From the NCBI GenBank assembly GCA_905178155.1, contig CAJINV010000009.1, positions 372,001 to 436,000 on the forward strand: a DNA stretch of 64,000 nt. The letters are read 5' to 3'. The position numbers and the translations under genes are program-made. Source of the DNA: Amoebophrya sp. A120 (taxonomy: Eukaryota; Protista; Dinoflagellata). The stretch's first letter is position 1, and the number at the start of each line of letters is the position of its first letter. Shown one piece after another: positions 1 to 64,000 of this stretch. Below the pieces are notes generated by a model. The model ran no database searches, was not told where the DNA came from, and saw nothing but the letters and a program-made list of their open reading frames with translations.

Positions 1-11
1 TTCTAAATTTC

Positions 12-3000
12 TTGCGAAAAGCGTTGCAAAAAGCAGTTTGTGTTGATGATTTTGAGGCACGAGAAGTAGAAGGAGGAACTGCCAGTGCAAGAAAAGCTAC
101 ACTACCAGTTGTACCAGGACAAGATGTAACGCAGCTTACCGACGAGCAAGAAGAGATGCTCAGTATGAAGTTATCGGCTATCCGGAACCTGCGACTCACG
201 CAGCAGGCGGTGCAGGTGTTGAAAACCGTGACGGCAAATCGGTACTGGTACGAGTACAAGGAACACGAGCTATTGCAGCCGCAATTCGAATTTGTCTTCG
301 TGCCAGAAAATGACAATGTTGATGAGGAAGGACAGGATCTTCAGGAAGACAACCCAGAGTCTGATGAAGCGGCACGACAGCCCACCGGAACCACAGAGTT
401 GGGCTCGTCTAGTTTCTCGCTGAATCACAAAAAGGACCTAGCGCGGAGTCTGCAGCCTTTGAGCAGCATCACAGTTGACCTTTCCTTGGATGGCGGATCC
501 ACGTCGTGGTCGCTTTCTCAGGATAGTTCCGATGGGGACGCGGCAGCAAAAACGAAGCAAAAGGACGCGGAAAGCGCATGTCCGGCTAGAAACGCGACAG
601 AGACGGAGACCCTGGTATCCGAACGGACTGGCAACTACAAAGAGAGTGCCAACACAAACTGCACAAGCACACCGATGCTGCTTACGGAAATTGTAGACCG
701 AGAACCTCAAGTCGCTAAGGTGTCGCGGAAAGAGAAACTGACCACAGAGGATGAGCAATCCGCAGAGATACTCAATTCTGCTGAGCCCGAATTGGCCCAA
801 GTCCAAGATGATCAGGATCAGGACGGATCCATTACGGGTATGCCCTTCCCGACGATGAACAAGAGCGATGAGCTTCCCTACTTCGACGACGGACGCTCCA
901 CACGGCGCTTGCGCGACACCCTGGACATGATTTTCCGGGACTTTTACGACAAACCGGTGGTCTATTTCAACGAACCGGTAACCGACCCGGAGGACGAGAT
1001 TGCGAAGCAGGTACTGGAGGCGTCGGAGAGCCAGGTGGTCCGGCTCTTTCCGCTGGAGCGGCAGTTTTTGCCGCCCTCGAAAAATTTTCTGGCGCAAAAA
1101 CGCGACTTGCACTTCAAAAAGTGGCCCTTATTGCACCGACTGGTCTGCAAGATCTATTTGAGGAAGCCGAAGAAGAAGGCGAGTAGGACTAAAATCAGTG
1201 GCAGGCCCTGGTGTGGTAATGGTCGGACTGACGGCGAAGAAATGTTGACTGAGCATGACAATGGGAATGAGAATGATGTCTCAGAGTCAGAGAAGAATGA
1301 CTCCTTTCCCATTTTGGATGTCCACTTTGAGAAGTACCACAACGACAAATTTACCCTGCTCGATGCGCATTGCCACTTGGAGATTATCTGGCGCAAGTTG
1401 CCTTTCCGCGTGTGCGAGCAGATGACGGACCGCGTGCTGATGACCTTTCACCCAGAGTCGCCCTACAGCCTCCCCAATGCGTGGCAATTGAAGACGATCA
1501 CGTCCGTATGTGACGGCCACAGCTTGGACTTCTGGGAAAAGTACTGCGAAGAGGTCTACTTCTCGAAAATCAGCACGCTCATGGATAGAAAAATGACTGG
1601 AGATGGAGGTGCAGAAATTAGTTCAAGTGCCGGGCAAGAAGCTGACACTGTCGCTTCCGAACAACAACGACTCGTGTTCGACGATCATCTGTACTTTTCC
1701 ATCGGCGTGCACCCGAAATCCATGGTGGAATACCTGAATAACGAGCGCAACATGCAGGAGCGAATGCTGCTCCTCGCGGACAAGCTGCAGGCCATCAACC
1801 GTTTGGTCGCCTGGGGGGAGTGTGGACTGGACTATGACGCGGACCTGGAGGTTCCGGACGACCTGCCGGAGTACGACCGGCCTGACGACATTTTCATCGA
1901 GAAATACGAGCGGGACGGCGATAAAAATTTCGCGGAGTTTTTCAAGTTGAAAGACAAAACCGACCCAGACAAATTTCGATTTTGGACGAAAGCGAAGAAA
2001 AAGGCGGACGCGGCGGGAAAGAACGCCGAGAGCTTCACTTGTCCCGATGAGAAAAATAAAATTGATGAAGAAGGTACTTCTACAACCAGCGCGCCCGTGG
2101 TGCTTCTCGACGAAGCAGGCGAGCCGCTGGAGGACCGCAACAACCCGGATAGTTTTAACTGGGAAGGTCGGCTGGGGATGCACAAGCGGGTGCCGATGCG
2201 GAACCTGGTCCGCGAGCAGTTGCGCGAGTCCGTGAAGCGTGGCCTGCCAGTGGTGCTGCACTCTCGCGGCGCGGACGTGGACATGTTCCGCATTCTGAAG
2301 GAGGAAGTGCCACTGGACACCAAGATCCACCTGCACTGCTGGTCCAGCGGGGGCGTGTTTCTGAAGGAACTTTTGGACACGTTCCCGAATCTGAAAATCG
2401 GCATCGCCGGGCACTTGACCACGCCCTCGGCCGACACCTGGCTCACGCACCCCTTCGCGCATTCCGATGCGGAGAACTACGAACCGCTGCGGAAGAACAT
2501 CACTGACCACTGCCCGCTCTCCAGGCTGGTGGTGGAAACGGACGCGCCCTACATGCCGCCCATCATGCCCGAGGAAGCCAACATGAGCTACGAACTGCCC
2601 AACATGTCGGCGGTTCCCAGCATGAGTTGCGCCACGGTGCGGTACCTCTGCTTCATGTACGGCGACTATGTAGACGTCGGGGAAGATGAACGCGAACAAG
2701 ATGCGGCGCAGGCTTTCGATGCAAAAATGCCATTCGTCGATCAAAAAATTAAAAACGAGGGAGCGTCTGTACCTGTAGAAACAGAAAAGAAAAACGACTT
2801 GAACTTCGTGGTGGGCGCGGACAATGCAGATAATGCAGGAAAAAGCGGCAGCAGCAGCGCAGTATCGGTATCTCGAGCCTCCATGTCTTACGAGCAATTC
2901 AAGGAGCAAAGTCGTGACAATCCGTGGATGACGGGGCACTACTCTTACGTCGGCGATTCGAAAGTCTGGAGAGTCTGGAAACCGTACAACTTCTACGATA

Positions 3001-3047
3001 TGCTGCTTCAGCTGCACAAGAATAACAAAGAAACATTTGGAATCTGA
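12..3047 (+). CDS. TatD-family metal-dependent nuclease with long N-terminal extension and insertions (possibly 5'-partial)
   Basis: TatD motifs occur in order: DAHCHLE, SIGVHPK, AWGECGLDY, PVVLHSRGA, IHLHCWS, LVVETDAPY. The frame is open to the window start and the first ATG is at 156. Confidence 0.88.
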   Translation: MRKALQKAVCVDDFEAREVEGGTASARKATLPVVPGQDVTQLTDEQEEMLSMKLSAIRNLRLTQQAVQVLKTVTANRYWYEYKEHELLQPQFEFVFVPENDNVDEEGQDLQEDNPESDEAARQPTGTTELGSSSFSLNHKKDLARSLQPLSSITVDLSLDGGSTSWSLSQDSSDGDAAAKTKQKDAESACPARNATETETLVSERTGNYKESANTNCTSTPMLLTEIVDREPQVAKVSRKEKLTTEDEQSAEILNSAEPELAQVQDDQDQDGSITGMPFPTMNKSDELPYFDDGRSTRRLRDTLDMIFRDFYDKPVVYFNEPVTDPEDEIAKQVLEASESQVVRLFPLERQFLPPSKNFLAQKRDLHFKKWPLLHRLVCKIYLRKPKKKASRTKISGRPWCGNGRTDGEEMLTEHDNGNENDVSESEKNDSFPILDVHFEKYHNDKFTLLDAHCHLEIIWRKLPFRVCEQMTDRVLMTFHPESPYSLPNAWQLKTITSVCDGHSLDFWEKYCEEVYFSKISTLMDRKMTGDGGAEISSSAGQEADTVASEQQRLVFDDHLYFSIGVHPKSMVEYLNNERNMQERMLLLADKLQAINRLVAWGECGLDYDADLEVPDDLPEYDRPDDIFIEKYERDGDKNFAEFFKLKDKTDPDKFRFWTKAKKKADAAGKNAESFTCPDEKNKIDEEGTSTTSAPVVLLDEAGEPLEDRNNPDSFNWEGRLGMHKRVPMRNLVREQLRESVKRGLPVVLHSRGADVDMFRILKEEVPLDTKIHLHCWSSGGVFLKELLDTFPNLKIGIAGHLTTPSADTWLTHPFAHSDAENYEPLRKNITDHCPLSRLVVETDAPYMPPIMPEEANMSYELPNMSAVPSMSCATVRYLCFMYGDYVDVGEDEREQDAAQAFDAKMPFVDQKIKNEGASVPVETEKKNDLNFVVGADNADNAGKSGSSSAVSVSRASMSYEQFKEQSRDNPWMTGHYSYVGDSKVWRVWKPYNFYDMLLQLHKNNKETFGI

Positions 3048-3125
3048 CGATTGGTTGGGTTGTTGTAAGTTGTACTACTAAAACGAGTTGAACAGGAAAA
3101 ATTTTTCGATTTATTATTAGTGGTT

Positions 3126-3217
3126 TTAGAGTCACTTATGGGTTAATAACCTATAATAAGTGACTCTAATTTTTATTTTTTTCGAACAAAGTCATAATGA
3201 CTTTGTTCGAAAAAAAT
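3126..3217. repeat. Two adjacent palindromes in the 3' flank of the TatD gene
   Basis: TTAGAGTCACTTAT (3126-3139) pairs with ATAAGTGACTCTAA (3156-3169). A perfect palindrome at 3175-3217 has 21-bp arms around a single central A. Confidence 0.9.
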
Positions 3218-4259
3218 CGTGAGAAGGAATAGCCCCACAGTGCGTGACTGACGGATTTGATTGCAGCCCCATAACGCCGCAGCGCTGCATCTGAACAGGA
3301 GCTTTATGGTTAAGAGAGTGTTTTAACTTTAAGTCGTCGGATGCCACCTCTGTCGCAGTATAAACATTCGAGTATTTTTTTTGCTATGTTTTGTTTAAAA
3401 TTTGATTTCGTTTTCGATTCATATGTCCGTGAGGCACTTCACCTGTTAGAATTGGAAGTACAAGAACAAAAAAAAGTAGAGCGACACAGACCGATCATAT
3501 ACCAAACTGCGACGACAGGAGAAGGTTGTATTCTACTGCATGGTGCATATTGATACGACTTTTTCTCGCGAACGACAGCCACAGCGCATTCCATTTTCAT
3601 ACTCAGCATTTTTTCTTTTAAAAAGAAGGAACCCATTCAGTTTTTCCAAAAAAGCTTTGGAGTAAAGTATCATGAAGGTGGTAAAGGGGAGGGGTGGACG
3701 ACATACATAGACATTCAGAACAGCCTTGGTATTTGGCACTGCTACTTGTTTCGGGTTCTGTTTTGTATGTCGTTTTGTGAATTGTGAGCGTTTTTTTCGT
3801 ATTCGTATTTTGATTTTTCGTTCTTCGATGGTGCACGTCCACGTGTCGTATTCGTTGCACTGATCTGTGCTTCGTTTGCTCCACCGCGTCATCACCGTGA
3901 AATGATACGGCAGAGAGTGCAAATGTAGCAAAGCGAGACGCGGTTCTTGTAGTTCTTTCGGAGGAAAGAGGCCCCCCTAGCGTCGAGCTGAGAACAGAAC
4001 GAAGGTCGTTATCATCAGAGAGTCAGGCACTCTTCTCGCTCCTGCAGAGCGAAGTACAACAAAACATTGAAAATCAAACATACAATCTCATTCAAACTGA
4101 AGAACAAGTAGCTTGTGCGGTCGCATCGAATTCTTTTCTTCTGCACAGAAACTACTGTGCCTAGCACGAAGTACTCGATGTAGGACACAGAAAGTGACAG
4201 CTTTTTGACACATCGGCCTTGACGTTGACAATGATACCAGAGAACGCCTAGGTAAGCAA

Positions 4260-7200
4260 ATGAGAAGTCGAAGCATGAGAGCCGGTATGACGATGAGGAG
4301 ACAACTTCTCCTAGTGGCGGTCATCTGGCTCGCGACATTCCAGCATGATTCTGTCCTTGCGGACCTCCCCGTGCACTGCTTGCTGCAGGACCTTGCTGGC
4401 GAGTGGAAACTGCATTTGACGGAGGAAAAGCCGCGTGACGAGGTGGTGAAACATGGCGAGTCTTTCTGTATGCACCGCGCGCCCAACACAAACCAGGAGA
4501 ACCTGGATCTCTTCGCGAAGAAGCACTGGGCGGAGGAGGTCGGGGAGGCGGCGGAGGAGGCGGTTGTGCATCTAACCCAGGAGCAGTCGGCTGACGTGAC
4601 CACGGACGAGGAGGTTCCGCACTGGCACAAGCTCCTCATCAAAGACGAGGCGGGTTCTATCCAAGGAAAAAAGTGTTACAGTTACACATGTGCTGTAACT
4701 TCAGCATCACAAGTTTTCTCCGCATGACAGAGAAAACTTGCAATGCAAAGATCATAAGGGAAAACAGGAAGGAAACGAGGCTCCAAAGCATTTCCTGCAT
4801 GAGAAAGGTTGTCTGTGTTGCCAGTTTTGCAACACAATGCGTAACTGTAACACTTTTTTCTTCCCATAGGTTCTGGCGTCCTGGGCTCGTGGACGCCGAT
4901 CTACGATGAGGGCATGGACCTGCACTTTGGCAAGAAAAGGCTCTTTGCCTTCTCCGCCTATCAGTGCGCCAGCGCCCAGGCCAGTAGCAGTTCATTTTCA
5001 ACATCGTCCTCCAGTTTTGCACAAGTTCAAATTGCAGCTCCTGCTGGTTCCGATTCCTCCGCTTGCGACAGTTGCGGTTCGGTGAATAATATCACAGATG
5101 AAACTGCAGTGCACATCGCAAAAGAGGAAGATGCTGCAACAAATAAAAATAGTCCCCGTGCAGAAATTGGAATCGACGGAGAGCTGTCAACACCACCTGC
5201 AACGTCGTTCTTGCAACATCAAAGTGCACCATCAGGTGGAGGAACTGAGAATAAAGTGGGAAATAGTGCCGATGACCAAAAAATAACCGAAGAGAGCTTG
5301 TCCTCTGCTCCAACGCAAAAGGAGCTTGTGCACCAGTCCCATTCATCGCGCCCGCTTTACCGCAGCCGCGCGGTTCGGTCCTTTGCATCTGTGAACGGGA
5401 CAACCACGAAGAACCCGTTTCTGGCGCTCATCGAGAAATCGCAAGAGTCGTGCGGGCTGGCTGGCGCCATGATCAACAGCGACGCAACGCTACCACCTGG
5501 CTACGAGTCGCTGTGCGGCCAGACGAACATTGGTTGGTTTTTCAACGAAGAGACCAATCACTACGGGTGCTGGTGGGCGGAGAAGGTAAATCCGGAGCTC
5601 AAGCATTTTGTGTCCTCCTTCGTGTTTCTCCGCAACCACGAACGAAAACGCAGTGTAAACCCGGCGCACCGCATCTTTCGCCGCCACGGCGATCCGCAGG
5701 AGCACGTTCCAAGAACAGAAGCGATGATTAGCGAATCGCAACCACCTCTCCAGATCATGAATACAGCAAGCACGGTGGAACAAGAAGTTCAGGTCGACAA
5801 ATCGCGAACAAGTAGAGCAGCCTTTTCCCTTCCGCACGTTCTGGCCAAGCGATACGTGGCAGCCGTAAACGGATCACGCACTAGTGGCGGCCTCGACGGA
5901 GCGAATTTTGAAAACAGAGTTCAGGAGCAGACGCAGGTGGACAACTCGCGTAGCGGGGCGGAGCGAGCCCGAGAGCGCGTCGACAGCGGAGTTCATGCAG
6001 ATGACGTTTTCAAGAACCTTTACGATACTAGCGAAGAAATGTACAATGCGGCGTCAGAATATCTTTTCGGCAGTCGCGCCGAAAATGACCAAAGTTTGCG
6101 GACCACGCGAACACCATTGTCCTCTACTTCTCAACACGCAGCAGAAAAAATGGCTGAGGGTGCCGAGGAAAAAACTGAAAGTCAGTCCGGAACCACCACC
6201 ACCAATTCAGCGGTCGTAGGCGAACATCCTCCGATAGTGCAGCTGCGTGCTCTCGAAACCACAGCGGCTGCCAAGGTAAAACCGAGCATCACCACGGCGG
6301 GCGCCCAGCAGAGCACAGAGGCGTGCAATTTTGACGCCAGCAACGAAAACCGGGCACTGTTCGAGACGCTGAACAAATTTCGGCAAAATTTTGACTGGCG
6401 CGACCAGTTCGAGGGAAAGTGGGACGTGGCGCCGATCGACCAAGGGAATTGCGGTAGTTGCTACGTCATCGCAGCCACCTACGCGCTCCAGTCGCGCTAC
6501 AATTTAATGCTGCTGAAAGCCGGCGCGGAGCTAGTGGACGAAGATAATGACAGCACTAGCACCTCCGCCGGCAATCTTTTTGGACTCGCAAGTGGCGACT
6601 CTTTGGCGGCACAAGCAGGCGGCGCCATGGCGGGACTTTACGACCGCTTGGTCGGGACCTTCGGAAGTACTAGCAGTAGCAGTGCAACTACATCTTCAAG
6701 TCTTATTTCGACATCGCTCGCAGAAAAGACAAGCGAACAAAAGGGAGCAGTGAAGAACAGTAGAGGAACAGAAATTTTGCGGCGAGAGGAGCAGCACGGT
6801 GACGTCGTCGAGAAAGCACAGATAAAGGTCAACAATGCCGCTGCAAGAAATACGAAGAAAAACAGCACCAGCGCCAGCCAGCTACAACTTGTTCGCCGAG
6901 AGAATCTTGAAGGGGAAAACCACGACCAGCACGATATGAGCATGCAACAGGACCACGAGGAGCATCATGAAGTAGAGGCTGCGACTCAGGTCGGCAGCCG
7001 GAAGAAGCGAACCAAGAAAGTGATTCTGCCGTACCAGGTGCCGCTGAAGTGCAACTTCTACAACCAGGATTGCGACGGTGGCTATCCAGAGCTGGTGGCC
7101 CGGCACTTTGCGGAATTCGGAACCCCGGACGCGTCGCACGAAAACGTGGACTCTACGCTGCCGACCACCGCAGCCCCCGGAGCTGACAGTGTCGACTGCC

Positions 7201-8615
7201 GCGCGATCTTCGGACAAACAAATACCGGTGCTGGGTTGCTTGGCCTTCCTCGCGGATTAATAACCTCGACGTCGTCCCTTCTTGACGAAAAGAAGCAAGG
7301 TGACACTGAAACGACTTTAGCCAATAAAGCGGAAAAATCGAGAGGGAAAGAAGTAGCAGCTGCAGTCGACGCGAAGTACCATAGTAGTAACAGCAGCTCC
7401 TTCGCAGAAAGAGAAACACACCGGGTCGACGAACGGCAACAAATACAGGAAGACATTGACAACCTTTTCTACGCCGCGAAGCAGTCCTACGGGTATGTGG
7501 GCGGGTTCTACGGGAAATGCTCGGAGACGAGATTGATGTACGAAATCCTGCACCACGGCCCGACGCCAGTCGCGGTGGACGCGGGCAGCGGAAACTTTGC
7601 GCAGTACGTGTCGGAAAGCAAAGCGGAAGGCCATCACCTGATGGCCCCGGACGACGTCGGGTTTCTGGAGGTGGTGTACGAAACCAACGACGAAGCGCTC
7701 GACGACAGCATCCGCTTGGTCGCGAACTCCTCGTCGAAGAGTAGCAGTCTGGCGTCGCTCCTTGTGACTAGTATTGCAGCCCAGAGGAGTAACAATGATG
7801 CGGTCTCATCTGTTCCACTTTCCAGCGCCAGGAGCACGACGTTGCGGATCCCCGTGGCAGCTTTGGTCGCGCACCATGCCAAGGCTAGTGAAACACCCGG
7901 CGGAAGCATCGCAGAGACGAACGAGGAGCACCTCTTACAGTTTCTGCTCGACTTGGATATTGCAGGTGGAAGCAGCTTTGCATCCTCTGCAGCTGCTTCC
8001 ACAGCACAGCTCGCGCAGGAGCGAGTAGAGGGCCAGGACGTAGAGCAGCGTCGGAGGGACGTTGCTGGCGACGCTTTTGGAGGTCAGGAAGATCAAGTAC
8101 TAGACCACTCTGTGACAAGAGCCACAGGCATCAAAGCGATCGAAAGCGAGCAAGTCACTGTGAAGCAAGCGAAACAGAAGATTTCTGAAGCGCGGGAGAC
8201 CCTCGCAAGCGGGACTGCCACGGCGGAGGCGAAGAAGGCGTTATTCCAGATTCGGAAACAGACCGAGAGCGCGATCAACTCGTGGGAGTATGTGGACCAC
8301 GCCGTCGTCGCGGTCGGCTGGGGCGAAGACGCGGCAACCGGCAGAAAGTATTGGATCATTCGCAACAGTTGGGGCACCACCTGGGGCCCCAAATCGACCG
8401 GCTACGCCTACCTTCCCCGCGGCGCCAACGAAATGGGCATCGAAACCCAACCGGTTTTCATCGATCCAGATTTCACGCGCGGCAAAGGACTTAAGATCCT
8501 AAAGGAAGATTTGGGGCTGGACGTGTACCCGTACGACGCCGGCAACAAAGCTGGAAGCGAAGGGTCATCAAACGCACACGACCTCCAGTTGCTTTCGGGA
8601 AAAAGGATGAAGTGA
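4260..8615 (+). CDS. Cathepsin C / dipeptidyl aminopeptidase (papain C1A family), 2 exons: 4260-4653, 4870-8615
   Basis: Signal peptide, then exclusion-domain motifs DLPVHCLL..GEW, GSWTPIYDEG (restored across the intron), ESLCGQT..GW and GCWWAEK. Catalytic motifs are DQGNCGSCY, DHAVVAVGWG and YWIIRNSWG. Confidence 0.92.
4654..4869 (+). mobile_element. Introner-like intron (216 nt, GT-AG) with terminal inverted repeats and direct repeat
   Basis: Perfect 20-bp inverted repeat GAAAAAAGTGTTACAGTTAC (4666-4685 / 4841-4860). Element ends are TAT (4658) and ATA (4868), flanked by GGTTC at 4653-4657 and 4869-4873. Removal restores the reading frame (DEAGS-GVLGSWTPIYDEG). Confidence 0.9.
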
Positions 8616-9341
8616 AGGCGAGGAGCCATGAATTTTTCAACAACCGTTGGCATTGAATGTCGAACGAAGGGAACGACAAAGACAACCGCATGCAAAGAAC
8701 AGCAGATGAAATGAGGAACGAGAACGCGTTTCGTTCGCGAGGAAACATCCTTGAATATGATCCCAGTTGCTTGCAATCACAAAGAACTCGCAATCAAACT
8801 GATGGAATAGCATGCCAAGGAACAAGAATTGGACTTAGAATTAGGGTATCTGGAGGACGACGTGCTGTCATGCGCCTGCTTCTGTGCGATGCTTCCGCTT
8901 TGATTCTGATGATGATGAAAGTCTCTAAACTAAAACTCTTTTCGCATTGGTACATTGTTTCTTTTGTGCCACGAATTGGTTTGTGATTTTGCTACTACAG
9001 CCAGATCTTTTTTTCTTGATCCGAAAGACAGGAATAAGACGTAAAGTGTCTGAGAGCATGCATGAGCATCCTGACCCTGAAAAAAGATAAACGAAGTTTA
9101 GCACGATGTGTCTTTGACTTTACTTTGATTTTTTTCCCCCAACCTCATTCTCGCAAGTTCTCTTTTTGCTTCTCTCGTGCCTACTTCGACGCTCCATGCA
9201 GGAGTCTGCTCATTGTCTCAAGAACAGCACTAAGGTGAAAGCAAAATTCAAGGCAGTGTCCCTCGTCGAAATATTTTTTCGTTTTAGCATTTGATTCTAG
9301 TATCTGTATTTGTTCTTGCGGTTTCAGTATTTCAGCCCACG

Positions 9342-12146
9342 ATGTTAAAACGAAGCAGCGACGCGACGAAGCTACGCGGTTTTTCCAGCAGCCTTGTGAG
9401 CATTTTTGCAGCTGCTTCCATCGCCACTTTTGCCGCGTCCCCGACTAGTGCATCTTTTCTAGCTGTGCACCCTCGCGCCGACGACGTTGACGACTGTCTC
9501 GGCAAACGAACAGACCCAACTGCAACAGGTTCACCGCCGGCCTGCGGTACGCAGACCGCGGCTTCCCCGCGGTTGATTGTCCGCTCTCTCTCCTCGGAAA
9601 TCCTGCTGGACCTTTCTCCATCCGAATGGCGGTCTTTGTCTGTTGCGGCTCTGGCACAGACGCTTCTGTGCGCAGAGGAACGAAGGTCCTCTCAAGGCAG
9701 AAGCAGTACCGGCTCAGCACTTCTTGCTGACGCACTTCCACGACGCTCTTTGAGGAAGGACGAGACTCCGTCATGGGTGCGGGAACGAGTGCGATTTTTG
9801 CCGGGGGACAACCTGGTTCGGGGACCGGCGTTGCCTGATCGTGACACCCGGCTGCTGCCTAGTTTGCTGGTTTTGGCGCGACAAGCCAACGACTTCTCAG
9901 ACGCTTTGAAAGCGCCTCAAAGCGACTTTGTCAGCCTGACCGCTGTCAGACAGCCGCTCCGACTGGTCGATATGATGGAAAATTTGCGGCACGGAAACCC
10001 AAACCGGCCGCGTGAGCATGGATCGGTCGCAATGGGGGAGGATGCGACCTCGAGGCCGCCTAGACCACAATCAACGATGCACTCTGTTATACCGAATGAA
10101 CGGGACGTCGACGACTTGCGATCTTTTCTCGATTCAATCGCCACCAAGTATGAAGAGGGCACCGAAACTCTTGCCGCCGAAGGAGTCACGCGTGGGATGA
10201 TTGACCTGTCTCGCGAATTGGTGATGGAATCACCCTTTGTTGTAGCGCTCTCAGCCTGGCTGGATACTTTGGTGTGGCAAATCCAGCATGTGGTTGAGGC
10301 AGAAGTTGTAGCTGAAGTAGCAGGCCGGGCGGAACGCGGTGTTGATCAGGTAGACTCAGAAACCAAAAAGCAGAGAAACCGACATGCACGAAAGGCTCTT
10401 GAGGAGCAATTTAAGCGGGACCTGAATGACGTCATCTCTACGTCGCCGGCACACGACGACCAGGCTGCAGCGACTGGTTACGGAATCCTACAAGGTTATC
10501 GTGCGCGGACATCAGACAGTGCTCTTCGCAGACTCAGGGAATGGGCCCTCTGCGAAGATAGCTCTTTGGCTCTCCAAGAGCAGGATTGGTTTTTCGAAAT
10601 TCTCGCTTCGCAGCTGATTGGCAAACTCAAACAGAAGATCCGGCGCGTCGCCGCAGCACGACGACAAATGCTCAATGGCAATGGGAGTATCGCTAGTGTC
10701 CGTGGTGTTTTTGCATCGCAGTTGGTCAAGTTAGTTCCAAGAGTGAAAGTGGCTGTTGTGGCGGACAACCGGCGATGGCTTTACGATCTCCCACCCGAGG
10801 AGTTTTCTGATTTGTCACCGTCAATGGAGCTGGCCATCACGTTCAGTGCGGTAGAGCTTGACTCTTCTGGAATTAGTGGAAGTTCTGTTGGTGGAGCTCA
10901 GCTGCTGCAGCAACATGAAGAGCGACGTGGCGCTGACAGACCACACACAGCAGGCCGGTTCTTGTTTACAACACGCACGCGTTCTGCTGAGGAGCAAGAG
11001 CAAGACCGCCTAGAGCACAGAATGGTAGGCAATCAAGGACGTCATGCGGAAGAGGAGCAAGATGACATCAACATCTTGTATGGACGGCAGGGAAATTATG
11101 CAGGATCCCTGGTACTGCAGTTTGGCCTCATGTTCGAGGCTCCCCTGCCCCCGACAAACCAGCGTGTCGATCAGTCATCTGGTAAGGGGGATGCTCAACA
11201 CAAGCAGCTGCCAGGACGACGCGCCGCAAGCGGCCCGGCACCGCACCGGCAACAACCAAAAGATCATCGCGAACAAAGCAGATCTTGCGCTTCTGTCTCC
11301 GACCAAAAAGAGGAAGCTGCGTGGTGTGAAGCAGAAGCGCCTACTTCGTCCAGTCGCTTTGATCTGGCTTTGACCAAAATGAGCATAAATCTCCCGGACA
11401 TGTCGCCGAAGAAAGTTATGGCGAAGCTTCGCAGACTGGGCGATGCCTCTGCGACGACAGGGAGCCGGGGCGAAGACTTCAGGTCCGAGCATCGTCTTGC
11501 ACAAAGAATCCAGAGCTCCCTTCAAACCGCGGGGCAGTGCTGTTTTTACTCTGCCTCTACTGCGCCGGGCACCACGAGCCTCTCTTCACGTTCCAACAGC
11601 TCCAGCTCTGCGTCGGCGTCACCTGCGCTAGGAACAGCCGACGCACGGCTGCAGGGCGATGTGCAAGAAGACGAACCTGGTGCAGTGCCACGGCCTAAGC
11701 TCGTCCAGCTCCCGTCCACCAGGGAACAAGACGAAGTTGCTGCGTTTGAAAAGGCGAACCTCCCGCGGCTTTTCGAGCACCACTCCGGGTACCTGGTGCG
11801 GGCGCCAGCGGCCAGATACATCTTGGCTGATGGAGCTACCATCGTTGACGAAGCTACCGGGCGGGTACGCGGGACGATGACAGAGGACGACCCCTTGGGA
11901 GATGAAAGTGAGTCCTCCGACGAGGCGGACACCGATACTGAGCGGATGAGGACCAGAAGTGGTCAAGATCCTCACATCGAAGTAGGTGCTGAGGACCGCG
12001 TCGACGGGGATTTGGACCAGGGAAGGAACATGGCAGAGCCGTTGCATCGTGCAGAAGAGAGACGGGTGTGGGTGAAGGAAGCAGAAAGTTGGGGGGCCAG
12101 TTGGATCTTAGAGGTTCCGGCGCGGGGACATCGATTTCCGATTTAG
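9342..12146 (+). CDS. Hypothetical protein, possibly secreted
   Basis: Uninterrupted ~935-codon ORF with a hydrophobic N-terminal segment (SLVSIFAAASIATFAAS). No family recognised. Confidence 0.65.
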   Translation: MLKRSSDATKLRGFSSSLVSIFAAASIATFAASPTSASFLAVHPRADDVDDCLGKRTDPTATGSPPACGTQTAASPRLIVRSLSSEILLDLSPSEWRSLSVAALAQTLLCAEERRSSQGRSSTGSALLADALPRRSLRKDETPSWVRERVRFLPGDNLVRGPALPDRDTRLLPSLLVLARQANDFSDALKAPQSDFVSLTAVRQPLRLVDMMENLRHGNPNRPREHGSVAMGEDATSRPPRPQSTMHSVIPNERDVDDLRSFLDSIATKYEEGTETLAAEGVTRGMIDLSRELVMESPFVVALSAWLDTLVWQIQHVVEAEVVAEVAGRAERGVDQVDSETKKQRNRHARKALEEQFKRDLNDVISTSPAHDDQAAATGYGILQGYRARTSDSALRRLREWALCEDSSLALQEQDWFFEILASQLIGKLKQKIRRVAAARRQMLNGNGSIASVRGVFASQLVKLVPRVKVAVVADNRRWLYDLPPEEFSDLSPSMELAITFSAVELDSSGISGSSVGGAQLLQQHEERRGADRPHTAGRFLFTTRTRSAEEQEQDRLEHRMVGNQGRHAEEEQDDINILYGRQGNYAGSLVLQFGLMFEAPLPPTNQRVDQSSGKGDAQHKQLPGRRAASGPAPHRQQPKDHREQSRSCASVSDQKEEAAWCEAEAPTSSSRFDLALTKMSINLPDMSPKKVMAKLRRLGDASATTGSRGEDFRSEHRLAQRIQSSLQTAGQCCFYSASTAPGTTSLSSRSNSSSSASASPALGTADARLQGDVQEDEPGAVPRPKLVQLPSTREQDEVAAFEKANLPRLFEHHSGYLVRAPAARYILADGATIVDEATGRVRGTMTEDDPLGDESESSDEADTDTERMRTRSGQDPHIEVGAEDRVDGDLDQGRNMAEPLHRAEERRVWVKEAESWGASWILEVPARGHRFPI

Positions 12147-12811
12147 TAAATACGTTGACATCGATATATTCGATAAAAAACGCATATTCCCGCACTAAGT
12201 AATGTGAGCCGAAGTGATAAGAAAGCAAAAGCATCAATACTTAACATGATCCATGTATCTACAATAGTTCATCTTGCGTTGTCTCCCTGCGACAGGTCCG
12301 CCTACGCGAAGATCACAAGTCCCTCGAGTCACACGTTGCAGAACATGGTTGAAGCGGCGGTCGTCCCGTTTGACGTTTATGTAGATGATCATGATCCCCC
12401 CTACTAGTCCTAAATGCTCCTACCTCAACGGTTTCAAGTGACAAATTGGCAAGGGAATGCAATAGAGATCCTCAAGAAAATGCTGGAGGAGCGGCCTCGC
12501 TTTCCTTTGGATCGGGCGCGGGCCTAAATGAATCATGTGAGGCGGAAATAAAAAATTGTAACTGTAAGCGAAGATGTAGATGGTGACCATATTGCCTTGA
12601 TATTCACATGTTGGAAACAGGACAACGAGCGACAATTACTAGGAGTGATGATGTAGAGGAGGTGAGATGTGTTTTCCTGTTAGAGTTTTGTCAACATTAC
12701 TTTTTTGCGAATTCTATGACATGTTGATCGCCCCGGCCCCTCGGCCCCACTAAGAGAAGCGTGCCAACCGGCGGCAACTACGGGAGGTCTTTCGACGTCA
12801 ACGCTGCCGCC

Positions 12812-15800
12812 ATGAGCGCGTCTGCGATGACTGGGACGGGTTCCTATTCAGCGGCGGACCAGAAGGCGCGCGACATTTTGCGGAAGCACCACGAGGCGCA
12901 ATCATCGGCTTCTTCCTCCGGCAGGAAAATTGATCCGAGTGACGTTCTACAGACACTGCAGCTGCTCCCTTTCCCCCGCAACACGGAGCGGGTGTCCGTG
13001 CGGCCCGAAGGCAAGGACTTCGTCCTCTCCATCAATGTGGGACTGACTACGCTTCGGGGCAAGTTCCCAGTGTTGTCGCAAACGGCGCGGAAGTGTCCGC
13101 ACGTCGCGCAGCTGCTCGCAGAGTTCTGTCCCAGCGCTCCGTTTGGCAGATGCATAGCGGATGATGCTGGTTGTATTCTACCTGACGAGTCAACACCCAC
13201 AGATGCGGTCGCGGTGGGCCATGATGCCACGCCTGCTGCAGCGGAAGATGCTGGGCGGGACACCAAAAATCGGTTCACTTTCACATCCATCACCGTGAAC
13301 AAGAACTACGCCGCAAACGCGCACCGGGACGCCAACCACTACCGGGGAAACGCACGCATCATCGCGGTAGGCGATTTTACCGGAGGTGAGCTCTTCGTCA
13401 CGGATTTCGACAAACGAATCGACATTCGCAATGCCTGGCATGACTTTGACGCGCGCGAGTTGCACGGGACGTTTCCCTTTGATGGGGAAAGGTTCTCCGT
13501 GGTGTACTTCGTTCACACTGCCTCTGTGCCAAAGTTGCTGGGGCAACATCTTCCCTTCAAAGCAGGAGGTATCAGACTGGAGCCTGCGGGTGAAAACGAG
13601 GCGTACGATCGGGAGCTAGAGTCACTGAAGAAGCATTTCGTTGAGGAGTTGCATATGCCGTGGCCAGATTTTCAAACCGATTTTCCGCCAAGTAACTCAT
13701 TGCAGGCAAGTATTGCGGCCTTCGGAGATCGAGGCGTGCCAAGCACGACCAAAGTGGCAAGTGGGCATAGGACAACGATTTTTGACGTTCCAAGCTCCGC
13801 TTGTGCTAGGTCGCAACGTGGGCGGCCCATCGCAGCCATCATTCTGACGAAAAATCAGGCTCCTGGTGCTGCACAATATGCCCCACTTGTGCCGCTCGCC
13901 TGTCAAGCCCTTGGGGCAGTTTTCAAAGTGAAGTGCCGCGAGAGCAATGCGTGGAGCCGCTTGGGGACAAAAACAGGAAGACATCCGGTGCCTGTGGTAT
14001 TTCTCGATCAGCAAAGCATGGTTTCGTTTGCCAAAAGGATGGAGCTATCGTGCGAGGTGTGGGAAGAGATAGAAATAGATGCTGATCTCGAAAGAAAAAG
14101 CGAACGTGCTGCCGCGGCACTTTCGGAAGCGCAGAAAGAAGGAGACGAAATCAGGGGTGATCAGAGGACCACGGGAAAAGAACGGCACCGAACGCTAGCC
14201 CGCGGGCTCGTTTGCATATCTGACGACTCGGACTGTTATGGTCACAGCTTGTCGAAGAAGCAGAGAACCGCGGATCTGCCACCACTCGTTCGGCACAGGT
14301 TTGGAATCGACTTGGAAAAATCTGCTACCGACTTGTCGCCGAGCTTGCACCGAAAGTTGAAAAAAGAAAGCTCCAGGACGATTTCATCTTGCACCCCCTC
14401 GACCACAGATGACGACGAGACGAGCGAGACCAACACCAAACCGGAGCTCGGCGGTCGCGGAAGGGCTGAATTTGCCGCACATGAGCCGACCTCAGAAATA
14501 GAAGAAGAAGATTGCAAGCCGAATCGAGTAAGGCCGCCTGCGCTTGCCCCACAGCTCGGTGTTTGGTTTCCCTTCTCAGGAACACCTCGCGCTCCCCTGG
14601 AGCGTCGTGTTTCCTCTACGCAAGCGTCAAACCTCCCCCACGAATCGTGTTGGCAGCTTTTGCAACTCGTGGAGCCCCCGTGCTTTTCGTCGAGGGAAAG
14701 CAACCGGAGTCTTGCAGATCGCGCACTTATGAGTAGATCCTGTTCCACACCAGCGCGGCGAGGCTCGACTCGTCGCGCCCCACTGCCGGAACCACTGGCA
14801 CGCCTCATGCTGAACGCAGCCAAGGTGTTGCCCACAAGCATGGTTTTGGATCCTTGCGCAGGCGAGGGCACTATTGGGCGACTGGTTGCCGGCGGTTGTC
14901 TTGGGAATTGCTTCTCCGCGGATGTTGTCTCAGACGGGGCAAAATATGCATCTTCGGCTTCATCATCTGCGGTACTAGCGGAAGAAACCCGCGGTCCTTG
15001 CGAATTTGTGACCGCCAACCTGTTCGCCGCGCCGTTCCGACTTGTCGGCCAGTACGACGCTGTAGTCTGTGACCCGCCGTTCGGACGCCGAGAACCCGTG
15101 GTAACTCTCGCACATGGAGGGGCTTCCGCTGCCGGCACAAACCCCAATCCTTCGCCCGCGGTTCTTGGCATCTATGATAATGCCTTTCTGCCGGAGCTTT
15201 TTCGACTCTCCGCACGTGCGCTGAAGCTTCGAGGCAGATTGGTTTTTCTCTATCCGCATTACCCGAAAAGTGAGGAGAAGGACAAGGACGAGACATCCCG
15301 AGGAACTAGCTGGACACCCGAAGACATGCTCGCTTTGGGCAACGCAGCCATAAAAGAAGACAAACATCAGAGCGCCGGCGTCGAAGATCCTCGAACAGAG
15401 GACAGCGCTAACTGCAGATGGCACCTGGTCGGCACCGCCGAGCAGGAGTGGGCGAAAAGCTCGGGGCACGTCATGGTGCGAAGACTGGTAGTGCTGGAAA
15501 AGCAACTCGAGAAGCGAGACGAGCGCAGCCGGCGCACAAAGGCGACGAACAGAATTGTTGAGCGTTCTGATGAACCGTGCGCTGCCACACCGGCCTCCGA
15601 GTCTTCGTGGTCCCAGCGGCTGCTGCACGACATAGCAGCACCCCACTCTGAAGTTGACAGCAACCCAGCTGCATCGTTTCTTCTTGACGCAGCGACGGAG
15701 CGCCGCATCCGCCTGGCCGTCGAGGATCAATTGCAAAAGCAAGAGGCGCGCGGGCCGCGGAAGGTGTTTCAGGGTTTGAAGGTCACGCCCGAGCCCCAGC

Positions 15801-17044
15801 CCCGCGTCAGCATTCCCGACTTTCTGCGGGAGGAGCGAACGCTGTGCCTCAAGGAGAAAACGGTGGAAACGATCGCACAGGTGTTGCTTCGCGAGGTACA
15901 GGACGTAGTTCTGGGGCCTGTTGCTGCTGCCGCCTACCGTGTCGCAAAACCCGATACCAGCATCGAAGCCGGTTTTCGTGATGTGTTTTTCCCGCGCGCT
16001 GCTGGCCGAGGGACGGCACGACCCTCAGCTCCGAATTGGGACCACCTGAAGCCGGGCCGCATTCAAAGTTTGATTCGTCGATGTCCGGAGTTCTGTGCAC
16101 GCTATAAGGCACTTATCGCCGAGGAGGTCGGGCCAAAGCTGTTGCAGGACGCTTTGGGGAAAAACCCGCATTTGGGAGATCTTCGCGGGGAAAACGAAAC
16201 GCAGAAGCTGGTGCTGCTGTACCAGTTTCCGCCTACCCTGCGCGTGAAGCAGGCCCTCCCCGCAAGCCTTTCCTCAAGCTCGGAGGCAGCAGGCGCTGCT
16301 AGTGCTACTGCGACGGCTGAGAAAAACCAGCAGGGGAACACCGTAACGACCGATGGTGGAAACGCAGTTGCCGGCACGGCCCTCCAAACCCAAACGCCTT
16401 GCTCCATTGCTCAAGTTCACGCGGACGACATATACGGGCATCAACCGGGAGAAATCAACTTCTGGGTACCGCTGGTGCCAATTGGTCATGTGTTACAACA
16501 AGAGCCGGAGGAGAATAATGTCATGACCTCTCAACCACAACCAATCGCGGATGAGGACACTGCAAGTTGTGCCAGCAGTTCAGCTAATGTGGGAGGACCC
16601 CGCCCCGCAACAGAGCCTGTTCTGATGAACACGCTGTGGTCCGAAAGCGTTCCGAACAAGGCGGACTGGCACCCGTTCGCACCGCTGCGAGTGGGCGAGT
16701 ACAAGCGATTTTGGGGCAGCAAGGTCCGCCACTTTGCCTGTACGAGCACCGCAGTAACGGTGGCAGCTGCTACTGTGTCAGGTTTCACCAGCACTGGAGA
16801 AGCAACGGGATCCAGTGGAACAACCGCCAAAGTGGCTACATGTGCGGAAGAAAACGAGATAAAAACCCGGGTGAGTCTCGATTTCCGCTTGTGTCTACAA
16901 GAGCAATTCGACGAAGAGTGGGAGCTCCCCGGAGTCGTCTACAGCCATGAAAGAAGAGAGATGGAATTCGAATTTCACGCCGGTAGGGCGACTGCTGTTC
17001 TTCGTGATACTGAGACAACTCCTGTGCTCCCAGACAGCACATAG
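12812..17044 (+). CDS. Multidomain protein: 2OG-Fe(II) oxygenase (TET/JBP-like) + Trm11/UPF0020-like SAM amino-methyltransferase + second 2OG-Fe(II) oxygenase (StrG/PhyH-like)
   Basis: Domain 1: FTSITVNKNY..HRD (13322)..GDFTGGEL..H (13463)..GERFSVVYF. Domain 2: PLPEPLARLMLNAA..VLDPCAGEGTI (14846)..YDAVVCDPPFGRRE (15071)..GRLVFLYP. Domain 3: YQFPPTLRV..HADDIYGHQPGEINFWVPL (16418)..NTLWSES..VRH (16730)..TRVSLDFR (16868). All lie in one ORF. Confidence 0.8.
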   Translation: MSASAMTGTGSYSAADQKARDILRKHHEAQSSASSSGRKIDPSDVLQTLQLLPFPRNTERVSVRPEGKDFVLSINVGLTTLRGKFPVLSQTARKCPHVAQLLAEFCPSAPFGRCIADDAGCILPDESTPTDAVAVGHDATPAAAEDAGRDTKNRFTFTSITVNKNYAANAHRDANHYRGNARIIAVGDFTGGELFVTDFDKRIDIRNAWHDFDARELHGTFPFDGERFSVVYFVHTASVPKLLGQHLPFKAGGIRLEPAGENEAYDRELESLKKHFVEELHMPWPDFQTDFPPSNSLQASIAAFGDRGVPSTTKVASGHRTTIFDVPSSACARSQRGRPIAAIILTKNQAPGAAQYAPLVPLACQALGAVFKVKCRESNAWSRLGTKTGRHPVPVVFLDQQSMVSFAKRMELSCEVWEEIEIDADLERKSERAAAALSEAQKEGDEIRGDQRTTGKERHRTLARGLVCISDDSDCYGHSLSKKQRTADLPPLVRHRFGIDLEKSATDLSPSLHRKLKKESSRTISSCTPSTTDDDETSETNTKPELGGRGRAEFAAHEPTSEIEEEDCKPNRVRPPALAPQLGVWFPFSGTPRAPLERRVSSTQASNLPHESCWQLLQLVEPPCFSSRESNRSLADRALMSRSCSTPARRGSTRRAPLPEPLARLMLNAAKVLPTSMVLDPCAGEGTIGRLVAGGCLGNCFSADVVSDGAKYASSASSSAVLAEETRGPCEFVTANLFAAPFRLVGQYDAVVCDPPFGRREPVVTLAHGGASAAGTNPNPSPAVLGIYDNAFLPELFRLSARALKLRGRLVFLYPHYPKSEEKDKDETSRGTSWTPEDMLALGNAAIKEDKHQSAGVEDPRTEDSANCRWHLVGTAEQEWAKSSGHVMVRRLVVLEKQLEKRDERSRRTKATNRIVERSDEPCAATPASESSWSQRLLHDIAAPHSEVDSNPAASFLLDAATERRIRLAVEDQLQKQEARGPRKVFQGLKVTPEPQPRVSIPDFLREERTLCLKEKTVETIAQVLLREVQDVVLGPVAAAAYRVAKPDTSIEAGFRDVFFPRAAGRGTARPSAPNWDHLKPGRIQSLIRRCPEFCARYKALIAEEVGPKLLQDALGKNPHLGDLRGENETQKLVLLYQFPPTLRVKQALPASLSSSSEAAGAASATATAEKNQQGNTVTTDGGNAVAGTALQTQTPCSIAQVHADDIYGHQPGEINFWVPLVPIGHVLQQEPEENNVMTSQPQPIADEDTASCASSSANVGGPRPATEPVLMNTLWSESVPNKADWHPFAPLRVGEYKRFWGSKVRHFACTSTAVTVAAATVSGFTSTGEATGSSGTTAKVATCAEENEIKTRVSLDFRLCLQEQFDEEWELPGVVYSHERREMEFEFHAGRATAVLRDTETTPVLPDST

Positions 17045-17588
17045 GAAAAAAAAAAAGATGCGAACATCTACATTTTCTCAACAGCGACGCAAATACACAA
17101 AGGACAAAGTAAGGAGAAGATGTAGTGCAAAGTAGCGCCTTGATTTGAATTTGTTCGTGAACAAAGTGAACCTTATAACGTTTGTTGAGTTCTTTCGCTC
17201 CACATCGGTCAGGAAAAGGCGCCGGCGCACTTCGTTTTTGTGGTCTATTCCTATTCGTCTAGGTGTACCTACCGACATCGTGATCGTGGCTTGGGACCCT
17301 TTCGTTGTCGCAAACTAATTCATTGGTCTCAGCATTTTCGTATTCGTTGCGGTGAATCGCATTCGAAATGATAGTCTGTCAATCGTCCTCACTCTCGACG
17401 CTCGTGTAAGTAGTCTAAACAGGAATCGGAAATGTTTTTTTTTAGAATGAAAATGCAATGTGAATGTCGACTTGGTCCTCCAACAGATGTACTAGCTAGC
17501 ACTACGGTCTGGGGCAACCATGCCTATTGAAAGTAGTCACTAGAACAATCGCTATCTGCTGTACTAAGAGACGTGTGTTATCAACAAC

Positions 17589-18788
17589 ATGAGGTCTATT
17601 TTGGCAGGCTTCCTAGCCAGTGCGACTGCTGTTTCCACAACGGTCTCCAGCGCGAAGGGGGTTAACAGCGAGAATTCACACAGTATCACGGGGACAGCCG
17701 ATGCCGGGGTTGTTTCTGCTGACGAATCGTCGCAAGCGTCAACCGCCGCTGAAGGGGAGAGCAGGTATAGTAGGCTCTAGCAGCCGCTCCCGCTTGCTGC
17801 AACTTTCGATGATTTCCGTTTTAGCCAAAAAGATAGCTATCAAGAGGCGAATACGATTGCTCTCACGCAAGTTGTCATCAGTTCAAGCCCTCGAAATAAA
17901 GCACGATATTAAATGAGCAGGACTACATGCAAATTCTACATCAGCTTTCTTCACCGTGTCCTGTCGGAGTGGGTCCCGCCGTGGGTCTCCAATCCCAACG
18001 TTCCAAACCCGAGCCAATTGAAGCGCAGCAAAGCTCAGCAGCTGCAGCTCACGATGCTCAAAGTGGATTCCGATTCCCCGGATTCGCAGCACCCCGGGTC
18101 ACCTGTCTCGGGTGTCCCTCCGATGCCCGATGCGAACGCGCTCCCGTACGACCACGTTGACGTCCTGCAGCAAACAGGGCAGCAGCACCGGGATAATGCC
18201 GAGCAGGGGAATAAAGTGGACCTGCCGCAAATTTCACTTTCGGCTTCCTCGCCCACGTCGTCGGGCACGTCCCCTCAGATGTTGCCCACGACTGTGAACG
18301 TGACGCTCGACTACCTCCGCGAACAGTACGAAATCGAAGCGGAGAGTCGTTTGCACGGGGTCAAGCACAACTTCGAAGTGCCGTTACTTGCCTCGGACGA
18401 CGACGTGCGGAGCGCGGCCGTTGCCACCGAGGCCGGGGCCGGGTTGTTGGCGGCCACGAAATCTGCCAGTGACGACAATTTCTCGAACACCTACAACCTG
18501 TTGGACTACGACAAAGTGCTGGCCTTCCTCTCCCTGAAGTCGTTCGAAGACTTCGCGGCGCTGTTCTTCTACCTCGCCGCCGCTTTCACCCTGTACTACT
18601 GGTGCTGGTACCGCGGAAAATCCGCAGGAACCGGCTCCGGAGCTGCGACGGTGATGGGGGGCATGATGAGCACAAACAAGAAGCAACTGCAGATGACGAA
18701 CCGCAAGCTGTTCCGGGGGGAGCCGGAAGATCTTGACTCGGTGAAAATCAAGAAGTACGCAAACGACGACTTCGACGACGATTTGTAA
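17589..18788 (+). CDS. Hypothetical single-pass membrane protein, 2 exons: 17589-17764, 17921-18788
   Basis: N-terminal signal-like peptide. An in-frame GT-AG intron at 17765-17920 (156 nt) is flanked by the direct repeat GAGCAGG. C-terminal TM segment FAALFFYLAAAFTLYYWCWY. Confidence 0.72.
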
Positions 18789-19561
18789 ATGTGGTGAAGT
18801 TCTTGTTTGATTTTCCCGCAGTAGGGACGGAGCGCGATGAGAGACGGGTCGTGCGCGTGCCGGCAGCGCTTTCTGAAGTGAGTTGAAGACTCGTTTTTCT
18901 TACCATGCGATAAAGGTATGTAAACAGACAGTAGCACGCAGAGTGAGAGTCAGAGTCAGAGTATTGAAGAAGCCAAAGCACCTGTAGTTTCATTTTCATC
19001 TAGAATTGTTCCTACCACTTAGCTTTATTTTCATTTTGGAGAATTTTTTGTACAATAAAAACACTTGTTGCTACTTTGCAATTGCATCTCTTCTTGTCAT
19101 CTCTCAACGTCTTTAAGAATGTATTTTTGCTTTCTCGGATTGGTGATGTTAGAGTTAGTCTAAATTGTTTTTGTCAATGTACAATTTGTTTGCGGCACCT
19201 TTGCCTAACGTTCGACGTCAAAATAAAAGGTAGTCGTTGTCGTAGCACAGCCCAGCGCTCAGTAGTGGCAGCTACTTATCGACGTTTTCTCGATTCCACG
19301 ACTACAGACGCAAAAGGGCTTTGTGTTTTGCTTCGTTCCGGTGTTTTTTTCTTGTGTGTTGGCTACAGTGTCAAATAAGACCACTGCATGGCCACACAAC
19401 TGCGTCAGATTATTTCACTTTCTTCGTGCTTATGACGTCAGTTTTCAATCTTTTCCTGTGCACTTCCTTGCCGTGCACAACCTCTGGTAGTTTTGCTGTG
19501 ATGAAGTTTTCTCGTCGCATATTTTCGGACTTATTATATTACAACCCAGATAGAAAAGTCG

Positions 19562-21904
19562 ATGAATCTTGTAAACCGGAGGACTTGCATCGGTCGCCGA
19601 GGATTTTTGCAGCGCTCGTTCAGACGTTTTGCGGCAGCCGCTGGGCTACTTCTTACAATCGCTGCCTGTCTTCATCAACCCGTCGACGCTCACACCAGTG
19701 CGCGCGTTTCTGCTCGTGGGCCGGCGCTTGATGCGGATCGGGTGGGATTTTTTGGCGCGGAGTACCACAGGTGGACTGTGACGGACGTCGAGTTTGCGTT
19801 TCACAAGACGGACTTTGGACAAGTCTTCTACAAGTTTCAGCATTTCACGCCGCCACAGCACGAACATGGTGGAACTACAGGGACGGAAAACGCTACTGCT
19901 TCGAAAAGAACACCCCCACGCTACGTGTTTTTCTTTTTCCACGGGACGCCGCGCAGCAGCGATGAGTTTACAGAACTGATCAAGGAGCTGACGACCACGT
20001 GGCGGAGCACCAAGCTGTTGAAGAATGAGCCCTGGAGTTGGATTTCCATGGACCTGCTCGGGCAGGGCCGAAGCGAAGACTTCCGGTCGGATAGGTACAA
20101 AAACTCGATTCTGTCCAGGAAAAAAGAATATGTGGGCGTGGAAGAGTACGGAAGAATTGCGCGGGAGATTCTGAGCACCGTGTTCGACAAGATGACTGCG
20201 GCTGAAGGAGACGAAGACATGAGCACGACAACAGCGGCGAAGCCGGGAGGTTACAACGTGGCGGATGAATTCGACCCCGTGAGACTTCTTGCGGGGCTCG
20301 ACGCTTTCGCGGGCACCAGTACACGTGCCACTTGGAGCTCCTCGTCTCGAAACCACGGGTTCACCTTTTCACCACCAGATACAGGGACCAGGGAATACAA
20401 CTACACAAAAAGCGCTGGTGGAAGCGTGAAATGTGACCTGCAGTCGGAAGATGAGCCCGAAGTTCTCGACTGTAAAGATGGTTTTACATCAACATCAGCG
20501 TCCGACGCTGGTCATCCACCGTCACGGCGACGCGGTGATACTATTCGGCAACACGAGCTCCGGGTAATTCCCGTCGGGAGTTTGGCTGGGTGCGCCATCG
20601 CGATCTCGTTTGCGTACGAGCTTCTGATCCACGCCCCGAAAGGTAGCGCGGAATGCGCAGGTAGGTCTAGTACTACTCGAGGACCGACGGCGCAATTGAT
20701 GTCTTCGTTGCTGTATTTGGGTCCGTCGTCGACCACGTCCGCGGCGCGTCCGAGGTATGACCACGGGGCTGCTTCGTCGGCGTCTTCGACCTGCTCACCA
20801 AGTGCGTCTTCGAGTAGGAGTTGCGCTACAGCGAGTACGCCTAGAGCCAGAGGAGAAGCGACGTTCTCTGAGATGAATTCTCAGCCATCTGTATGCCTGT
20901 TCACAACGATTCTTCACGCGCCCATTTATCACATGACGGAGAGCTTGCGGGCCCAAGTTTTGGATTACGCCCAGTCCGTGAGACACTGGGAGCCCGGCAG
21001 AGACGGGTCGCATCTGCTGCACTTCTGGGAAAACCCGAGCTTCCTGCCGAGTTCGTTCTTAGCTGGTGTTGATGAAAAAGGCGACTTCTCTAGAGGCAGT
21101 AGGCTTCGGACGACCAGCATCGGAACTCCAGGACGTGGACCTGCTGCAGCTAAGAGTGACGATGCTGGCGGTAGGACGGGAACTTCTGCTGGTACCTCCG
21201 GTCACGTTGATGCGGCCGATAACTCGGACGTCAATCTCCTTCACCGCGTCGTCGTAGACATGCTGCGTTCCGGCAAAACACAATGGCAAGCGATCCTGGC
21301 GTTTCTCGAGTATCAGCGAGACCCTCTAGGATTTGCGTATCAACTTACCGCGATCGCGAAGCTGGGGCAGGCTGACCCCAATGTGCTGCTTTTGTTCGGC
21401 GAAGACATGTTTCGCCTGCCGCCGAGACTTTTGCCAAAAGCACCTCCGACTCTTACCGATACAGAAGGGTCAGGTCTTCGCGATGAACGGCACAAGCACA
21501 GCGGCGTGGTCGTTCCATCGAGAGCGGAAACCTATTGGACAGAGAAATTTCTCTTGCGGGAGTCGACACTGTTTTTGCTTTGCAGTGTGTTGAAGGTACC
21601 GGGTACATCCTTGCCTCCGCTCGACAGCGAGCTACTACAAACAGCAGGAGATATTGGCCTAACAGCAGGACGAGAGACATTAGCATCCCAGAAGAGCAGC
21701 CTCAATGCCCACGATTTTCCGCAAGTGCATCGAACGCAGCAATCAAATGTGGCGAGTAGGGTTTTGAACGTGATCGGCAACGCCGGGGAGGCCCTTCTCT
21801 CTGAAGAGCCTCTGCGGGTTGCTCTGGCTATGCTTGGCCACGTAGAAAACCGATTGGAGAGGCTGGAACGTGGAAAGTCGCCCATCGTCGGTCGAATGTT
21901 TTGA
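19562..21904 (+). CDS. Alpha/beta-hydrolase-fold protein with many insertions and atypical catalytic motifs
   Basis: VFFFFHGTPRSS, ISMDLLGQGRS, elbow-like PVGSLAGCAIA, VLLLFGED and C-terminal VIGNAGEALLSEEP. Confidence 0.72.
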   Translation: MNLVNRRTCIGRRGFLQRSFRRFAAAAGLLLTIAACLHQPVDAHTSARVSARGPALDADRVGFFGAEYHRWTVTDVEFAFHKTDFGQVFYKFQHFTPPQHEHGGTTGTENATASKRTPPRYVFFFFHGTPRSSDEFTELIKELTTTWRSTKLLKNEPWSWISMDLLGQGRSEDFRSDRYKNSILSRKKEYVGVEEYGRIAREILSTVFDKMTAAEGDEDMSTTTAAKPGGYNVADEFDPVRLLAGLDAFAGTSTRATWSSSSRNHGFTFSPPDTGTREYNYTKSAGGSVKCDLQSEDEPEVLDCKDGFTSTSASDAGHPPSRRRGDTIRQHELRVIPVGSLAGCAIAISFAYELLIHAPKGSAECAGRSSTTRGPTAQLMSSLLYLGPSSTTSAARPRYDHGAASSASSTCSPSASSSRSCATASTPRARGEATFSEMNSQPSVCLFTTILHAPIYHMTESLRAQVLDYAQSVRHWEPGRDGSHLLHFWENPSFLPSSFLAGVDEKGDFSRGSRLRTTSIGTPGRGPAAAKSDDAGGRTGTSAGTSGHVDAADNSDVNLLHRVVVDMLRSGKTQWQAILAFLEYQRDPLGFAYQLTAIAKLGQADPNVLLLFGEDMFRLPPRLLPKAPPTLTDTEGSGLRDERHKHSGVVVPSRAETYWTEKFLLRESTLFLLCSVLKVPGTSLPPLDSELLQTAGDIGLTAGRETLASQKSSLNAHDFPQVHRTQQSNVASRVLNVIGNAGEALLSEEPLRVALAMLGHVENRLERLERGKSPIVGRMF

Positions 21905-22613
21905 AAGACGAACTGAACTCGAGCTGTTTCATGTTTTTTGATTGAATTTGGTTTTGATTTTTAGTTTTACGGCCGTGTTTCGGACAAAAGTTTTTGCCAT
22001 TTTAAGTTTTCGATTCCTGTTTGAAAAATGCCTTCCATGTATATCATCCCCAAGCAGGTCAATTCTGAGAATAAAGTTCAACAGTCTCTCTCTCTTCTTC
22101 GATGGTGACACAGAGCTGATGAATGGTCTATGTTTGCATCAGCACAGAACCAGAATGTTAAAAGACGAAATCGTTCATCTTGGAGCGCGACGCTTAGGCT
22201 ACAAGAACGAACTGGTGCTGCAGCGCCGGCACAGTCCGTCCGCGCGAAAGGACCGCGACCTGCTCACTGTCATCTTTTTTCTCTCGCTTGAATTCAACTA
22301 TACAAAAAATCATGACGATCTTCCGTGTGAGCTCCTCTGCCTCCTCTTTGTTTTGCTTTTGAAACGCCGGCAGACGCTTTTTCCTTGCCGTTTGTCTCGT
22401 TTGGATCCGCAACCGCAAGATCAGTGGCTTTCATCTACTGATCATTAATTAATATGTTCGTCCTCGACTGACTCTGGTCTGATTCTAATTTGTTGTGCGA
22501 ATGTCGAGCACAACAGTGAATCTACATAATGTAGAACAAACAAAGTTCAAAAAGATAAAGAACGCTGCCCAACTCATTTTTGCTGAAGAACAAAGTACAT
22601 AAACAAGAAGATA

Positions 22614-23672
22614 ATGCCAGTGACCATCTTAGGTTCGAAGCAGCGCGTGGTGGATCTCCCCGGCCAGCTTTCGATTGACGAGTTCGCGGGGAACGTGGCA
22701 ACAAAGGATGATCGAATTTCCATTGCTTCGGTGGCAGCCAAGGCTGGCACCGCGGAGCCTTGGTTGACGTTGCTGTATGATGAATGGATTTGCGTCCTCA
22801 AAGGAGAGATTGTCTTTACCTTTAGTCCAGAGGGTGGTGGACCAGAAGGAGATGTTGTTCGCTGCCCGGCCGGCAGCACGGCGTTCATCTCGAAGAGTAC
22901 GCGTTTTCAGCCACAGTTTCCCGTCGATACGGAGTACATTCCGGTCTGCCTGCCAGCGTTTCGACCGGACAGGTGTCTGCGAGAAGACAGCAGCGCAGAG
23001 AACGAAAAAGTGTCCGCCAGGTTGGCGGAACTGCACGATGCTGCTCCTGCTGACAGTAAAGCGAACAGTTGTCAACCAACGGATAGTACCGCGCCGCCCG
23101 ACATCTTGTATCACATGACGGAAGTGAAGCTGTGGCAGGCGTCGAAAGCGAAAAAAGAAGCGTACTTCCCACCAACTTTTGAGGCGGACGGTTTCTACAC
23201 GCACGCAACCGCAGTGCCCGCCCGGCTGCTCGAAACGGCTAACCACTTTTACCAGGACAGCACGGACGACTGGGTCTGCCTGCAATTCAGCCGGGCAAAG
23301 CTGCGGAAGGAGTTCGGCGTCATTACGAAAGACGAACCGCCAATGCCCGTCGGGGAAAAGAAAGTATGATCTGCAAATAGGAAATATAAATGTTTCCATT
23401 TGTCGACCAACCGTAAAGATCTAATTGACGGTGAGAGTCTTATATGACTGCGCATGCACAAGAAAAACGTAGGAGCGTGACGATCGGTTTCTGTGCTGGC
23501 ATAAAAAAGAAAAACCACAAAAATTCTTCAGGTGGCCGAAGACTGGCAGAGTTCTCAATGGGTGTGTCCGCATGTGTACGGTGGGATCCCTGTTGCGGCT
23601 GTCGAGAAGGAGTTCAGAATGCTACGCGACGATGCGAAAAAGAAATTTTTGGGAATAGAGGGACTCGTTTGA
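22614..23672 (+). CDS. Cupin (EutQ-like) - DUF952 fusion protein, 2 exons: 22614-23363, 23532-23672
   Basis: Cupin segment EPWLTLLYDEWICVLKGEI..AGSTAFI..EYIPVCLPAF. DUF952 segment ILYHMT..W..YFPPTFEADGFYTHAT..ANHFY. A GT-AG intron at 23364-23531 adds CPHVYGGIPVAAV, matching the DUF952 PHxYG motif. Confidence 0.82.
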
Positions 23673-24323
23673 TCAGCACACTGTCACTGGAACTCGTCTG
23701 ATGTTACCGAACTCGCATACAACAAGAACGAATTCAGATTTTTTCCACTAGCCTGCTGCAATTATTCCCCGGCCCTGGGATTTTGCACGTAGTCTGGATA
23801 CTAATGGACCGAGTCCAATTCGTTTGTGTTTTCGAAGGTGATGGCGTTTTTCATTGCCTCTGAATACGCACACTTGCGATAAAAGAAAAAGGCCGTAGAC
23901 CTACTGTGTGATTTTTTGGCACCACGGGCTTTCATGTGCCAAGTGGTCAGCCGAGAAGACGCAACTCGCAATCAATCCGTTGGGTTGGAAGACACGACCT
24001 AGCAATCGGTCTGGTGCGATCATATGTACGTATCGGATTTCTTCTTCTTCAGCTTGACAATCGCGGTCATGGTTACAAAGAAAGATGATAGAAGACGCGC
24101 TGATTACATATCTCTATGTACATCTGTTGCAGCTGTGGCTGTGCACTCCGGAAGCGCCAGCTCCTGTTACCTCATGTCAACCTAAATCGGAAAAAACAAA
24201 AAGAACTCGTAAAAGTCGGTTCATAATCTTAAACATAAGTGGGTCCACGTCCTCCATTCGCTCCTTTACAAATTTCTTTTTGGAGAAAGTGAGTATAATA
24301 CTCGGTTTTTTGATTTCCACCTC

Positions 24324-27300
24324 TTGACCGTTACCATGACGGTCGCGCTCGCGGCCGCGGCGCGGCTTTTTTTGCCTGCGCATCGGCGCCCCGCAGACGT
24401 GGCAAACGTCGGCACTGATGAAAAGGAACGAGATAAAACCCCAAACGAGTTGGAACGTGATACCAGGTCCAAGGCGCAGATGAGGTCATCGACTGGGAGT
24501 GGGCTGGGCCTGGAGGCTTGCAGAATTGTCCCCCCACACGATCATGATGAAACGAGGTCGCCAAGCGTTAATGGTGACATAGGCAAAAGCAGGCTGTATG
24601 TCTTGAAAGAATTGGTAGGGCAGGGATCTTTTGGTGTGGTGCGGCGGGCGGAGGTAGTATGTACGGACGACAGAACTAGTGAGACCAAGTACGGAGGCGT
24701 CACGGTTTCTCCGGCAAAGCTTCCCGAAGAACCAAGGAGTGTCGCAGTGAAAATTGTGAGAACAGCACGGAAAGTTAAGCTAATATCAGTCCCGAAAACT
24801 ACACGCGAGAACTTGCAGAACAATCGGAGCTGCGGAAGGATTACGACCGTTTCAAGATGCACACAGGAGCAGCAGCCGCCTGCGGATGCTGACACGTTGC
24901 AAGAATCTGCAGTCGAGAGAACAACACACGCTACTAGGACGAACACCTCAATACCTTTACCGCATTCATCTGCGCACGCGGAGACGGCAATGGTCCGCAC
25001 AACGTCATCGACCTTTTCAGGACAACAGACAGTATCGGCCAGCAAGTCTGGGTGTGGTGAGCACGACGGTGCGCATCAGGAAGACGAAGAAGTAGATCCG
25101 AAACTCGCCAAGCAGAATCGCCAAACAGAGACGGAAATCAAGCTTCTGCACCGCCTGAGTTCAACATCCGCGGTAAAGACATTCAATGTCAGCGGTGAAG
25201 ATGGGTGGAAAAGGAACAGACACAGTCAAAAACTGCGCCACCTGTACGCTACGTGCGACAAGCAGCGAGGTCGTCATCACGTAATCCACCTTTACGCGCA
25301 CCATTTTGCGTACGGACTTCAGCACTGTCACTACCTGTTTGCTTTCCTGGAATTTGCGAATCAGGGGGATCTCTTCGACGTCGTGCATGCGAAACGGTTG
25401 TCCGACGCGGAAGCAAAGTACTGCTTTCGCCAGTTGGTGTTCGGTTTGGACTATTGCCACTCCCTCCAAATCGTCCACCGCGACGTCAAGCCGGAGAACG
25501 TCTTACTGAAGAAGCGGAGGCATGGACCCGGCACGACCTCTGATGGTCGTTTCGGATCATTTGCCAGCAAGAATGCAGCTCCAGTTCCTGCGCCTGACGA
25601 TACTCCTCACGAACAAGAACCTCGAGCGAACTCACAGCAGGTGGGAGCCGTGCCCAATCTGTACCAGCTAGACCTGAAGCTGTGCGACTTCGGGCTTGCC
25701 ACACTAGTCAAGGACGGTGAGTTTCTGAAAACCAGTTGTGGCTCTCCAAATTACGCGGCTCCGGAAATCGTAGCATGTCGCCCATATCACGGGTTCGAAG
25801 TCGATGTTTGGAGCCTTGGCGTGGTTTTGTGCGTCCTCTTGACGTCGAGTCTTCCCTTCGTCGCGCCGACTGTCCCCGAGCTGTTTCGAAAAATTTGCAG
25901 AGTGGAACTGGCGTTTCCGCTTCCTTCAGGACCAACTGGTGCGACGGTGAACAGGATACCCACCACCGACACGGCAACAGGCGGTCCTGCTGGTGCAACA
26001 CCTAGACAAGCTAGTACCCTTTGCAATGGCTTCGAGGTGGTGCGGAAGATTCTGGTGGTAGATTCACTGCGACGCTTTACGCTGAAACAAATTCAAGAAC
26101 ATCCCTGGTTCCTCTGTTCCAATAGCAATAGCTCGTTTGGAGGAAACCGCGCGGCACCGTCGTCGGGCGCTAGTGTCGAGCAGAATGAGCTGCTGCAAGG
26201 GCCAGATTGCACGGACAAACAAGTACTTCCACTGGAAAAATGCTTTGAAGCTCCGAACCACGACAGTGCTCCTCCTTCTGGTGAGAAGACCCAAAAAAAC
26301 AACACAAAAAATGGCTGTGATCGGAATAGAGAAGGAAATCGAAATAAAGCGTCAACATCGTGTGGCAGCTCCGACCGCAAGGATTGTGATTCTGGTGCCA
26401 TCGTTGATCTCGACGAGGACTACGGGATGTCCAAAAGCATCTTTTTCGACGACATCCAGCAACAGCGCTATGCGGAGCGATTTTTGGTCGGTCAGAAAAG
26501 CACCTGTCAAGACGTCTGGGAAGACGAACTCCGACTCGGCGGCATGGATGCCTTCCCTTTTGCAAAGCTGTACAAAAGACACTTCACGCGGATACCTACC
26601 ACCAGCATGCCCACGCCTTGCTCTACTTCAGAGGATTTTGCTAAGGATAACGAAACGGAGAGCAACACCTCTCGCGGGCTTCAAGAAAGCATGAAGTGCG
26701 CAGGTCTGTGTAGTGACGCAATGAGGACACCAGGAACTACTATCGAGCAGCGCACTACCACGAGCACGATCGCTGGCGACCTGGCGCCGCTGGAACCAGG
26801 TGCAGATCGTGCAGCTGCTCTTGACGAGACGAGAAGCATAACGGTTACCACTCCGCCTAGGTCGACAGCCTCCTCAAGCCGGACCGGCGTCTTATCCTCC
26901 TCCACTAAAATCAGGGCGTGTCGCCGGCGAAAAGTCGCGGAGGACGACGACGGAATTCCCACCAGGCAGTGCAGCCCGGCTTCATGCTCGTCGTGCCTGC
27001 CGTCTGTTTCTCTTTCGCCATCTCCTGCTGCGAGCTCTCCCGACGAGAGGAGGAATTTCTGCCTAGGTGCGCCCTGTAAAGAGCATGTGGTTGGGCCCGG
27101 ATCTTGTCCTAGCCCAAGGCGCGGGTTAGAGCCCCCGCTACCACCGCCACCAGAGGCTGTTCTCGGGAGTCCACCAGTGTATGTCGTGCCGGGAATCCAA
27201 ATCACACAGGCAACGTCGAATGATGTTCCGGTAAAAAGCACTGTTCCGAGTAGGTCGCTGGAGGTGGGAAGAGCGGAGCCTCTTTCCTCGTCTCCTCCTG

Positions 27301-28145
27301 AAGTTTGTGAAAGCCACCAGGAAGAACAGGTTTTTGACTGCAACAGCCCGAGGCCGAACTCCTCGAACACCGTGTGTAAAGTTGGAGAACGCCCCGACGA
27401 GGGAAAGCAGAGTCAACAATCTCTCGGTCATCGGCCACACTGTGCTGGCCCTTCGAATAAAGGGAGTGAGATGATGCAATCCAAGCTGCGAGGAACAAAG
27501 ATATTGACAATGTATAGCGCCCACCCACCAGCACCGTCGGGGTCCCGGCTATGGGGTGCCTGTCGGTGGCGACTTGGTTTTGAGCTTGAGACGCACCAAG
27601 CCGCGGTGGAACTCTGGCGTGTGGTTTTTGACGCGCTGAAGCGATCCGGATTCTTCTGGCGGAGCAATGAAAAGGCCGGCTCGAGCTCGACGGTGATACC
27701 GGCGTCGCAGCCATTTCGTGTCGAAGTGGCCAGATTGGTAAAATGCAACGAGTCCGATTCGCATGCGCAAGAAAAAATAAAAACCATCCCTTCGGAACAC
27801 GAACTTCTTTTCACTGTGCAGCTTTACGCGCGCTCTGTAGTGCGAAGCAACAGAGTCGCAACGGTAAGATCGAAGACGCCCACCAAAGGAGTTTCTGGGC
27901 GCCCATGCACTACATCTTGTGCAGCTACGAGGAACAGGTTTGTGTTGGACGTGAGACTCAATGCCACTGCTGGCATTGCACGCGATGATCCGACAAACTC
28001 CGCATCTATTTCTTCGCTGCTGTGCAAAGCAGTTCAGGCAAACCGTTTTCTCGAGAGGCTGGTCAGTCTTTTTTTGGACAGGCATGGGATGAAGGTTTCC
28101 GGGGCTGACAAATTGACGAAAAGCGATCTTGTGATTGTCAAGTAG
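24324..28145 (+). CDS. SNF1/AMPK-alpha-like (CAMK group) Ser/Thr kinase
   Basis: GQGSFG, VAVKI, HRDVKPEN, LCDFGLA, LKTSCGSPNYAAPE, EVDVWSLGV and HPWF. The C-terminus (RWRLGF..FTVQLY..FVLDVR) resembles the AMPK-alpha C-terminal/KA1 domain. Confidence 0.88.
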   Translation: MTVTMTVALAAAARLFLPAHRRPADVANVGTDEKERDKTPNELERDTRSKAQMRSSTGSGLGLEACRIVPPHDHDETRSPSVNGDIGKSRLYVLKELVGQGSFGVVRRAEVVCTDDRTSETKYGGVTVSPAKLPEEPRSVAVKIVRTARKVKLISVPKTTRENLQNNRSCGRITTVSRCTQEQQPPADADTLQESAVERTTHATRTNTSIPLPHSSAHAETAMVRTTSSTFSGQQTVSASKSGCGEHDGAHQEDEEVDPKLAKQNRQTETEIKLLHRLSSTSAVKTFNVSGEDGWKRNRHSQKLRHLYATCDKQRGRHHVIHLYAHHFAYGLQHCHYLFAFLEFANQGDLFDVVHAKRLSDAEAKYCFRQLVFGLDYCHSLQIVHRDVKPENVLLKKRRHGPGTTSDGRFGSFASKNAAPVPAPDDTPHEQEPRANSQQVGAVPNLYQLDLKLCDFGLATLVKDGEFLKTSCGSPNYAAPEIVACRPYHGFEVDVWSLGVVLCVLLTSSLPFVAPTVPELFRKICRVELAFPLPSGPTGATVNRIPTTDTATGGPAGATPRQASTLCNGFEVVRKILVVDSLRRFTLKQIQEHPWFLCSNSNSSFGGNRAAPSSGASVEQNELLQGPDCTDKQVLPLEKCFEAPNHDSAPPSGEKTQKNNTKNGCDRNREGNRNKASTSCGSSDRKDCDSGAIVDLDEDYGMSKSIFFDDIQQQRYAERFLVGQKSTCQDVWEDELRLGGMDAFPFAKLYKRHFTRIPTTSMPTPCSTSEDFAKDNETESNTSRGLQESMKCAGLCSDAMRTPGTTIEQRTTTSTIAGDLAPLEPGADRAAALDETRSITVTTPPRSTASSSRTGVLSSSTKIRACRRRKVAEDDDGIPTRQCSPASCSSCLPSVSLSPSPAASSPDERRNFCLGAPCKEHVVGPGSCPSPRRGLEPPLPPPPEAVLGSPPVYVVPGIQITQATSNDVPVKSTVPSRSLEVGRAEPLSSSPPEVCESHQEEQVFDCNSPRPNSSNTVCKVGERPDEGKQSQQSLGHRPHCAGPSNKGSEMMQSKLRGTKILTMYSAHPPAPSGSRLWGACRWRLGFELETHQAAVELWRVVFDALKRSGFFWRSNEKAGSSSTVIPASQPFRVEVARLVKCNESDSHAQEKIKTIPSEHELLFTVQLYARSVVRSNRVATVRSKTPTKGVSGRPCTTSCAATRNRFVLDVRLNATAGIARDDPTNSASISSLLCKAVQANRFLERLVSLFLDRHGMKVSGADKLTKSDLVIVK

Positions 28146-29078
28146 AAATGTGATTCATCGACGTGTGTGAACTGGCTTCTCGCTTTTGTTTTTGACGTCG
28201 TCATCTTTACGTGTAGAACTTTTCCGAAGTAGTGGATTCGGCAAGAAAAATGTTTATGGTCTTTGTACGAATAAAGGATCTCCAATCTCCATTGCCTCCA
28301 CCTACTTGCTGTAGAAATGAACCTGCCTTTCATGCTCTCACACACTAGCTCTGCCTCTTCATTGACGTAAGATGCTGCTAGCTGGTCCTGCGAAACCGGG
28401 AGCAACTGTATGAACAAAAATTTTGCGGATCCTAGTACCAGTTTTACTAGCTAGTTTTAGGAAGATATGTTGATCACCATCATGTTGTTGTCACTAGTTG
28501 ACTTTGTGAAAAGTTTCATCTGTGGGCGTCATCGTTTTGAGCGGCAAAGCCGACGAGCAATATTAGCTCTGGCAGCTCTCCTTCGAATGAAAAATTTGGA
28601 TCAAGATTTTGCACATCTTTTTTCATATTAATCAGCATATGCGTGTTAACAGGCAGAACTTTTTGCCGAAGCATAGCGCTTCCTTCCCATACATGGTGTA
28701 AATGCAGCACCGCATTGTGATATTAGAAATGGTTTTCTATACACTTAGCAAAAGAGGAAGAGCAGCTCCACTGAGTGACTCTGAGAGGGGTGGCGTTCGA
28801 GTGAATTCTGCCGCTGAGAGGGCTGACTCCGATTGTGAAAGAATTAACGTGCTAGGCCTGGCGCAATCGCGACCCGTGCAGGTCTGGGTGTCTGTCTTCT
28901 CTTTCCGGAGCTGTTTACTTGTGACCAACTTTTTCTTGCTCGATCTATGTGCGAAAAAAATTTTGATGTTCGAACTCAGGTCACCTTTGTCAGTACAAGC
29001 ACATTCTTCATCGTATACCTCTTTAGTTTCGACCAAGGAAAATCACCTGCCGAGTTAGCTTGTGATGTGACGCACAAA

Positions 29079-31814
29079 ATGTTGGTGGCATCGCTCGATC
29101 TGCCAGGACGAAGAGACCGAGACTCGGCCGCGATTTTGGGTAGACCCCATGTTTTTCTTTTTGTTCTTCAACTGCTCGCCGGCGTCTTTCAAAATGGCGT
29201 CAAGGTTTGCGGCTACGTCCTGGAAGCCGAAATTCGTCCGCTACCATATCCCCACAACGGCCAGCAGGACACGCAGATATCCTACCTAGGCGCTTTCGTC
29301 TTCGATAGCGATTCAGACGGAGCGGTACGCGTAGGGTCGGCCAGCTTCGAGGCTTGGGGAAGTTTGGAATTACTAAAAGGCGGAGCGAGAAATCGTGCGC
29401 TCGCAAGCTCGGGAACACGAACCACTTCTGCAAGTGCAGAAGAGATGAAAACAAGCAGCCCGAATCTGGACGAGACGGCCCTTCTGATGCAGCAGCGGCT
29501 GCAGTCCGGGTACGCTGTGGACAGGCCGAACTTGCAAATTCTGGTCTTTGACGATGAGAAAGAGCATTGGTTTGCTTTCCAGAAGGAAATGCACGAGAAA
29601 AGGCTAGAATCTCCTTGGTCCTTTCGGAGAATTTTTCGCCCGCACGAGCAGCTCGCGGCAACTTTCAAGACAGCTAGATGCCCTCAGGTGAAGCGCACGG
29701 CCTCGCGGGTGATTTCGCTGCAGCTTGACTCCTCAACAGACTTTTACTCTGGCCCGGAGACCGTGGGCTTGCGCGAGCGCTTTCAGCCGCGCACATGGCG
29801 GTTCTATGCGGTATTTTGCCAGGTCAAGCAAAAAGAAGAAACGTCTTCAGAATCACTGGTTACACCAGGGCAAGGACCACCTCACCCAGAGAGGAACTCC
29901 CCCGTGGCCTCGTACCCCCTGCGAGTTCGCCTCCATCTAAAACACGTTTTGCGGGGGTGGCAGGAGGAGCTGTCTATGACGGAAATGAACCTGCCTTATG
30001 TGTACATAATCGCGGTGGTTGCGCATATCCTGCTGTGCTTTCGGGGTATGCAATGGCTTAACAAAGAGATGTCAAATGTGTTTACGTCGCCGAGAGAAGC
30101 CAACTCATAAAATGCAGGACGGGATTCCTCTTACCGCACGGCCGTGCTGCAGGAAGTCAGTGTCGGGGCCACGTCTGGTACGTCGTCAACGTCCGCGTTT
30201 TCCGTGAGGATGCAGCCTGCGGGCGCGGAGGGTTCATTTTCGGCGCAGTTCAAAGCGTACTTCGCAACCGTCTACCGGTCGACAAAAGCCTCCGCATTAG
30301 GCTTCATGTTTTACCCGGTAACAGCGCTGACGCTTAGCATGAAGTCCGTTTTTTGCTACCTGCTGTGGTATGCTTACGTGGTCTTTGTGTTGCCACTTCC
30401 TGCTTCTTCGGGGTCGGGATTCGAGAGACGAGCAGAAGAAGGCGCGACTGGAACTGCTGTTGCGCCTCGTGCAGAAGGAAAAGGACCACCAGACAAGTTC
30501 TCTTCAGCAGTACTGAGTAGGGAAACCGAACCGCGGCACGCACCACCGCCACCAGATATCGGTGGAAACTACCACCATATGTTGCCCCTCTTCGGCTTTG
30601 TCTTCGCGCAATTGGCAATGCTGTTCCTATGGATGGCAGTGGCTTTTCTCGCCGTCCGTCCAAGTCGAAAGTGGCAGACACTGAAGTGGAAACTGTTTTC
30701 AGCCTTGTGTGTACTTACGATAATTACCGTCGTCGGTGGCAGCGTCAGATCAGCCGCAACTCCGGATGCAGCTAGTACCAGTGGCACGGTGCTATTCGGA
30801 CACCTGGTTTTCGGCGAGGTTAATTTCTACTACAGTTCGTTCTTCGGTCTCGCGGTGTGGTTTTGCTACTTCCTGTTTTTTCTCTCGCTGTTCTCGGTCA
30901 TCACAGAGGTGCACCGCAACGACCAAGCCTGGAGCTCCGACCAATCGCGGTGGTTCTTCCGGTACCTGCTCCTGGTAGGATTGTGGTACGTGATGCAGTA
31001 CATGCTTCCCCTGTTCCTCTCCCTGTTGCTTCCTTCCTATCTGGCTTCAAAGTATATCGTCACGGTGCAACTCGCCGCCCGACTAACGGGGATCCTCGTC
31101 GTTTTGCACTTGGACCGGGAGTACGTACAGAGAAAGTTTGAGGTCGGACATGGAATAATTGGGCGAGGCAGTCCAAGTGGATCTCGTGCGACAGGGCCGC
31201 CGATGGGGGCCAATTATTCCGCAAGAAATCAGCCTTTCCTGCAGCAGAGTTACTACGTCTTTGGGAGAAACGAGTCAAATAACATGACAAGCATACCACT
31301 TGGAACCACGGCACCGTTGGACGACATGCGTTTTGAATCTTCTCACACTAGCACTGCAACGACCACTTCGTCGCACACCGGCGCTTCATCGATCGTGGTA
31401 CACGCGTCACAGGCAGAGACTGGCGGTCACAGGAGTCCTCGAGCGCGTACGAACAGTAACAGTCCGAAGAATCGTGACCAGCACAACGAGATGAAGAGCA
31501 ACAGGCTCACAGCAGCACCAACCCCCCAGAGCACAACCAGTCCCAAAGATAGTCCCCTGTCACCGAGCGCCAGCGCTGCTGTCGGAAGAAGCCGCGTGTA
31601 TAACGCTACGAGATATGAGGAAGTAGCTGCAGCTGCACGTGTCGGCTCATCCACCGCAACAGTGGATGGAGGCGAAAGCGGAACTGAAACAGAAGCAGTG
31701 GCTGGGTTGCAAGCACCGAATTTAGACCCCCTACCACCCGGATTCAGGGGGTCCTTCGCCTCATCTGTGCCCAGCAATTCCTCACAAAATCAGAGAGATA
31801 TCCCTCAGGAATAA
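29079..31814 (+). CDS. GPR180/TMEM145-like multi-pass membrane protein, 2 exons: 29079-30045, 30118-31814
   Basis: Luminal domain with YLGAFVF, PRTWRFYAVFC and LHLKHVLRGWQEELSMTEMNL, followed by about 7 hydrophobic helices. The in-frame TAA at 30108 lies inside a 72-nt GTATG...TGCAG intron (30046-30117). Confidence 0.68.
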
Positions 31815-33104
31815 AGTAGCAAACGCCGCAAATACGATGAAGTGACAGCGATTACTTACACAGGATGAGCTAGAACTTGTCGAACAAAATATGTTCCAGA
31901 TAAACTTGAACATCAACATGCGTGAATTAACCCGAGGCGCTGGCCTGTAGGGACTCGAGCTCGCAATTTTCTGACGAAGCAGGAAGTGCGTCATTCTCAT
32001 TCCTCCAAAAGTCAAGCCCAAGCGCGCGCCGTGTGCTCTGTCTGATAAGATGCTTTGTGCGCTTTTGTGTTCTGCAGCGGTTGCCGGGATCATTTTATGT
32101 GGTTGCTCTTGACCTTTGCAAAGGAAGAGCTGGCACCAATTATGGCGGTGGGCCGCTTGCGCTTTCAGGTGAAGACGTTTCTGAAGCCGGCCACTTGCCG
32201 CCCTCTCACTCGCGCCGGCGTGTGTTTTTCTCGGAGGTAGAGAAACTGGCGCGCGCAGGCAAGGGCGCGACGCCGCCCGCTGCGGCTGCCGTCGGGCACT
32301 TGCCGCGCTGGTGACGGCCCCCCTGCTTTTGGGATTGCCCCGCTGCCTTCGAGGTCCCGCGGCCCCGCCTTGGGACGGAGCGCACGCCATGAAGCCGCGC
32401 AAGTGTCGGATCTGTATGGCAGACAGACAGGGCCGGCGACTTGAAGAAGGACGAGGCCGCCGCGTTTGTCCCCTATGAGTGTCTCCAACACCGCGGAGCC
32501 CGTGTGTTTTCATTTTGGGGGCGGAGTTGTGATACTCAACTCGCCCAAACTTGCAGCGCGTGCACCTTCAAAAAGAAAACTAGCCCACCGCCGCACACCG
32601 CGGCAGGCACGGCGGCAGTGTTTTCTCTGGGCCCACACGATCGGCATAGCGCGCCTCGCAGCCCGGCCGCCTGGCGGGACACAAGCAGCCAGCAAGGTGC
32701 TGACGGACCTCATCGCGGGCGGCCTCTTGTTTATCGTCGACGAGATGGGGACTATCGTCGACACCTTCACCGCTCGACAGGACCTAAGAACGTGCTCCCG
32801 CGAAGAGCGCCGCCCTTAAGGTCCTGCGCAGATTCTTGGCCCCACGCCGATGGTTCGCATCCTCGACGCCGCTGCGCCGCGGCAGGAGACGAGCGCGCGG
32901 CTTCTCTTGGCGGCGACAAAATTGCTGGAGGGCACTCCTCGGGGGGGGCCCCTTATGCGCCACCCGCCTCCGCGAGGTGAAACGAGCCGCGGGCCCTTCG
33001 CTACAACTTGGCGCGCCGGGGGCTTGCGAGGCTGTCCGACCGTCGGGCGGGGGCGCCGACAATGTGTGGGGCGCCGGCCCGAGGCCTGTCAATCTCGGCG
33101 CCCC

Positions 33105-33183
33105 GCTCTTTGCGCCTCGCTCTTTGCGCCCCGCCCTCTGCGCCCCGCTCTTCGCGCCTTGCTCTTCGCGCCTTGCCCTTCGC
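33105..33183. repeat. 14-bp minisatellite, ~5.6 copies (GCYCTYYGCGCCYY)
   Basis: Units: gctctttgcgcctc, gctctttgcgcccc, gccctctgcgcccc, gctcttcgcgcctt, gctcttcgcgcctt, gcccttcgc. Confidence 0.9.
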
Positions 33184-33382
33184 TTCTCGCGACTCGCCCC
33201 GTGCGCCTGCGGGCCGCCATTCAAGAGTGAGAGGAGCGCCGGCCCAGAAAAAAGAGAGGCCGGGGCGACCTCCGGGGGGGGGCCCGGAGCGGGCGCAGCG
33301 AGCCGGCTCACCGAAAGTGGCGCCGCCTTTCCCAGGAGAATGAGGCAAAGGCGCAAGGCCATAGCGGTCGCCGTCAATCTTA

Positions 33383-33425
33383 TCGCCTGACCGCGATACT
33401 TCTGTCGCCTGACCGCGACACTTCT
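33383..33425. repeat. 22-bp tandem duplication
   Basis: TCGCCTGACCGCGAYACTTCT occurs twice, starting at 33383 and 33405. Confidence 0.9.
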
Positions 33426-35234
33426 TCATAACCGCACGGCTTGACGAACGCTCTTTCGTCTTCGGTACGACGATAATCGAAGAAGAAGGCGCCGAAGGGA
33501 AAAAAGCGCGCGTTGCCGTAGCAGTTCGCCCGAGTCGTCGCCGTCTTCGGATTCGTCGTCCAGCGACTCGTAACTAAGCGAAGGGATGACTTGTACGTGA
33601 ATACTCGCCAGCTCGCGGTCGTTCGGCCGTTTTGTTGGGTTCGCTTCTCCCAAGCCCCTTCGCCCCGTCCGAGAGCCCTGCCGCGTTGCAGCTCGCCAGC
33701 TATGGACGTCGGGGGCTTGGATGTCTTCGCCAAATCAAAGGGCCGCACACTAGTGCAACGCCGCCGGGCAGCAACGTGGACGATTGAAGGCGCTCGCTTT
33801 CGCCGGTGATCCCGGTAGTTTAGCCGGAGAAGAGTGCGCAGCGAGCCTCCAGATGGAAGCTATCCAGTGCTGGCGCCCCGCTTACTAAAAACCACCCGGG
33901 GCAGGTGCGGGCGGGAGGGCGGGCCCCGCGCAGGCGCCCGCGGCTGCTCTTCGCCGGTGCGTGATTTTACATGATTGCCGCCGCCCTCTGGAGGTAGGTT
34001 TTGCGGCCGTGGCCTCTGGGGATAGTGGCAGGCAAGCCCCCGCCCGGCGACGGTGCCGCGCTTCGTCTCAACTCCGCACCGCGCGCATTTCGGGGCCGGC
34101 GCCGAAGCGGGCAGGCAGCGAGCGTGGCGCTTGCGCTTAGCGTTCAGGGGCGGGCGCGCCGGCATTCGTCGAGAACAGCAGCGCGGGAACCTGATGACGA
34201 CAGCGCAAGCTGCTGCGGTGTTGGGCAATCTTCCCAAGCCCGTCAGCGCAAGCCGGGCCGCCTTGTGTGTGAACGCCCCCGCGGCATGTCCTCCGTTAAT
34301 CCGCGGCAGAGCGAGGAGCGCCGGGGATACTATGCAGGCGCGTCGACTACCTTCAGCCGCGAGGGGTTCAACTTCGACCCGGCGGGCGACGTGTTGGCCT
34401 GGATCTTGTCGGGGGCGGCGGGCTCGCTTGTTTCGCCCCCCCCCCGCCCGTCGCGCGAAGCAGCTAGCATCCGGCTGGCAGGCGGCGCCGGGTTTGGCGG
34501 TGGTGCTAGCTTGGCGCCCAAGCGTCTCCTTTACGCAAGGCGCGCGCGAGGCGTAGTAGTCCGCCCCCCGTGATGTTTTTGCATTGCGCCCGCGCGCCGC
34601 CGCCGCCGCGGGCTGGTAGATTCGGCCTTCGTCTTGTTTTGCGAGCAGGCGGGGCCTTCCTCCGCGCCCGGCCCGCCGCGTGCCCGGCGGGCCGGGGCCT
34701 TCCTCCCACGCAGGCACGCTAGAGGCCGGCGCCCGCGCGCCATGATGGAAGACACGCGCCCAGCGCGGGTTTGTTTCTTTGGTTGCGCCGGGGCCCTGCG
34801 TCTTAGTTTTGTGAGCAGAGGGGGCATGCTTGAATCTAGAATCAAACAAGCTGTGCGCGATTTTCCTTCGGCAGTGGAAATTCCAAGTCCAAGAAGTCTC
34901 GAGTGCGATAGTAAATCAATTTGCTGCTGTGCTGGATGAGCATGCGCAAACAGCGTGACGACATACGATGCGAGTTACTAGCAGGAGCTAGCATGCCGGC
35001 CCCTCATTTTGTTCCTTCGATAGTCTTTTTTTGAACAAGCTGGATGGTGTTGGTGGTTTAGGAAACAATAAACAAAGGAGCAACTACCGTGTCGGGATCA
35101 TGTTGTTTTTTGTTGATACAGTGTCTGTTTGTATGATGAACGGGGCTGCGAAACACTGTTCACATTCACTGAGAGTGCCGTATCTACGTGTGCCGTAATC
35201 GGACTATCGGAAAGGGCTCGCCCGATCATCGGCT

Positions 35235-35291
35235 CTGCACTTCTGATGGTGCAGCACCAACAACCACCAATACTGCACTTCTGATGGTGCA
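35235..35291. repeat. 19-bp direct repeat, 2 copies, each internally palindromic
   Basis: CTGCACTTCTGATGGTGCA at 35235-35253 and 35273-35291. TGCAC/GTGCA arms lie within each unit. Confidence 0.85.
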
Positions 35292-35594
35292 CGTGAGGCA
35301 GGGCCGCCAGTGCGGCCGGACTTATGTTTTTCTTTCTTATACTCCCAAGCGGTGACTGCAGCACCAGGAGCCTGAGCAATCCGAAAGGGTTAGAGCTCAG
35401 CAAAACATCTCTCACACAATGAGCCGCGAGCCGACCCGGCCCCCGCAAGCGGGAACCCTAACTATGGTTTTTAAGTTATTAGGCGGACTACCAGCGGAGG
35501 GACACCGAATTTTGTTTAGAGACCAAGCACGAGATGGATCTATACACCCGGATTAGCAGACCGAGCACTACAACTTAATGGAAGGCGTGCTTTG

Positions 35595-38500
35595 ATGGTC
35601 TCCGCAGACAAAAACCGGGCCCGATGTATCTATGTAAGTAAAGTTTTGTATTATTTCTAAGTGCCCTAAGATAACAACAACGCCAACACCGCAGCACCAG
35701 AATTCCCAGTAGCAGGAACGGCTGAAGCAAATTCAAGAAGTCTCTGAGTTGCTCAAGCACAACAAAGGAAGATACATAAACAAAATCAACAAGATGTTTT
35801 TCACCTATCAACCACGTCACGACAACTTTCCCGTCCATCAGCCTGGGTGGAACCTCCACGAACAGGGCCAACAAGGAAGCGCTGTATGGGACCGCCCTGG
35901 CAGAAGTCGGAAGAAACGGAATGACGAGCAATATGAAGAATTTCTACCTGACTTCATTTCGCACTTCCGGAAGGCGCATTCAACGAAGGCTGCTCGGCTG
36001 CAGCAACGGAAGGCTCGCATGGCGGCCACCTGCGCCCCAAGCCGACCGGCAACTACAACCTCTGGTGGTACCAATTTCGACGCGTTTGCTCGTGCCTCGA
36101 GTCACGAGCATCAATGTCAATCTTCAGATGCGGAAGCGAGTGTGGCATTTTCCAGCTTGGACGGACAACATTTTGAAACTGTACCTCCGGAGGTATTTTC
36201 TGGACCTTCGGAGCAGTGCAACCGACCCACAACTAGCCCCATTCATGGAACAAGACAGCAACGAAGCAGATTCAAAATAAATCCGACGCTTCTGACCATG
36301 ACGGATGACGAGGATGATCAAAGCAACATTTTCCGGGACGAGATGAAGAAGTCGCTGCCTCCCGTTGAAGATACCGAAGGAAATGAAGAGCATTCATTCT
36401 GCTCGGTAGAACAGGACCTTCCCCGACCCCAGACGACGCCTTTTTTGCTGTGTCACTCTACGTCCTTCCGACGGTCTACTCGAGGGGGACATACTAGTAA
36501 GACGACCAGCAAATCCTTTGAAGAGCGGCGCCTGCACCGGTATGACACAACCGAGTTTCTGCAGCGAAACCGCGAGTCTCTGGAGGAGCGCAAGTCGCAC
36601 GAGCGGGAGGACATGCGGCGGAAGAGCAAGGCGCAGCGCGAGCGAGAGCGGAAGAAACGCGAGGGCACGAGGAAGCCCAATCTGTTCAAGGATTTTTGCC
36701 AAAAGATGCAGGAGAAGGAGGAGGAAAAAGAGACGGCAGTACTGCTGAACAAGCAGCTCACGACTGCCGGGTCTACTTCAACGACAAGTCGCACTTCTTC
36801 ATCCAACGTGGCTCTTAGCGCTGATACTGTGCTGCCAGGTTCCGCTGGATTTCTGGGGCAGAAGCGGCCGAGATCGGCGTCGGAGACAAAACTGCGTTCG
36901 CAGCTGCTGGACACCTCGACGGCGCTGCGGAAATTTGTCCGCGACCGCAGCAAAAGTGACCTCTTCGACGATCGTTTGACGTTTTGCCACTATAATTGGC
37001 GCCTGGTTCAGCAAAAACACAGCAGCGATCTCCGCAAGAGCCACGGCGAATCGCAAGCAGCTGAATTCACGACGGCAAAGCGTGCTTCCACCGCTCCGGC
37101 AACAGAAGCAAAGATGCACTCGTCAACATCTCCGCGGCATCAAGCCGGGACAGCACAGCAGGTCAGCCGGTCGTCCGCCCCAAGTCGTGGCTGCACTGCA
37201 GGAAAAACTGGAGACGGTGGTGTTTCGACAGGAGCCAGCCTCTCCCTCCTCGGCCGCCAGCGGCTGCTGCCCGCCTCGGCGTACCTCAGTGCAGACTTTT
37301 CGCCTCGGCAGCAGAAGGAGGTGCGGCAGATGCAGCGCATCGTGAAGAAAAGCCATACCTCTTTTGAGGGCGCAGTGGGTGTGATCGGAAACATGCTGAA
37401 TGAGAAACGAAGGAAGCCTCAAAATATCCGCATGTCCTTGGTAGAAAAACTAGCGCTCGCAGCGAATCGCGGAGTCGAGATGAAAAACCAAGAGGACGGG
37501 GCGGGGCTTGCGAAGCAGCGACAGAACAGCCAGAAAACCAGCAGTACAAGAATCCGCTCACCTCTGTCCCCCGTCGGCAAGAAACAAAGTCAAGCGGCAC
37601 TGGTCGTTGACAAAGGAGAAAACGACGCCGGTACAACTACGCACGCACTACAGCTAATACAGAAGCTGCAGCCCACCTCTTCGTGGTCCAGAAAAACTCT
37701 ACTCGCATCTACCGCTGACTTTGCCCCTACTACACAAACTGCTGCCCGGGAAGATGCACAAGATGATACTGGGGGAGAACAACGGCGTGAGGGTTTTACA
37801 GATAGTCTTTTCACAACCAAGAAGAGTTTTTCCCTCGTGATAGAGCCCGACACTGAGGTGGACAGCAAACAATTATGGGTGACGAAGGCAAATTCCTTTG
37901 CGGCGATGCTGCGACCAGCAACTACGGCGTCGATAATGTTGCCAACATCATCATCGTCCATTTCAGTCTCCGCTCAAGCCCAGCGAGCAACATTCGCCGG
38001 CTTCGCGGGAACGAGACAGAGCGGAGGAGCAGCACCGACGGCTTCGACCGGAACCGGCTCCGTTTCTTTTCCTCGGAAGGGCAGCGTGGTTTTCGATTTC
38101 TCAGGCGGACTTGAGGGCGAAGTTGGGGAAGAAGAGATGAAAAACAGGAACAGCGTACTCTTCGGAAAGGACGAAGCGCCGGATCCGCGGTTGCCACTGA
38201 GCACGCGCGACACGTCCTACATTTTCGAGAAAAACAGCCAGCAGGAACAAGAGCGATCCGGTGTTGCCGCACTGCAAGGTGTCGGCGGGAGGGACTTTAC
38301 AACAGCCGCCACACAGCACTATTGGATGAATAATCCCTCCGCTGCTGGTGCTGGTGAAGCTCCAGAACGGGCAGGAGAAGAGGCCGACCCCATTCCCGTG
38401 CAGCCAGTGCTTTCGTTTTCCGCCGAGTACAAAAAAAGGGACCACCTGAACGCATTGACCGCATCGTTGACACGGAAGCTCCAGCACCACTTCGAACGCG

Positions 38501-38975
38501 AGATCGAGAATATCACACGAAATAAAAACTGTATCTGTGTGGGTTTCAACTTGCACCGCGGAAGTTTCATCTTGATGCAATGGCCATTTCCTGTCATGCG
38601 CGGCATTGTGCACCTGCACATGCAAGAGCAAAAAAGTCTGGCCGGCGTTTTTTCGTTCGTCCGTGCTTGGGCGTCCCTACGACGCATCACCGCATCCCCT
38701 TGTTGCGCTGTGCAAAAGAACCGAAGAAAACGTAGTTTTGCATTTGCGTTGCTTCTTGAAGAAAAAACTCACTGGTACAAAGTTTTCACTCGATAGAAAA
38801 CGACCGTGCAGACGACGATGGGTCCTCCGTTTCGTCGGTGGCAATCGGTGGCGGCGGGAAAAAGATGCTGCGAAAGCAACCCTCCGCCCTGGAAGAGTTT
38901 GCCTCGCAGTACGCTCGTGCGGCGAAGTCGCGCCAGACGCTCACCAAATTGATGAAAAAGGTGAAGAGGAGGTGA
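35595..38975 (+). CDS. Hypothetical low-complexity/coiled-coil protein, 3 exons: 35595-35633, 35713-~38506, ~38797-38975
   Basis: A GTAAGT...TAG intron at 35634-35712 joins MVSADKNRARCIY to QERLKQIQE. Removing a 290-nt introner-like intron gives EREIENDRADDDGSS...LMKKVKRR*. Confidence 0.65.
38507..38796 (+). mobile_element. Introner-like non-canonical intron (290 nt)
   Basis: Ends are TATC (38511) and GATA (38795), flanked by GAGAA (38506-38510) and GAAAA (38796-38800). The inverted repeats are degenerate. Removal of 290 nt opens a coding-like 59-codon final exon. Confidence 0.65.
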
Positions 38976-39786
38976 GGAGCAGCAGCATGTGCACAGCATC
39001 TTCACCATCAATGGTGTGTGTAGTACTTACTTCTTTCCGGTTCAGCAGTATGCATCGGTGTCGCCGATAGATGACCCAGCTGTTACATACTATTGATTGT
39101 CCGAAGAGGCAGAACATGTACGATTTTCAAGATATTAGAACAGACTTTTCCAAGCTCGTATTCATTTATTGAAAAGTACTAGAAAATGGCAATATCAACA
39201 TGTCGTCAAGAAAGAGAAGCACAAACAAAAGTACAGGTTACTTGTTTCTAATCTTTATCCGTTCATCAACAACTGTAAAATATTTCGCACGACACAGTAG
39301 ATTCTCATGTAGTGTATTACTTGCAAAAAGTGTCGCAGGTTCCTGCCAAGAACATGGACAAAAGTGTTTGGATTGCAACGTGTGCTAGCTGTATAATGTT
39401 GACGTGCCGTATTATATCGCTTAGAAACTTCCGTCTTTGATTCGTAAAATATCACTGTTGGCACCAGTTTCGTTGTCCTAGTGCAAGAAGCGATAGGCCA
39501 GCGGTGGTGTTCGCGCGCCACAAAAATCGTGACAAGTTTTTTCGCCTCACACTGACCGCAAGTGGCGCATCATGTTCATGTGCATTGGAGCATATGGATA
39601 TGATTTTCAAATGATCGGAACCTGATGCTGCACGACGAGGAAGCCTACAACCTCTTAAAGCTCAAGTTCAAACGTAGATTTTACGCAACTGTAATTGATC
39701 TGTACGTAGTCTTTAGAGCCTCCAAAGCGTTGTCTTAGAACGCAGCACGCCTGTTGTTTCTCCGCCGCTCAACAAATTCGAAAATC

Positions 39787-42700
39787 ATGAAGAATTCGCT
39801 TGCTCTCGACACGTCCTCCTACGATGCTTTTTGGCAACAGTTTATCACGCGGCTATGGCTAGCGTTTTTGGAGTCGTTTTTGTTGGAGGAAAACTTCAAT
39901 GGGCTGGAAAAGCTGAGCAAGCAACAAGCCGAGTTTTTTGCGCACCTGATTCGATATGGCAAGGAGATTCTGGACTTCCTCTATGCTCGCGACAGAGGCG
40001 AAGATGTTGAGGCTGAGCCTGAAGAAGGCAAGGAGAAAAAAGAAAACGAACCACAACAAGAGCACCAGAAAAGAAGTGCGGACCTCAATATACCCGAACC
40101 ATCTTTTTCACCACCCCGCCTGCCCTTTCCGCCTCCCTGCCCACCAGAGCCGCCGTATAGCGAACTGCAACGATTTCTGGACACATGCCTACCTCCTGTG
40201 TCGACCGTGGGACGGAAAAACACGGGCACCGCGGCGTCACACCCGGATAACTTGATGACGAGCGCCTCCTCAGGAGATGTCGCGAGCAGTTTCTCAAGAT
40301 CAACGAGTGAACAACACCAGTTCACGCCCATCAAGCGCACGGAAAGCACGTCGACTAAGACGCCCCTATACGCTCACGAAAATGTTGAGAGTGCTGGGAC
40401 AGTGGCACGTACCGAAGTTTCACTTTTGGCTCCATCTGGAGGCGTTCTTACGTCTTCCTCTAGCGGCAAAACCATCGGCATAGCCCAAGCCCAACAGGGT
40501 CCTCACCAGCAGCAATTTTCGCTCAGCCACAATGTCATGCCTGGCTCAACAGTATCGACGCCACAACTCTCGCCGCCGCCACCACCACCGCCACCACCGC
40601 CGCTCACTGTAGGCGGAACGGGAGCTCCTACCCGTTACAGTGGCGAGACGGGCCCTGTCCCACCCGATTTGCCGGAAGACACCACCTCCACCGCATCATC
40701 TGGCGCTCCCTGGCAAGGTCCCGTGTCGCGGCTGTTCTATTGTGAGCTGCTGTTCTACTTGCGGACGCTTTTCGCACCTTCAGCAACTACATCCGGTGGC
40801 AGTTCCTCCGGTACGAGCACGGCTACCTCCAGCGGTAAGAGTTCCCCAAACGACGAGCGCGACCTCCCCCCCGAGGTGACGTCGACCGCGACCACGCCTG
40901 TTCACCTTTCCGGCGTGTTGAATACCAGCAGCACCAATTATCTCCGAGGACCGAGCGAGGAAAAGGAAAGCACTTGTTGTTCTGCGAAAAACAGTGCCGC
41001 GGCTAGTGCTGCAGCTGCTCCGTCGAAGTGGAAGATGGTGCCCGTGGTCAACATCCTCCTGTCGCTGGTTTGCTTCCCCGGTTTTGGCCACTACTTGCTC
41101 CACTGTGTGATCGCGCGCCAGACCCACTTCTTGGACCACGCAGACAATCTGATTCGCGGAGTGCATATCGAATGTGAATTTCATCTCGCTCACCGTAGTC
41201 GAAGGCACTTACGCATGGAGGACATGACGACATTTTTGCATGACAATGGCATTAGTACGACAAGAAGAACTCCGCTCCCTTCAATGACCATTCCACACGC
41301 AAAAAGGGTGCCCCTTTAAGAAGCAGACAGGTTGCCAAAACTTTTCGTGACACTGGTGTGCGGTAGGTTTCTTTGTATCGCATACTGCAGCAGATTCTAA
41401 CCGATGTGTATGAACTCGAGGACGAAGGAGCGGCGCCGGTAGAAGAGGACCAGAGACATGACCTCCGGCGGACGAAGAGCCGGAGCGGGGGGGAGGAGGG
41501 TAATACTGGCGGTTCGATGTTCAGCCCGCTTTTGAAGAACCATTACCGCAATCAGACCGGCACCGCGACGGGCATCTTCTTTCTCGTGTTACAGTCGCTC
41601 TTCCACTACCTGAACGCATCCGTGGTGCACAAGGAAATCAAGAGGCAGGCGAGAAGGAAACAGCAACTGGACGAACTGTTGGCGAACGGGAACGAGCAGA
41701 AGGATGCAAGAACGAGAAATATTAACCTCCCGACAGAGCCTGAGATTCTTGGTCACTGTTTGGACGGTCGGACGCGAGCAGGAAGTTACTCCTCGGCCCA
41801 CGAACACCTTTCGTCAGACAGCGAGGTACTCCGATTTCGCCTAGAGTTGCAAGGCTGTGCTCGCAAGGATTTTTTTTCTTCCTATTGTCGAAAATCTGTA
41901 GGAATCAAAATCAATAATTGATTCATCCGACTCGATTTCAATCAACATGTGCGACGTTATTTTGCTTTCGCAACATAAATTTAGGTTGTTTTGCATCCCG
42001 GCACTGGCGGCAGAACCGTGAGTACACACAGTACCACTACCACGGCGCCAACAACATCTAGAAGTCTCGTCGAAATGGTGTCTTCTTCGTCTCCCAGAAA
42101 GCATTCTCAGAACCTGAGCTCAGGAGCATCGGCATCCGCAGCGTATCAGCGACAGCATCTCCGGCTGCCACAGGATGACCTTTACCAGCCCTCGCAGCAG
42201 CCGCACTGCAAAAATTCCCTGTACCAAAGCTTCGACAGTGTTTGGCAGAATCTGTTCCTGCTTTCCTCGTTTCCCTTTTTCGGGAAGAAAGACCAGCCGC
42301 TAGATTATTTCCTCAAAGCGTTACGAGACACGCTACCGGTGGGAAACTACCCCGCAGCAGAAAATCTCTTGGGCTTCGGCGGAAGCAGTGGGTCTGCACC
42401 GACGTCGTCATTCCAAAATGACGGACCAGATCTATTTCACGGCCACGACAATGGGACATGGCTATTGAGCAACCGAGATCCACCAGGTGCAGCTGCGCAC
42501 GTGGCAGGAGCTGCTGCTGCATTCGGCCACGGTGGCGAACTTGTCGGTCATGAGCAACCCCCCAGGCGCAGGAGCTCCATACACCAGCAAACTCCGCAGT
42601 TCGATCGGTATGCATTCGCGAAGCAGCAAATTGGGGACGTGTTTCTACCGGAAGAAGAGGACAACATCCCAGTACGCGTGCGCCACCAGCGGCTCCAGGA

Positions 42701-44900
42701 CTTCATCCGCATCGTTCGGCGCGTATTGGAGGCAATTTTCTTTCATCGAGCGTTGCGGACAAGGAGAGAGTTGCAACAAGGAAATGCTGCTGGCGCGTCA
42801 ACTACATCCTCTTCGGCGGGAAACAACGCCGGAACTGCAGGCGATTCGTCCACCACCACTGGCGGACTTGGTTATCAGCAAGGACGAGCCAGTGGCATCC
42901 AGCGAAAATCTTCCAAGGTGCTTGGCAGCTCCGGCACGAGCACCACCGCCTCGCCGAGCACAACACCGACTGGCTCGGCCGCTTCCTCGTTACGCCTGCC
43001 TTTTTCTGGAAGTGCGCCGGCCGCCAGCAGCAGCAGTATTTTGGTACAGAACGCGCGACTGTCCAACGCCCTATTCCCGATGTACGAGGAGGTTGCGGCC
43101 CTGCTGGAGGCGAACCAGACGTCGGGCGGGTTGTGGACCATCACCGGACTCGCGGTGAATGTGTACCGCACCGCCGAGATCGGCAGGGTCAACCAGGTTC
43201 CCGTCCACAGCTACAACACGAGCGGAACAACGTCCTCCAGCGCTGGTGCACAAAATCATGCAGCGACAATCAAGAAGCCGCTGACCGAGCTGCGCGCGGG
43301 GGACCGCGTCCGATTCCTCAAGTGGTGCGACAATGCGGACCCGTTCCTCGAAGATTTGCGAATCATGCGGGAATTGAGGCAAACGCAACCAAACTGGGGC
43401 ACCAGCGCAGCTACAGCTTCTGGGGGCGCGTCGACCTCGAACACACCAGTGAGCACGGGAACTGCAGCCTCTAGTGCCGAAACAGCGGCGAGGATGAGCA
43501 CGCCAATCGCGCCGGCGGTAGTTGCAGGAGGACCGCAGCTTCTTGCAGCTTCTTCTTCACAGGTGTCATGGGGCCGCGCAGCTGGTGCTGCGCAGCCCGA
43601 GCCCTACAGGCGTGAGAATCTGGTGTCTATGCTAGCGTGTCTGCCCTCGGCGCGCATCGTTTGCGTCGACCAGGGCGTCGTAGGCTGGATTCGTGTGGCG
43701 GACTTGGTGTCTTCGTTTGAGGTACAATCCGCAGGGGGCAGTAGTACAACAACTTCCTCGCAACAGCACCTTTCACATCTTCCTGGAGCAGCCTCTACGT
43801 CGAGCACGCCGAACGCCTCGCCCACCACGACGACATCGGCCTCTGGCGCCGCAGCTAGTGGTACCAACAGCGGCGCACCTCCAAGGGGTAAGGTGCGTCT
43901 GCAGTTGCAGGTGCGAGATGAGCACTTGTTCGAGCATGTGGTGGATGTGAGTCAGGGAAGCGCGGCGGGCGGTTCTGCTTCTGCGCAGGCGCAACGAATG
44001 ACGCAGGGGCAATCAGCGCTACGCCGTGCGCGGATGTTCATGGAGGAGAGCACACTGCTGCGTATTTTGCGCGTGTACCTCGAGGATATCATCCTGGACG
44101 ATATCAAGGGCGAAGCCGAGGGGTTGAAGTACGAATTGTCGGAGCTGACTTTCCCATCGCTCAACACGACGCGGTGTTTTTGCCACCTGAAGAGCTGTGC
44201 CAATCCACCCGCCGCGAGCGCGACCGCGCAGCTGCAGCGCACAATCACCCTGGAAAACGAGCACGACGTCAACAGCAAACAGGGAACGACAACCACCAAA
44301 TACTTTTCGATCACGGTGAAGAACCTCGGACTGGTGATGCACCACAAGTGGAAGGCGTCGGGCACGTTGCTGCGGCTAGAGGGTGAAAATATCGTCGACG
44401 TCAAAGACAGCCGCGCTGAGTTTGTCTTCGCCGTTTCGGTTCGAGAGGGCGCAGACGGCGGAACAGATGGAACTGCGTGCGCAGATGTAGACTCAAAGAG
44501 AGTAGACGATGTTGAAAAAGCATCAGGCGGAGGCGGCGCAACTTCTTCATCCAGGCCGAATAGTAATGCGTTGAAAGTGCGCATAGCGTCAGCTTCAATT
44601 GAGCTGGGTGAGTTGGAGCTCGCCATTGCTAACCACGACGATGCGGAGAACAAAAACTTCTTCAACCAGGCCTGGACAACGCTGGTTTTTGGCACGCTCC
44701 GGAGGGTCCTCCAGCGGGCCTTAGCGGGACAGGCGATGCGCGAGCGGTTGCAATCGCTGTTGTGCACCCTGCTACAGGAAAAAGCCTTCGACCCGCTGGA
44801 CTCCGCAACAAGTTTGCAACGCGTGATACCCGGAAAGCTGGCCACAACGTTCCTGTGCTATCTCCACAAAAACTTACCGCCCCAGGGAGTGCAGCTGTAG
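39787..44900 (+). CDS. Large hypothetical protein with split SH3-like segment and C-terminal TULIP (BPI/LBP-like) domain, 3 exons: 39787-41160, 41367-41825, 41985-44900
   Basis: Phase-0 GT-AG introns at 41161-41366 and 41826-41984 join three ORFs. SH3-like pieces: LRAGDRVRFL and VCVDQGVVGWIRVADL. C-terminal beta-rich pattern IILDDIKGE..KYELSEL..ITVKNLGL..KWKA..LELAI followed by an amphipathic helix. The start codon is uncertain. Confidence 0.55.
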
Positions 44901-45313
44901 AAGATGAGAAGCGCTATATGCTTTTTGTGTGAACATGAAGAAACTACTTCTACGGAGTCAGAGTCTCTTGTCTTCATGTGTGGAAGAGAGTACTTTTTCA
45001 AAAACGAACGACTTGGCGTGCACATACGAGTTTTTCCCGCAGAGACACACTTACTTTGATTTCCCCGGACTATTTTATCGTTCTTCTTCTGCAACAAGAG
45101 CTGCAACTTCGGTGAAAAAGTAGAAGCAATGAGGAACAATCGCACATGCCTCGTCGTTTTCGTATGTAGTGAAATTCGACAAATAAAGAGAAGCGTCGAC
45201 AAATCGAGAAAAGGCCAAAATGAGTTGAAGCATCAAAAATCCGCCACTCTTCATCTAATCCTGTGAATAGCATCGTAGGTCCGAAATCGTTTCAAGAGTT
45301 ATCGATTAATATC

Positions 45314-45332
45314 TGTGAAGGATTCCTTCACA
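45314..45332. repeat. Perfect intergenic palindrome
   Basis: TGTGAAGGA-T-TCCTTCACA, further bracketed by ATCGATT (45301) and AATCGAT (45334). Confidence 0.8.
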
Positions 45333-45458
45333 AAATCGATCTGAAAGCAGAAGCAGGTAGAGCAGCTATGATTTCTTCTACTAGAAGGGTGCATGAATAG
45401 GAATACCAAGACGTGCCATTTTGTCGACTATTGCTAGCCATTGGAACTTCTTGAGAAG

Positions 45459-47657
45459 ATGCCGGCCCACCTCTGGTCCCACATGCTGGACGATGTGGAC
45501 TTTTGGTCGGGATTCAGTGGTGGCGGTCACGCGCACGCGGCTGCATCGACTACAAGCAGCAAGCTAATAACGAGTTTTTCCTCTGCTCCCACACAGGCCA
45601 CTCATGATTCCTCCTCTCATCATCCTCACGACGCAGGAGCCACACAAGCCTCGGCAGTCGGCACAAGCAGTAGTTCAAGTTCAAGTTCCTCGGCAAGTAG
45701 CAGCTCCTCCTCCTCTACCGCCCCCAGCAGCAGTGCGAAAGTGGTTGAGGAGCAACTACCGCGCCACCCGGAGATCCGCGTGGACATGCTGAACAACAAC
45801 AATTCGCAGTACTACGGGGATTTCATGCTGGGCACGCCACCGCAGCCGTTCACGGCGGTGATGGACACGGGCAGTGGGCTGATCTGGGTTCCGGGCAAGA
45901 AGTGCGCGACCGACGTGTGCGCGGACCACCACCAGTATGACGAGGCGGCGAGCAGTACGAAGCGGGTGATCCCGTCGGAAGTGGGGGCCACGACGGTGAT
46001 CCACTACGGCACCGGGTCTGTACACTACCAGCAGTCGGAAGACACGCTGCGGCTGTGCGACTCCAAGCTGAACCCGAACTGCCGCGACCTCGGAAAGAAC
46101 GCCCTGCACATTCCCGCACAAACCATGGGGACCAGCTTGACGCAAACGTCGGAGCCCTTCAAGTGGTTGCCTTTCGACGGGATCTTTGGTTTGGCGCCGT
46201 CTGCCTCGAAGGGGTCCGCCTTGCACTCGATCCGGAAGGCAAAAGTTCTCGCGCACAACATGCTGGGGTAAGATGCAGTTTGAAGTAGGCTACTAGTTCT
46301 ACTTCCTCAAACGCAGCGGCAGCTTCTTTTACGTCTGTCCCAGGCGATTTGATGATTATTTCTTTGTTGTTTGAGTTTTATCGCAGAAAACTCGACAGTG
46401 CCCAGACAGTTTCTCGCCCACCTAGAGGCGAGCGCACATGTTAGTTTTATCGTTTCATAAATCATAAAAATTATTCAGGTGCTATTTGAGCGAGGACACG
46501 CACCGGACGGGGAGTCTTTCGTTCGGCGGGATCGAGCCGCAGTACATCGCGAAGGGGCACCCTCTGTACTGGCACACGACGACGCACCCGAAGGAGTGGC
46601 AGGTCGCGATCGCCGACGTGGAGGTGAACGGGTATGCGGTTCTCAAACGTTACATTCTCAACTGTTACATGAATTTGTGATGCAAAAATGGCAAAAGTGA
46701 AATTGATACATACCGGGGATCTTGTGCGTCTTGCATGACTACAGATTTGGTGCCGATTATGAGCCTGTCTGGCCCTCTGAGAATTTGTCATGCGAAGCAG
46801 CTTGATGGCCATGGCGTCGATTCTAAAGGCAGTTTTGCATTGCAAACCATCCATGTAACAGATGAGAGTGTAACGTTTGAGAGCGCCATAACGGGGAGAA
46901 GCAGCACGCGTGCGACAGCTACCCGAACAAGGAGTGTCTGGCGGTGGTGGACACGGGATCTTCGTTGATCACGGGCCCGGCGGAGGAGATGGACCCGCTG
47001 CTGCAGAAGATGCAGCTGGACACGAGTTGCAAAAGGCTGGACAAGATGCCCACCGTGAACCTGTTGTTGAAATCCGACGACGGCCTGATCCGCTACCCGC
47101 TCACCCCGCAGGAGTACACCCTGGCGGACATGAACGAGCAGACGGAGCAGCCGGAGTGCGAGCTGGGCTTCGGCTCGATGGACGTGCCGGGCAAGAAGTG
47201 GGTGCTCGGGGACACCTTCCTCCGCCGCTACTACAGCATCTACGACGACGACAAGGGTCGGGTCGGGTTCGTGCGCTCGGTGCACCCCGGCGAAGTGGCA
47301 GCGCCGGAGCCGACGAATCTGGTGGTGGGCGCGAAAGAAGCGGACGCCAAAGCCTTTCCCCGTGTCGCGGTGTCTAGCTTCTTCGCCGCAGGTTGCACGG
47401 GGGCCGCTGGCGGAGTGGCGACAGCGGCGAGCTGGCTCGGGCTCTCCGGGTTTGTGGCCGCGACTTCGGAAGTGAAACAGCCGCCTCACGGAGTAGAACG
47501 TAAGCATCGAGGCTCAACAAGTCGAAATAAATCCTCACCGCCTTATTTCGGCGTCCAGTGGTGTCACGAGCACTTCAATCATGGAGATTCTGGGCTTGTT
47601 GTGAGGAGATCCTCGGTGTGTATGCCAGGAACTCTCCAGCATGGTGCGTTCTTTTGA
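45459..47657 (+). CDS. A1-family aspartic protease (pepsin/cathepsin D/plasmepsin-like), 3 exons: 45459-46267, 46479-46631, 46895-47657
   Basis: NSQYYGDFMLGTPPQPFTAVMDTGSGLIWVP, HYGTG, PFDGIFGLA, GSLSFGG, WQV, AVVDTGSSLITGP and WVLGDTFLRRYYSIYD. Intron 1 is GT-AG at 46268-46478. The true start may lie further upstream. Confidence 0.93.
46632..46894 (+). mobile_element. Introner-like non-canonical intron (263 nt, GT...GG) with ~39-bp terminal inverted repeats
   Basis: TATGCGGTTCTCAAACGTTACATTCTCAACTGTTACATG (46633-46671) matches the reverse complement of 46852-46890 (TATGGCGCTCTCAAACGTTACACTCTCATCTGTTACATG). ACGGG is duplicated at 46628-46632 and 46891-46895. Removal gives DVEVNGEKQHAC..CLAVVDTG. 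Confidence 0.88.
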
Positions 47658-48674
47658 AAAAGGAGCGGCCGTTGTAGAGTCTTTCCAAGAACTTGATGAA
47701 CTAAAGTTATCGGGATGTTTGGCTTGCCATTGATTTATTTCTAGATTTTGAATTTGATTTTTCTTACTGTCACTAGCTTCACCTCAGTTCTTTCACGTGA
47801 CAGAATTTAGTCCCGAACTTTGTCCCGCTGGATGTGTTTGTATGTCTAGTTTGTCACACTATTGCTGAACTTGTTAGGTTTTTCCTTTTCGTTGTCGAAC
47901 TCGCAATAATGAACGCTTTCTCGTCGCCGATTTCTTCTGGACCTTTTAAATTTCGACTCCTACGCCGGATGTGGTCAATTTCGTTTTTCTCACTGGCCGC
48001 ACCAGTTATACCGCATCCGGCAACAGTTATCGATGAGCTTTTGTTTTGGTCGGAGCAGAAGATGTGCTTCATCGATGTGGACAACTGCTCCATGAACTTC
48101 TTTTGTTTTTTGTTTTCAAAAAATAGAGATTGATGTACCTGCCGCCTCCGTTGTATCTATAAGATGCAATCATCCAATATTGTTATGTTACGGAACGAGC
48201 AATTTCGATATAGCCCGGCAAGCGTTGCTTTTGAACGCGAAGTAGCGTCAGGCTCACCTGCTCCAGGTACGTGCATTCGCATGCCCTCGATGATCGCCTC
48301 TCTGAGTGACTGTGCCGCGACTTCGTACACATTCATTTTCAAATGCTACCACGCAGTAATGGAAAGAAGAAGGGAACGAAGAAGGAAACTGTGCGAAATC
48401 GTCAGAGCGAAAAATTCAAATTCGTCTTTTATGCGAGTCGGGAGGGATTCGGATTCAGAAAAGTCTGAAAAATTGCTGTTTTTGTCTCGTCGGAGACCAG
48501 CAGTGCGAGGCAACGAACTCGTGGGCTATTTCTGTCAGGTCAACATTTACATCTAGAGCTTGTTTTGAAAACGAGAGAACGACGGATCTTGAACCACAGC
48601 ATTTCATATTCCAGTCAGACAAAGGAAGACACTGATTAGCGTCTCCCACTTGCACTTAGACTTACTACGCAGAG

Positions 48675-51470
48675 ATGGGATCAGCTCTCGCTGTTGATTC
48701 TCCAGAAGGCGCTCTTTCGCCGCCGCGCACAAACGCGTCCGCACATCAGGACGAGTTGTCAACATCAGCCACGATGGACGCCGAGGAAAATACGTCGAGT
48801 GGAAGTGCGACTGGCGCAGCAGGAGCATCCATGGATGGTTCACACGCCGGGCAGCAGCCACAAGTTTCCGTTGGGGAACACACTTTGACGCAATTTCTCA
48901 TTACCACAAACACTTACATGCTGGAAATGCGTGCCAGTGTCAACGACTTGAAGCGGGACCTTGAGCGGATGAAAAAACAACGGGATCACCTGTTGCGTCA
49001 CGGAGCGGGATCGTTGCGGACCTCGACTCCCAATCAGAATGAGAATTCGCTTATCGACGACACCAGCTTCAGCACCTCCGTTGGCGGCTGGGTGGCAGCT
49101 GGGTCTCCTGCGTTGCCGACGTCGCGTCGCTGTCGTTCCGTGCCGCGCACAATGCGAGTGCGGTCGTACCCGTCGCTGCAAGTAGTGGATCTGCCTCTGA
49201 ACGCGGGCACAGAAGATGTTGCAAACGCCGGCGTCATCTCCACGAACCACGTTGATAGGACCGATTCCCAGACTTCTGACGCTTCCATCGCAAACCTGGT
49301 CGTGCAAGATGTCCTGATTGGAGCTGTAGCAGGTGCAGGAGCTTCCCTGCTTTCTCTGGCAACAGCGAACGAAGTGGGAGTGGCGACGAACAGTCACAGT
49401 CAACCCGAAGCACAGCCAGCCACTGGTGCAGAAGAAGACGCATCAGTACGGTGGGCCGACGACGCCACCACACTATCCAGCACAAGTACTGCTGCTGCAG
49501 CTGCTCCAGCGCAGGGCGGATCCACTAACCATTTGAACCTTTTCGCCGCGGCGTTGTCCCCGGAGGAAGGCGTCTTGCTGCAGAACCTCTGGAGCTTTCC
49601 AAGCAGGTTCGCAAACATGCTATATCTTGTTCCGAGTGAAGGTGAAGCACCAGTGGAGCAAGGAGCAGGTACAGTAGTTCAAGCCACAGCTACTACTGAT
49701 GCTTCTGTAGCCAATGAGGATCCTCCTGTGCCACTTTCAGAAGCAGAAGAGGTTATCGTTGAAAACCACAACGCGCAAACGGGTCCCTCGCTCGTCACTG
49801 CGGGTAGTACAAGTGCAGGAGGGGATGAAAGGCTGGCACCCGCCACTCAGGCACCTGCTGCTGCTGCTGGTGCCACTACCGGTGCCGTGGCGGACGTCGC
49901 ATCAACTGCAGCGCCTGTTCAACAGGGCTCGAACCAAGTCCAAGACCGCAATGATCAGTCAGCTTCAACGACGTCCCGTGCAGACGCCTACACATACGGC
50001 GATCGGGAACTGGCGACCTGTCTCGTTGGTCAGCTGGTTGCCGACATTCTGACGGAGAACCGGGCGGCGAAAGCCGGCGGCGAAGGGAGCTTCAGCAGCA
50101 CGAGCCTAGCGGTTGACAGTCACCGGCTCCTGTCATTTACGTTCTCAAGCAACTACATTGATCGCGCGGAGGGTGTTGAGGATAATTCCACTTCAACTTC
50201 ATCTGGTCTCGACGACTGTAGTACGGCGCGCCGAGGAACAAATCGTTGCCGTTCACTCCAGAACATAGCTCTCGGGCAAGATGCAGACCGACTTTTCTAC
50301 GACGTGCCGGCGTCACTTTCCAAGAAAGACGTGAAGTTCCGAGTCTACGCCGATCCGAAGGATGACGCGCACGCGTTCCGCTACCGGGTGTTGCAGCTTT
50401 CCCAGCAAATCGCCCGAGACCAGGCCTTCATGAGGATCAACGACACTGTGCGGATGTACAACGCAGCCGAGGTCGAAATAAAAACTACCAAGAAAATTGA
50501 TGCCGACGGCACTACTACTGAAAATTCGCAGGAAAAAACTACAAACGACGAAAAAGCAAGCACACGATCGCCGGCGCGCGACATTGAGAATCTTGTGAAG
50601 TTTTTGCACGACATGGACTACAATGGCACGGCCAACAACTTTCTGACCGCGTTTCGCGATTTGTTTCCGTTTTCCGTGTCGTCCGAGCTCTCGTCGGTGA
50701 AAAGCGACCCAATTCTGAAGGAAATCTGGAATGAGCACTCCCGGCAGAATCGTGCGGGTTCACTGAGTAGTAGCAGCGGAATGGTCGTACCAGCGAAGCA
50801 TCATCAGGAAGATCATTTTGGGGAGAAAAGTAGCAGTTCCTCTTTTGATGTGCCGATGGCGGCAAGGGAAATGGCTCTGAATGCGATCCACGCGCACAAA
50901 CTGCAGCATGACTTGGAGAATCTGATGCTGGAGTTCTACCTGAAGCGCACCTTTCACATTCCGTTTGTCGATGATAATGCTGATTCGACACTTCCTGGAA
51001 GCGGTAGCGGAGCGGCCTTCGCTTCCGGCGCTTTCGGAGATGCCAGCGACAGAAGACGTGATAGTTCTTCTGGGGAAGATCATAGTAACACTCCGGGGGA
51101 TCTTCATGGAGATGAACTCTTCTGTGCGCCCGCCGCTGTGCAGGAAGTAGCGCGTTCGTCTTCATCGTCTTCTTTCTCCGCTAACAAGCAGTCTCCGTCT
51201 GACCAGAACACCCTTTGCTGTGTCTGTTGGACACACGAGAAGGAGTTCGCGTTGCTGCCCTGTTGCCACCTTGCGTTTTGCAAGCACTGCTTGACAGAGA
51301 CCATCCGGACGCGCGGGAGCACGCGACCATCCGCCATGCCGCACCAGGTCGAAGCGCGCGTGCGGATTTTGAGTCAAGACCAACACCGCAGCGGGTCTCT
51401 GGAGTTCTGCGGGCTGAAATGTCCGATCTGCCGTGTATCGGCAAAGGCCTGGCTCAGAGTTTTTCATTAG
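48675..51470 (+). CDS. Protein with C-terminal C3HC4 RING finger (putative E3 ubiquitin ligase) and N-terminal coiled coil
   Basis: CCVCWTHEKEFALLPCCHLAFCKHC...KCPICRVSAKAWLRVF at the extreme C-terminus. Confidence 0.82.
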   Translation: MGSALAVDSPEGALSPPRTNASAHQDELSTSATMDAEENTSSGSATGAAGASMDGSHAGQQPQVSVGEHTLTQFLITTNTYMLEMRASVNDLKRDLERMKKQRDHLLRHGAGSLRTSTPNQNENSLIDDTSFSTSVGGWVAAGSPALPTSRRCRSVPRTMRVRSYPSLQVVDLPLNAGTEDVANAGVISTNHVDRTDSQTSDASIANLVVQDVLIGAVAGAGASLLSLATANEVGVATNSHSQPEAQPATGAEEDASVRWADDATTLSSTSTAAAAAPAQGGSTNHLNLFAAALSPEEGVLLQNLWSFPSRFANMLYLVPSEGEAPVEQGAGTVVQATATTDASVANEDPPVPLSEAEEVIVENHNAQTGPSLVTAGSTSAGGDERLAPATQAPAAAAGATTGAVADVASTAAPVQQGSNQVQDRNDQSASTTSRADAYTYGDRELATCLVGQLVADILTENRAAKAGGEGSFSSTSLAVDSHRLLSFTFSSNYIDRAEGVEDNSTSTSSGLDDCSTARRGTNRCRSLQNIALGQDADRLFYDVPASLSKKDVKFRVYADPKDDAHAFRYRVLQLSQQIARDQAFMRINDTVRMYNAAEVEIKTTKKIDADGTTTENSQEKTTNDEKASTRSPARDIENLVKFLHDMDYNGTANNFLTAFRDLFPFSVSSELSSVKSDPILKEIWNEHSRQNRAGSLSSSSGMVVPAKHHQEDHFGEKSSSSSFDVPMAAREMALNAIHAHKLQHDLENLMLEFYLKRTFHIPFVDDNADSTLPGSGSGAAFASGAFGDASDRRRDSSSGEDHSNTPGDLHGDELFCAPAAVQEVARSSSSSSFSANKQSPSDQNTLCCVCWTHEKEFALLPCCHLAFCKHCLTETIRTRGSTRPSAMPHQVEARVRILSQDQHRSGSLEFCGLKCPICRVSAKAWLRVFH

Positions 51471-51657
51471 GTAGGTCTATCTCTACTTTCCCTACGCAAA
51501 TTTTGCAGATCGCCACCCGGACTTTCCGAGTTCTGGGATGATGCTCCGGAGCTGAGAGATTTTTGTACTTCGAGCTGATATTTTTCTTCAGATTCATTTG
51601 CAAAACAAGTGAGAATTTTGCAAAACAAGATTAAATGAAAAAATGACGTCTAAGAGG

Positions 51658-51676
51658 ACTCTATCTTAGATAGAGT
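51658..51676. repeat. Perfect intergenic palindrome, preceded by a 13-bp direct repeat
   Basis: ACTCTATCT-T-AGATAGAGT. TTTGCAAAACAAG occurs at 51597 and 51617. Confidence 0.75.
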
Positions 51677-52320
51677 TTTTCCCCTCTGCTCCTGCACGGG
51701 TCATGCAGACGAAAATGAACTTACGAGAGCTTTGTTTTAGTTTACCTTTTCTTTCAAATGAACTTACCGACGAACGAACTTTTATTTTGTTGCCGGGCAC
51801 AATAAATGCCGAATTTGAATGAAAGCCGTCTAGTCGATACAATGATCACCCTTCCAAACAAATAAAGAACTCACCGAAACGATTTGGACTCCTGTTACTT
51901 TGACACGAGAACATGAACAACGAACTCTTCTTTTCGCTTTCGATTTTGGTTTCGCTTGTCTAAAGATTGCCAGTTCCTTCGGGTGTGCGGTGGTATTGAT
52001 GCCGCAGCGTTTGCCGATACACCCTTTCAAACGGACATCGGTCTTGTTTTCCGACCATGTACCTACAGCCATTGTGTTCGTGTGAGTATGAAGAACCGTT
52101 TACGTTTTTCATCCCAGTAACAGATGGAAGGTGAAGCGATTTCTGTGGAGAGAGGAGGTGTGTGCCAAATGGCTACTTGCTTCATCTATCTGGAGCGACA
52201 TGTGTTTTGCCGATTCAAGGCAACGTCTTGGCTGCGTCATTTTTCACCTGTTTTTCCTCTTTGAGTGCTGTCTTGCTTTTGGAGCAGACTGGTTTTAAAA
52301 AATCAAGCCTACTGAAAAAA

Positions 52321-53907
52321 ATGCCCGCCTCCGCGTCGCAGCGAAGCAAGCGGAAGGGGAATCAAAAATGCAAGACAGACGACGTTGCGGCTCCAATCGA
52401 GCAACGAGAGAACGCAGCGACCCCGCCCACCGCACGTACGTCTACAGCTCCCGATTTCGAGGGCACCGACCTGCTAGCAAACCAGATTTACGCCAAGTTG
52501 CTGAATACGCTCCGTCTGAAATACGAGAGAATCGTCGCGAAGCCGGAGTGGTGGTGGATTCAAGACGAATGTCTGGCGCTGGTGGCGAAGCAATTGAAGA
52601 AGAACGACTACGCCTTTATCGACGGTTTTCTGCCCGCGAACACCGCGCTCCGGCTCCGAACAGAGGTGCAGAAGTGCGACGCCGACGGGAGGCTGAACCC
52701 CGCTGGCGTGGTGAATGGAAAAACAGAAACCGCGTACATCGAGCAGAGCACCCGAGGCGACCGTGTCGGCTGGTTCAATACGAACAACGCAGAGTCGTGG
52801 GAACTGAAGGGCGGCGCGGCGGAGGGCATCGACGACGCAAACAAGTGCAGCAGTGACAACTCGGGCTGGAGATACGGCCCGATGCTGGATGACACGGGCA
52901 TGAAGGTTTCCACTCTGGTGAACGAGCTGAAAGTGTACTTCCCCCCGAAGGAAGACCTGGACCGGATCAACTCCCGTTCGCACCACATGGTGGCCTGCTA
53001 CCCGGGCGGAAATGCGCGGTACACGAAGCACTACGACAACGACGGAAAGCATCCGCAGCTCTCGAAGCGCGTGCTAACGTGTCTGGTGTACTTGAACCCG
53101 GAAATGGAAATCGACGGCGGAAGTCTGTGCGTGTACAAGGCGGATGACTCCGATTGCCTGCGCTCCGCGGTCGCGCCGAAGCTGGGTCGGTTACTGCTGT
53201 TCTTCAGTGACAAGCGCGTGCCGCACGAGGTACGCCCGAGTAAAACGATGCGTTACAGCGTCACCACGTGGTTCCTGGACAGCAACGGAAGGGGTGCGGG
53301 GAGTGAGGCGGATGCGAGCTACCCAGCATCGACGACTGCTGTTGCAGAGGTTGGACAAGACGAAGCGACAAAGTCATCGTCGGGCACCAGTACGAAAACG
53401 CCTGTGTCTGAAACTGAATGTGAGCAACAGGACCAAGCGCCCGTCGACGATAAAGAAAAGGACAAACTACAGACGACGTCACAAATCAAAGATGATGCCT
53501 CCGACAACACGCTCCTGAGCGAACTTCACAGAGACAATGGCAACGGGAAAGGGGTAGACATAGAAAAGCAAAGAGAGGATATCAGTACAGCAAAGACCAA
53601 CGGGAGTATGAGTAAGTCACTGTCTCGTATTGAAAGTGAAACTGACACGAGCTCGGCACTGCGTAGCAGAGCACAGTTCCAGATTAGCTGGAAGGATCGA
53701 ACCACGTTGGAGATTTTTGTCGATGGGGACAATGTCGAATGTCCGGAGTTGGAGTTTAATGGCAAGGAAATCCGGATTCTGAACAGTGATGGCGGCGTCG
53801 CGGCACAGGTTGTGGTGGAGTACAGAACGAGTAGCTACTCGTGCAAGTGGAGCTCGAAGAAGAGAAGACTGCAGGTTCTCTTTGTGGCGGAGGAACCATC
53901 AGGATAA
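52321..53907 (+). CDS. EGLN/PHD-like prolyl 4-hydroxylase (2OG-Fe(II) dioxygenase) with small C-terminal beta domain (CS/PIH1-like)
   Basis: YAFIDGFL, TRGDRVGW, MVACYPGGNARYTKHYDN (HxD at 53029), RVLTCLVYLN, GRLLLFFSDKRVPHEVRP and RYSVTTWF. The C-terminus ends KWSSKKRRLQVLF. Confidence 0.87.
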   Translation: MPASASQRSKRKGNQKCKTDDVAAPIEQRENAATPPTARTSTAPDFEGTDLLANQIYAKLLNTLRLKYERIVAKPEWWWIQDECLALVAKQLKKNDYAFIDGFLPANTALRLRTEVQKCDADGRLNPAGVVNGKTETAYIEQSTRGDRVGWFNTNNAESWELKGGAAEGIDDANKCSSDNSGWRYGPMLDDTGMKVSTLVNELKVYFPPKEDLDRINSRSHHMVACYPGGNARYTKHYDNDGKHPQLSKRVLTCLVYLNPEMEIDGGSLCVYKADDSDCLRSAVAPKLGRLLLFFSDKRVPHEVRPSKTMRYSVTTWFLDSNGRGAGSEADASYPASTTAVAEVGQDEATKSSSGTSTKTPVSETECEQQDQAPVDDKEKDKLQTTSQIKDDASDNTLLSELHRDNGNGKGVDIEKQREDISTAKTNGSMSKSLSRIESETDTSSALRSRAQFQISWKDRTTLEIFVDGDNVECPELEFNGKEIRILNSDGGVAAQVVVEYRTSSYSCKWSSKKRRLQVLFVAEEPSG

Positions 53908-54289
53908 AAGTGGTCTAGCATGATGGCAATCTTTACTCCCGAACAACGTGGCAGATTTTCGTCCGAGCCTTTCTATGGTGCGTCGAAGTCGAAGAGGAAG
54001 TGGAAGAATCCTTCAGAGCATAACAAATTCACTCGTGAAACGGTGTGCAATCGTGACATGGACGATGTTCCGATTTTGATGTCAGGTTTATGTTTGTGGC
54101 TCTGGCCGTTTTTTTTGTTTTTGTCCTTTCCACAATTTGAAGTAAGCAGGAGGGGGCTACAGTACTGTATCTAATCTTTTTTTCCCCATCCCGTTCTTGC
54201 TACCACTAGTACGACTACGACCTCCCCCAGAACCCGTACCCAACCAGCAACTAACGCTCCAGCGTGAGTAGCCTTCAGAGCCCAACAAG

Positions 54290-57200
54290 ATGGAGTATTC
54301 TTTGAAGCCTCTGCTGATCGACCCCGTTTGGAGTCGTCTTTCACAGCTAATCCTTCCGAGGAACGAGCTGTACGAAGACAAGTACCGGTTTCAAAGAAAT
54401 CTCGGGGAAAAAGACATCAAAGCCCTAAAAAACGACTTCCGGACAGTCACTTCCTGTACCTCCCGTGCGCCGACCCCAACCGCTTTGGGCTTTCTTGATA
54501 AGCAAATCGCGGGAAGGATAAACCCTCCTGTCTTGCTGCCGTCGGAGGACGATTTTGCGGTAGCTCTACTGACATCTTCGTCGACTGGTGAAGTCGCGGG
54601 AGATTTTCATGAGCAGTCAGCACAAGATAGCAGTTCCAGCGACGAGCCAGTTTACGGGATAGATTTTGCCAAAGTACAAAATACATGTATTGGAGCTAGT
54701 AGCTCATCATCATCGAGTAGTTCATCTTCATGTTCAATTTCTTCGAGCAGTTTGTCAAGTAGCTGCAAATATCGTCCGTCAGCATCTTCTTTATCTTCCG
54801 AATCAATAAGCGATCCCTGTGTAGTACGTGTAGCCATCGAGGACCATCTTCACGTTGATGAGAAAGACGACGACGCTTTCGAGGCCCCAACGTCCTTTGT
54901 CGATTGTCCGGCTCCAGTGTTAGTGCCACGACCGAAAAGCAACATTGGCCGGCCTAGCTCGAAAGAAGAAAACAACCACAAAAATTCCAGCTGCACGGAC
55001 ACCGCTGTAGTTCTTTCGGATGACAAGCCGCGTCAACATAATTCGCAGTACAACCATACGCATACGAGTAACTACTGCTTCTATTCGAAGCAAAAAAATG
55101 AAACAGATTCAAATGCATTGCTCTTCACATCTTCGTCGACATGTACATCTCAATCGTCTAGATTACGTTCGTCAACAAGTTCAACTTCAACAACGAAAGA
55201 GGTTGACCAGCCAGGAATTACAACTTCAGAAATATCATCATCATCTTCACAGTCTGCGAAAAATCAACAAGGAGAAGCGTCTGCTCGGCCGCTATCACTA
55301 CCCTTACCACTTTTACCGGAATCTGATTTTGAGAATGGCACACAACAAGAAATATTTTTAAGCGACGCCGCGTTTGAGCACCAGAGCCACCAAGACCCTG
55401 AGCAACACCAGCTCGAAAATGTGACTGCACGCCCCCAGTGCCCGCGCGTCGCATTCCCAGCAGCTGATGGAAGTCCTTCGACTGTGCCCGGGACCTGCGC
55501 GGCTCCTGCTCCTGCGTCGACCTCTGACGACGGCCCGACCGCGCTCTCAACATATTCACGATCAATGCTGTTGCACGTGAAGAAGTGGACGAGGCAGCCG
55601 CAACGAAAAGATACACCATCATACTTGGGTGGGACAAGCACAGCCACAGACCGTCACCGCATTGATTTCCTTGTGAGTCTGGTAAAACTCCTCAGGGTCG
55701 AGCACTGTGCTTCCCGCGAGAGGTACCCATTCGAACCTCCTGGGCAGGAGCGCCCTCTCGGTTGCAAATCCGCTGCAGCTCCGTTGTCCAGCAAGACTTT
55801 CAAAGATCGACACGCGAAAGATCATTCCAATCAAAAGCAACTTGCGCAAAGTTCCGTTGCCGCTAGTTCCGTTGCGTCGTCATTAAGTTCTGCAGCGGTA
55901 GCGGGCCGGAGAAGAAAGAGGCAAGGCTCTGACCACGACATGGAGATTCTGAACGGCGGCCGGCGTGTGAAACGCAATGCCAATGTAAATGTTTCCGCGA
56001 AGGGAACATCGTGTGTGAAAGTGGAAGCCGACGAAGTGCGGAAGGTGATCGAAAAGGAAAAGGCGAAGGGAGGACGGACGTATCGATGGTTCTTGGTGTT
56101 CTTTCTCTAAGCGTCTTGAACAACTTGCCATGCCGTCCCTTTCTTGATGTTTGTTGTGCATGATCTAATAAGGTTGTAGTTAGCTGGTCACCGGCGTTAT
56201 GCAACTGCAGCGAGACGTGTCCGTGACCGTGTGTTGCGCTCCACAGCCCTTGTCACGCGTCCGTTCTTCTTGTATATTTTTTAGAACATGTTGAAGTACG
56301 ACCGAGATGATGTAGCTCAAGACTAGCACAGAAATCGCCACTTTTTCCGTCTGATAACTACTCAGTGTCTGTCCGAGACAGCGTCAACATCGATGAAAAC
56401 GATCCTGCGTTTGCTCATCAAAAGATCCCTGAGGAAACAGCGCACACCGCTTCTGCTCCTTTTCCTACGATCATTCTGGAGCAGGTAGAGGATCCAGATC
56501 CTGTTGCGCGCGATTTTTCAAGATGTTTGACGCCGCCAAGAAGCACTTGCAAGTCGTGCAAAAGAAAAGGCAAGGCGGGCTCGCCCAAGTCTTGTCCGTC
56601 GGCGGGCGTGCCTTCTGTGACAGAATCAAATGGAAGATTTGGTGCACTAGTGTGCAGCAGCCACACAAGTAAAAGCCAGTCAATTTCAAAAAACAACTCT
56701 TCATCTGCAACTCGTCCATCTCTTGTGAGTAGAAGTAGCAAAGCACAACAAGAAGCTGGCCACTCCTGTGATGATTGTTCTTCTTCCATCAACGAAAGCG
56801 AACTCACACAAGAAGTGAGAAGCCAAAGCTCATGTCTCATCGCTTCTTCATCTTCTAGCGACGACAACACCTCGGCCGGCGCGGGAAATCCTTGTTCACG
56901 CCTGTGCGTCGGGCAAAATCGTCTTCGGGGGATTTTTTCTGATGATAACTCCGGGAAGGAGCACGAAAAACTACACGAAAATCAAAGGGACAAGAACTGC
57001 AGTGCGGAAGCCATATTTGAAGAAAGAACGCACCAACTACCTGTAGAAGTGCCGGAAGCTGTGCGATCAGTGATTACCACTCCTTTGTCGCCATCCCGCG
57101 ACGAAGTAGTGGCTTTTCCGACGACTAAAGCGGATGATCATGTGCACCACGAGCAAAGCGGTACTGAAGACGGCGTCGTGGCACCAGAAACAGTTGACCT

Positions 57201-60200
57201 GATAGAGTTCGGCTGCACACCTCCGCGTGACAACAACCTGTCCCGCTCGGCCCAGCGCGTCACCCCGTTCTCTTCGCCAACGAGAAAAACTGTTTTTCCT
57301 GAAATAAAGACAACTGAAATAAATCCAACACGTTCAACGTCAAGCAACGGCGACGCAGTCCTGATCGACTTGCTCGACCCTGGCTACATCTTCGAGGAAG
57401 AAAAAACAGGAAAAGAGGCAGGAATCTCTTCTGGGCGACGAGAGGATCTCGTACATCCAACAGAAGCAACGATAAGCACGTGTCGTAACGTACTTTCAAG
57501 CGCGATCACACCACCAGCCGAAAAAATGGCAGCACACACGGAAGCTCGCTTGCAAGATGACATCAATGCGCTCTTTGGGGAAATGCCAACGCAGCAGAGC
57601 AAGGCCAGCACAATGGTGCAGCACACTAGAAAAACGACAAACACGACCGCGCCCACGGCACGAGATGGGCTAGGAACAGCAGCAACCACAACAGCCAGAA
57701 GGAACAAAAAGAAGAGGGCTGACATGTGCAGTGACAGCTCTGGGTATTACGACTCCGAGAGCAGCTGTTCCGACTCCGACAGCCAGACTAGTAATTCCTC
57801 GGATGTCCTTGTTGACAGCACTACTGAGGAACGAGTGTACTGGTCTCCCTCGCCCAATAAACGCGCAAACGGACGACCAGCGGAAGAAAAGGCGGCGGCG
57901 AATCATAGCAAAGGTCAAAACTGCGGCGATTTTTGTGCAGGGTTTTCGGCTCCTTCGCATTCGACGGCGCAGCATCAGCCAGATATGGCTACGGGCTCTT
58001 CTTCTATGTGTAAAGAGTCGCGACGTGGTGAAGAAGAAACGCGGAGAGAGAATCCATTTCCGAAGTTGCTTGACTTACTCGAGCGCCAGACGGCAGGAAG
58101 TTCGCTCCACCCCCGGAAGCTCGAGCTGATGCGAGCAGCGATTCCGGAGGATTTGTTTGACAAGTTCCTGTCTTCGATGCAAACCGCGGAGCGCGAACTG
58201 CTTGAAGGTCTCTCAACAGAGTTCGACAGGCGACAAGGACGGGCTTCCTCTGTACAAACGGAAGTGCAGCTGGTAAAGAAAAAGAAGTTTTATTCGCCAC
58301 TGCCAGATGGGACAATGAAACCGTGGCAGCGCTGGGAAGCCGACGACAGGTGCAAATATTATGTATGATGTGCCACGTGCTTTTCCTGTTAATTTCAGCC
58401 TGAAATAAAGTCAGCTACTCATCTGGTACTTATACATGGCTGTCCTTGCTTCATTTACTTACTCGTCCCCCGTCCGAAAAATGAACGCAATAATCAGGGC
58501 CCCACTCGTCGAAGATTTTCCCGAGCCTATGCGCGACGTCGTGAAAAGGGCGTACAGCGAGGGCGTTTTTTTCGTCCGGTGGACGGGCAAGGTCGAGCAC
58601 TACGGGAAGCAAAACAAGAAGGAGTGGCCACTGTACGAGGTCGACAAGGACAATCGCACGGGGTGCATTGTGTTGCCCCAACCGAAGCACGTGACCGCGT
58701 CGCAGAACGAGATGGCAGCCTGCGGCACAGTTTTGGAATACCTGCCCATCGAGTCGAAACCCGTGCAGAAGGAGTTCTACTGTTTTTTGTGCCGAAAGTA
58801 CGCCGGCTTTGACGCCCCGAACGGCGACGAGCTGAAGGAGCACCTAAATTCCAAACTGCACGAGAAGAAGATGTCGCACGTCGCCACCGACCCAGCCTAC
58901 AAGAGCCATCACTACAAGCACGTTTTCGACTACGGTGACAGCCTGATGTTCGAAAAGAGGAGCACTGGAGATCCGGGCAGCGACGTCGCGACGTCGGTAG
59001 CAGAGGTCTTAGAACTCTGTGTGGAGGCTCCCGCTCCTTCTCCCAGCTCGCCCGCCACGCCAGTCGATACGCCAAGGAACACACACAATCGGACGGAAAG
59101 AGGTGATTCCGCCGCTGGGAAGAAAGTGGCGCCGTTGCCGCATTTTTTTACCGTTACCAGTGAAGCACAAGGCTCGGCTTCCTCCGACTCGGAGACGGAG
59201 GAAGACGCTGCGGGGCGGAATACTAGACACGAAGCGAAGCAGTGGAATCGCAATATTCACAGCAGCGAAGAGCGCTGCAAATATTCCAAAAGGTAGTTGT
59301 AGTTCTAGTTGCAGTGCATTTCCTCCCTTGATTGCGTGCATAAAAAGTGTCTTCGTGATCTCCTCTCATCTTCACTCTTTTTCGCAAAATTTACATTTCG
59401 ATATAAACAAGAATTTTTGCAACGCCAGGTCTACTTCGAATGCTGGTGCGGGGGAGAGTTGCAGTGGCGCAAAAGCAAGCGCGATTTCGACCACAACGAC
59501 CCAAAACCTTGTGGAGAACGAATCGGCTCCAGAAATAAGACACGCGGAGATCATGCAAGCCGAAATGGCTAAGTACGGCGTCACGGCGGAAGAATGTCGA
59601 CAACAGGGCCACATCCAGTGGGCTGAGAAGCAGATGCGAAAGCACGGCAAAACACCGGAGGAGATAGGCAGAATCTGCGAAGCCATTGGCGAAGAAGAAT
59701 GCTGCCGAAGATGGACGGGAATAGGCTTGCGATATTTTGCCTTCCATTTCGAGCGGGAGAGACGAGAAACAGAAGAACGAGCAAAGCGTTTGGAAGAAGA
59801 ACGGGCAAGAGAACTGGAAACGCGACGCATTGATGATGCGGCCGCGCAAGAGGACAGCAACTCGGGGCAACACAAAGAAGTTAAGAAAATGACTCGGAAA
59901 GATATTCTGTTTGCGCGCGCCACTTACCTCCAGCGGAAGTTATTCGACATGAGGACAGGCATGCCAAAGGTGCACGATAAAGTTGTGAAGTATTTGGTTG
60001 GCTGTTTACGAGCAATATCAATATGAACATCAACATCCTTGTTACCCCTACTGAGTCACTTATTGATTAGAAACTTAGGTTTCTCCATCTCCCAATAAAA
60101 TCGAACTATATTATAACACTACGACGCTTTATTTCTCGAAATATTACCCAGGTGCCGATCCCCGAGGGCAATCAGCCACCAACGCCGCAGGCGATCGTCG

Positions 60201-60394
60201 CTTGTTTACTTGCCCCGAGCGACAGTGACTCCGAGTCTTCCCAGGATTATGCGCCACCTGAACGCGAGCAGAGTCGCACTGTTCACGCATTTCTAAAATC
60301 CAAGGGCGATCCTGCGCGTTTCTTGGACAAGTACGTCGAGCGGGTTTTACGGGACAGAGAAAGTAGGGAGGAACAGTTCTTAAAGGGTGCTTAG
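54290..60394 (+). CDS. Large Ser-rich hypothetical protein with a U1/matrin-type C2H2 zinc finger; proposed 5 exons: 54290-56079, 56316-58349, 58498-59292, 59429-59969, 60152-60394
   Basis: Four phase-compatible GT-AG introns (56080-56315, 58350-58497, 59293-59428, 59970-60151) join five ORFs into 5403 nt (1800 aa). Zinc finger FYCFLCRK..LKEHLNSKLH. The first junction is the least certain. Confidence 0.55.
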
Positions 60395-60785
60395 GAACTG
60401 GAACAAAGATACTTTTTTCGTTTGTATCAAAAACAACGAAACTGCGAGTTGGAGTTTTGCCTGGAAGAAGAGCAAGACTATCATACTGGTATTTGATTAC
60501 ATATTCGGGATTTTGATTTAGGCATGAACATGCAAACAGAAACACCATCGCTGTTTATTGAATAAACGATCATGTCGATGTAGATTTCTTTGCATTGAAA
60601 CGCAAAGAGAAAGAGCAGCAGCTCCAAAAGAAAAAATTGTAATCTGGTAACCAAATGCGTGCGCGCGCGCGCGCAGAGCGCGCGCCGGCCCACGAAGCCG
60701 GCGCGCGCGCTCTGCGCGCTTGCGATATTGCTTAGCAAACGCAGCGCGAAGGCAGTTGCCGTTACCATATAGGGCAACCGCCGGG

Positions 60786-61733
60786 NNNNNNNNNNNNNNN
60801 NNNNNNNNNNNNNNNNNNNNNNNNNNNNNNNNNNNNNNNNNNNNNNNNNNNNNNNNNNNNNNNNNNNNNNNNNNNNNNNNNNNNNNNNNNNNNNNNNNNN
60901 NNNNNNNNNNNNNNNNNNNNNNNNNNNNNNNNNNNNNNNNNNNNNNNNNNNNNNNNNNNNNNNNNNNNNNNNNNNNNNNNNNNNNNNNNNNNNNNNNNNN
61001 NNNNNNNNNNNNNNNNNNNNNNNNNNNNNNNNNNNNNNNNNNNNNNNNNNNNNNNNNNNNNNNNNNNNNNNNNNNNNNNNNNNNNNNNNNNNNNNNNNNN
61101 NNNNNNNNNNNNNNNNNNNNNNNNNNNNNNNNNNNNNNNNNNNNNNNNNNNNNNNNNNNNNNNNNNNNNNNNNNNNNNNNNNNNNNNNNNNNNNNNNNNN
61201 NNNNNNNNNNNNNNNNNNNNNNNNNNNNNNNNNNNNNNNNNNNNNNNNNNNNNNNNNNNNNNNNNNNNNNNNNNNNNNNNNNNNNNNNNNNNNNNNNNNN
61301 NNNNNNNNNNNNNNNNNNNNNNNNNNNNNNNNNNNNNNNNNNNNNNNNNNNNNNNNNNNNNNNNNNNNNNNNNNNNNNNNNNNNNNNNNNNNNNNNNNNN
61401 NNNNNNNNNNNNNNNNNNNNNNNNNNNNNNNNNNNNNNNNNNNNNNNNNNNNNNNNNNNNNNNNNNNNNNNNNNNNNNNNNNNNNNNNNNNNNNNNNNNN
61501 NNNNNNNNNNNNNNNNNNNNNNNNNNNNNNNNNNNNNNNNNNNNNNNNNNNNNNNNNNNNNNNNNNNNNNNNNNNNNNNNNNNNNNNNNNNNNNNNNNNN
61601 NNNNNNNNNNNNNNNNNNNNNNNNNNNNNNNNNNNNNNNNNNNNNNNNNNNNNNNNNNNNNNNNNNNNNNNNNNNNNNNNNNNNNNNNNNNNNNNNNNNN
61701 NNNNNNNNNNNNNNNNNNNNNNNNNNNNNNNNN
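60786..61733. other. Assembly gap (948 N)
   Basis: Run of N bases. Confidence 1.
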
Positions 61734-61825
61734 GCAGAAATTCGGCATCTTCCCCGGGTCTGAAATGGCCGATTTTGGTGGCCCAGCAGGGTTCGCGGGT
61801 TTGCGGTTTTCCACATACCTTCCTG

Positions 61826-61929
61826 GCCAGGTGGCCAGTTTGTCATGCAGGGTGCTAGAAAGGATGCCCCGCTGCGAGCCAGGTGGCCAGTTTGTCACGC
61901 AGGGGGCTACAAAGGATGTCCCGCTGCGA
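61826..61929. repeat. 52-bp tandem repeat, 2 copies, inside the TIR element
   Basis: GCCAGGTGGCCAGTTTGTCAYGCAGGGKGCTASAAAGGATGYCCCGCTGCGA starts at 61826 and 61878. Confidence 0.9.
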
Positions 61930-62870
61930 AATAGCAGACCGGATTTCGCTTTCAATGCTTATCGCAGGAGCCTGCGGGCCGCCGTGGGCGACAGTAGTTG
62001 TCCGCGGCTGGTTAGGCTTTCGCGCTGGTTAGATTTTCGCGCACGCATTTGGTTACCAATATCGCCCTCCGGGCGCGACCTTCATAGCACACCTACACAG
62101 ATGATACAGCAGATCCATTCTTATCAGAAATTCATTTGTCGGCAGCCAGTTCTTTTTCAAATTTTTGACTTTTATATCATTGCTTTCAAGCTTCGGAGTT
62201 TGGAGCAGAGCGCCTGGATGACATTGCTCAAATTTTATTCAGACTCACTCTCATTCCTTGATCTTCGTGAAAGAGCGGGACTTTGTCCCAAGCTACAAAC
62301 TGGATTGCTCAGCATTGTCTTGGGAAGGAATCAATCTCCGTGAGCATGACTTCGCACACGGTGTGTTCTACAAACAACCCGCCGACAGGGTGATGTTTTA
62401 GTACGAGCGTCATCAAATGGAACAGAATTTTTGACATCATTTTTTTCCGCGTACGCCCGTTCTGAAGGCGATATCCGCTTTTGATTTTTGTTTTCCACGT
62501 TTGTGATCAAATTCATGAAATCTAAAAAGGATCCATTGACGAGCACGAGCCTGATGAACCCCAGTAAATGGTGTAATTGCAGCATGTAGCATCTCGCTCA
62601 AAAAAAATCTTTAAGCCGTCTCGTTTTTTTTTGACGATCGGGCAGAAATCAATGTGTTTCACTTTGATTTTCCCAACGCGATTTTCTCAGAAATTAGAGA
62701 AACCTTCACGAGTAAAGTTTTATTTTTTTTTAGTATCATGCGCTTGCGCATAACCTTAGCCTAAGCATGAAGTTTCCAAGTGGCAATTTAGGCTTTTTCG
62801 GTCGCATAGGATAGAGCCTATTTCATATTTCTCACTGTATTTTGACTAAAGAAAATTTGATTGCAAAAAG

Positions 62871-64000
62871 ATGCAGCTGCGGCATCCGCCGAACATTCAG
62901 TCGGTGACCTGCCATCGGCTATGCAACCGAAAGAAGCTCATATTGGTAGGCATATTCGTGGCCCTATACGCGGTATGCATCCAATGGTCTTTTATGACAC
63001 TGGGGGAGCCACGCGAATGGGCACTGGCGGAGCAGAGACGAATCTTGAGGAAGAAGGCACAGGATGCCAAAGACAAAGGTACACTTCTAGACGATCAATG
63101 TCAAAAGACCAGCAAATGCGGAAAGTGTGCCTGTAATTCCAATGTCAAAAGTAGACCAAGTGAAAGAAGATGAAGCAAGTTCAAAAACAAGTTGTAACAT
63201 AAGCACGATATTTTTATCCACATCACATCACAACAGGCATTATCGTTGGTGAAGATACGCAAGGGAGGAAAGGGAAGAAGAACGAGCTGAAAATTAACGA
63301 GGACGAGCTTCCGTCAGAATATCTCCCCAATGCGTTTTGCTGCCTCTTCATCTTTCTCACTTTCGGCTTTAACATTCTCGTCTTCCTGCTCTGCAAATGG
63401 TCTCTGCGTGTGAAAACCGCGCTGTTCTATGAGGCGAGCGACCAGATCGACGAAAACGCATTTTTGCTCGTTCTGCCGCTGAAGCAGAAGGGCAAACCGG
63501 AGCTCGCGAACGTGCAGGAACCGAATTCCAACACGAACTACACCTTCGAATTCCAGCACATCAAATACGAAATTTACGACCCCGCTGACGAAGACAACAT
63601 CAATGACGAAAACAACAGTAAACTGGTCGGGGACGGCGACTTCGCTTGCAAGCTCGTGCAGTCCTACGACGTGGGGCACGACAAGCAGTTTTACAAAGCT
63701 GCCCACGGGCTGCAGACGGAGGAGGAACTCGAGAAAAACTTGGAACTCTACGGGTCCAACGTGTTCGAGCTCCCGTACCCAACCTTCCTGCAGCTGTTCC
63801 AGGCACAGCTGCAGTCACCGATCGTCTGTTTTCAGCTGATGGCGGCCTTTCTCTGGGCGATGGACACGTACTGGAAATACACCATGTTCACCCTGATGAC
63901 CATCCTCGGGTTCGAGGCTTCCACCGCCTTCCAGCGTCTGAAGTCCATCTCGCAGCTTCGCGGTATGTCCGCAAGGCCCTACGACGTGTGGGTGTACCGA
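62871..64000 (+). CDS. P5A-type P-type ATPase (Spf1/ATP13A1-like), 3'-partial; exon 1 62871-63078, exon 2 from 63264 (or 63273) to the window end
   Basis: Manual translation of exon 2 gives FLLCKWSLRVK..FEFQHIKY..GLQTEEE..LYGSNVFELPYPTFLQLFQAQLQSPIVCFQLMAAFLWAMDTYWKYTMFTLMTILGFEASTAFQRLKSISQLRGMSARPYDVWVYR, typical of a P5A N-terminus. The GT donor is at 63079. Confidence 0.88.

Follow-up and report, generated by a model that had tools for sequence, protein, structure and literature searches.

Introners of Amoebophrya sp. A120 as short transposon-like elements with a 5-bp target-site duplication, likely spread by one transposase in trans

Several introners in a 64,000-nucleotide stretch of Amoebophrya sp. 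A120 DNA (the window) are short transposon-like elements without coding capacity, bounded by inverted ends and probably spread by one DDE transposase acting in trans. A protein 100% identical to one encoded here is recorded under this organism label. Three of them, E1 to E3, had been described in the initial annotation as introns in which a 5-bp direct repeat encloses a body running from TAT to ATA; these are genuine inserts, and we identify a fourth, decayed element, E4, that had been overlooked. The elements themselves are already published, and their signature largely so; new here are the exact 5-base footprint and one internal motif, TGT[ACG]ATGC, across many families.

Elements in the window and their host genes

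The coordinates, direct repeats and body lengths (211, 285 and 258 nt for E1, E2 and E3) initially reported were verified, and cutting out the element plus one repeat restores the reading frame in all three host genes, as had been claimed. The body of E1 (4658..4868; sequence and inverted-repeat scan) lies between forward-strand GGTTC copies at 4653..4657 and 4869..4873, and carries terminal inverted repeats (TIRs) of about 32 nt (4658-4689 / 4837-4868) as well as the internal motif twice, at 4704 and at 4722. Its host (4209..8615, forward strand) is a cathepsin C / dipeptidyl-peptidase-like gene, recognised by Pfam PF08773 and the ortholog P0002, in which E1 splits the exclusion domain, with PF08773 positions 1-64 on one side and 61-102 on the other; with 216 nt skipped, the protein aligns to P0002 without a gap. 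E3 (46633..46890) is flanked by ACGGG at 46628..46632 and 46891..46895 on the forward strand, with 42-nt TIRs (46633-46674 / 46849-46890; inverted-repeat scan) and motif copies at 46676 and 46786. It interrupts a pepsin-like aspartic protease gene (45438..47657, forward strand; PF00026 on both sides of E3) that also holds an ordinary GT-AG intron at 46268-46478. The TIR of the E3 family contains a 15-nt repeat. A comparison of the E3 end pattern with viral contigs found no match.

The proposed geometry of TAT/ATA ends plus TIRs is strong in E1 and E3: the window contains 362 inverted repeats, and theirs are the two longest (33 nt at 85% and 42 nt at 86%, respectively). In an anchored TIR test each reaches a score of 17, whereas 40 shuffles gave a mean of 0.025 matches at a score of at least 12. 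E2 (38511..38795) is a different case, since its geometry alone is at chance level: its forward-strand repeats, GAGAA (38506..38510) and GAAAA (38796..38800), match at 4/5 positions, and its TIR scores 4 (22 observed versus 32 in shuffles), with a marginal p=0.049. We accept it nevertheless, because the annotated protein P0001 (523 aa; 37114..38975, forward strand; no Pfam match) requires a 290-nt excision, so that E2 is spliced in the public annotation, and because a family HMM that was trained on sequences other than E2 matches it end to end (E 0.0015). The upstream frame runs through E2 as far as a TAG at its end, and one internal motif lies at 38592. On the family HMM and TIR tests, E2 is a decayed relative within the TIR family of E1. 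The claim that the TIR sequences differ is therefore correct for E3, whereas E1 and E2 share one broad family, which reduces the TIR types from three to two. E4 (41161..41389; GTGCA|TAT...ATA|CTGCA, repeat 4/5) has a 219-nt body at 41166-41384, a decayed TIR and a motif at 41238.

At the ends, TAT followed by about 7 variable nt and at least three A residues occurs at both ends of E1 and exactly at the right end of E2, and after 9 nt in E3. GTTACA is a property of particular families and is missing from E2, and outside E1-E3 the window contains the internal motif at a density of 0.09 per kb. A further sequence, AGTTTTGCA, is common to E1-E3 close to the sense 3' end; we dropped it as a splicing signal, as it occurs in 0-16% of members per family. 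Many other copies of E1 and E3 are present in dataset X1, where loose ends of other E3 copies fall at 46633 and 46890; E2 and E4 have no copy at 90% likeness and are thus singletons in the terms of Farhat 2021.

A fixed duplication, shared ends and an internal motif across families

The scan and clustering that the initial annotation had called for were carried out on 431 kb of loci from one related assembly of unconfirmed identity, picked by the TIR of E3; a homolog search gave no link between that assembly and A120. A perfect 5-bp target-site duplication (TSD) flanked 238 of the 320 TAT...ATA elements, and a 4/5 match another 53, while TSD lengths of 3, 4, 6, 7, 8 and 9 were seen in 3, 1, 0, 0, 1 and 0 elements, which is chance level. 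Leaving out the searched family, 182/250 elements still had the 5-bp TSD. The set falls into 8 multi-member TIR families, in agreement with the proposal of several non-autonomous families with such ends and duplications. When no ends were assumed, 168 of 253 strong inverted repeats proved to be TAT...ATA. The remaining 85 include 61 that touch a TAT element already called, and most of the 24 left over resemble damaged ones. We found 178 distinct TSDs among the 238, with a flat composition and hence no target preference, and insertions in both orientations relative to the host strand (13:15, 12:9 and 7:7 for families 1, 0 and 3). Being short and non-coding, with TIRs, a TSD of constant length and either orientation, elements of the E1-E3 type fit the traits of MITEs. 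At the DNA level no empty site was seen, as the loci share element sequence alone with the window.

The internal motif was present in 284/291 elements versus 60/319 flanks, at 12.9 per kb in elements versus 1.1 per kb elsewhere in the loci, and positions 11-15 showed A at a frequency of 0.62-0.92 (291 elements). Since footprint and motif are common to the families, a single transposase is likely, judging from these sequence features. The presence of different transposases for each family, with the common ends and motif reflecting an old shared ancestor or later selection on splice signals, seems unlikely to us. Such a scenario draws on the sharp divergence of TIR sequences between families beyond about position 15, on the internal homology of families (HMMs cross-match internally, best E about 1e-9), which alone shows ancestry, and on the several classes of introners in A120 (PMC12130899), but it has to contend with a single TSD length and a single terminal consensus across families, and with a motif that at least 96% of the members retain in 7 of the 8.

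Splice junctions at the duplication

Datasets X3-X5 represent one sample, and their origin from RNA is a guess; none of the matching datasets listed is recorded as RNA. In this probable RNA run, contigs skip E1 and E3 together with one repeat, which, if the run is indeed RNA, provides the RNA-level check that had been suggested. The E1 joint 4652>4869 (216 nt) appears in contigs of X3 and X5 and is not listed for X4 or X1, and a 2414-nt X3 contig is the spliced mRNA of the E3 host, with a skip of 263 nt. For E2, the X3 contig departs from the genome at 38508, and for E4 the X3 bin depths agree exactly with a 224-nt skip. The raw RNA runs X9 and X10 yielded two matching reads each. Junctions therefore lie at element + 5 in all four cases, based on the joint for E1, the contig for E3, annotation and contig end for E2, and depth arithmetic for E4. 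An element-plus-2 register (xT...Ax, adding one codon) is out for E1, E3 and E4, given these skips.

The initial annotation had suggested that the hairpin rather than GT-AG may define the junctions. The second half of this idea stands: GT-AG is not required and does not define them, because a frame-keeping GT-AG register exists in 6/104 elements versus 4.2 expected, and E3 is skipped exactly although it offers no such register. A relaxed ordinary spliceosome that takes the most GT-AG-like register inside the duplication, with no need for a special signal, nonetheless deserves consideration, as the available text of PMC7789003 reports U2/U4/U5/U6 and an almost complete set of spliceosome proteins, E1 also admits a canonical GT-AG reading and E3 offers a GTATG donor. 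The published splice-dinucleotide spectrum, which we recover by sliding the junction inside the TSD (r 0.92-0.98), likewise results from a 'best match to GT-AG' rule. We consider this explanation improbable, as the TSDs bear no mark of selection for GT or AG (neither site in 32/104), the junctions sit at element + 5 throughout, and the contig exit at 38508 implies, indirectly, that the ready ATA|G acceptor of E2 is unused.

The hairpin half of the idea is weakened. Long end-to-end stems are predicted for E1 and E3 (z -6.7 and -5.7), a stem would function in either orientation, matching both orientations observed, and U1 snRNA went undetected in A120 according to the available text of PMC7789003, all of which would suit a TIR stem-loop that alone joins the exon ends and sets the junction. 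However, folding predicts no end-to-end stem for E2 (z -0.5, 0.1 expected end-to-end pairs) or E4 (z +0.9), and both appear spliced at the repeat, E2 by annotation and E4 by its fit to the 224-nt skip. The hairpin as sole definer is thus doubtful, though a possibility that we rate somewhat above the relaxed spliceosome. The weak duplex that the E2 ends could form (-19.5 kcal/mol, p 0.013) leaves room for a protein-stabilised stem.

Mobilisation and relation to known introners

In the mechanism we favour, an element would insert into an exon with a 5-bp duplication and later leave the RNA with one copy of it. A single cut-and-paste DDE transposase, supplied in trans, would spread the families by recognising the TAT[CG]N6-7AAA end and inward-pointing TGT[ACG]ATGC sites 30-50 nt inside, which are candidate binding sites, and would make target cuts staggered by 5 nt. 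Splicing would rely on orientation-independent signals borne by the element (ends, motif and, where intact, the stem) rather than on GT-AG, so that any exon position could be tolerated with the protein unchanged.

The one-transposase claim of the initial annotation gains from the single TSD length, ends and motif across families; the enzyme itself was not found. No autonomous partner with TAT...ATA ends turned up in the 431 kb of loci or the window. Six long TAT...ATA candidates of 631-3868 nt occur in the loci. Two are chance pairs spanning several elements, and in the other four the ends of an element enclose unrelated sequence. Three of these four (all except L004) had their ORFs scanned; these 15 ORFs gave no transposase Pfam match, nor did the 81 long ORFs scanned out of the 244 that the loci contain. 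The L021 ORF matched nothing but a spurious ORF in a further copy of the repeat, and an integrase-motif regex returned spurious matches alone. Spread as RNA by reverse splicing would accommodate both the splicing of the elements and the available text of PMC7789003, where no transposase is known in A120, but we regard it as very improbable in view of the TIRs, the constant 5-bp duplication and insertions that point either way along the host gene.

Introners of this sort were indeed known in Amoebophrya (PMC7789003, PMC12130899). The available text of Farhat 2021 (PMC7789003) describes A120 introners as repeated, non-coding and mostly non-GT-AG, with a TAT start, about 7 variable nt and then As, 3-5 nt direct repeats (a 5-bp example is in the legend of Fig. 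S19) and a proposed hairpin; it reports no transposase in A120 and rejects general transposase-mediated mobilisation. There the repeats vary in length and position, whereas we find a fixed 5-bp TSD, and a cross-family internal motif was not found in that text. In Gozashti 2025 (PMC12130899, Dataset S2), A120 family 38 is a TIR element listed as 'Ginger; 5-bp TSD, TA/TA termini', with ORF homology to Copia/Gypsy proteins; compared by description, it differs from the window elements (211-285 nt, no ORF) in its about 808 bp and 5 copies. The signature was not extended to the other 57 families, most of which are given there as TIR DNA of unknown family. Across the 58 families, TSD calls range from 2-11 bp to none, and since 5 bp is called in 7/58 and family 65 is Mutator-like with an 8-9 bp TSD, not every A120 introner is of the type described here.

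Our best guess for the enzyme class would be integrase-like, related to Ginger2, IS3EU or GingerRoot, as suggested by the traits of family 38 and by the TA..TA termini of IS3EU/GingerRoot. Ginger2/TDD elements have TGT...ACA termini, which the TAT...ATA ends do not match, and we do not assign our elements to them. Kojima and Bao 2023 (PMC10045372) give a TSD of 4-5 bp for Ginger2, in agreement with ours, and TA..TA termini with a usually 6-bp TSD for IS3EU/GingerRoot, both groups having integrase-like DDE enzymes. The IS3EU/GingerRoot termini are alike but the 6-bp TSD differs (0/320 here), and membership is again not assigned. Nonconventional introns of euglenids, an unrelated lineage, also combine non-canonical junctions, TIR pairing and TSD-like repeats, but have their own end consensus, CAG/CTG at fixed positions, in the available text of a review (PMC11282704).

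We tentatively raise a wider possibility, for which the odds are rather against us: most A120-type introners may form one undescribed integrase-type MITE superfamily (TAT...ATA, strict 5-bp TSD, TGT[ACG]ATGC as candidate binding sites), in which the reported 'unprecedented' variety of splice motifs would mostly be TSD junction ambiguity hiding one fixed register, read from the element ends and motif with no need for GT-AG, U1 or a hairpin, so that signals of the transposase would double as a splicing code. What makes this matter is the puzzle of tens of thousands of non-canonical Amoebophrya introns that have spread although no transposase is known, and that are spliced although U1 was not detected. 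For a search for the missing enzyme, the fixed 5-bp TSD and the motif found across families offer a sharply defined pattern as well as a candidate binding site. The single-mismatch TSDs (53/320, about one in six) could reveal the true splice register in existing RNA-seq, and splice motifs that now seem disordered would then follow a directly testable rule.

Geometry and copy number of the inserts

The three TAT...ATA introns E1, E2 and E3 were found at the positions, with the flanking repeats and with the body lengths given by the initial annotation: 211 nt for E1 (4658-4868), 285 nt for E2 (38511-38795) and 258 nt for E3 (46633-46890). As it had also stated, all three genes are back in frame once the element and one repeat copy are removed. 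E1 interrupts the exclusion domain of cathepsin C and E3 an aspartic protease domain. The proposed shared geometry held for E1 and E3, whose strong inverted repeats are the two longest among the 362 of the window and lie far above shuffles, and was weak for E2 (flanking repeats matching at 4/5, TIR score at chance, p 0.049 in a gapped test). Elsewhere, an intergenic palindrome at 3175-3217 is perfect over 21 bp, its arms separated by a 1-nt spacer.

In run X1, the summed depth of the bins with E1 and E3 reached 8158 and 29896 versus about 42, and mixed loose ends occurred at the TAT/ATA boundaries of both; these depths, which do not themselves equal copy number, indicate many other copies. Bins of E2 and of a fourth insert, E4 (41161-41389), were not raised (42.4). 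An intergenic repeat with short direct repeats at 35209-35532 also has further copies in X1 (bin depth 177 versus 42). A larger TIR element of about 1.4 kb (60645-62058) has 21-nt perfect arms TGGTAACC... and an N gap as its middle. Inside it lie palindromes rich in GC and a 52-nt tandem repeat; its ends are non-TAT, and its flanks (AATCT/AATAT) agree at 4/5.

Between 4200 and 60026, the long reading frames, from 4209 on, lie nearly all on the + strand, resembling the blocks of co-oriented genes that the available part of PMC7789003 describes in Amoebophrya. Among the ORFs is one of 1438 codons (12728-17044) with a methyltransferase-like match (PF01170) and a weak Tet_JBP match under the cut-off (E 1.2e-4).

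Removal from the transcript and splice signals

A protein matching the E2 host gene at 100% identity (P0001) carries the label Amoebophrya sp. A120 at its source and is obtainable only via a 290-nt excision at E2. The cathepsin C-like ortholog of the E1 host gene from another Amoebophrya (P0002) aligns across the E1 junction without gaps at a skip of 216 nt and with gaps at 213 or 219, at nearly equal scores (318 versus 315 and 318). Contig sets X3, X4 and X5 come from one sample, which we guess to be RNA; ordinary GT-AG introns are absent from X3 contigs and present in X1. Two such introns, at 17765-17944 and 46268-46478, are both missing from X3 contigs. For E1, the joint 4652>4869 (216 nt skipped) occurs in X3 and X5 and, among the joints listed, in neither X4 nor X1. 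For E3, a 2414-nt X3 contig (980+154+1280) corresponds to an mRNA with a 263-nt skip. At E2, an X3 contig departs from the genome at 38508, which is where a 290-nt skip retaining the left G would have its leftmost junction, and continues for 60 more letters; judged indirectly from this contig end, the joint itself being unlisted, the 5' cut would lie within 2 nt of TAT and an ATA|G acceptor would be excluded. Removal of 224 nt restores the frame at E4, and three X3 bin depths (6.36, 6.30 and 7.22) are exactly as this skip predicts, the two informative bins disagreeing with skips of 221 and 227 and with no skip. X9 and X10 yielded 2 reads each.

A GT-AG register was available in 6 of 104 strand-called elements versus 4.2 expected, and 32 of the 104 had neither GT nor AG; E1 has such a register, E3 none. 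We modeled excision of the element plus 5 nt as sliding inside the target-site duplication (TSD), with the register most like GT-AG chosen, and compared it with the donor and acceptor counts given for 9716 introns of A120 introner family 2 in the available part of PMC12130899. Across six rule and sample combinations r was 0.92-0.98, and no one fixed register matched the counts at both ends. Because the sliding model matches this spectrum, the published variety of splice motifs is largely explained by TSD ambiguity, whether it is the aligner or the spliceosome that chooses. The suggestion that the hairpin defines the junctions fared unevenly, since end-to-end stems are predicted for E1 and E3 and none for E2 and E4. 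The stem would probably help splicing without being the only signal, given that E2 and E4 do not fold end to end.

Transposition footprint and shared motif

We sampled 72 loci (431 kb) of one related public assembly, picked by the E3 end pattern; they include the E1 family at 79-85% identity and the E3 family at 68-79%, and none of the window's genes. A scan assuming no ends returned 253 strong inverted repeats; 168 terminated in TAT...ATA, and 117 of these 168 carried a perfect 5-bp repeat, while repeats of 3, 4, 6, 7, 8 and 9 bp numbered 4, 1, 0, 0, 1 and 0. A directed scan returned 320 elements, which fell into 26 clusters, 8 of them with at least 4 members; the 5-bp TSD was perfect in 238 and matched at 4/5 in 53; leaving out the searched E3 family, it was perfect in 182 of 250. 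The sampled elements occur in both orientations, and no preference was seen among their target 5-mers. A constant TSD, no target preference and both orientations are what cut-and-paste DNA transposition leaves behind, and they speak against reverse splicing. One strong inverted-repeat element of 225 nt (L069:2532-2756), without TAT ends, belongs to another family and lacks the motif described next.

Two 9-mers are common to E1-E3 (P 0.0003 against shuffles, 0.0008 against genomic triplets), one of which widens to TGT[ACG]ATGC. Of the 291 elements with a 4-5/5 repeat, 284 carried this motif, which often points inward 30-50 nt from the element ends; among flanks it occurred in 60 of 319, and uncalled elements probably lie in some of these. 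Family HMMs match one another's interiors, and that of the E1 family spans E2 end to end. Since transposase-bound subterminal repeats have been described in some other MITEs, TGT[ACG]ATGC may by analogy be a transposase binding site; a role in splicing is also possible.

Neither 15 ORFs of three long copies and 81 of the loci's 244 long ORFs, nor a six-frame search with an integrase regex, yielded a transposase. Long TAT...ATA elements with perfect 5-bp TSDs and unrelated middles lie at L021:3208-4022, L045:848-2041, L070:4583-5678 and L004:3862-4492; the three scanned showed no coding signal. The first (815 nt, E3-type TIR) is near published family 38 in size (808 bp). A link to integrase-type enzymes rests on that A120 family (PMC12130899) and on IS3EU/GingerRoot termini (PMC10045372), as described in the available parts of both. 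The 6-bp TSD usual for IS3EU/GingerRoot is not what the TAT...ATA elements have, and we therefore keep them out of that group. Literature searches, with most subscription journals outside their coverage, found no earlier report of an IS3EU/GingerRoot link or of TGT[ACG]ATGC, although Figs S19-S25 of PMC7789003 may depict this motif or the lengths of the repeats.

Relation to published introners

The literature considered covers all 58 published A120 introner rows in Dataset S2 of PMC12130899 and the available parts of PMC7789003, PMC10045372, PMC9860276 and PMC11282704. The inserts are real; they are known A120 introners, with the TAT end and a 5-bp repeat already on record. Our additions are modest, namely a TSD that is strict across families, a motif common to families, an account of the splice-motif spectrum and spliced copies poor in hairpin, and they turn open questions into testable ones.

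Follow-up and report, generated by a model that had tools for sequence, protein, structure and literature searches.

Here, we find that a single intronless open reading frame (12,812–17,044, plus strand), lying within the window (the whole 64,000-nucleotide stretch of DNA that was analysed), carries three domains from three catalytic families in one frame, each with its catalytic residues present: a TET/JBP-like oxygenase, a UPF0020/Trm11-class methyltransferase and a StrG-like oxygenase. With moderate confidence, we favour an explanation in which this is a real, single frame whose three intact domains are likely to be independent enzymes, with different substrates, joined by a lineage-specific gene fusion. 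The architecture is new, as the first-pass annotation had suspected: not even a pair of these domains occurs together in any relative that we examined. That annotation had also suggested that the chain might methylate and then oxidise a nucleic-acid base. Its interpretation is partly supported, in that the three domain calls hold whereas the suggested reaction sequence is not supported.

The frame runs for 1410 codons without an internal stop, from an ATG set in GCCGCC-ATG (the GTG at 12,761, in the same frame, offers an alternative start), and a check of the translation recovers all six of the catalytic residues named in the first-pass annotation, as well as both methyltransferase motifs, exactly where it had placed them; the observation of one continuous, triple-domain frame is thereby confirmed. 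The stretches between the domains are coding-like in character and match no family. Linker 1 (13,532–14,731, plus strand; amino acids 241–640), with clusters of basic residues at aa 482 and aa 514, has no in-frame stop across its 400 codons, against 7–12 apiece in the remaining five frames, an outcome with a chance probability of ~6e-9 at the intergenic stop rate; linker 2 (15,527–15,796, plus strand; aa 906–995), having just 90 codons, makes a weaker case when taken alone (P(no stop) ~0.014). The codon-usage score is highest in the frame of the ORF for all five segments. Comparison of the whole protein with sequences in the PDB returned no matches. Looking outwards, all 15 of the window's ORFs of at least 500 codons lie on one strand. 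A neighbouring gene encodes a kinase, indicating a eukaryotic host but nothing narrower, and two short DNA motifs, from the end of an intron element and the end of the dinoflagellate spliced leader, occur at chance level and so provide no evidence of lineage.

A DNA-type run (X1) matches positions 8,700–22,500 in one contig with 0 differences, and is possibly the source of the window DNA itself. The continuous transcript that the first-pass annotation had wished to see confirmed is supported at the domain junctions but not over the full length of the gene: RNA-like contigs bridge domain 1 to linker 1 (X4; 13,370–13,987), linker 1 to the methyltransferase (X3; 13,909–14,806), and the methyltransferase through domain 3 up to the stop codon (X5; 14,939–17,056), with no splice joint anywhere within the ORF, whilst no single contig among the RNA-like runs spans it. 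All four RNA-like runs break near 14,760–14,940; where the listed pieces overlap least, they share 11 bases (14,927–14,937), a stretch that falls within the methyltransferase. The RNA nature of the runs, which come from two samples of one study, is a guess, and part of what X3 and X4 cover is intergenic. Within the next gene, however, both show a GT..AG splice that is missing from the DNA run, and they thus contain real mRNA. Three raw-read RNA runs bearing the same species label yielded 0 reads for the window, an outcome of no weight for the question.

Working from the N-terminus of the chain onwards, domain 1 (12,929–13,531, plus strand; aa ~40–240) is, as judged from its relatives, a member of a protist/viral TET/JBP-like subfamily of 2OG-Fe(II) oxygenases, with one insertion of ~40 aa. 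The HxD...H iron triad (H171 at 13,322, D173 at 13,328 and H218 at 13,463) and the 2-oxoglutarate-binding arginine (R227 at 13,490) are invariant in all 34 rows of our alignment (A3), where the arginine region belonged to the search pattern. The TET/JBP-like character originally proposed is upheld by a match to Pfam Tet_JBP (PF12851; E 1.4e-5, 24.8 bits, under the cut-off of 34.9) and by the ParB and TAGT neighbours described below; the four PDB entries matched by the family profile at E≤10 are all TET enzymes (NgTet1 or CcTet), though each is weak with E 0.46–0.6. A single-sequence fold for aa 1–913 has a pLDDT of 33, too low to use, and the assignments of domains 1 and 2 are sequence-based. 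The residues with which NgTet1 reads the base are given as Asp234 and His297 (accessible text of PMC11040006). H235 occupies the His297 position, where just 2 of the 34 readable rows have histidine; at the Asp234 position domain 1 has histidine, not asparagine or aspartate, with an asparagine one residue earlier. As asparagine fills this base-reading position after HxD in 20/20 of the non-Pus, non-phage rows, the pocket of domain 1 may differ from that of its relatives.

Among 29 relatives of domain 1 scanned, we see fusions to a DNA ligase, a C5 methylase or a PBZ finger, and in seven a TruA-like (tRNA-pseudouridine-synthase-like) domain, all weak matches with one over the cut-off; UPF0020 occurs in none of the 29, nor in any of a second set of five. 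Fusions of pseudouridine-synthase-like and TET-like domains were reportedly described as algal RNA-modification oxygenases by Iyer et al. in 2009. They join the same oxygenase subfamily to an RNA-modifying domain, but differ from our protein in their partner, in the signature following HxD and in forming a separate clade: the Pus-fused relatives group together with full support (100/100), domain 1 falls outside them and lacks their HxDxG signature. Domain 1 itself is placed without support in the tree, making ‘DNA rather than RNA’ a lean only. Its one match among annotated phages is HTVC112P gp18 (33% over 77 aa, E 1e-3), the gene for which is preceded by a ParB-like gene, and a further relative, with no match of its own among annotated phages, follows a TAGT (TET-associated glycosyltransferase) gene; in viral contigs, six pattern matches to domain 1 gave none that could be confirmed. 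The phage 5-methylpyrimidine dioxygenases (ParB-dependent T-dioxygenases and TAGT-linked enzymes; PMC13229309) have the same neighbours, yet stand alone, unlike our protein, and the branch that separates gp18 from domain 1 is very long. The thymidine hydroxylases CryTJ1 and AmpTJ1 of dinoflagellates were likewise found via PF12851 and carry HxD as well as H...R motifs; CryTJ1 shares the HRD form with domain 1 and, at 59.5 kDa, is similar in size to several HRD-bearing relatives of 490–570 aa—a comparison by motif and size—whereas the accessible text describes no methyltransferase fusion for either enzyme (PMC11572971).

Domain 2 (14,732–15,526, plus strand; aa ~641–905) appears to be the catalytic half of a guanine-N2 methyltransferase of the Trm11/Trm14/THUMPD class, with a predicted activity. 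It is a class I SAM methyltransferase in which motif I (LDPCAGEG, 14,846), an acidic residue after strand 2 (FSAD, 14,912) and DPPF (15,071) are all kept, the last conforming to the (D/N/S)PP(F/Y/W/H) motif of UPF0020-type domains (as defined in accessible text of PMC5389515). The closeness to Trm11/UPF0020 claimed in the first-pass annotation is corroborated by Pfam UPF0020 (35.9 bits, above the cut-off of 22.3), by an Atlas score of 0.95 with UPF0020 in 9/10 of the clusters listed, and by HHalign against a TIGR01177-like profile from archaea (97.7%, E 1.8e-12, aa 655–819), the alignment reaching from the helix before motif I to strand 5, with DPPx kept. The whole-protein TIGR01177 (Trm11) score is 20.8 bits against a curated cut-off of 316.55, a threshold that all ten archaeal reference proteins tested also fall under (244–285 bits). 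A weak match to PrmC was seen (E 9e-4). The assignment is to the UPF0020 (Trm11/Trm14/THUMPD2-3/RlmL) class as a whole and to no single member. The catalytic domains of Trm11, Trm14/TrmN and THUMPD2/THUMPD3 can be aligned with domain 2 and have DPPx in common with it, but these enzymes also possess ferredoxin-like and THUMP domains, neither of which we detect: linker 1 has no Pfam match at all at E≤10, and when N-terminal profiles from archaea were run nine times on parts of aa 240–660, nothing scored above 0.6 bits, the best score being reached by 7/300 shuffles. As these profiles were archaeal, a eukaryotic THUMP broken up by insertions could have escaped them. Homologues of the methyltransferase were similarly elusive, with none reaching E≤1e-3 in a set of 7996 word-sharing candidates of <775 aa, none confirmed from 120 pattern matches, and sub-threshold hits alone from other searches (one plasmid match, E 0.2; TrmN, E 0.3).

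Domain 3 (15,797–16,996, plus strand; aa ~996–1395) is best described as a StrG-like 2OG-Fe(II) oxygenase with three low-complexity insertions, ‘StrG’ being the annotation name of a family and not a demonstrated function; we found no paper on a StrG reaction in the literature searched. Its AlphaFold2 model, built with 85 sequences (pLDDT 74.8), resembles PtlH (Z 14.1, rmsd 3.6, 203 aligned) and phytanoyl-CoA hydroxylase (Z 12.7), and predicts a PhyH-class double-stranded beta-helix bearing HxD...H and RxS: H1203 (16,418), D1205 (16,424), H1307 (16,730), R1353 (16,868) and S1355, conserved in 78–83 of the 85 rows. The profile of the domain-3 family (A1) matches both StrG-annotated plasmid proteins tested (E 7e-41 and 2e-31); since domain 3 alone matches them weakly (E 0.015 and 0.35), the kinship runs through the family profile. 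The StrG/PhyH-like description thus holds, although the query differs from the StrG, PtlH and PhyH systems in placing this fold behind an RNA-methyltransferase domain and in its long insertions. TIGR04324 (carbohydrate-cluster oxygenase) matches weakly (E 0.03); no Pfam family, PhyH (PF05721) included, matches domain 3 at E≤10, and PF05721 appears in 3/60 relatives, weakly and under the cut-off. Neither the viral structure library (E <0.001) nor a comparison of domain 3 and its viral relative with annotated phages produced a match.

The family context of domain 3 is, from its sequence relatives, one of sugars and peptides. Most members stand alone (124/149 are ≤400 aa); a second Pfam domain over the cut-off is present in 12 of 60 scanned, its identity varying widely from one to the next (TylF-type methyltransferase, esterases, aminotransferase, Rieske, LRR, a second oxygenase and PCMT plus DTW), with the DTW tRNA-modification domain fused in 2/60. 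Around viral domain-3 genes, glycosyltransferases or sugar-nucleotide enzymes make up 20 of the 28 neighbours with a Pfam label (of 52 scanned, 24 have none) and occur at 17/29 loci, figures that carry no background rate for random viral genes. One viral domain-3 gene lies directly 3' of a ThyX-like gene. We rejected the idea that domains 1 and 3 are tandem duplicates of one oxygenase, their profiles aligning at a probability of 1.9%, and likewise that of a shared ‘methyltransferase beside StrG’ logic, the bacterial neighbours being of TP_methylase type and unrelated to domain 2.

The two oxygenase profiles co-occur in none of 154 other proteins (149 domain-3 and five domain-1 relatives), nor in any reading frame of loci L001–L055, and the Trm11-like profile is matched only by P0001 and its window frame among the proteins and loci scanned. 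A full-length search, over 7989 candidates of 775–2468 aa, returned the query alone, and a literature search, with most subscription journals outside its scope, found no paper on the architecture. Being a singleton, the architecture does not allow selection for the fusion to be deduced.

In the explanation we favour, domain 1 would use Fe(II)/2-oxoglutarate to hydroxylate a pyrimidine within nucleic acid at its 5-methyl group, in keeping with the 5-methylpyrimidines that characterised TET/JBP enzymes are observed to modify (accessible text of PMC4738411); DNA is the more likely target, with T converted to 5hmU or 5mC to 5hmC, as for dinoflagellate and phage TET/JBP enzymes. Domain 2 would transfer a methyl group from SAM to the guanine N2 of a structured RNA, either tRNA or snRNA—THUMP-type methyltransferases forming m2G in tRNA (accessible text of PMC9957541)—and, with no THUMP detected, would need an RNA-binding module that is very divergent or separately supplied. 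Domain 3 probably hydroxylates a sugar, peptide or small molecule, outside of nucleic acid. The fusion itself probably joined neighbouring, co-oriented genes, as the shared strand of the large ORFs in the window would allow. Counting against independence, two of the three domains are of nucleic-acid-modifying types, favouring a functional pairing, and there are the Pus-like fusions of the domain-1 subfamily and the DTW fusions of domain-3 relatives; similarly, phage glycosyltransferases can act on DNA which, alongside the ThyX-like neighbour, counts against a sugar-only reading of domain 3. Of the outcomes that the first-pass annotation had itself named as refuting its view, one has come about for domain 3, which resembles non-nucleic-acid enzymes of the phytanoyl hydroxylase type.

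The pairing just mentioned leads to an alternative that we regard as doubtful, if appreciable: domains 1 and 2 sharing an RNA target but modifying separate positions in it, with m2G formed by domain 2 and m5C or m5U oxidised by domain 1, and domain 3 a passenger or a modifier of a base-attached sugar. The TruA-like and DTW fusions offer parallels, and at least one TET/JBP clade is considered to have shifted to RNA (review, accessible text of PMC4738411); domain 1, however, lies outside the Pus-fused clade, the relatives of it that were scanned lack UPF0020, and THUMP went undetected. Far less probable is the original proposal, in which domain 2 methylates a base that domain 1 and/or domain 3 then oxidises, to give a new hypermodified base. 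The active sites of all three domains seem intact within the single chain, the pocket of domain 1 may be unusual, and CcTet, a TET, accepts the N-methylated purine 6mA (accessible text of PMC11040006). Yet the families suggest three different targets, namely the 5-methyl of a pyrimidine, the N2 of a guanine and, in a context of sugars and peptides, something that is probably not nucleic acid, leaving this pathway poorly supported, and no pair of the domains is kept together in any relative examined. Chemically, an oxidised exocyclic N-methyl group is a hemiaminal that sheds formaldehyde, so that the methylation would simply be undone.

It is also unlikely, in our estimation, that the methyltransferase has lost its RNA-binding module and is in decay or has taken on a new target (such as an amine of a protein or small molecule), with only the oxygenases of importance. 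The absence of THUMP or ferredoxin-like matches and of close homologues would fit, as would the PrmC match, but the domain retains motif I, DPPF and the acidic residue placed for SAM binding, and an insertion-split THUMP could have been missed by archaeal profiles. The DPPF aspartate corresponds, by motif and not by alignment, to D291 of yeast Trm11, the loss of which abolishes activity (accessible text of PMC5389515). We think it very improbable that the frame, whilst continuous in DNA, is expressed as two or three products (through internal starts, trans-splicing or readthrough-like overlap) with no triple-domain protein made: the lack of a spanning contig, the common break, and the uncertain, partly intergenic nature of the RNA-like runs speak for it, but each junction is bridged by a single contig, the break falls inside a domain, X3 and X4 hold a genuine splice joint, and the linkers have coding-type codon usage. 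Finally, and with little expectation that it is correct, we suggest that the TET-like domain may have replaced THUMP as the targeting module, the chain hydroxylating a 5-methylpyrimidine and, close by on that strand (which may be DNA), methylating the N2 of a guanine, while the StrG-like domain tailors a sugar that the hydroxymethyl base receives at a later stage; we know of no enzymatic m2G in DNA.

Were this last suggestion true, a phage-style hypermodification pathway would be packed into one eukaryotic protein, and any coupling of the domains would make for a new, single-chain base-modification system, which is unlikely on present evidence. Even on a plain reading, the gene encodes a TET/JBP-like candidate enzyme of a protist whose genes lie in co-oriented arrays, provides an example of a Trm11-class catalytic domain in which no THUMP can be recognised, and offers a handle on the large, little-studied family of StrG-like oxygenases. 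The division of labour among TET/JBP proteins and the identity of a 5mC-specific hydroxylase are both open questions in dinoflagellates (accessible text of PMC11572971); if the host is an early-branching dinoflagellate, as the gene layout suggests, domain 1 would be a direct candidate for the formation of 5hmU or 5hmC.

The stop-free frame at 12812–17044 (+) translates to 1410 residues, and a position check on it places every residue and motif named in the first-pass annotation where they were said to lie. The long linker, which joins domain 1 to domain 2, contains 0 in-frame stops in 400 codons vs 7–12 in each other frame, an outcome with a chance probability of about 6e-9 at the intergenic stop rate; for the short linker the stop test alone is weaker (P about 0.014). 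Both linkers show coding-type codon usage, in the frame of the ORF only. A single contig from X1, a DNA-type run that may itself be the source of the window, covers the region with 0 differences. Four runs presumed, by guess, to be RNA (from two samples of one study) tile the ORF with no internal joint in the pieces listed, and single contigs bridge each domain junction. No one contig from these runs spans the whole ORF, and the thinnest overlap between listed pieces is 11 bases. Two of the runs, X3 and X4, take in some intergenic DNA as well; that they contain mRNA follows from a GT..AG splice joint in the next gene, absent from X1. Loose ends of at least 255 letters before 14127 and behind 19940, in one contig each of X3, X4 and X6, are probably explained by short similar stretches in other transcripts.

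Domain 1 matches Pfam Tet_JBP at E 1.4e-5, under the family cut-off, and a 34-row profile returned four PDB matches at E ≤ 10, all TET enzymes and each weak. Its relatives comprise five proteins and 53 metagenome loci, the latter picked with a search pattern covering the region of the catalytic Arg. Genomic context supports membership of the TET/JBP family: the sole annotated-phage match, gp18, stands behind a ParB-like gene, the arrangement given for ParB-dependent T-dioxygenases in an excerpt of PMC13229309, and TAGT lies directly upstream of the relative at L029. Gp18 itself (Pelagibacter phage HTVC112P, L055:3416–4324), flanked on its other side by an FkbM methyltransferase gene, is annotated as DnaJ/SNF2-like but has the TET/JBP-type HxD...H...R pattern; it is likely a misnamed T-dioxygenase.

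A scan of 29 relatives taken from the 53 loci gave a weak tRNA-pseudouridine-synthase match in 7; C5 methylase, DNA ligase and PBZ finger were each seen once, and UPF0020 in none. The TruA-like/TET-like fusion is conserved (L023, L034, L037, L043, L044, L049, L051), a C2H2 finger often preceding the TruA-like domain; elsewhere the fusion partner of a TET-like domain is an ATP-dependent DNA ligase domain (L003:2–2851) or a C5 cytosine methylase domain (L021:70–1422). In a 35-row tree (the query, the five proteins, gp18 and 28 of the 53 loci, the other 25 being near-copies or fragments), the Pus-fused relatives form a 13-row clade with 100/100 support; the query falls outside it and has no supported sister. 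At the position of NgTet1 His297 the query has His (2/34 readable rows). Where NgTet1 and TET2 read the N4 of 5mC, according to an excerpt of PMC11040006, the query has His vs Asn in 20 of 20 non-Pus, non-phage relatives, so that either T or 5mC, in DNA or in RNA, may be its substrate. The dinoflagellate enzyme CryTJ1, with an HRD motif, produces 5hmU in DNA (PMC11572971, in part).

Domain 2 scores above the family cut-off for Pfam UPF0020, and its Atlas look-alikes are UPF0020 clusters, THUMP-domain and THUMPD2 clusters included. From 120 motif-fetched loci came 69 full-length archaeal proteins, whose profile aligns to query amino acids 655–819 (probability 97.7%); TIGR01177, which we take to be the archaeal Trm11 family, was the best match for 10 of 10 profile proteins tested, all under its cut-off. 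The N-terminal part of this profile found no match in linker 1, although a eukaryotic THUMP broken by insertions may escape such a comparison; the apparent absence matters because THUMP binds the tRNA CCA end and fixes the methylated position (excerpts of PMC9957541 and PMC5389515). Domain 2 would work like a guanine-N2 RNA methyltransferase, a prediction at the level of class and not of Trm11 proper.

For domain 3, a model with pLDDT 74.8 best matches PtlH (Z 14.1, rmsd 3.6, 203 aligned), followed by phytanoyl-CoA hydroxylase, ThoJ and EctD; FTO ranks 48th (Z 9.0), and no TET enzyme appears in the best 50 rows. A comparison of domain-1 and domain-3 profiles rejected the two as duplicates of one oxygenase. 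Relatives at E ≤ 0.001 number 260, of which 149 are listed besides the query, 124 of these at ≤400 aa. Second domains of many kinds lie above cut-off in 12 of 60 scanned (the top matches and most of the long ones), with DTW in two; P0116 and P0120 (1223 and 1330 aa) are four-part fusions of PCMT, methyltransferase, DTW and StrG-like oxygenase.

In viruses, 95 of 97 motif matches to domain 3 were confirmed. They group into 34 clusters, and in 29 of these a neighbouring gene lies on the same strand no more than 400 bases away. Glycan or sugar-nucleotide enzymes make up 20 of the 28 Pfam-labelled neighbours (52 in all) and occur at 17 of the 29 loci, both raw counts without background control; among these viral neighbours, the links to nucleotides seen are a tRNA synthetase, an HNH nuclease and a ThyX-like gene, the last abutting a viral StrG-like gene from upstream in a DNA-metabolism module (L001:2670–4360). 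The family profile also matches two StrG-annotated proteins of proteobacterial plasmids, each directly behind a TP_methylase-type gene encoding 740–800 aa (L273:3293–6429; L274:3690–6636), an arrangement that presumably resembles borosin peptide methyltransferase clusters.

Within the window (1–64000), 15 of 15 stop-to-stop frames of at least 500 codons lie on the + strand; gene arrays running in one direction are described for dinoflagellates, and blocks of co-oriented genes analysed in Amoebophrya (PMC11572971 and PMC7789003, both in part). On this layout a dinoflagellate lineage may be supposed for the host. The genes are long, insertion-rich and mostly without introns. The next gene (17589–18788, +) is spliced, X3 and X4 skipping a 180-base GT..AG intron from ~17761 to ~17942, so that it probably starts at an ATG near 17589, with a signal-peptide-like N-terminus, rather than at 17913; this intron and an encoded AMPK-like kinase show the host to be a eukaryote. 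A further 2OG-Fe(II) oxygenase at 52162–53907 (+; 2OG-FeII_Oxy_3, E 8e-19) belongs to an unrelated family. At 60001–62000, where both strands carry long open frames, GC falls to 27% vs about 53% elsewhere; a search there for a large tandem array found none.

The triple-domain architecture is real and apparently unique: a full-length search returned the query alone, no other fetched protein combines two of the three domains, and the domain order turned up in none of the databases and literature searched (papers by their listings, apart from those cited here). Iyer et al. (2009, 2013) are said to be the key surveys of such fusions. Taken singly, the parts all fall in known classes, and the two oxygenase families are both prone to fusion.

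Each domain family points to a predicted substrate of its own: a 5-methylpyrimidine for the first, the N2 of guanine in RNA for the second, and for the third a sugar, a peptide or some small molecule. By established chemistry, oxidising an N-methyl group would take that methyl off. Both points tell against the chain first proposed, in which domain 2 methylates a base that domain 1 and/or 3 then oxidises, since oxidation would strip off the mark just made. We regard that chain as improbable, behind even a repurposed methyltransferase, itself unlikely, and ahead only of separate products from the frame, which we doubt most. That domains 1 and 2 work together on one RNA is a tentative possibility, better placed than any of these. 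Given three distinct predicted substrates and the loss of an N-methyl on oxidation, we rank first, with somewhat better than even confidence, the reading that the three domains, with functions as inferred here, would act independently after a lineage-specific fusion.
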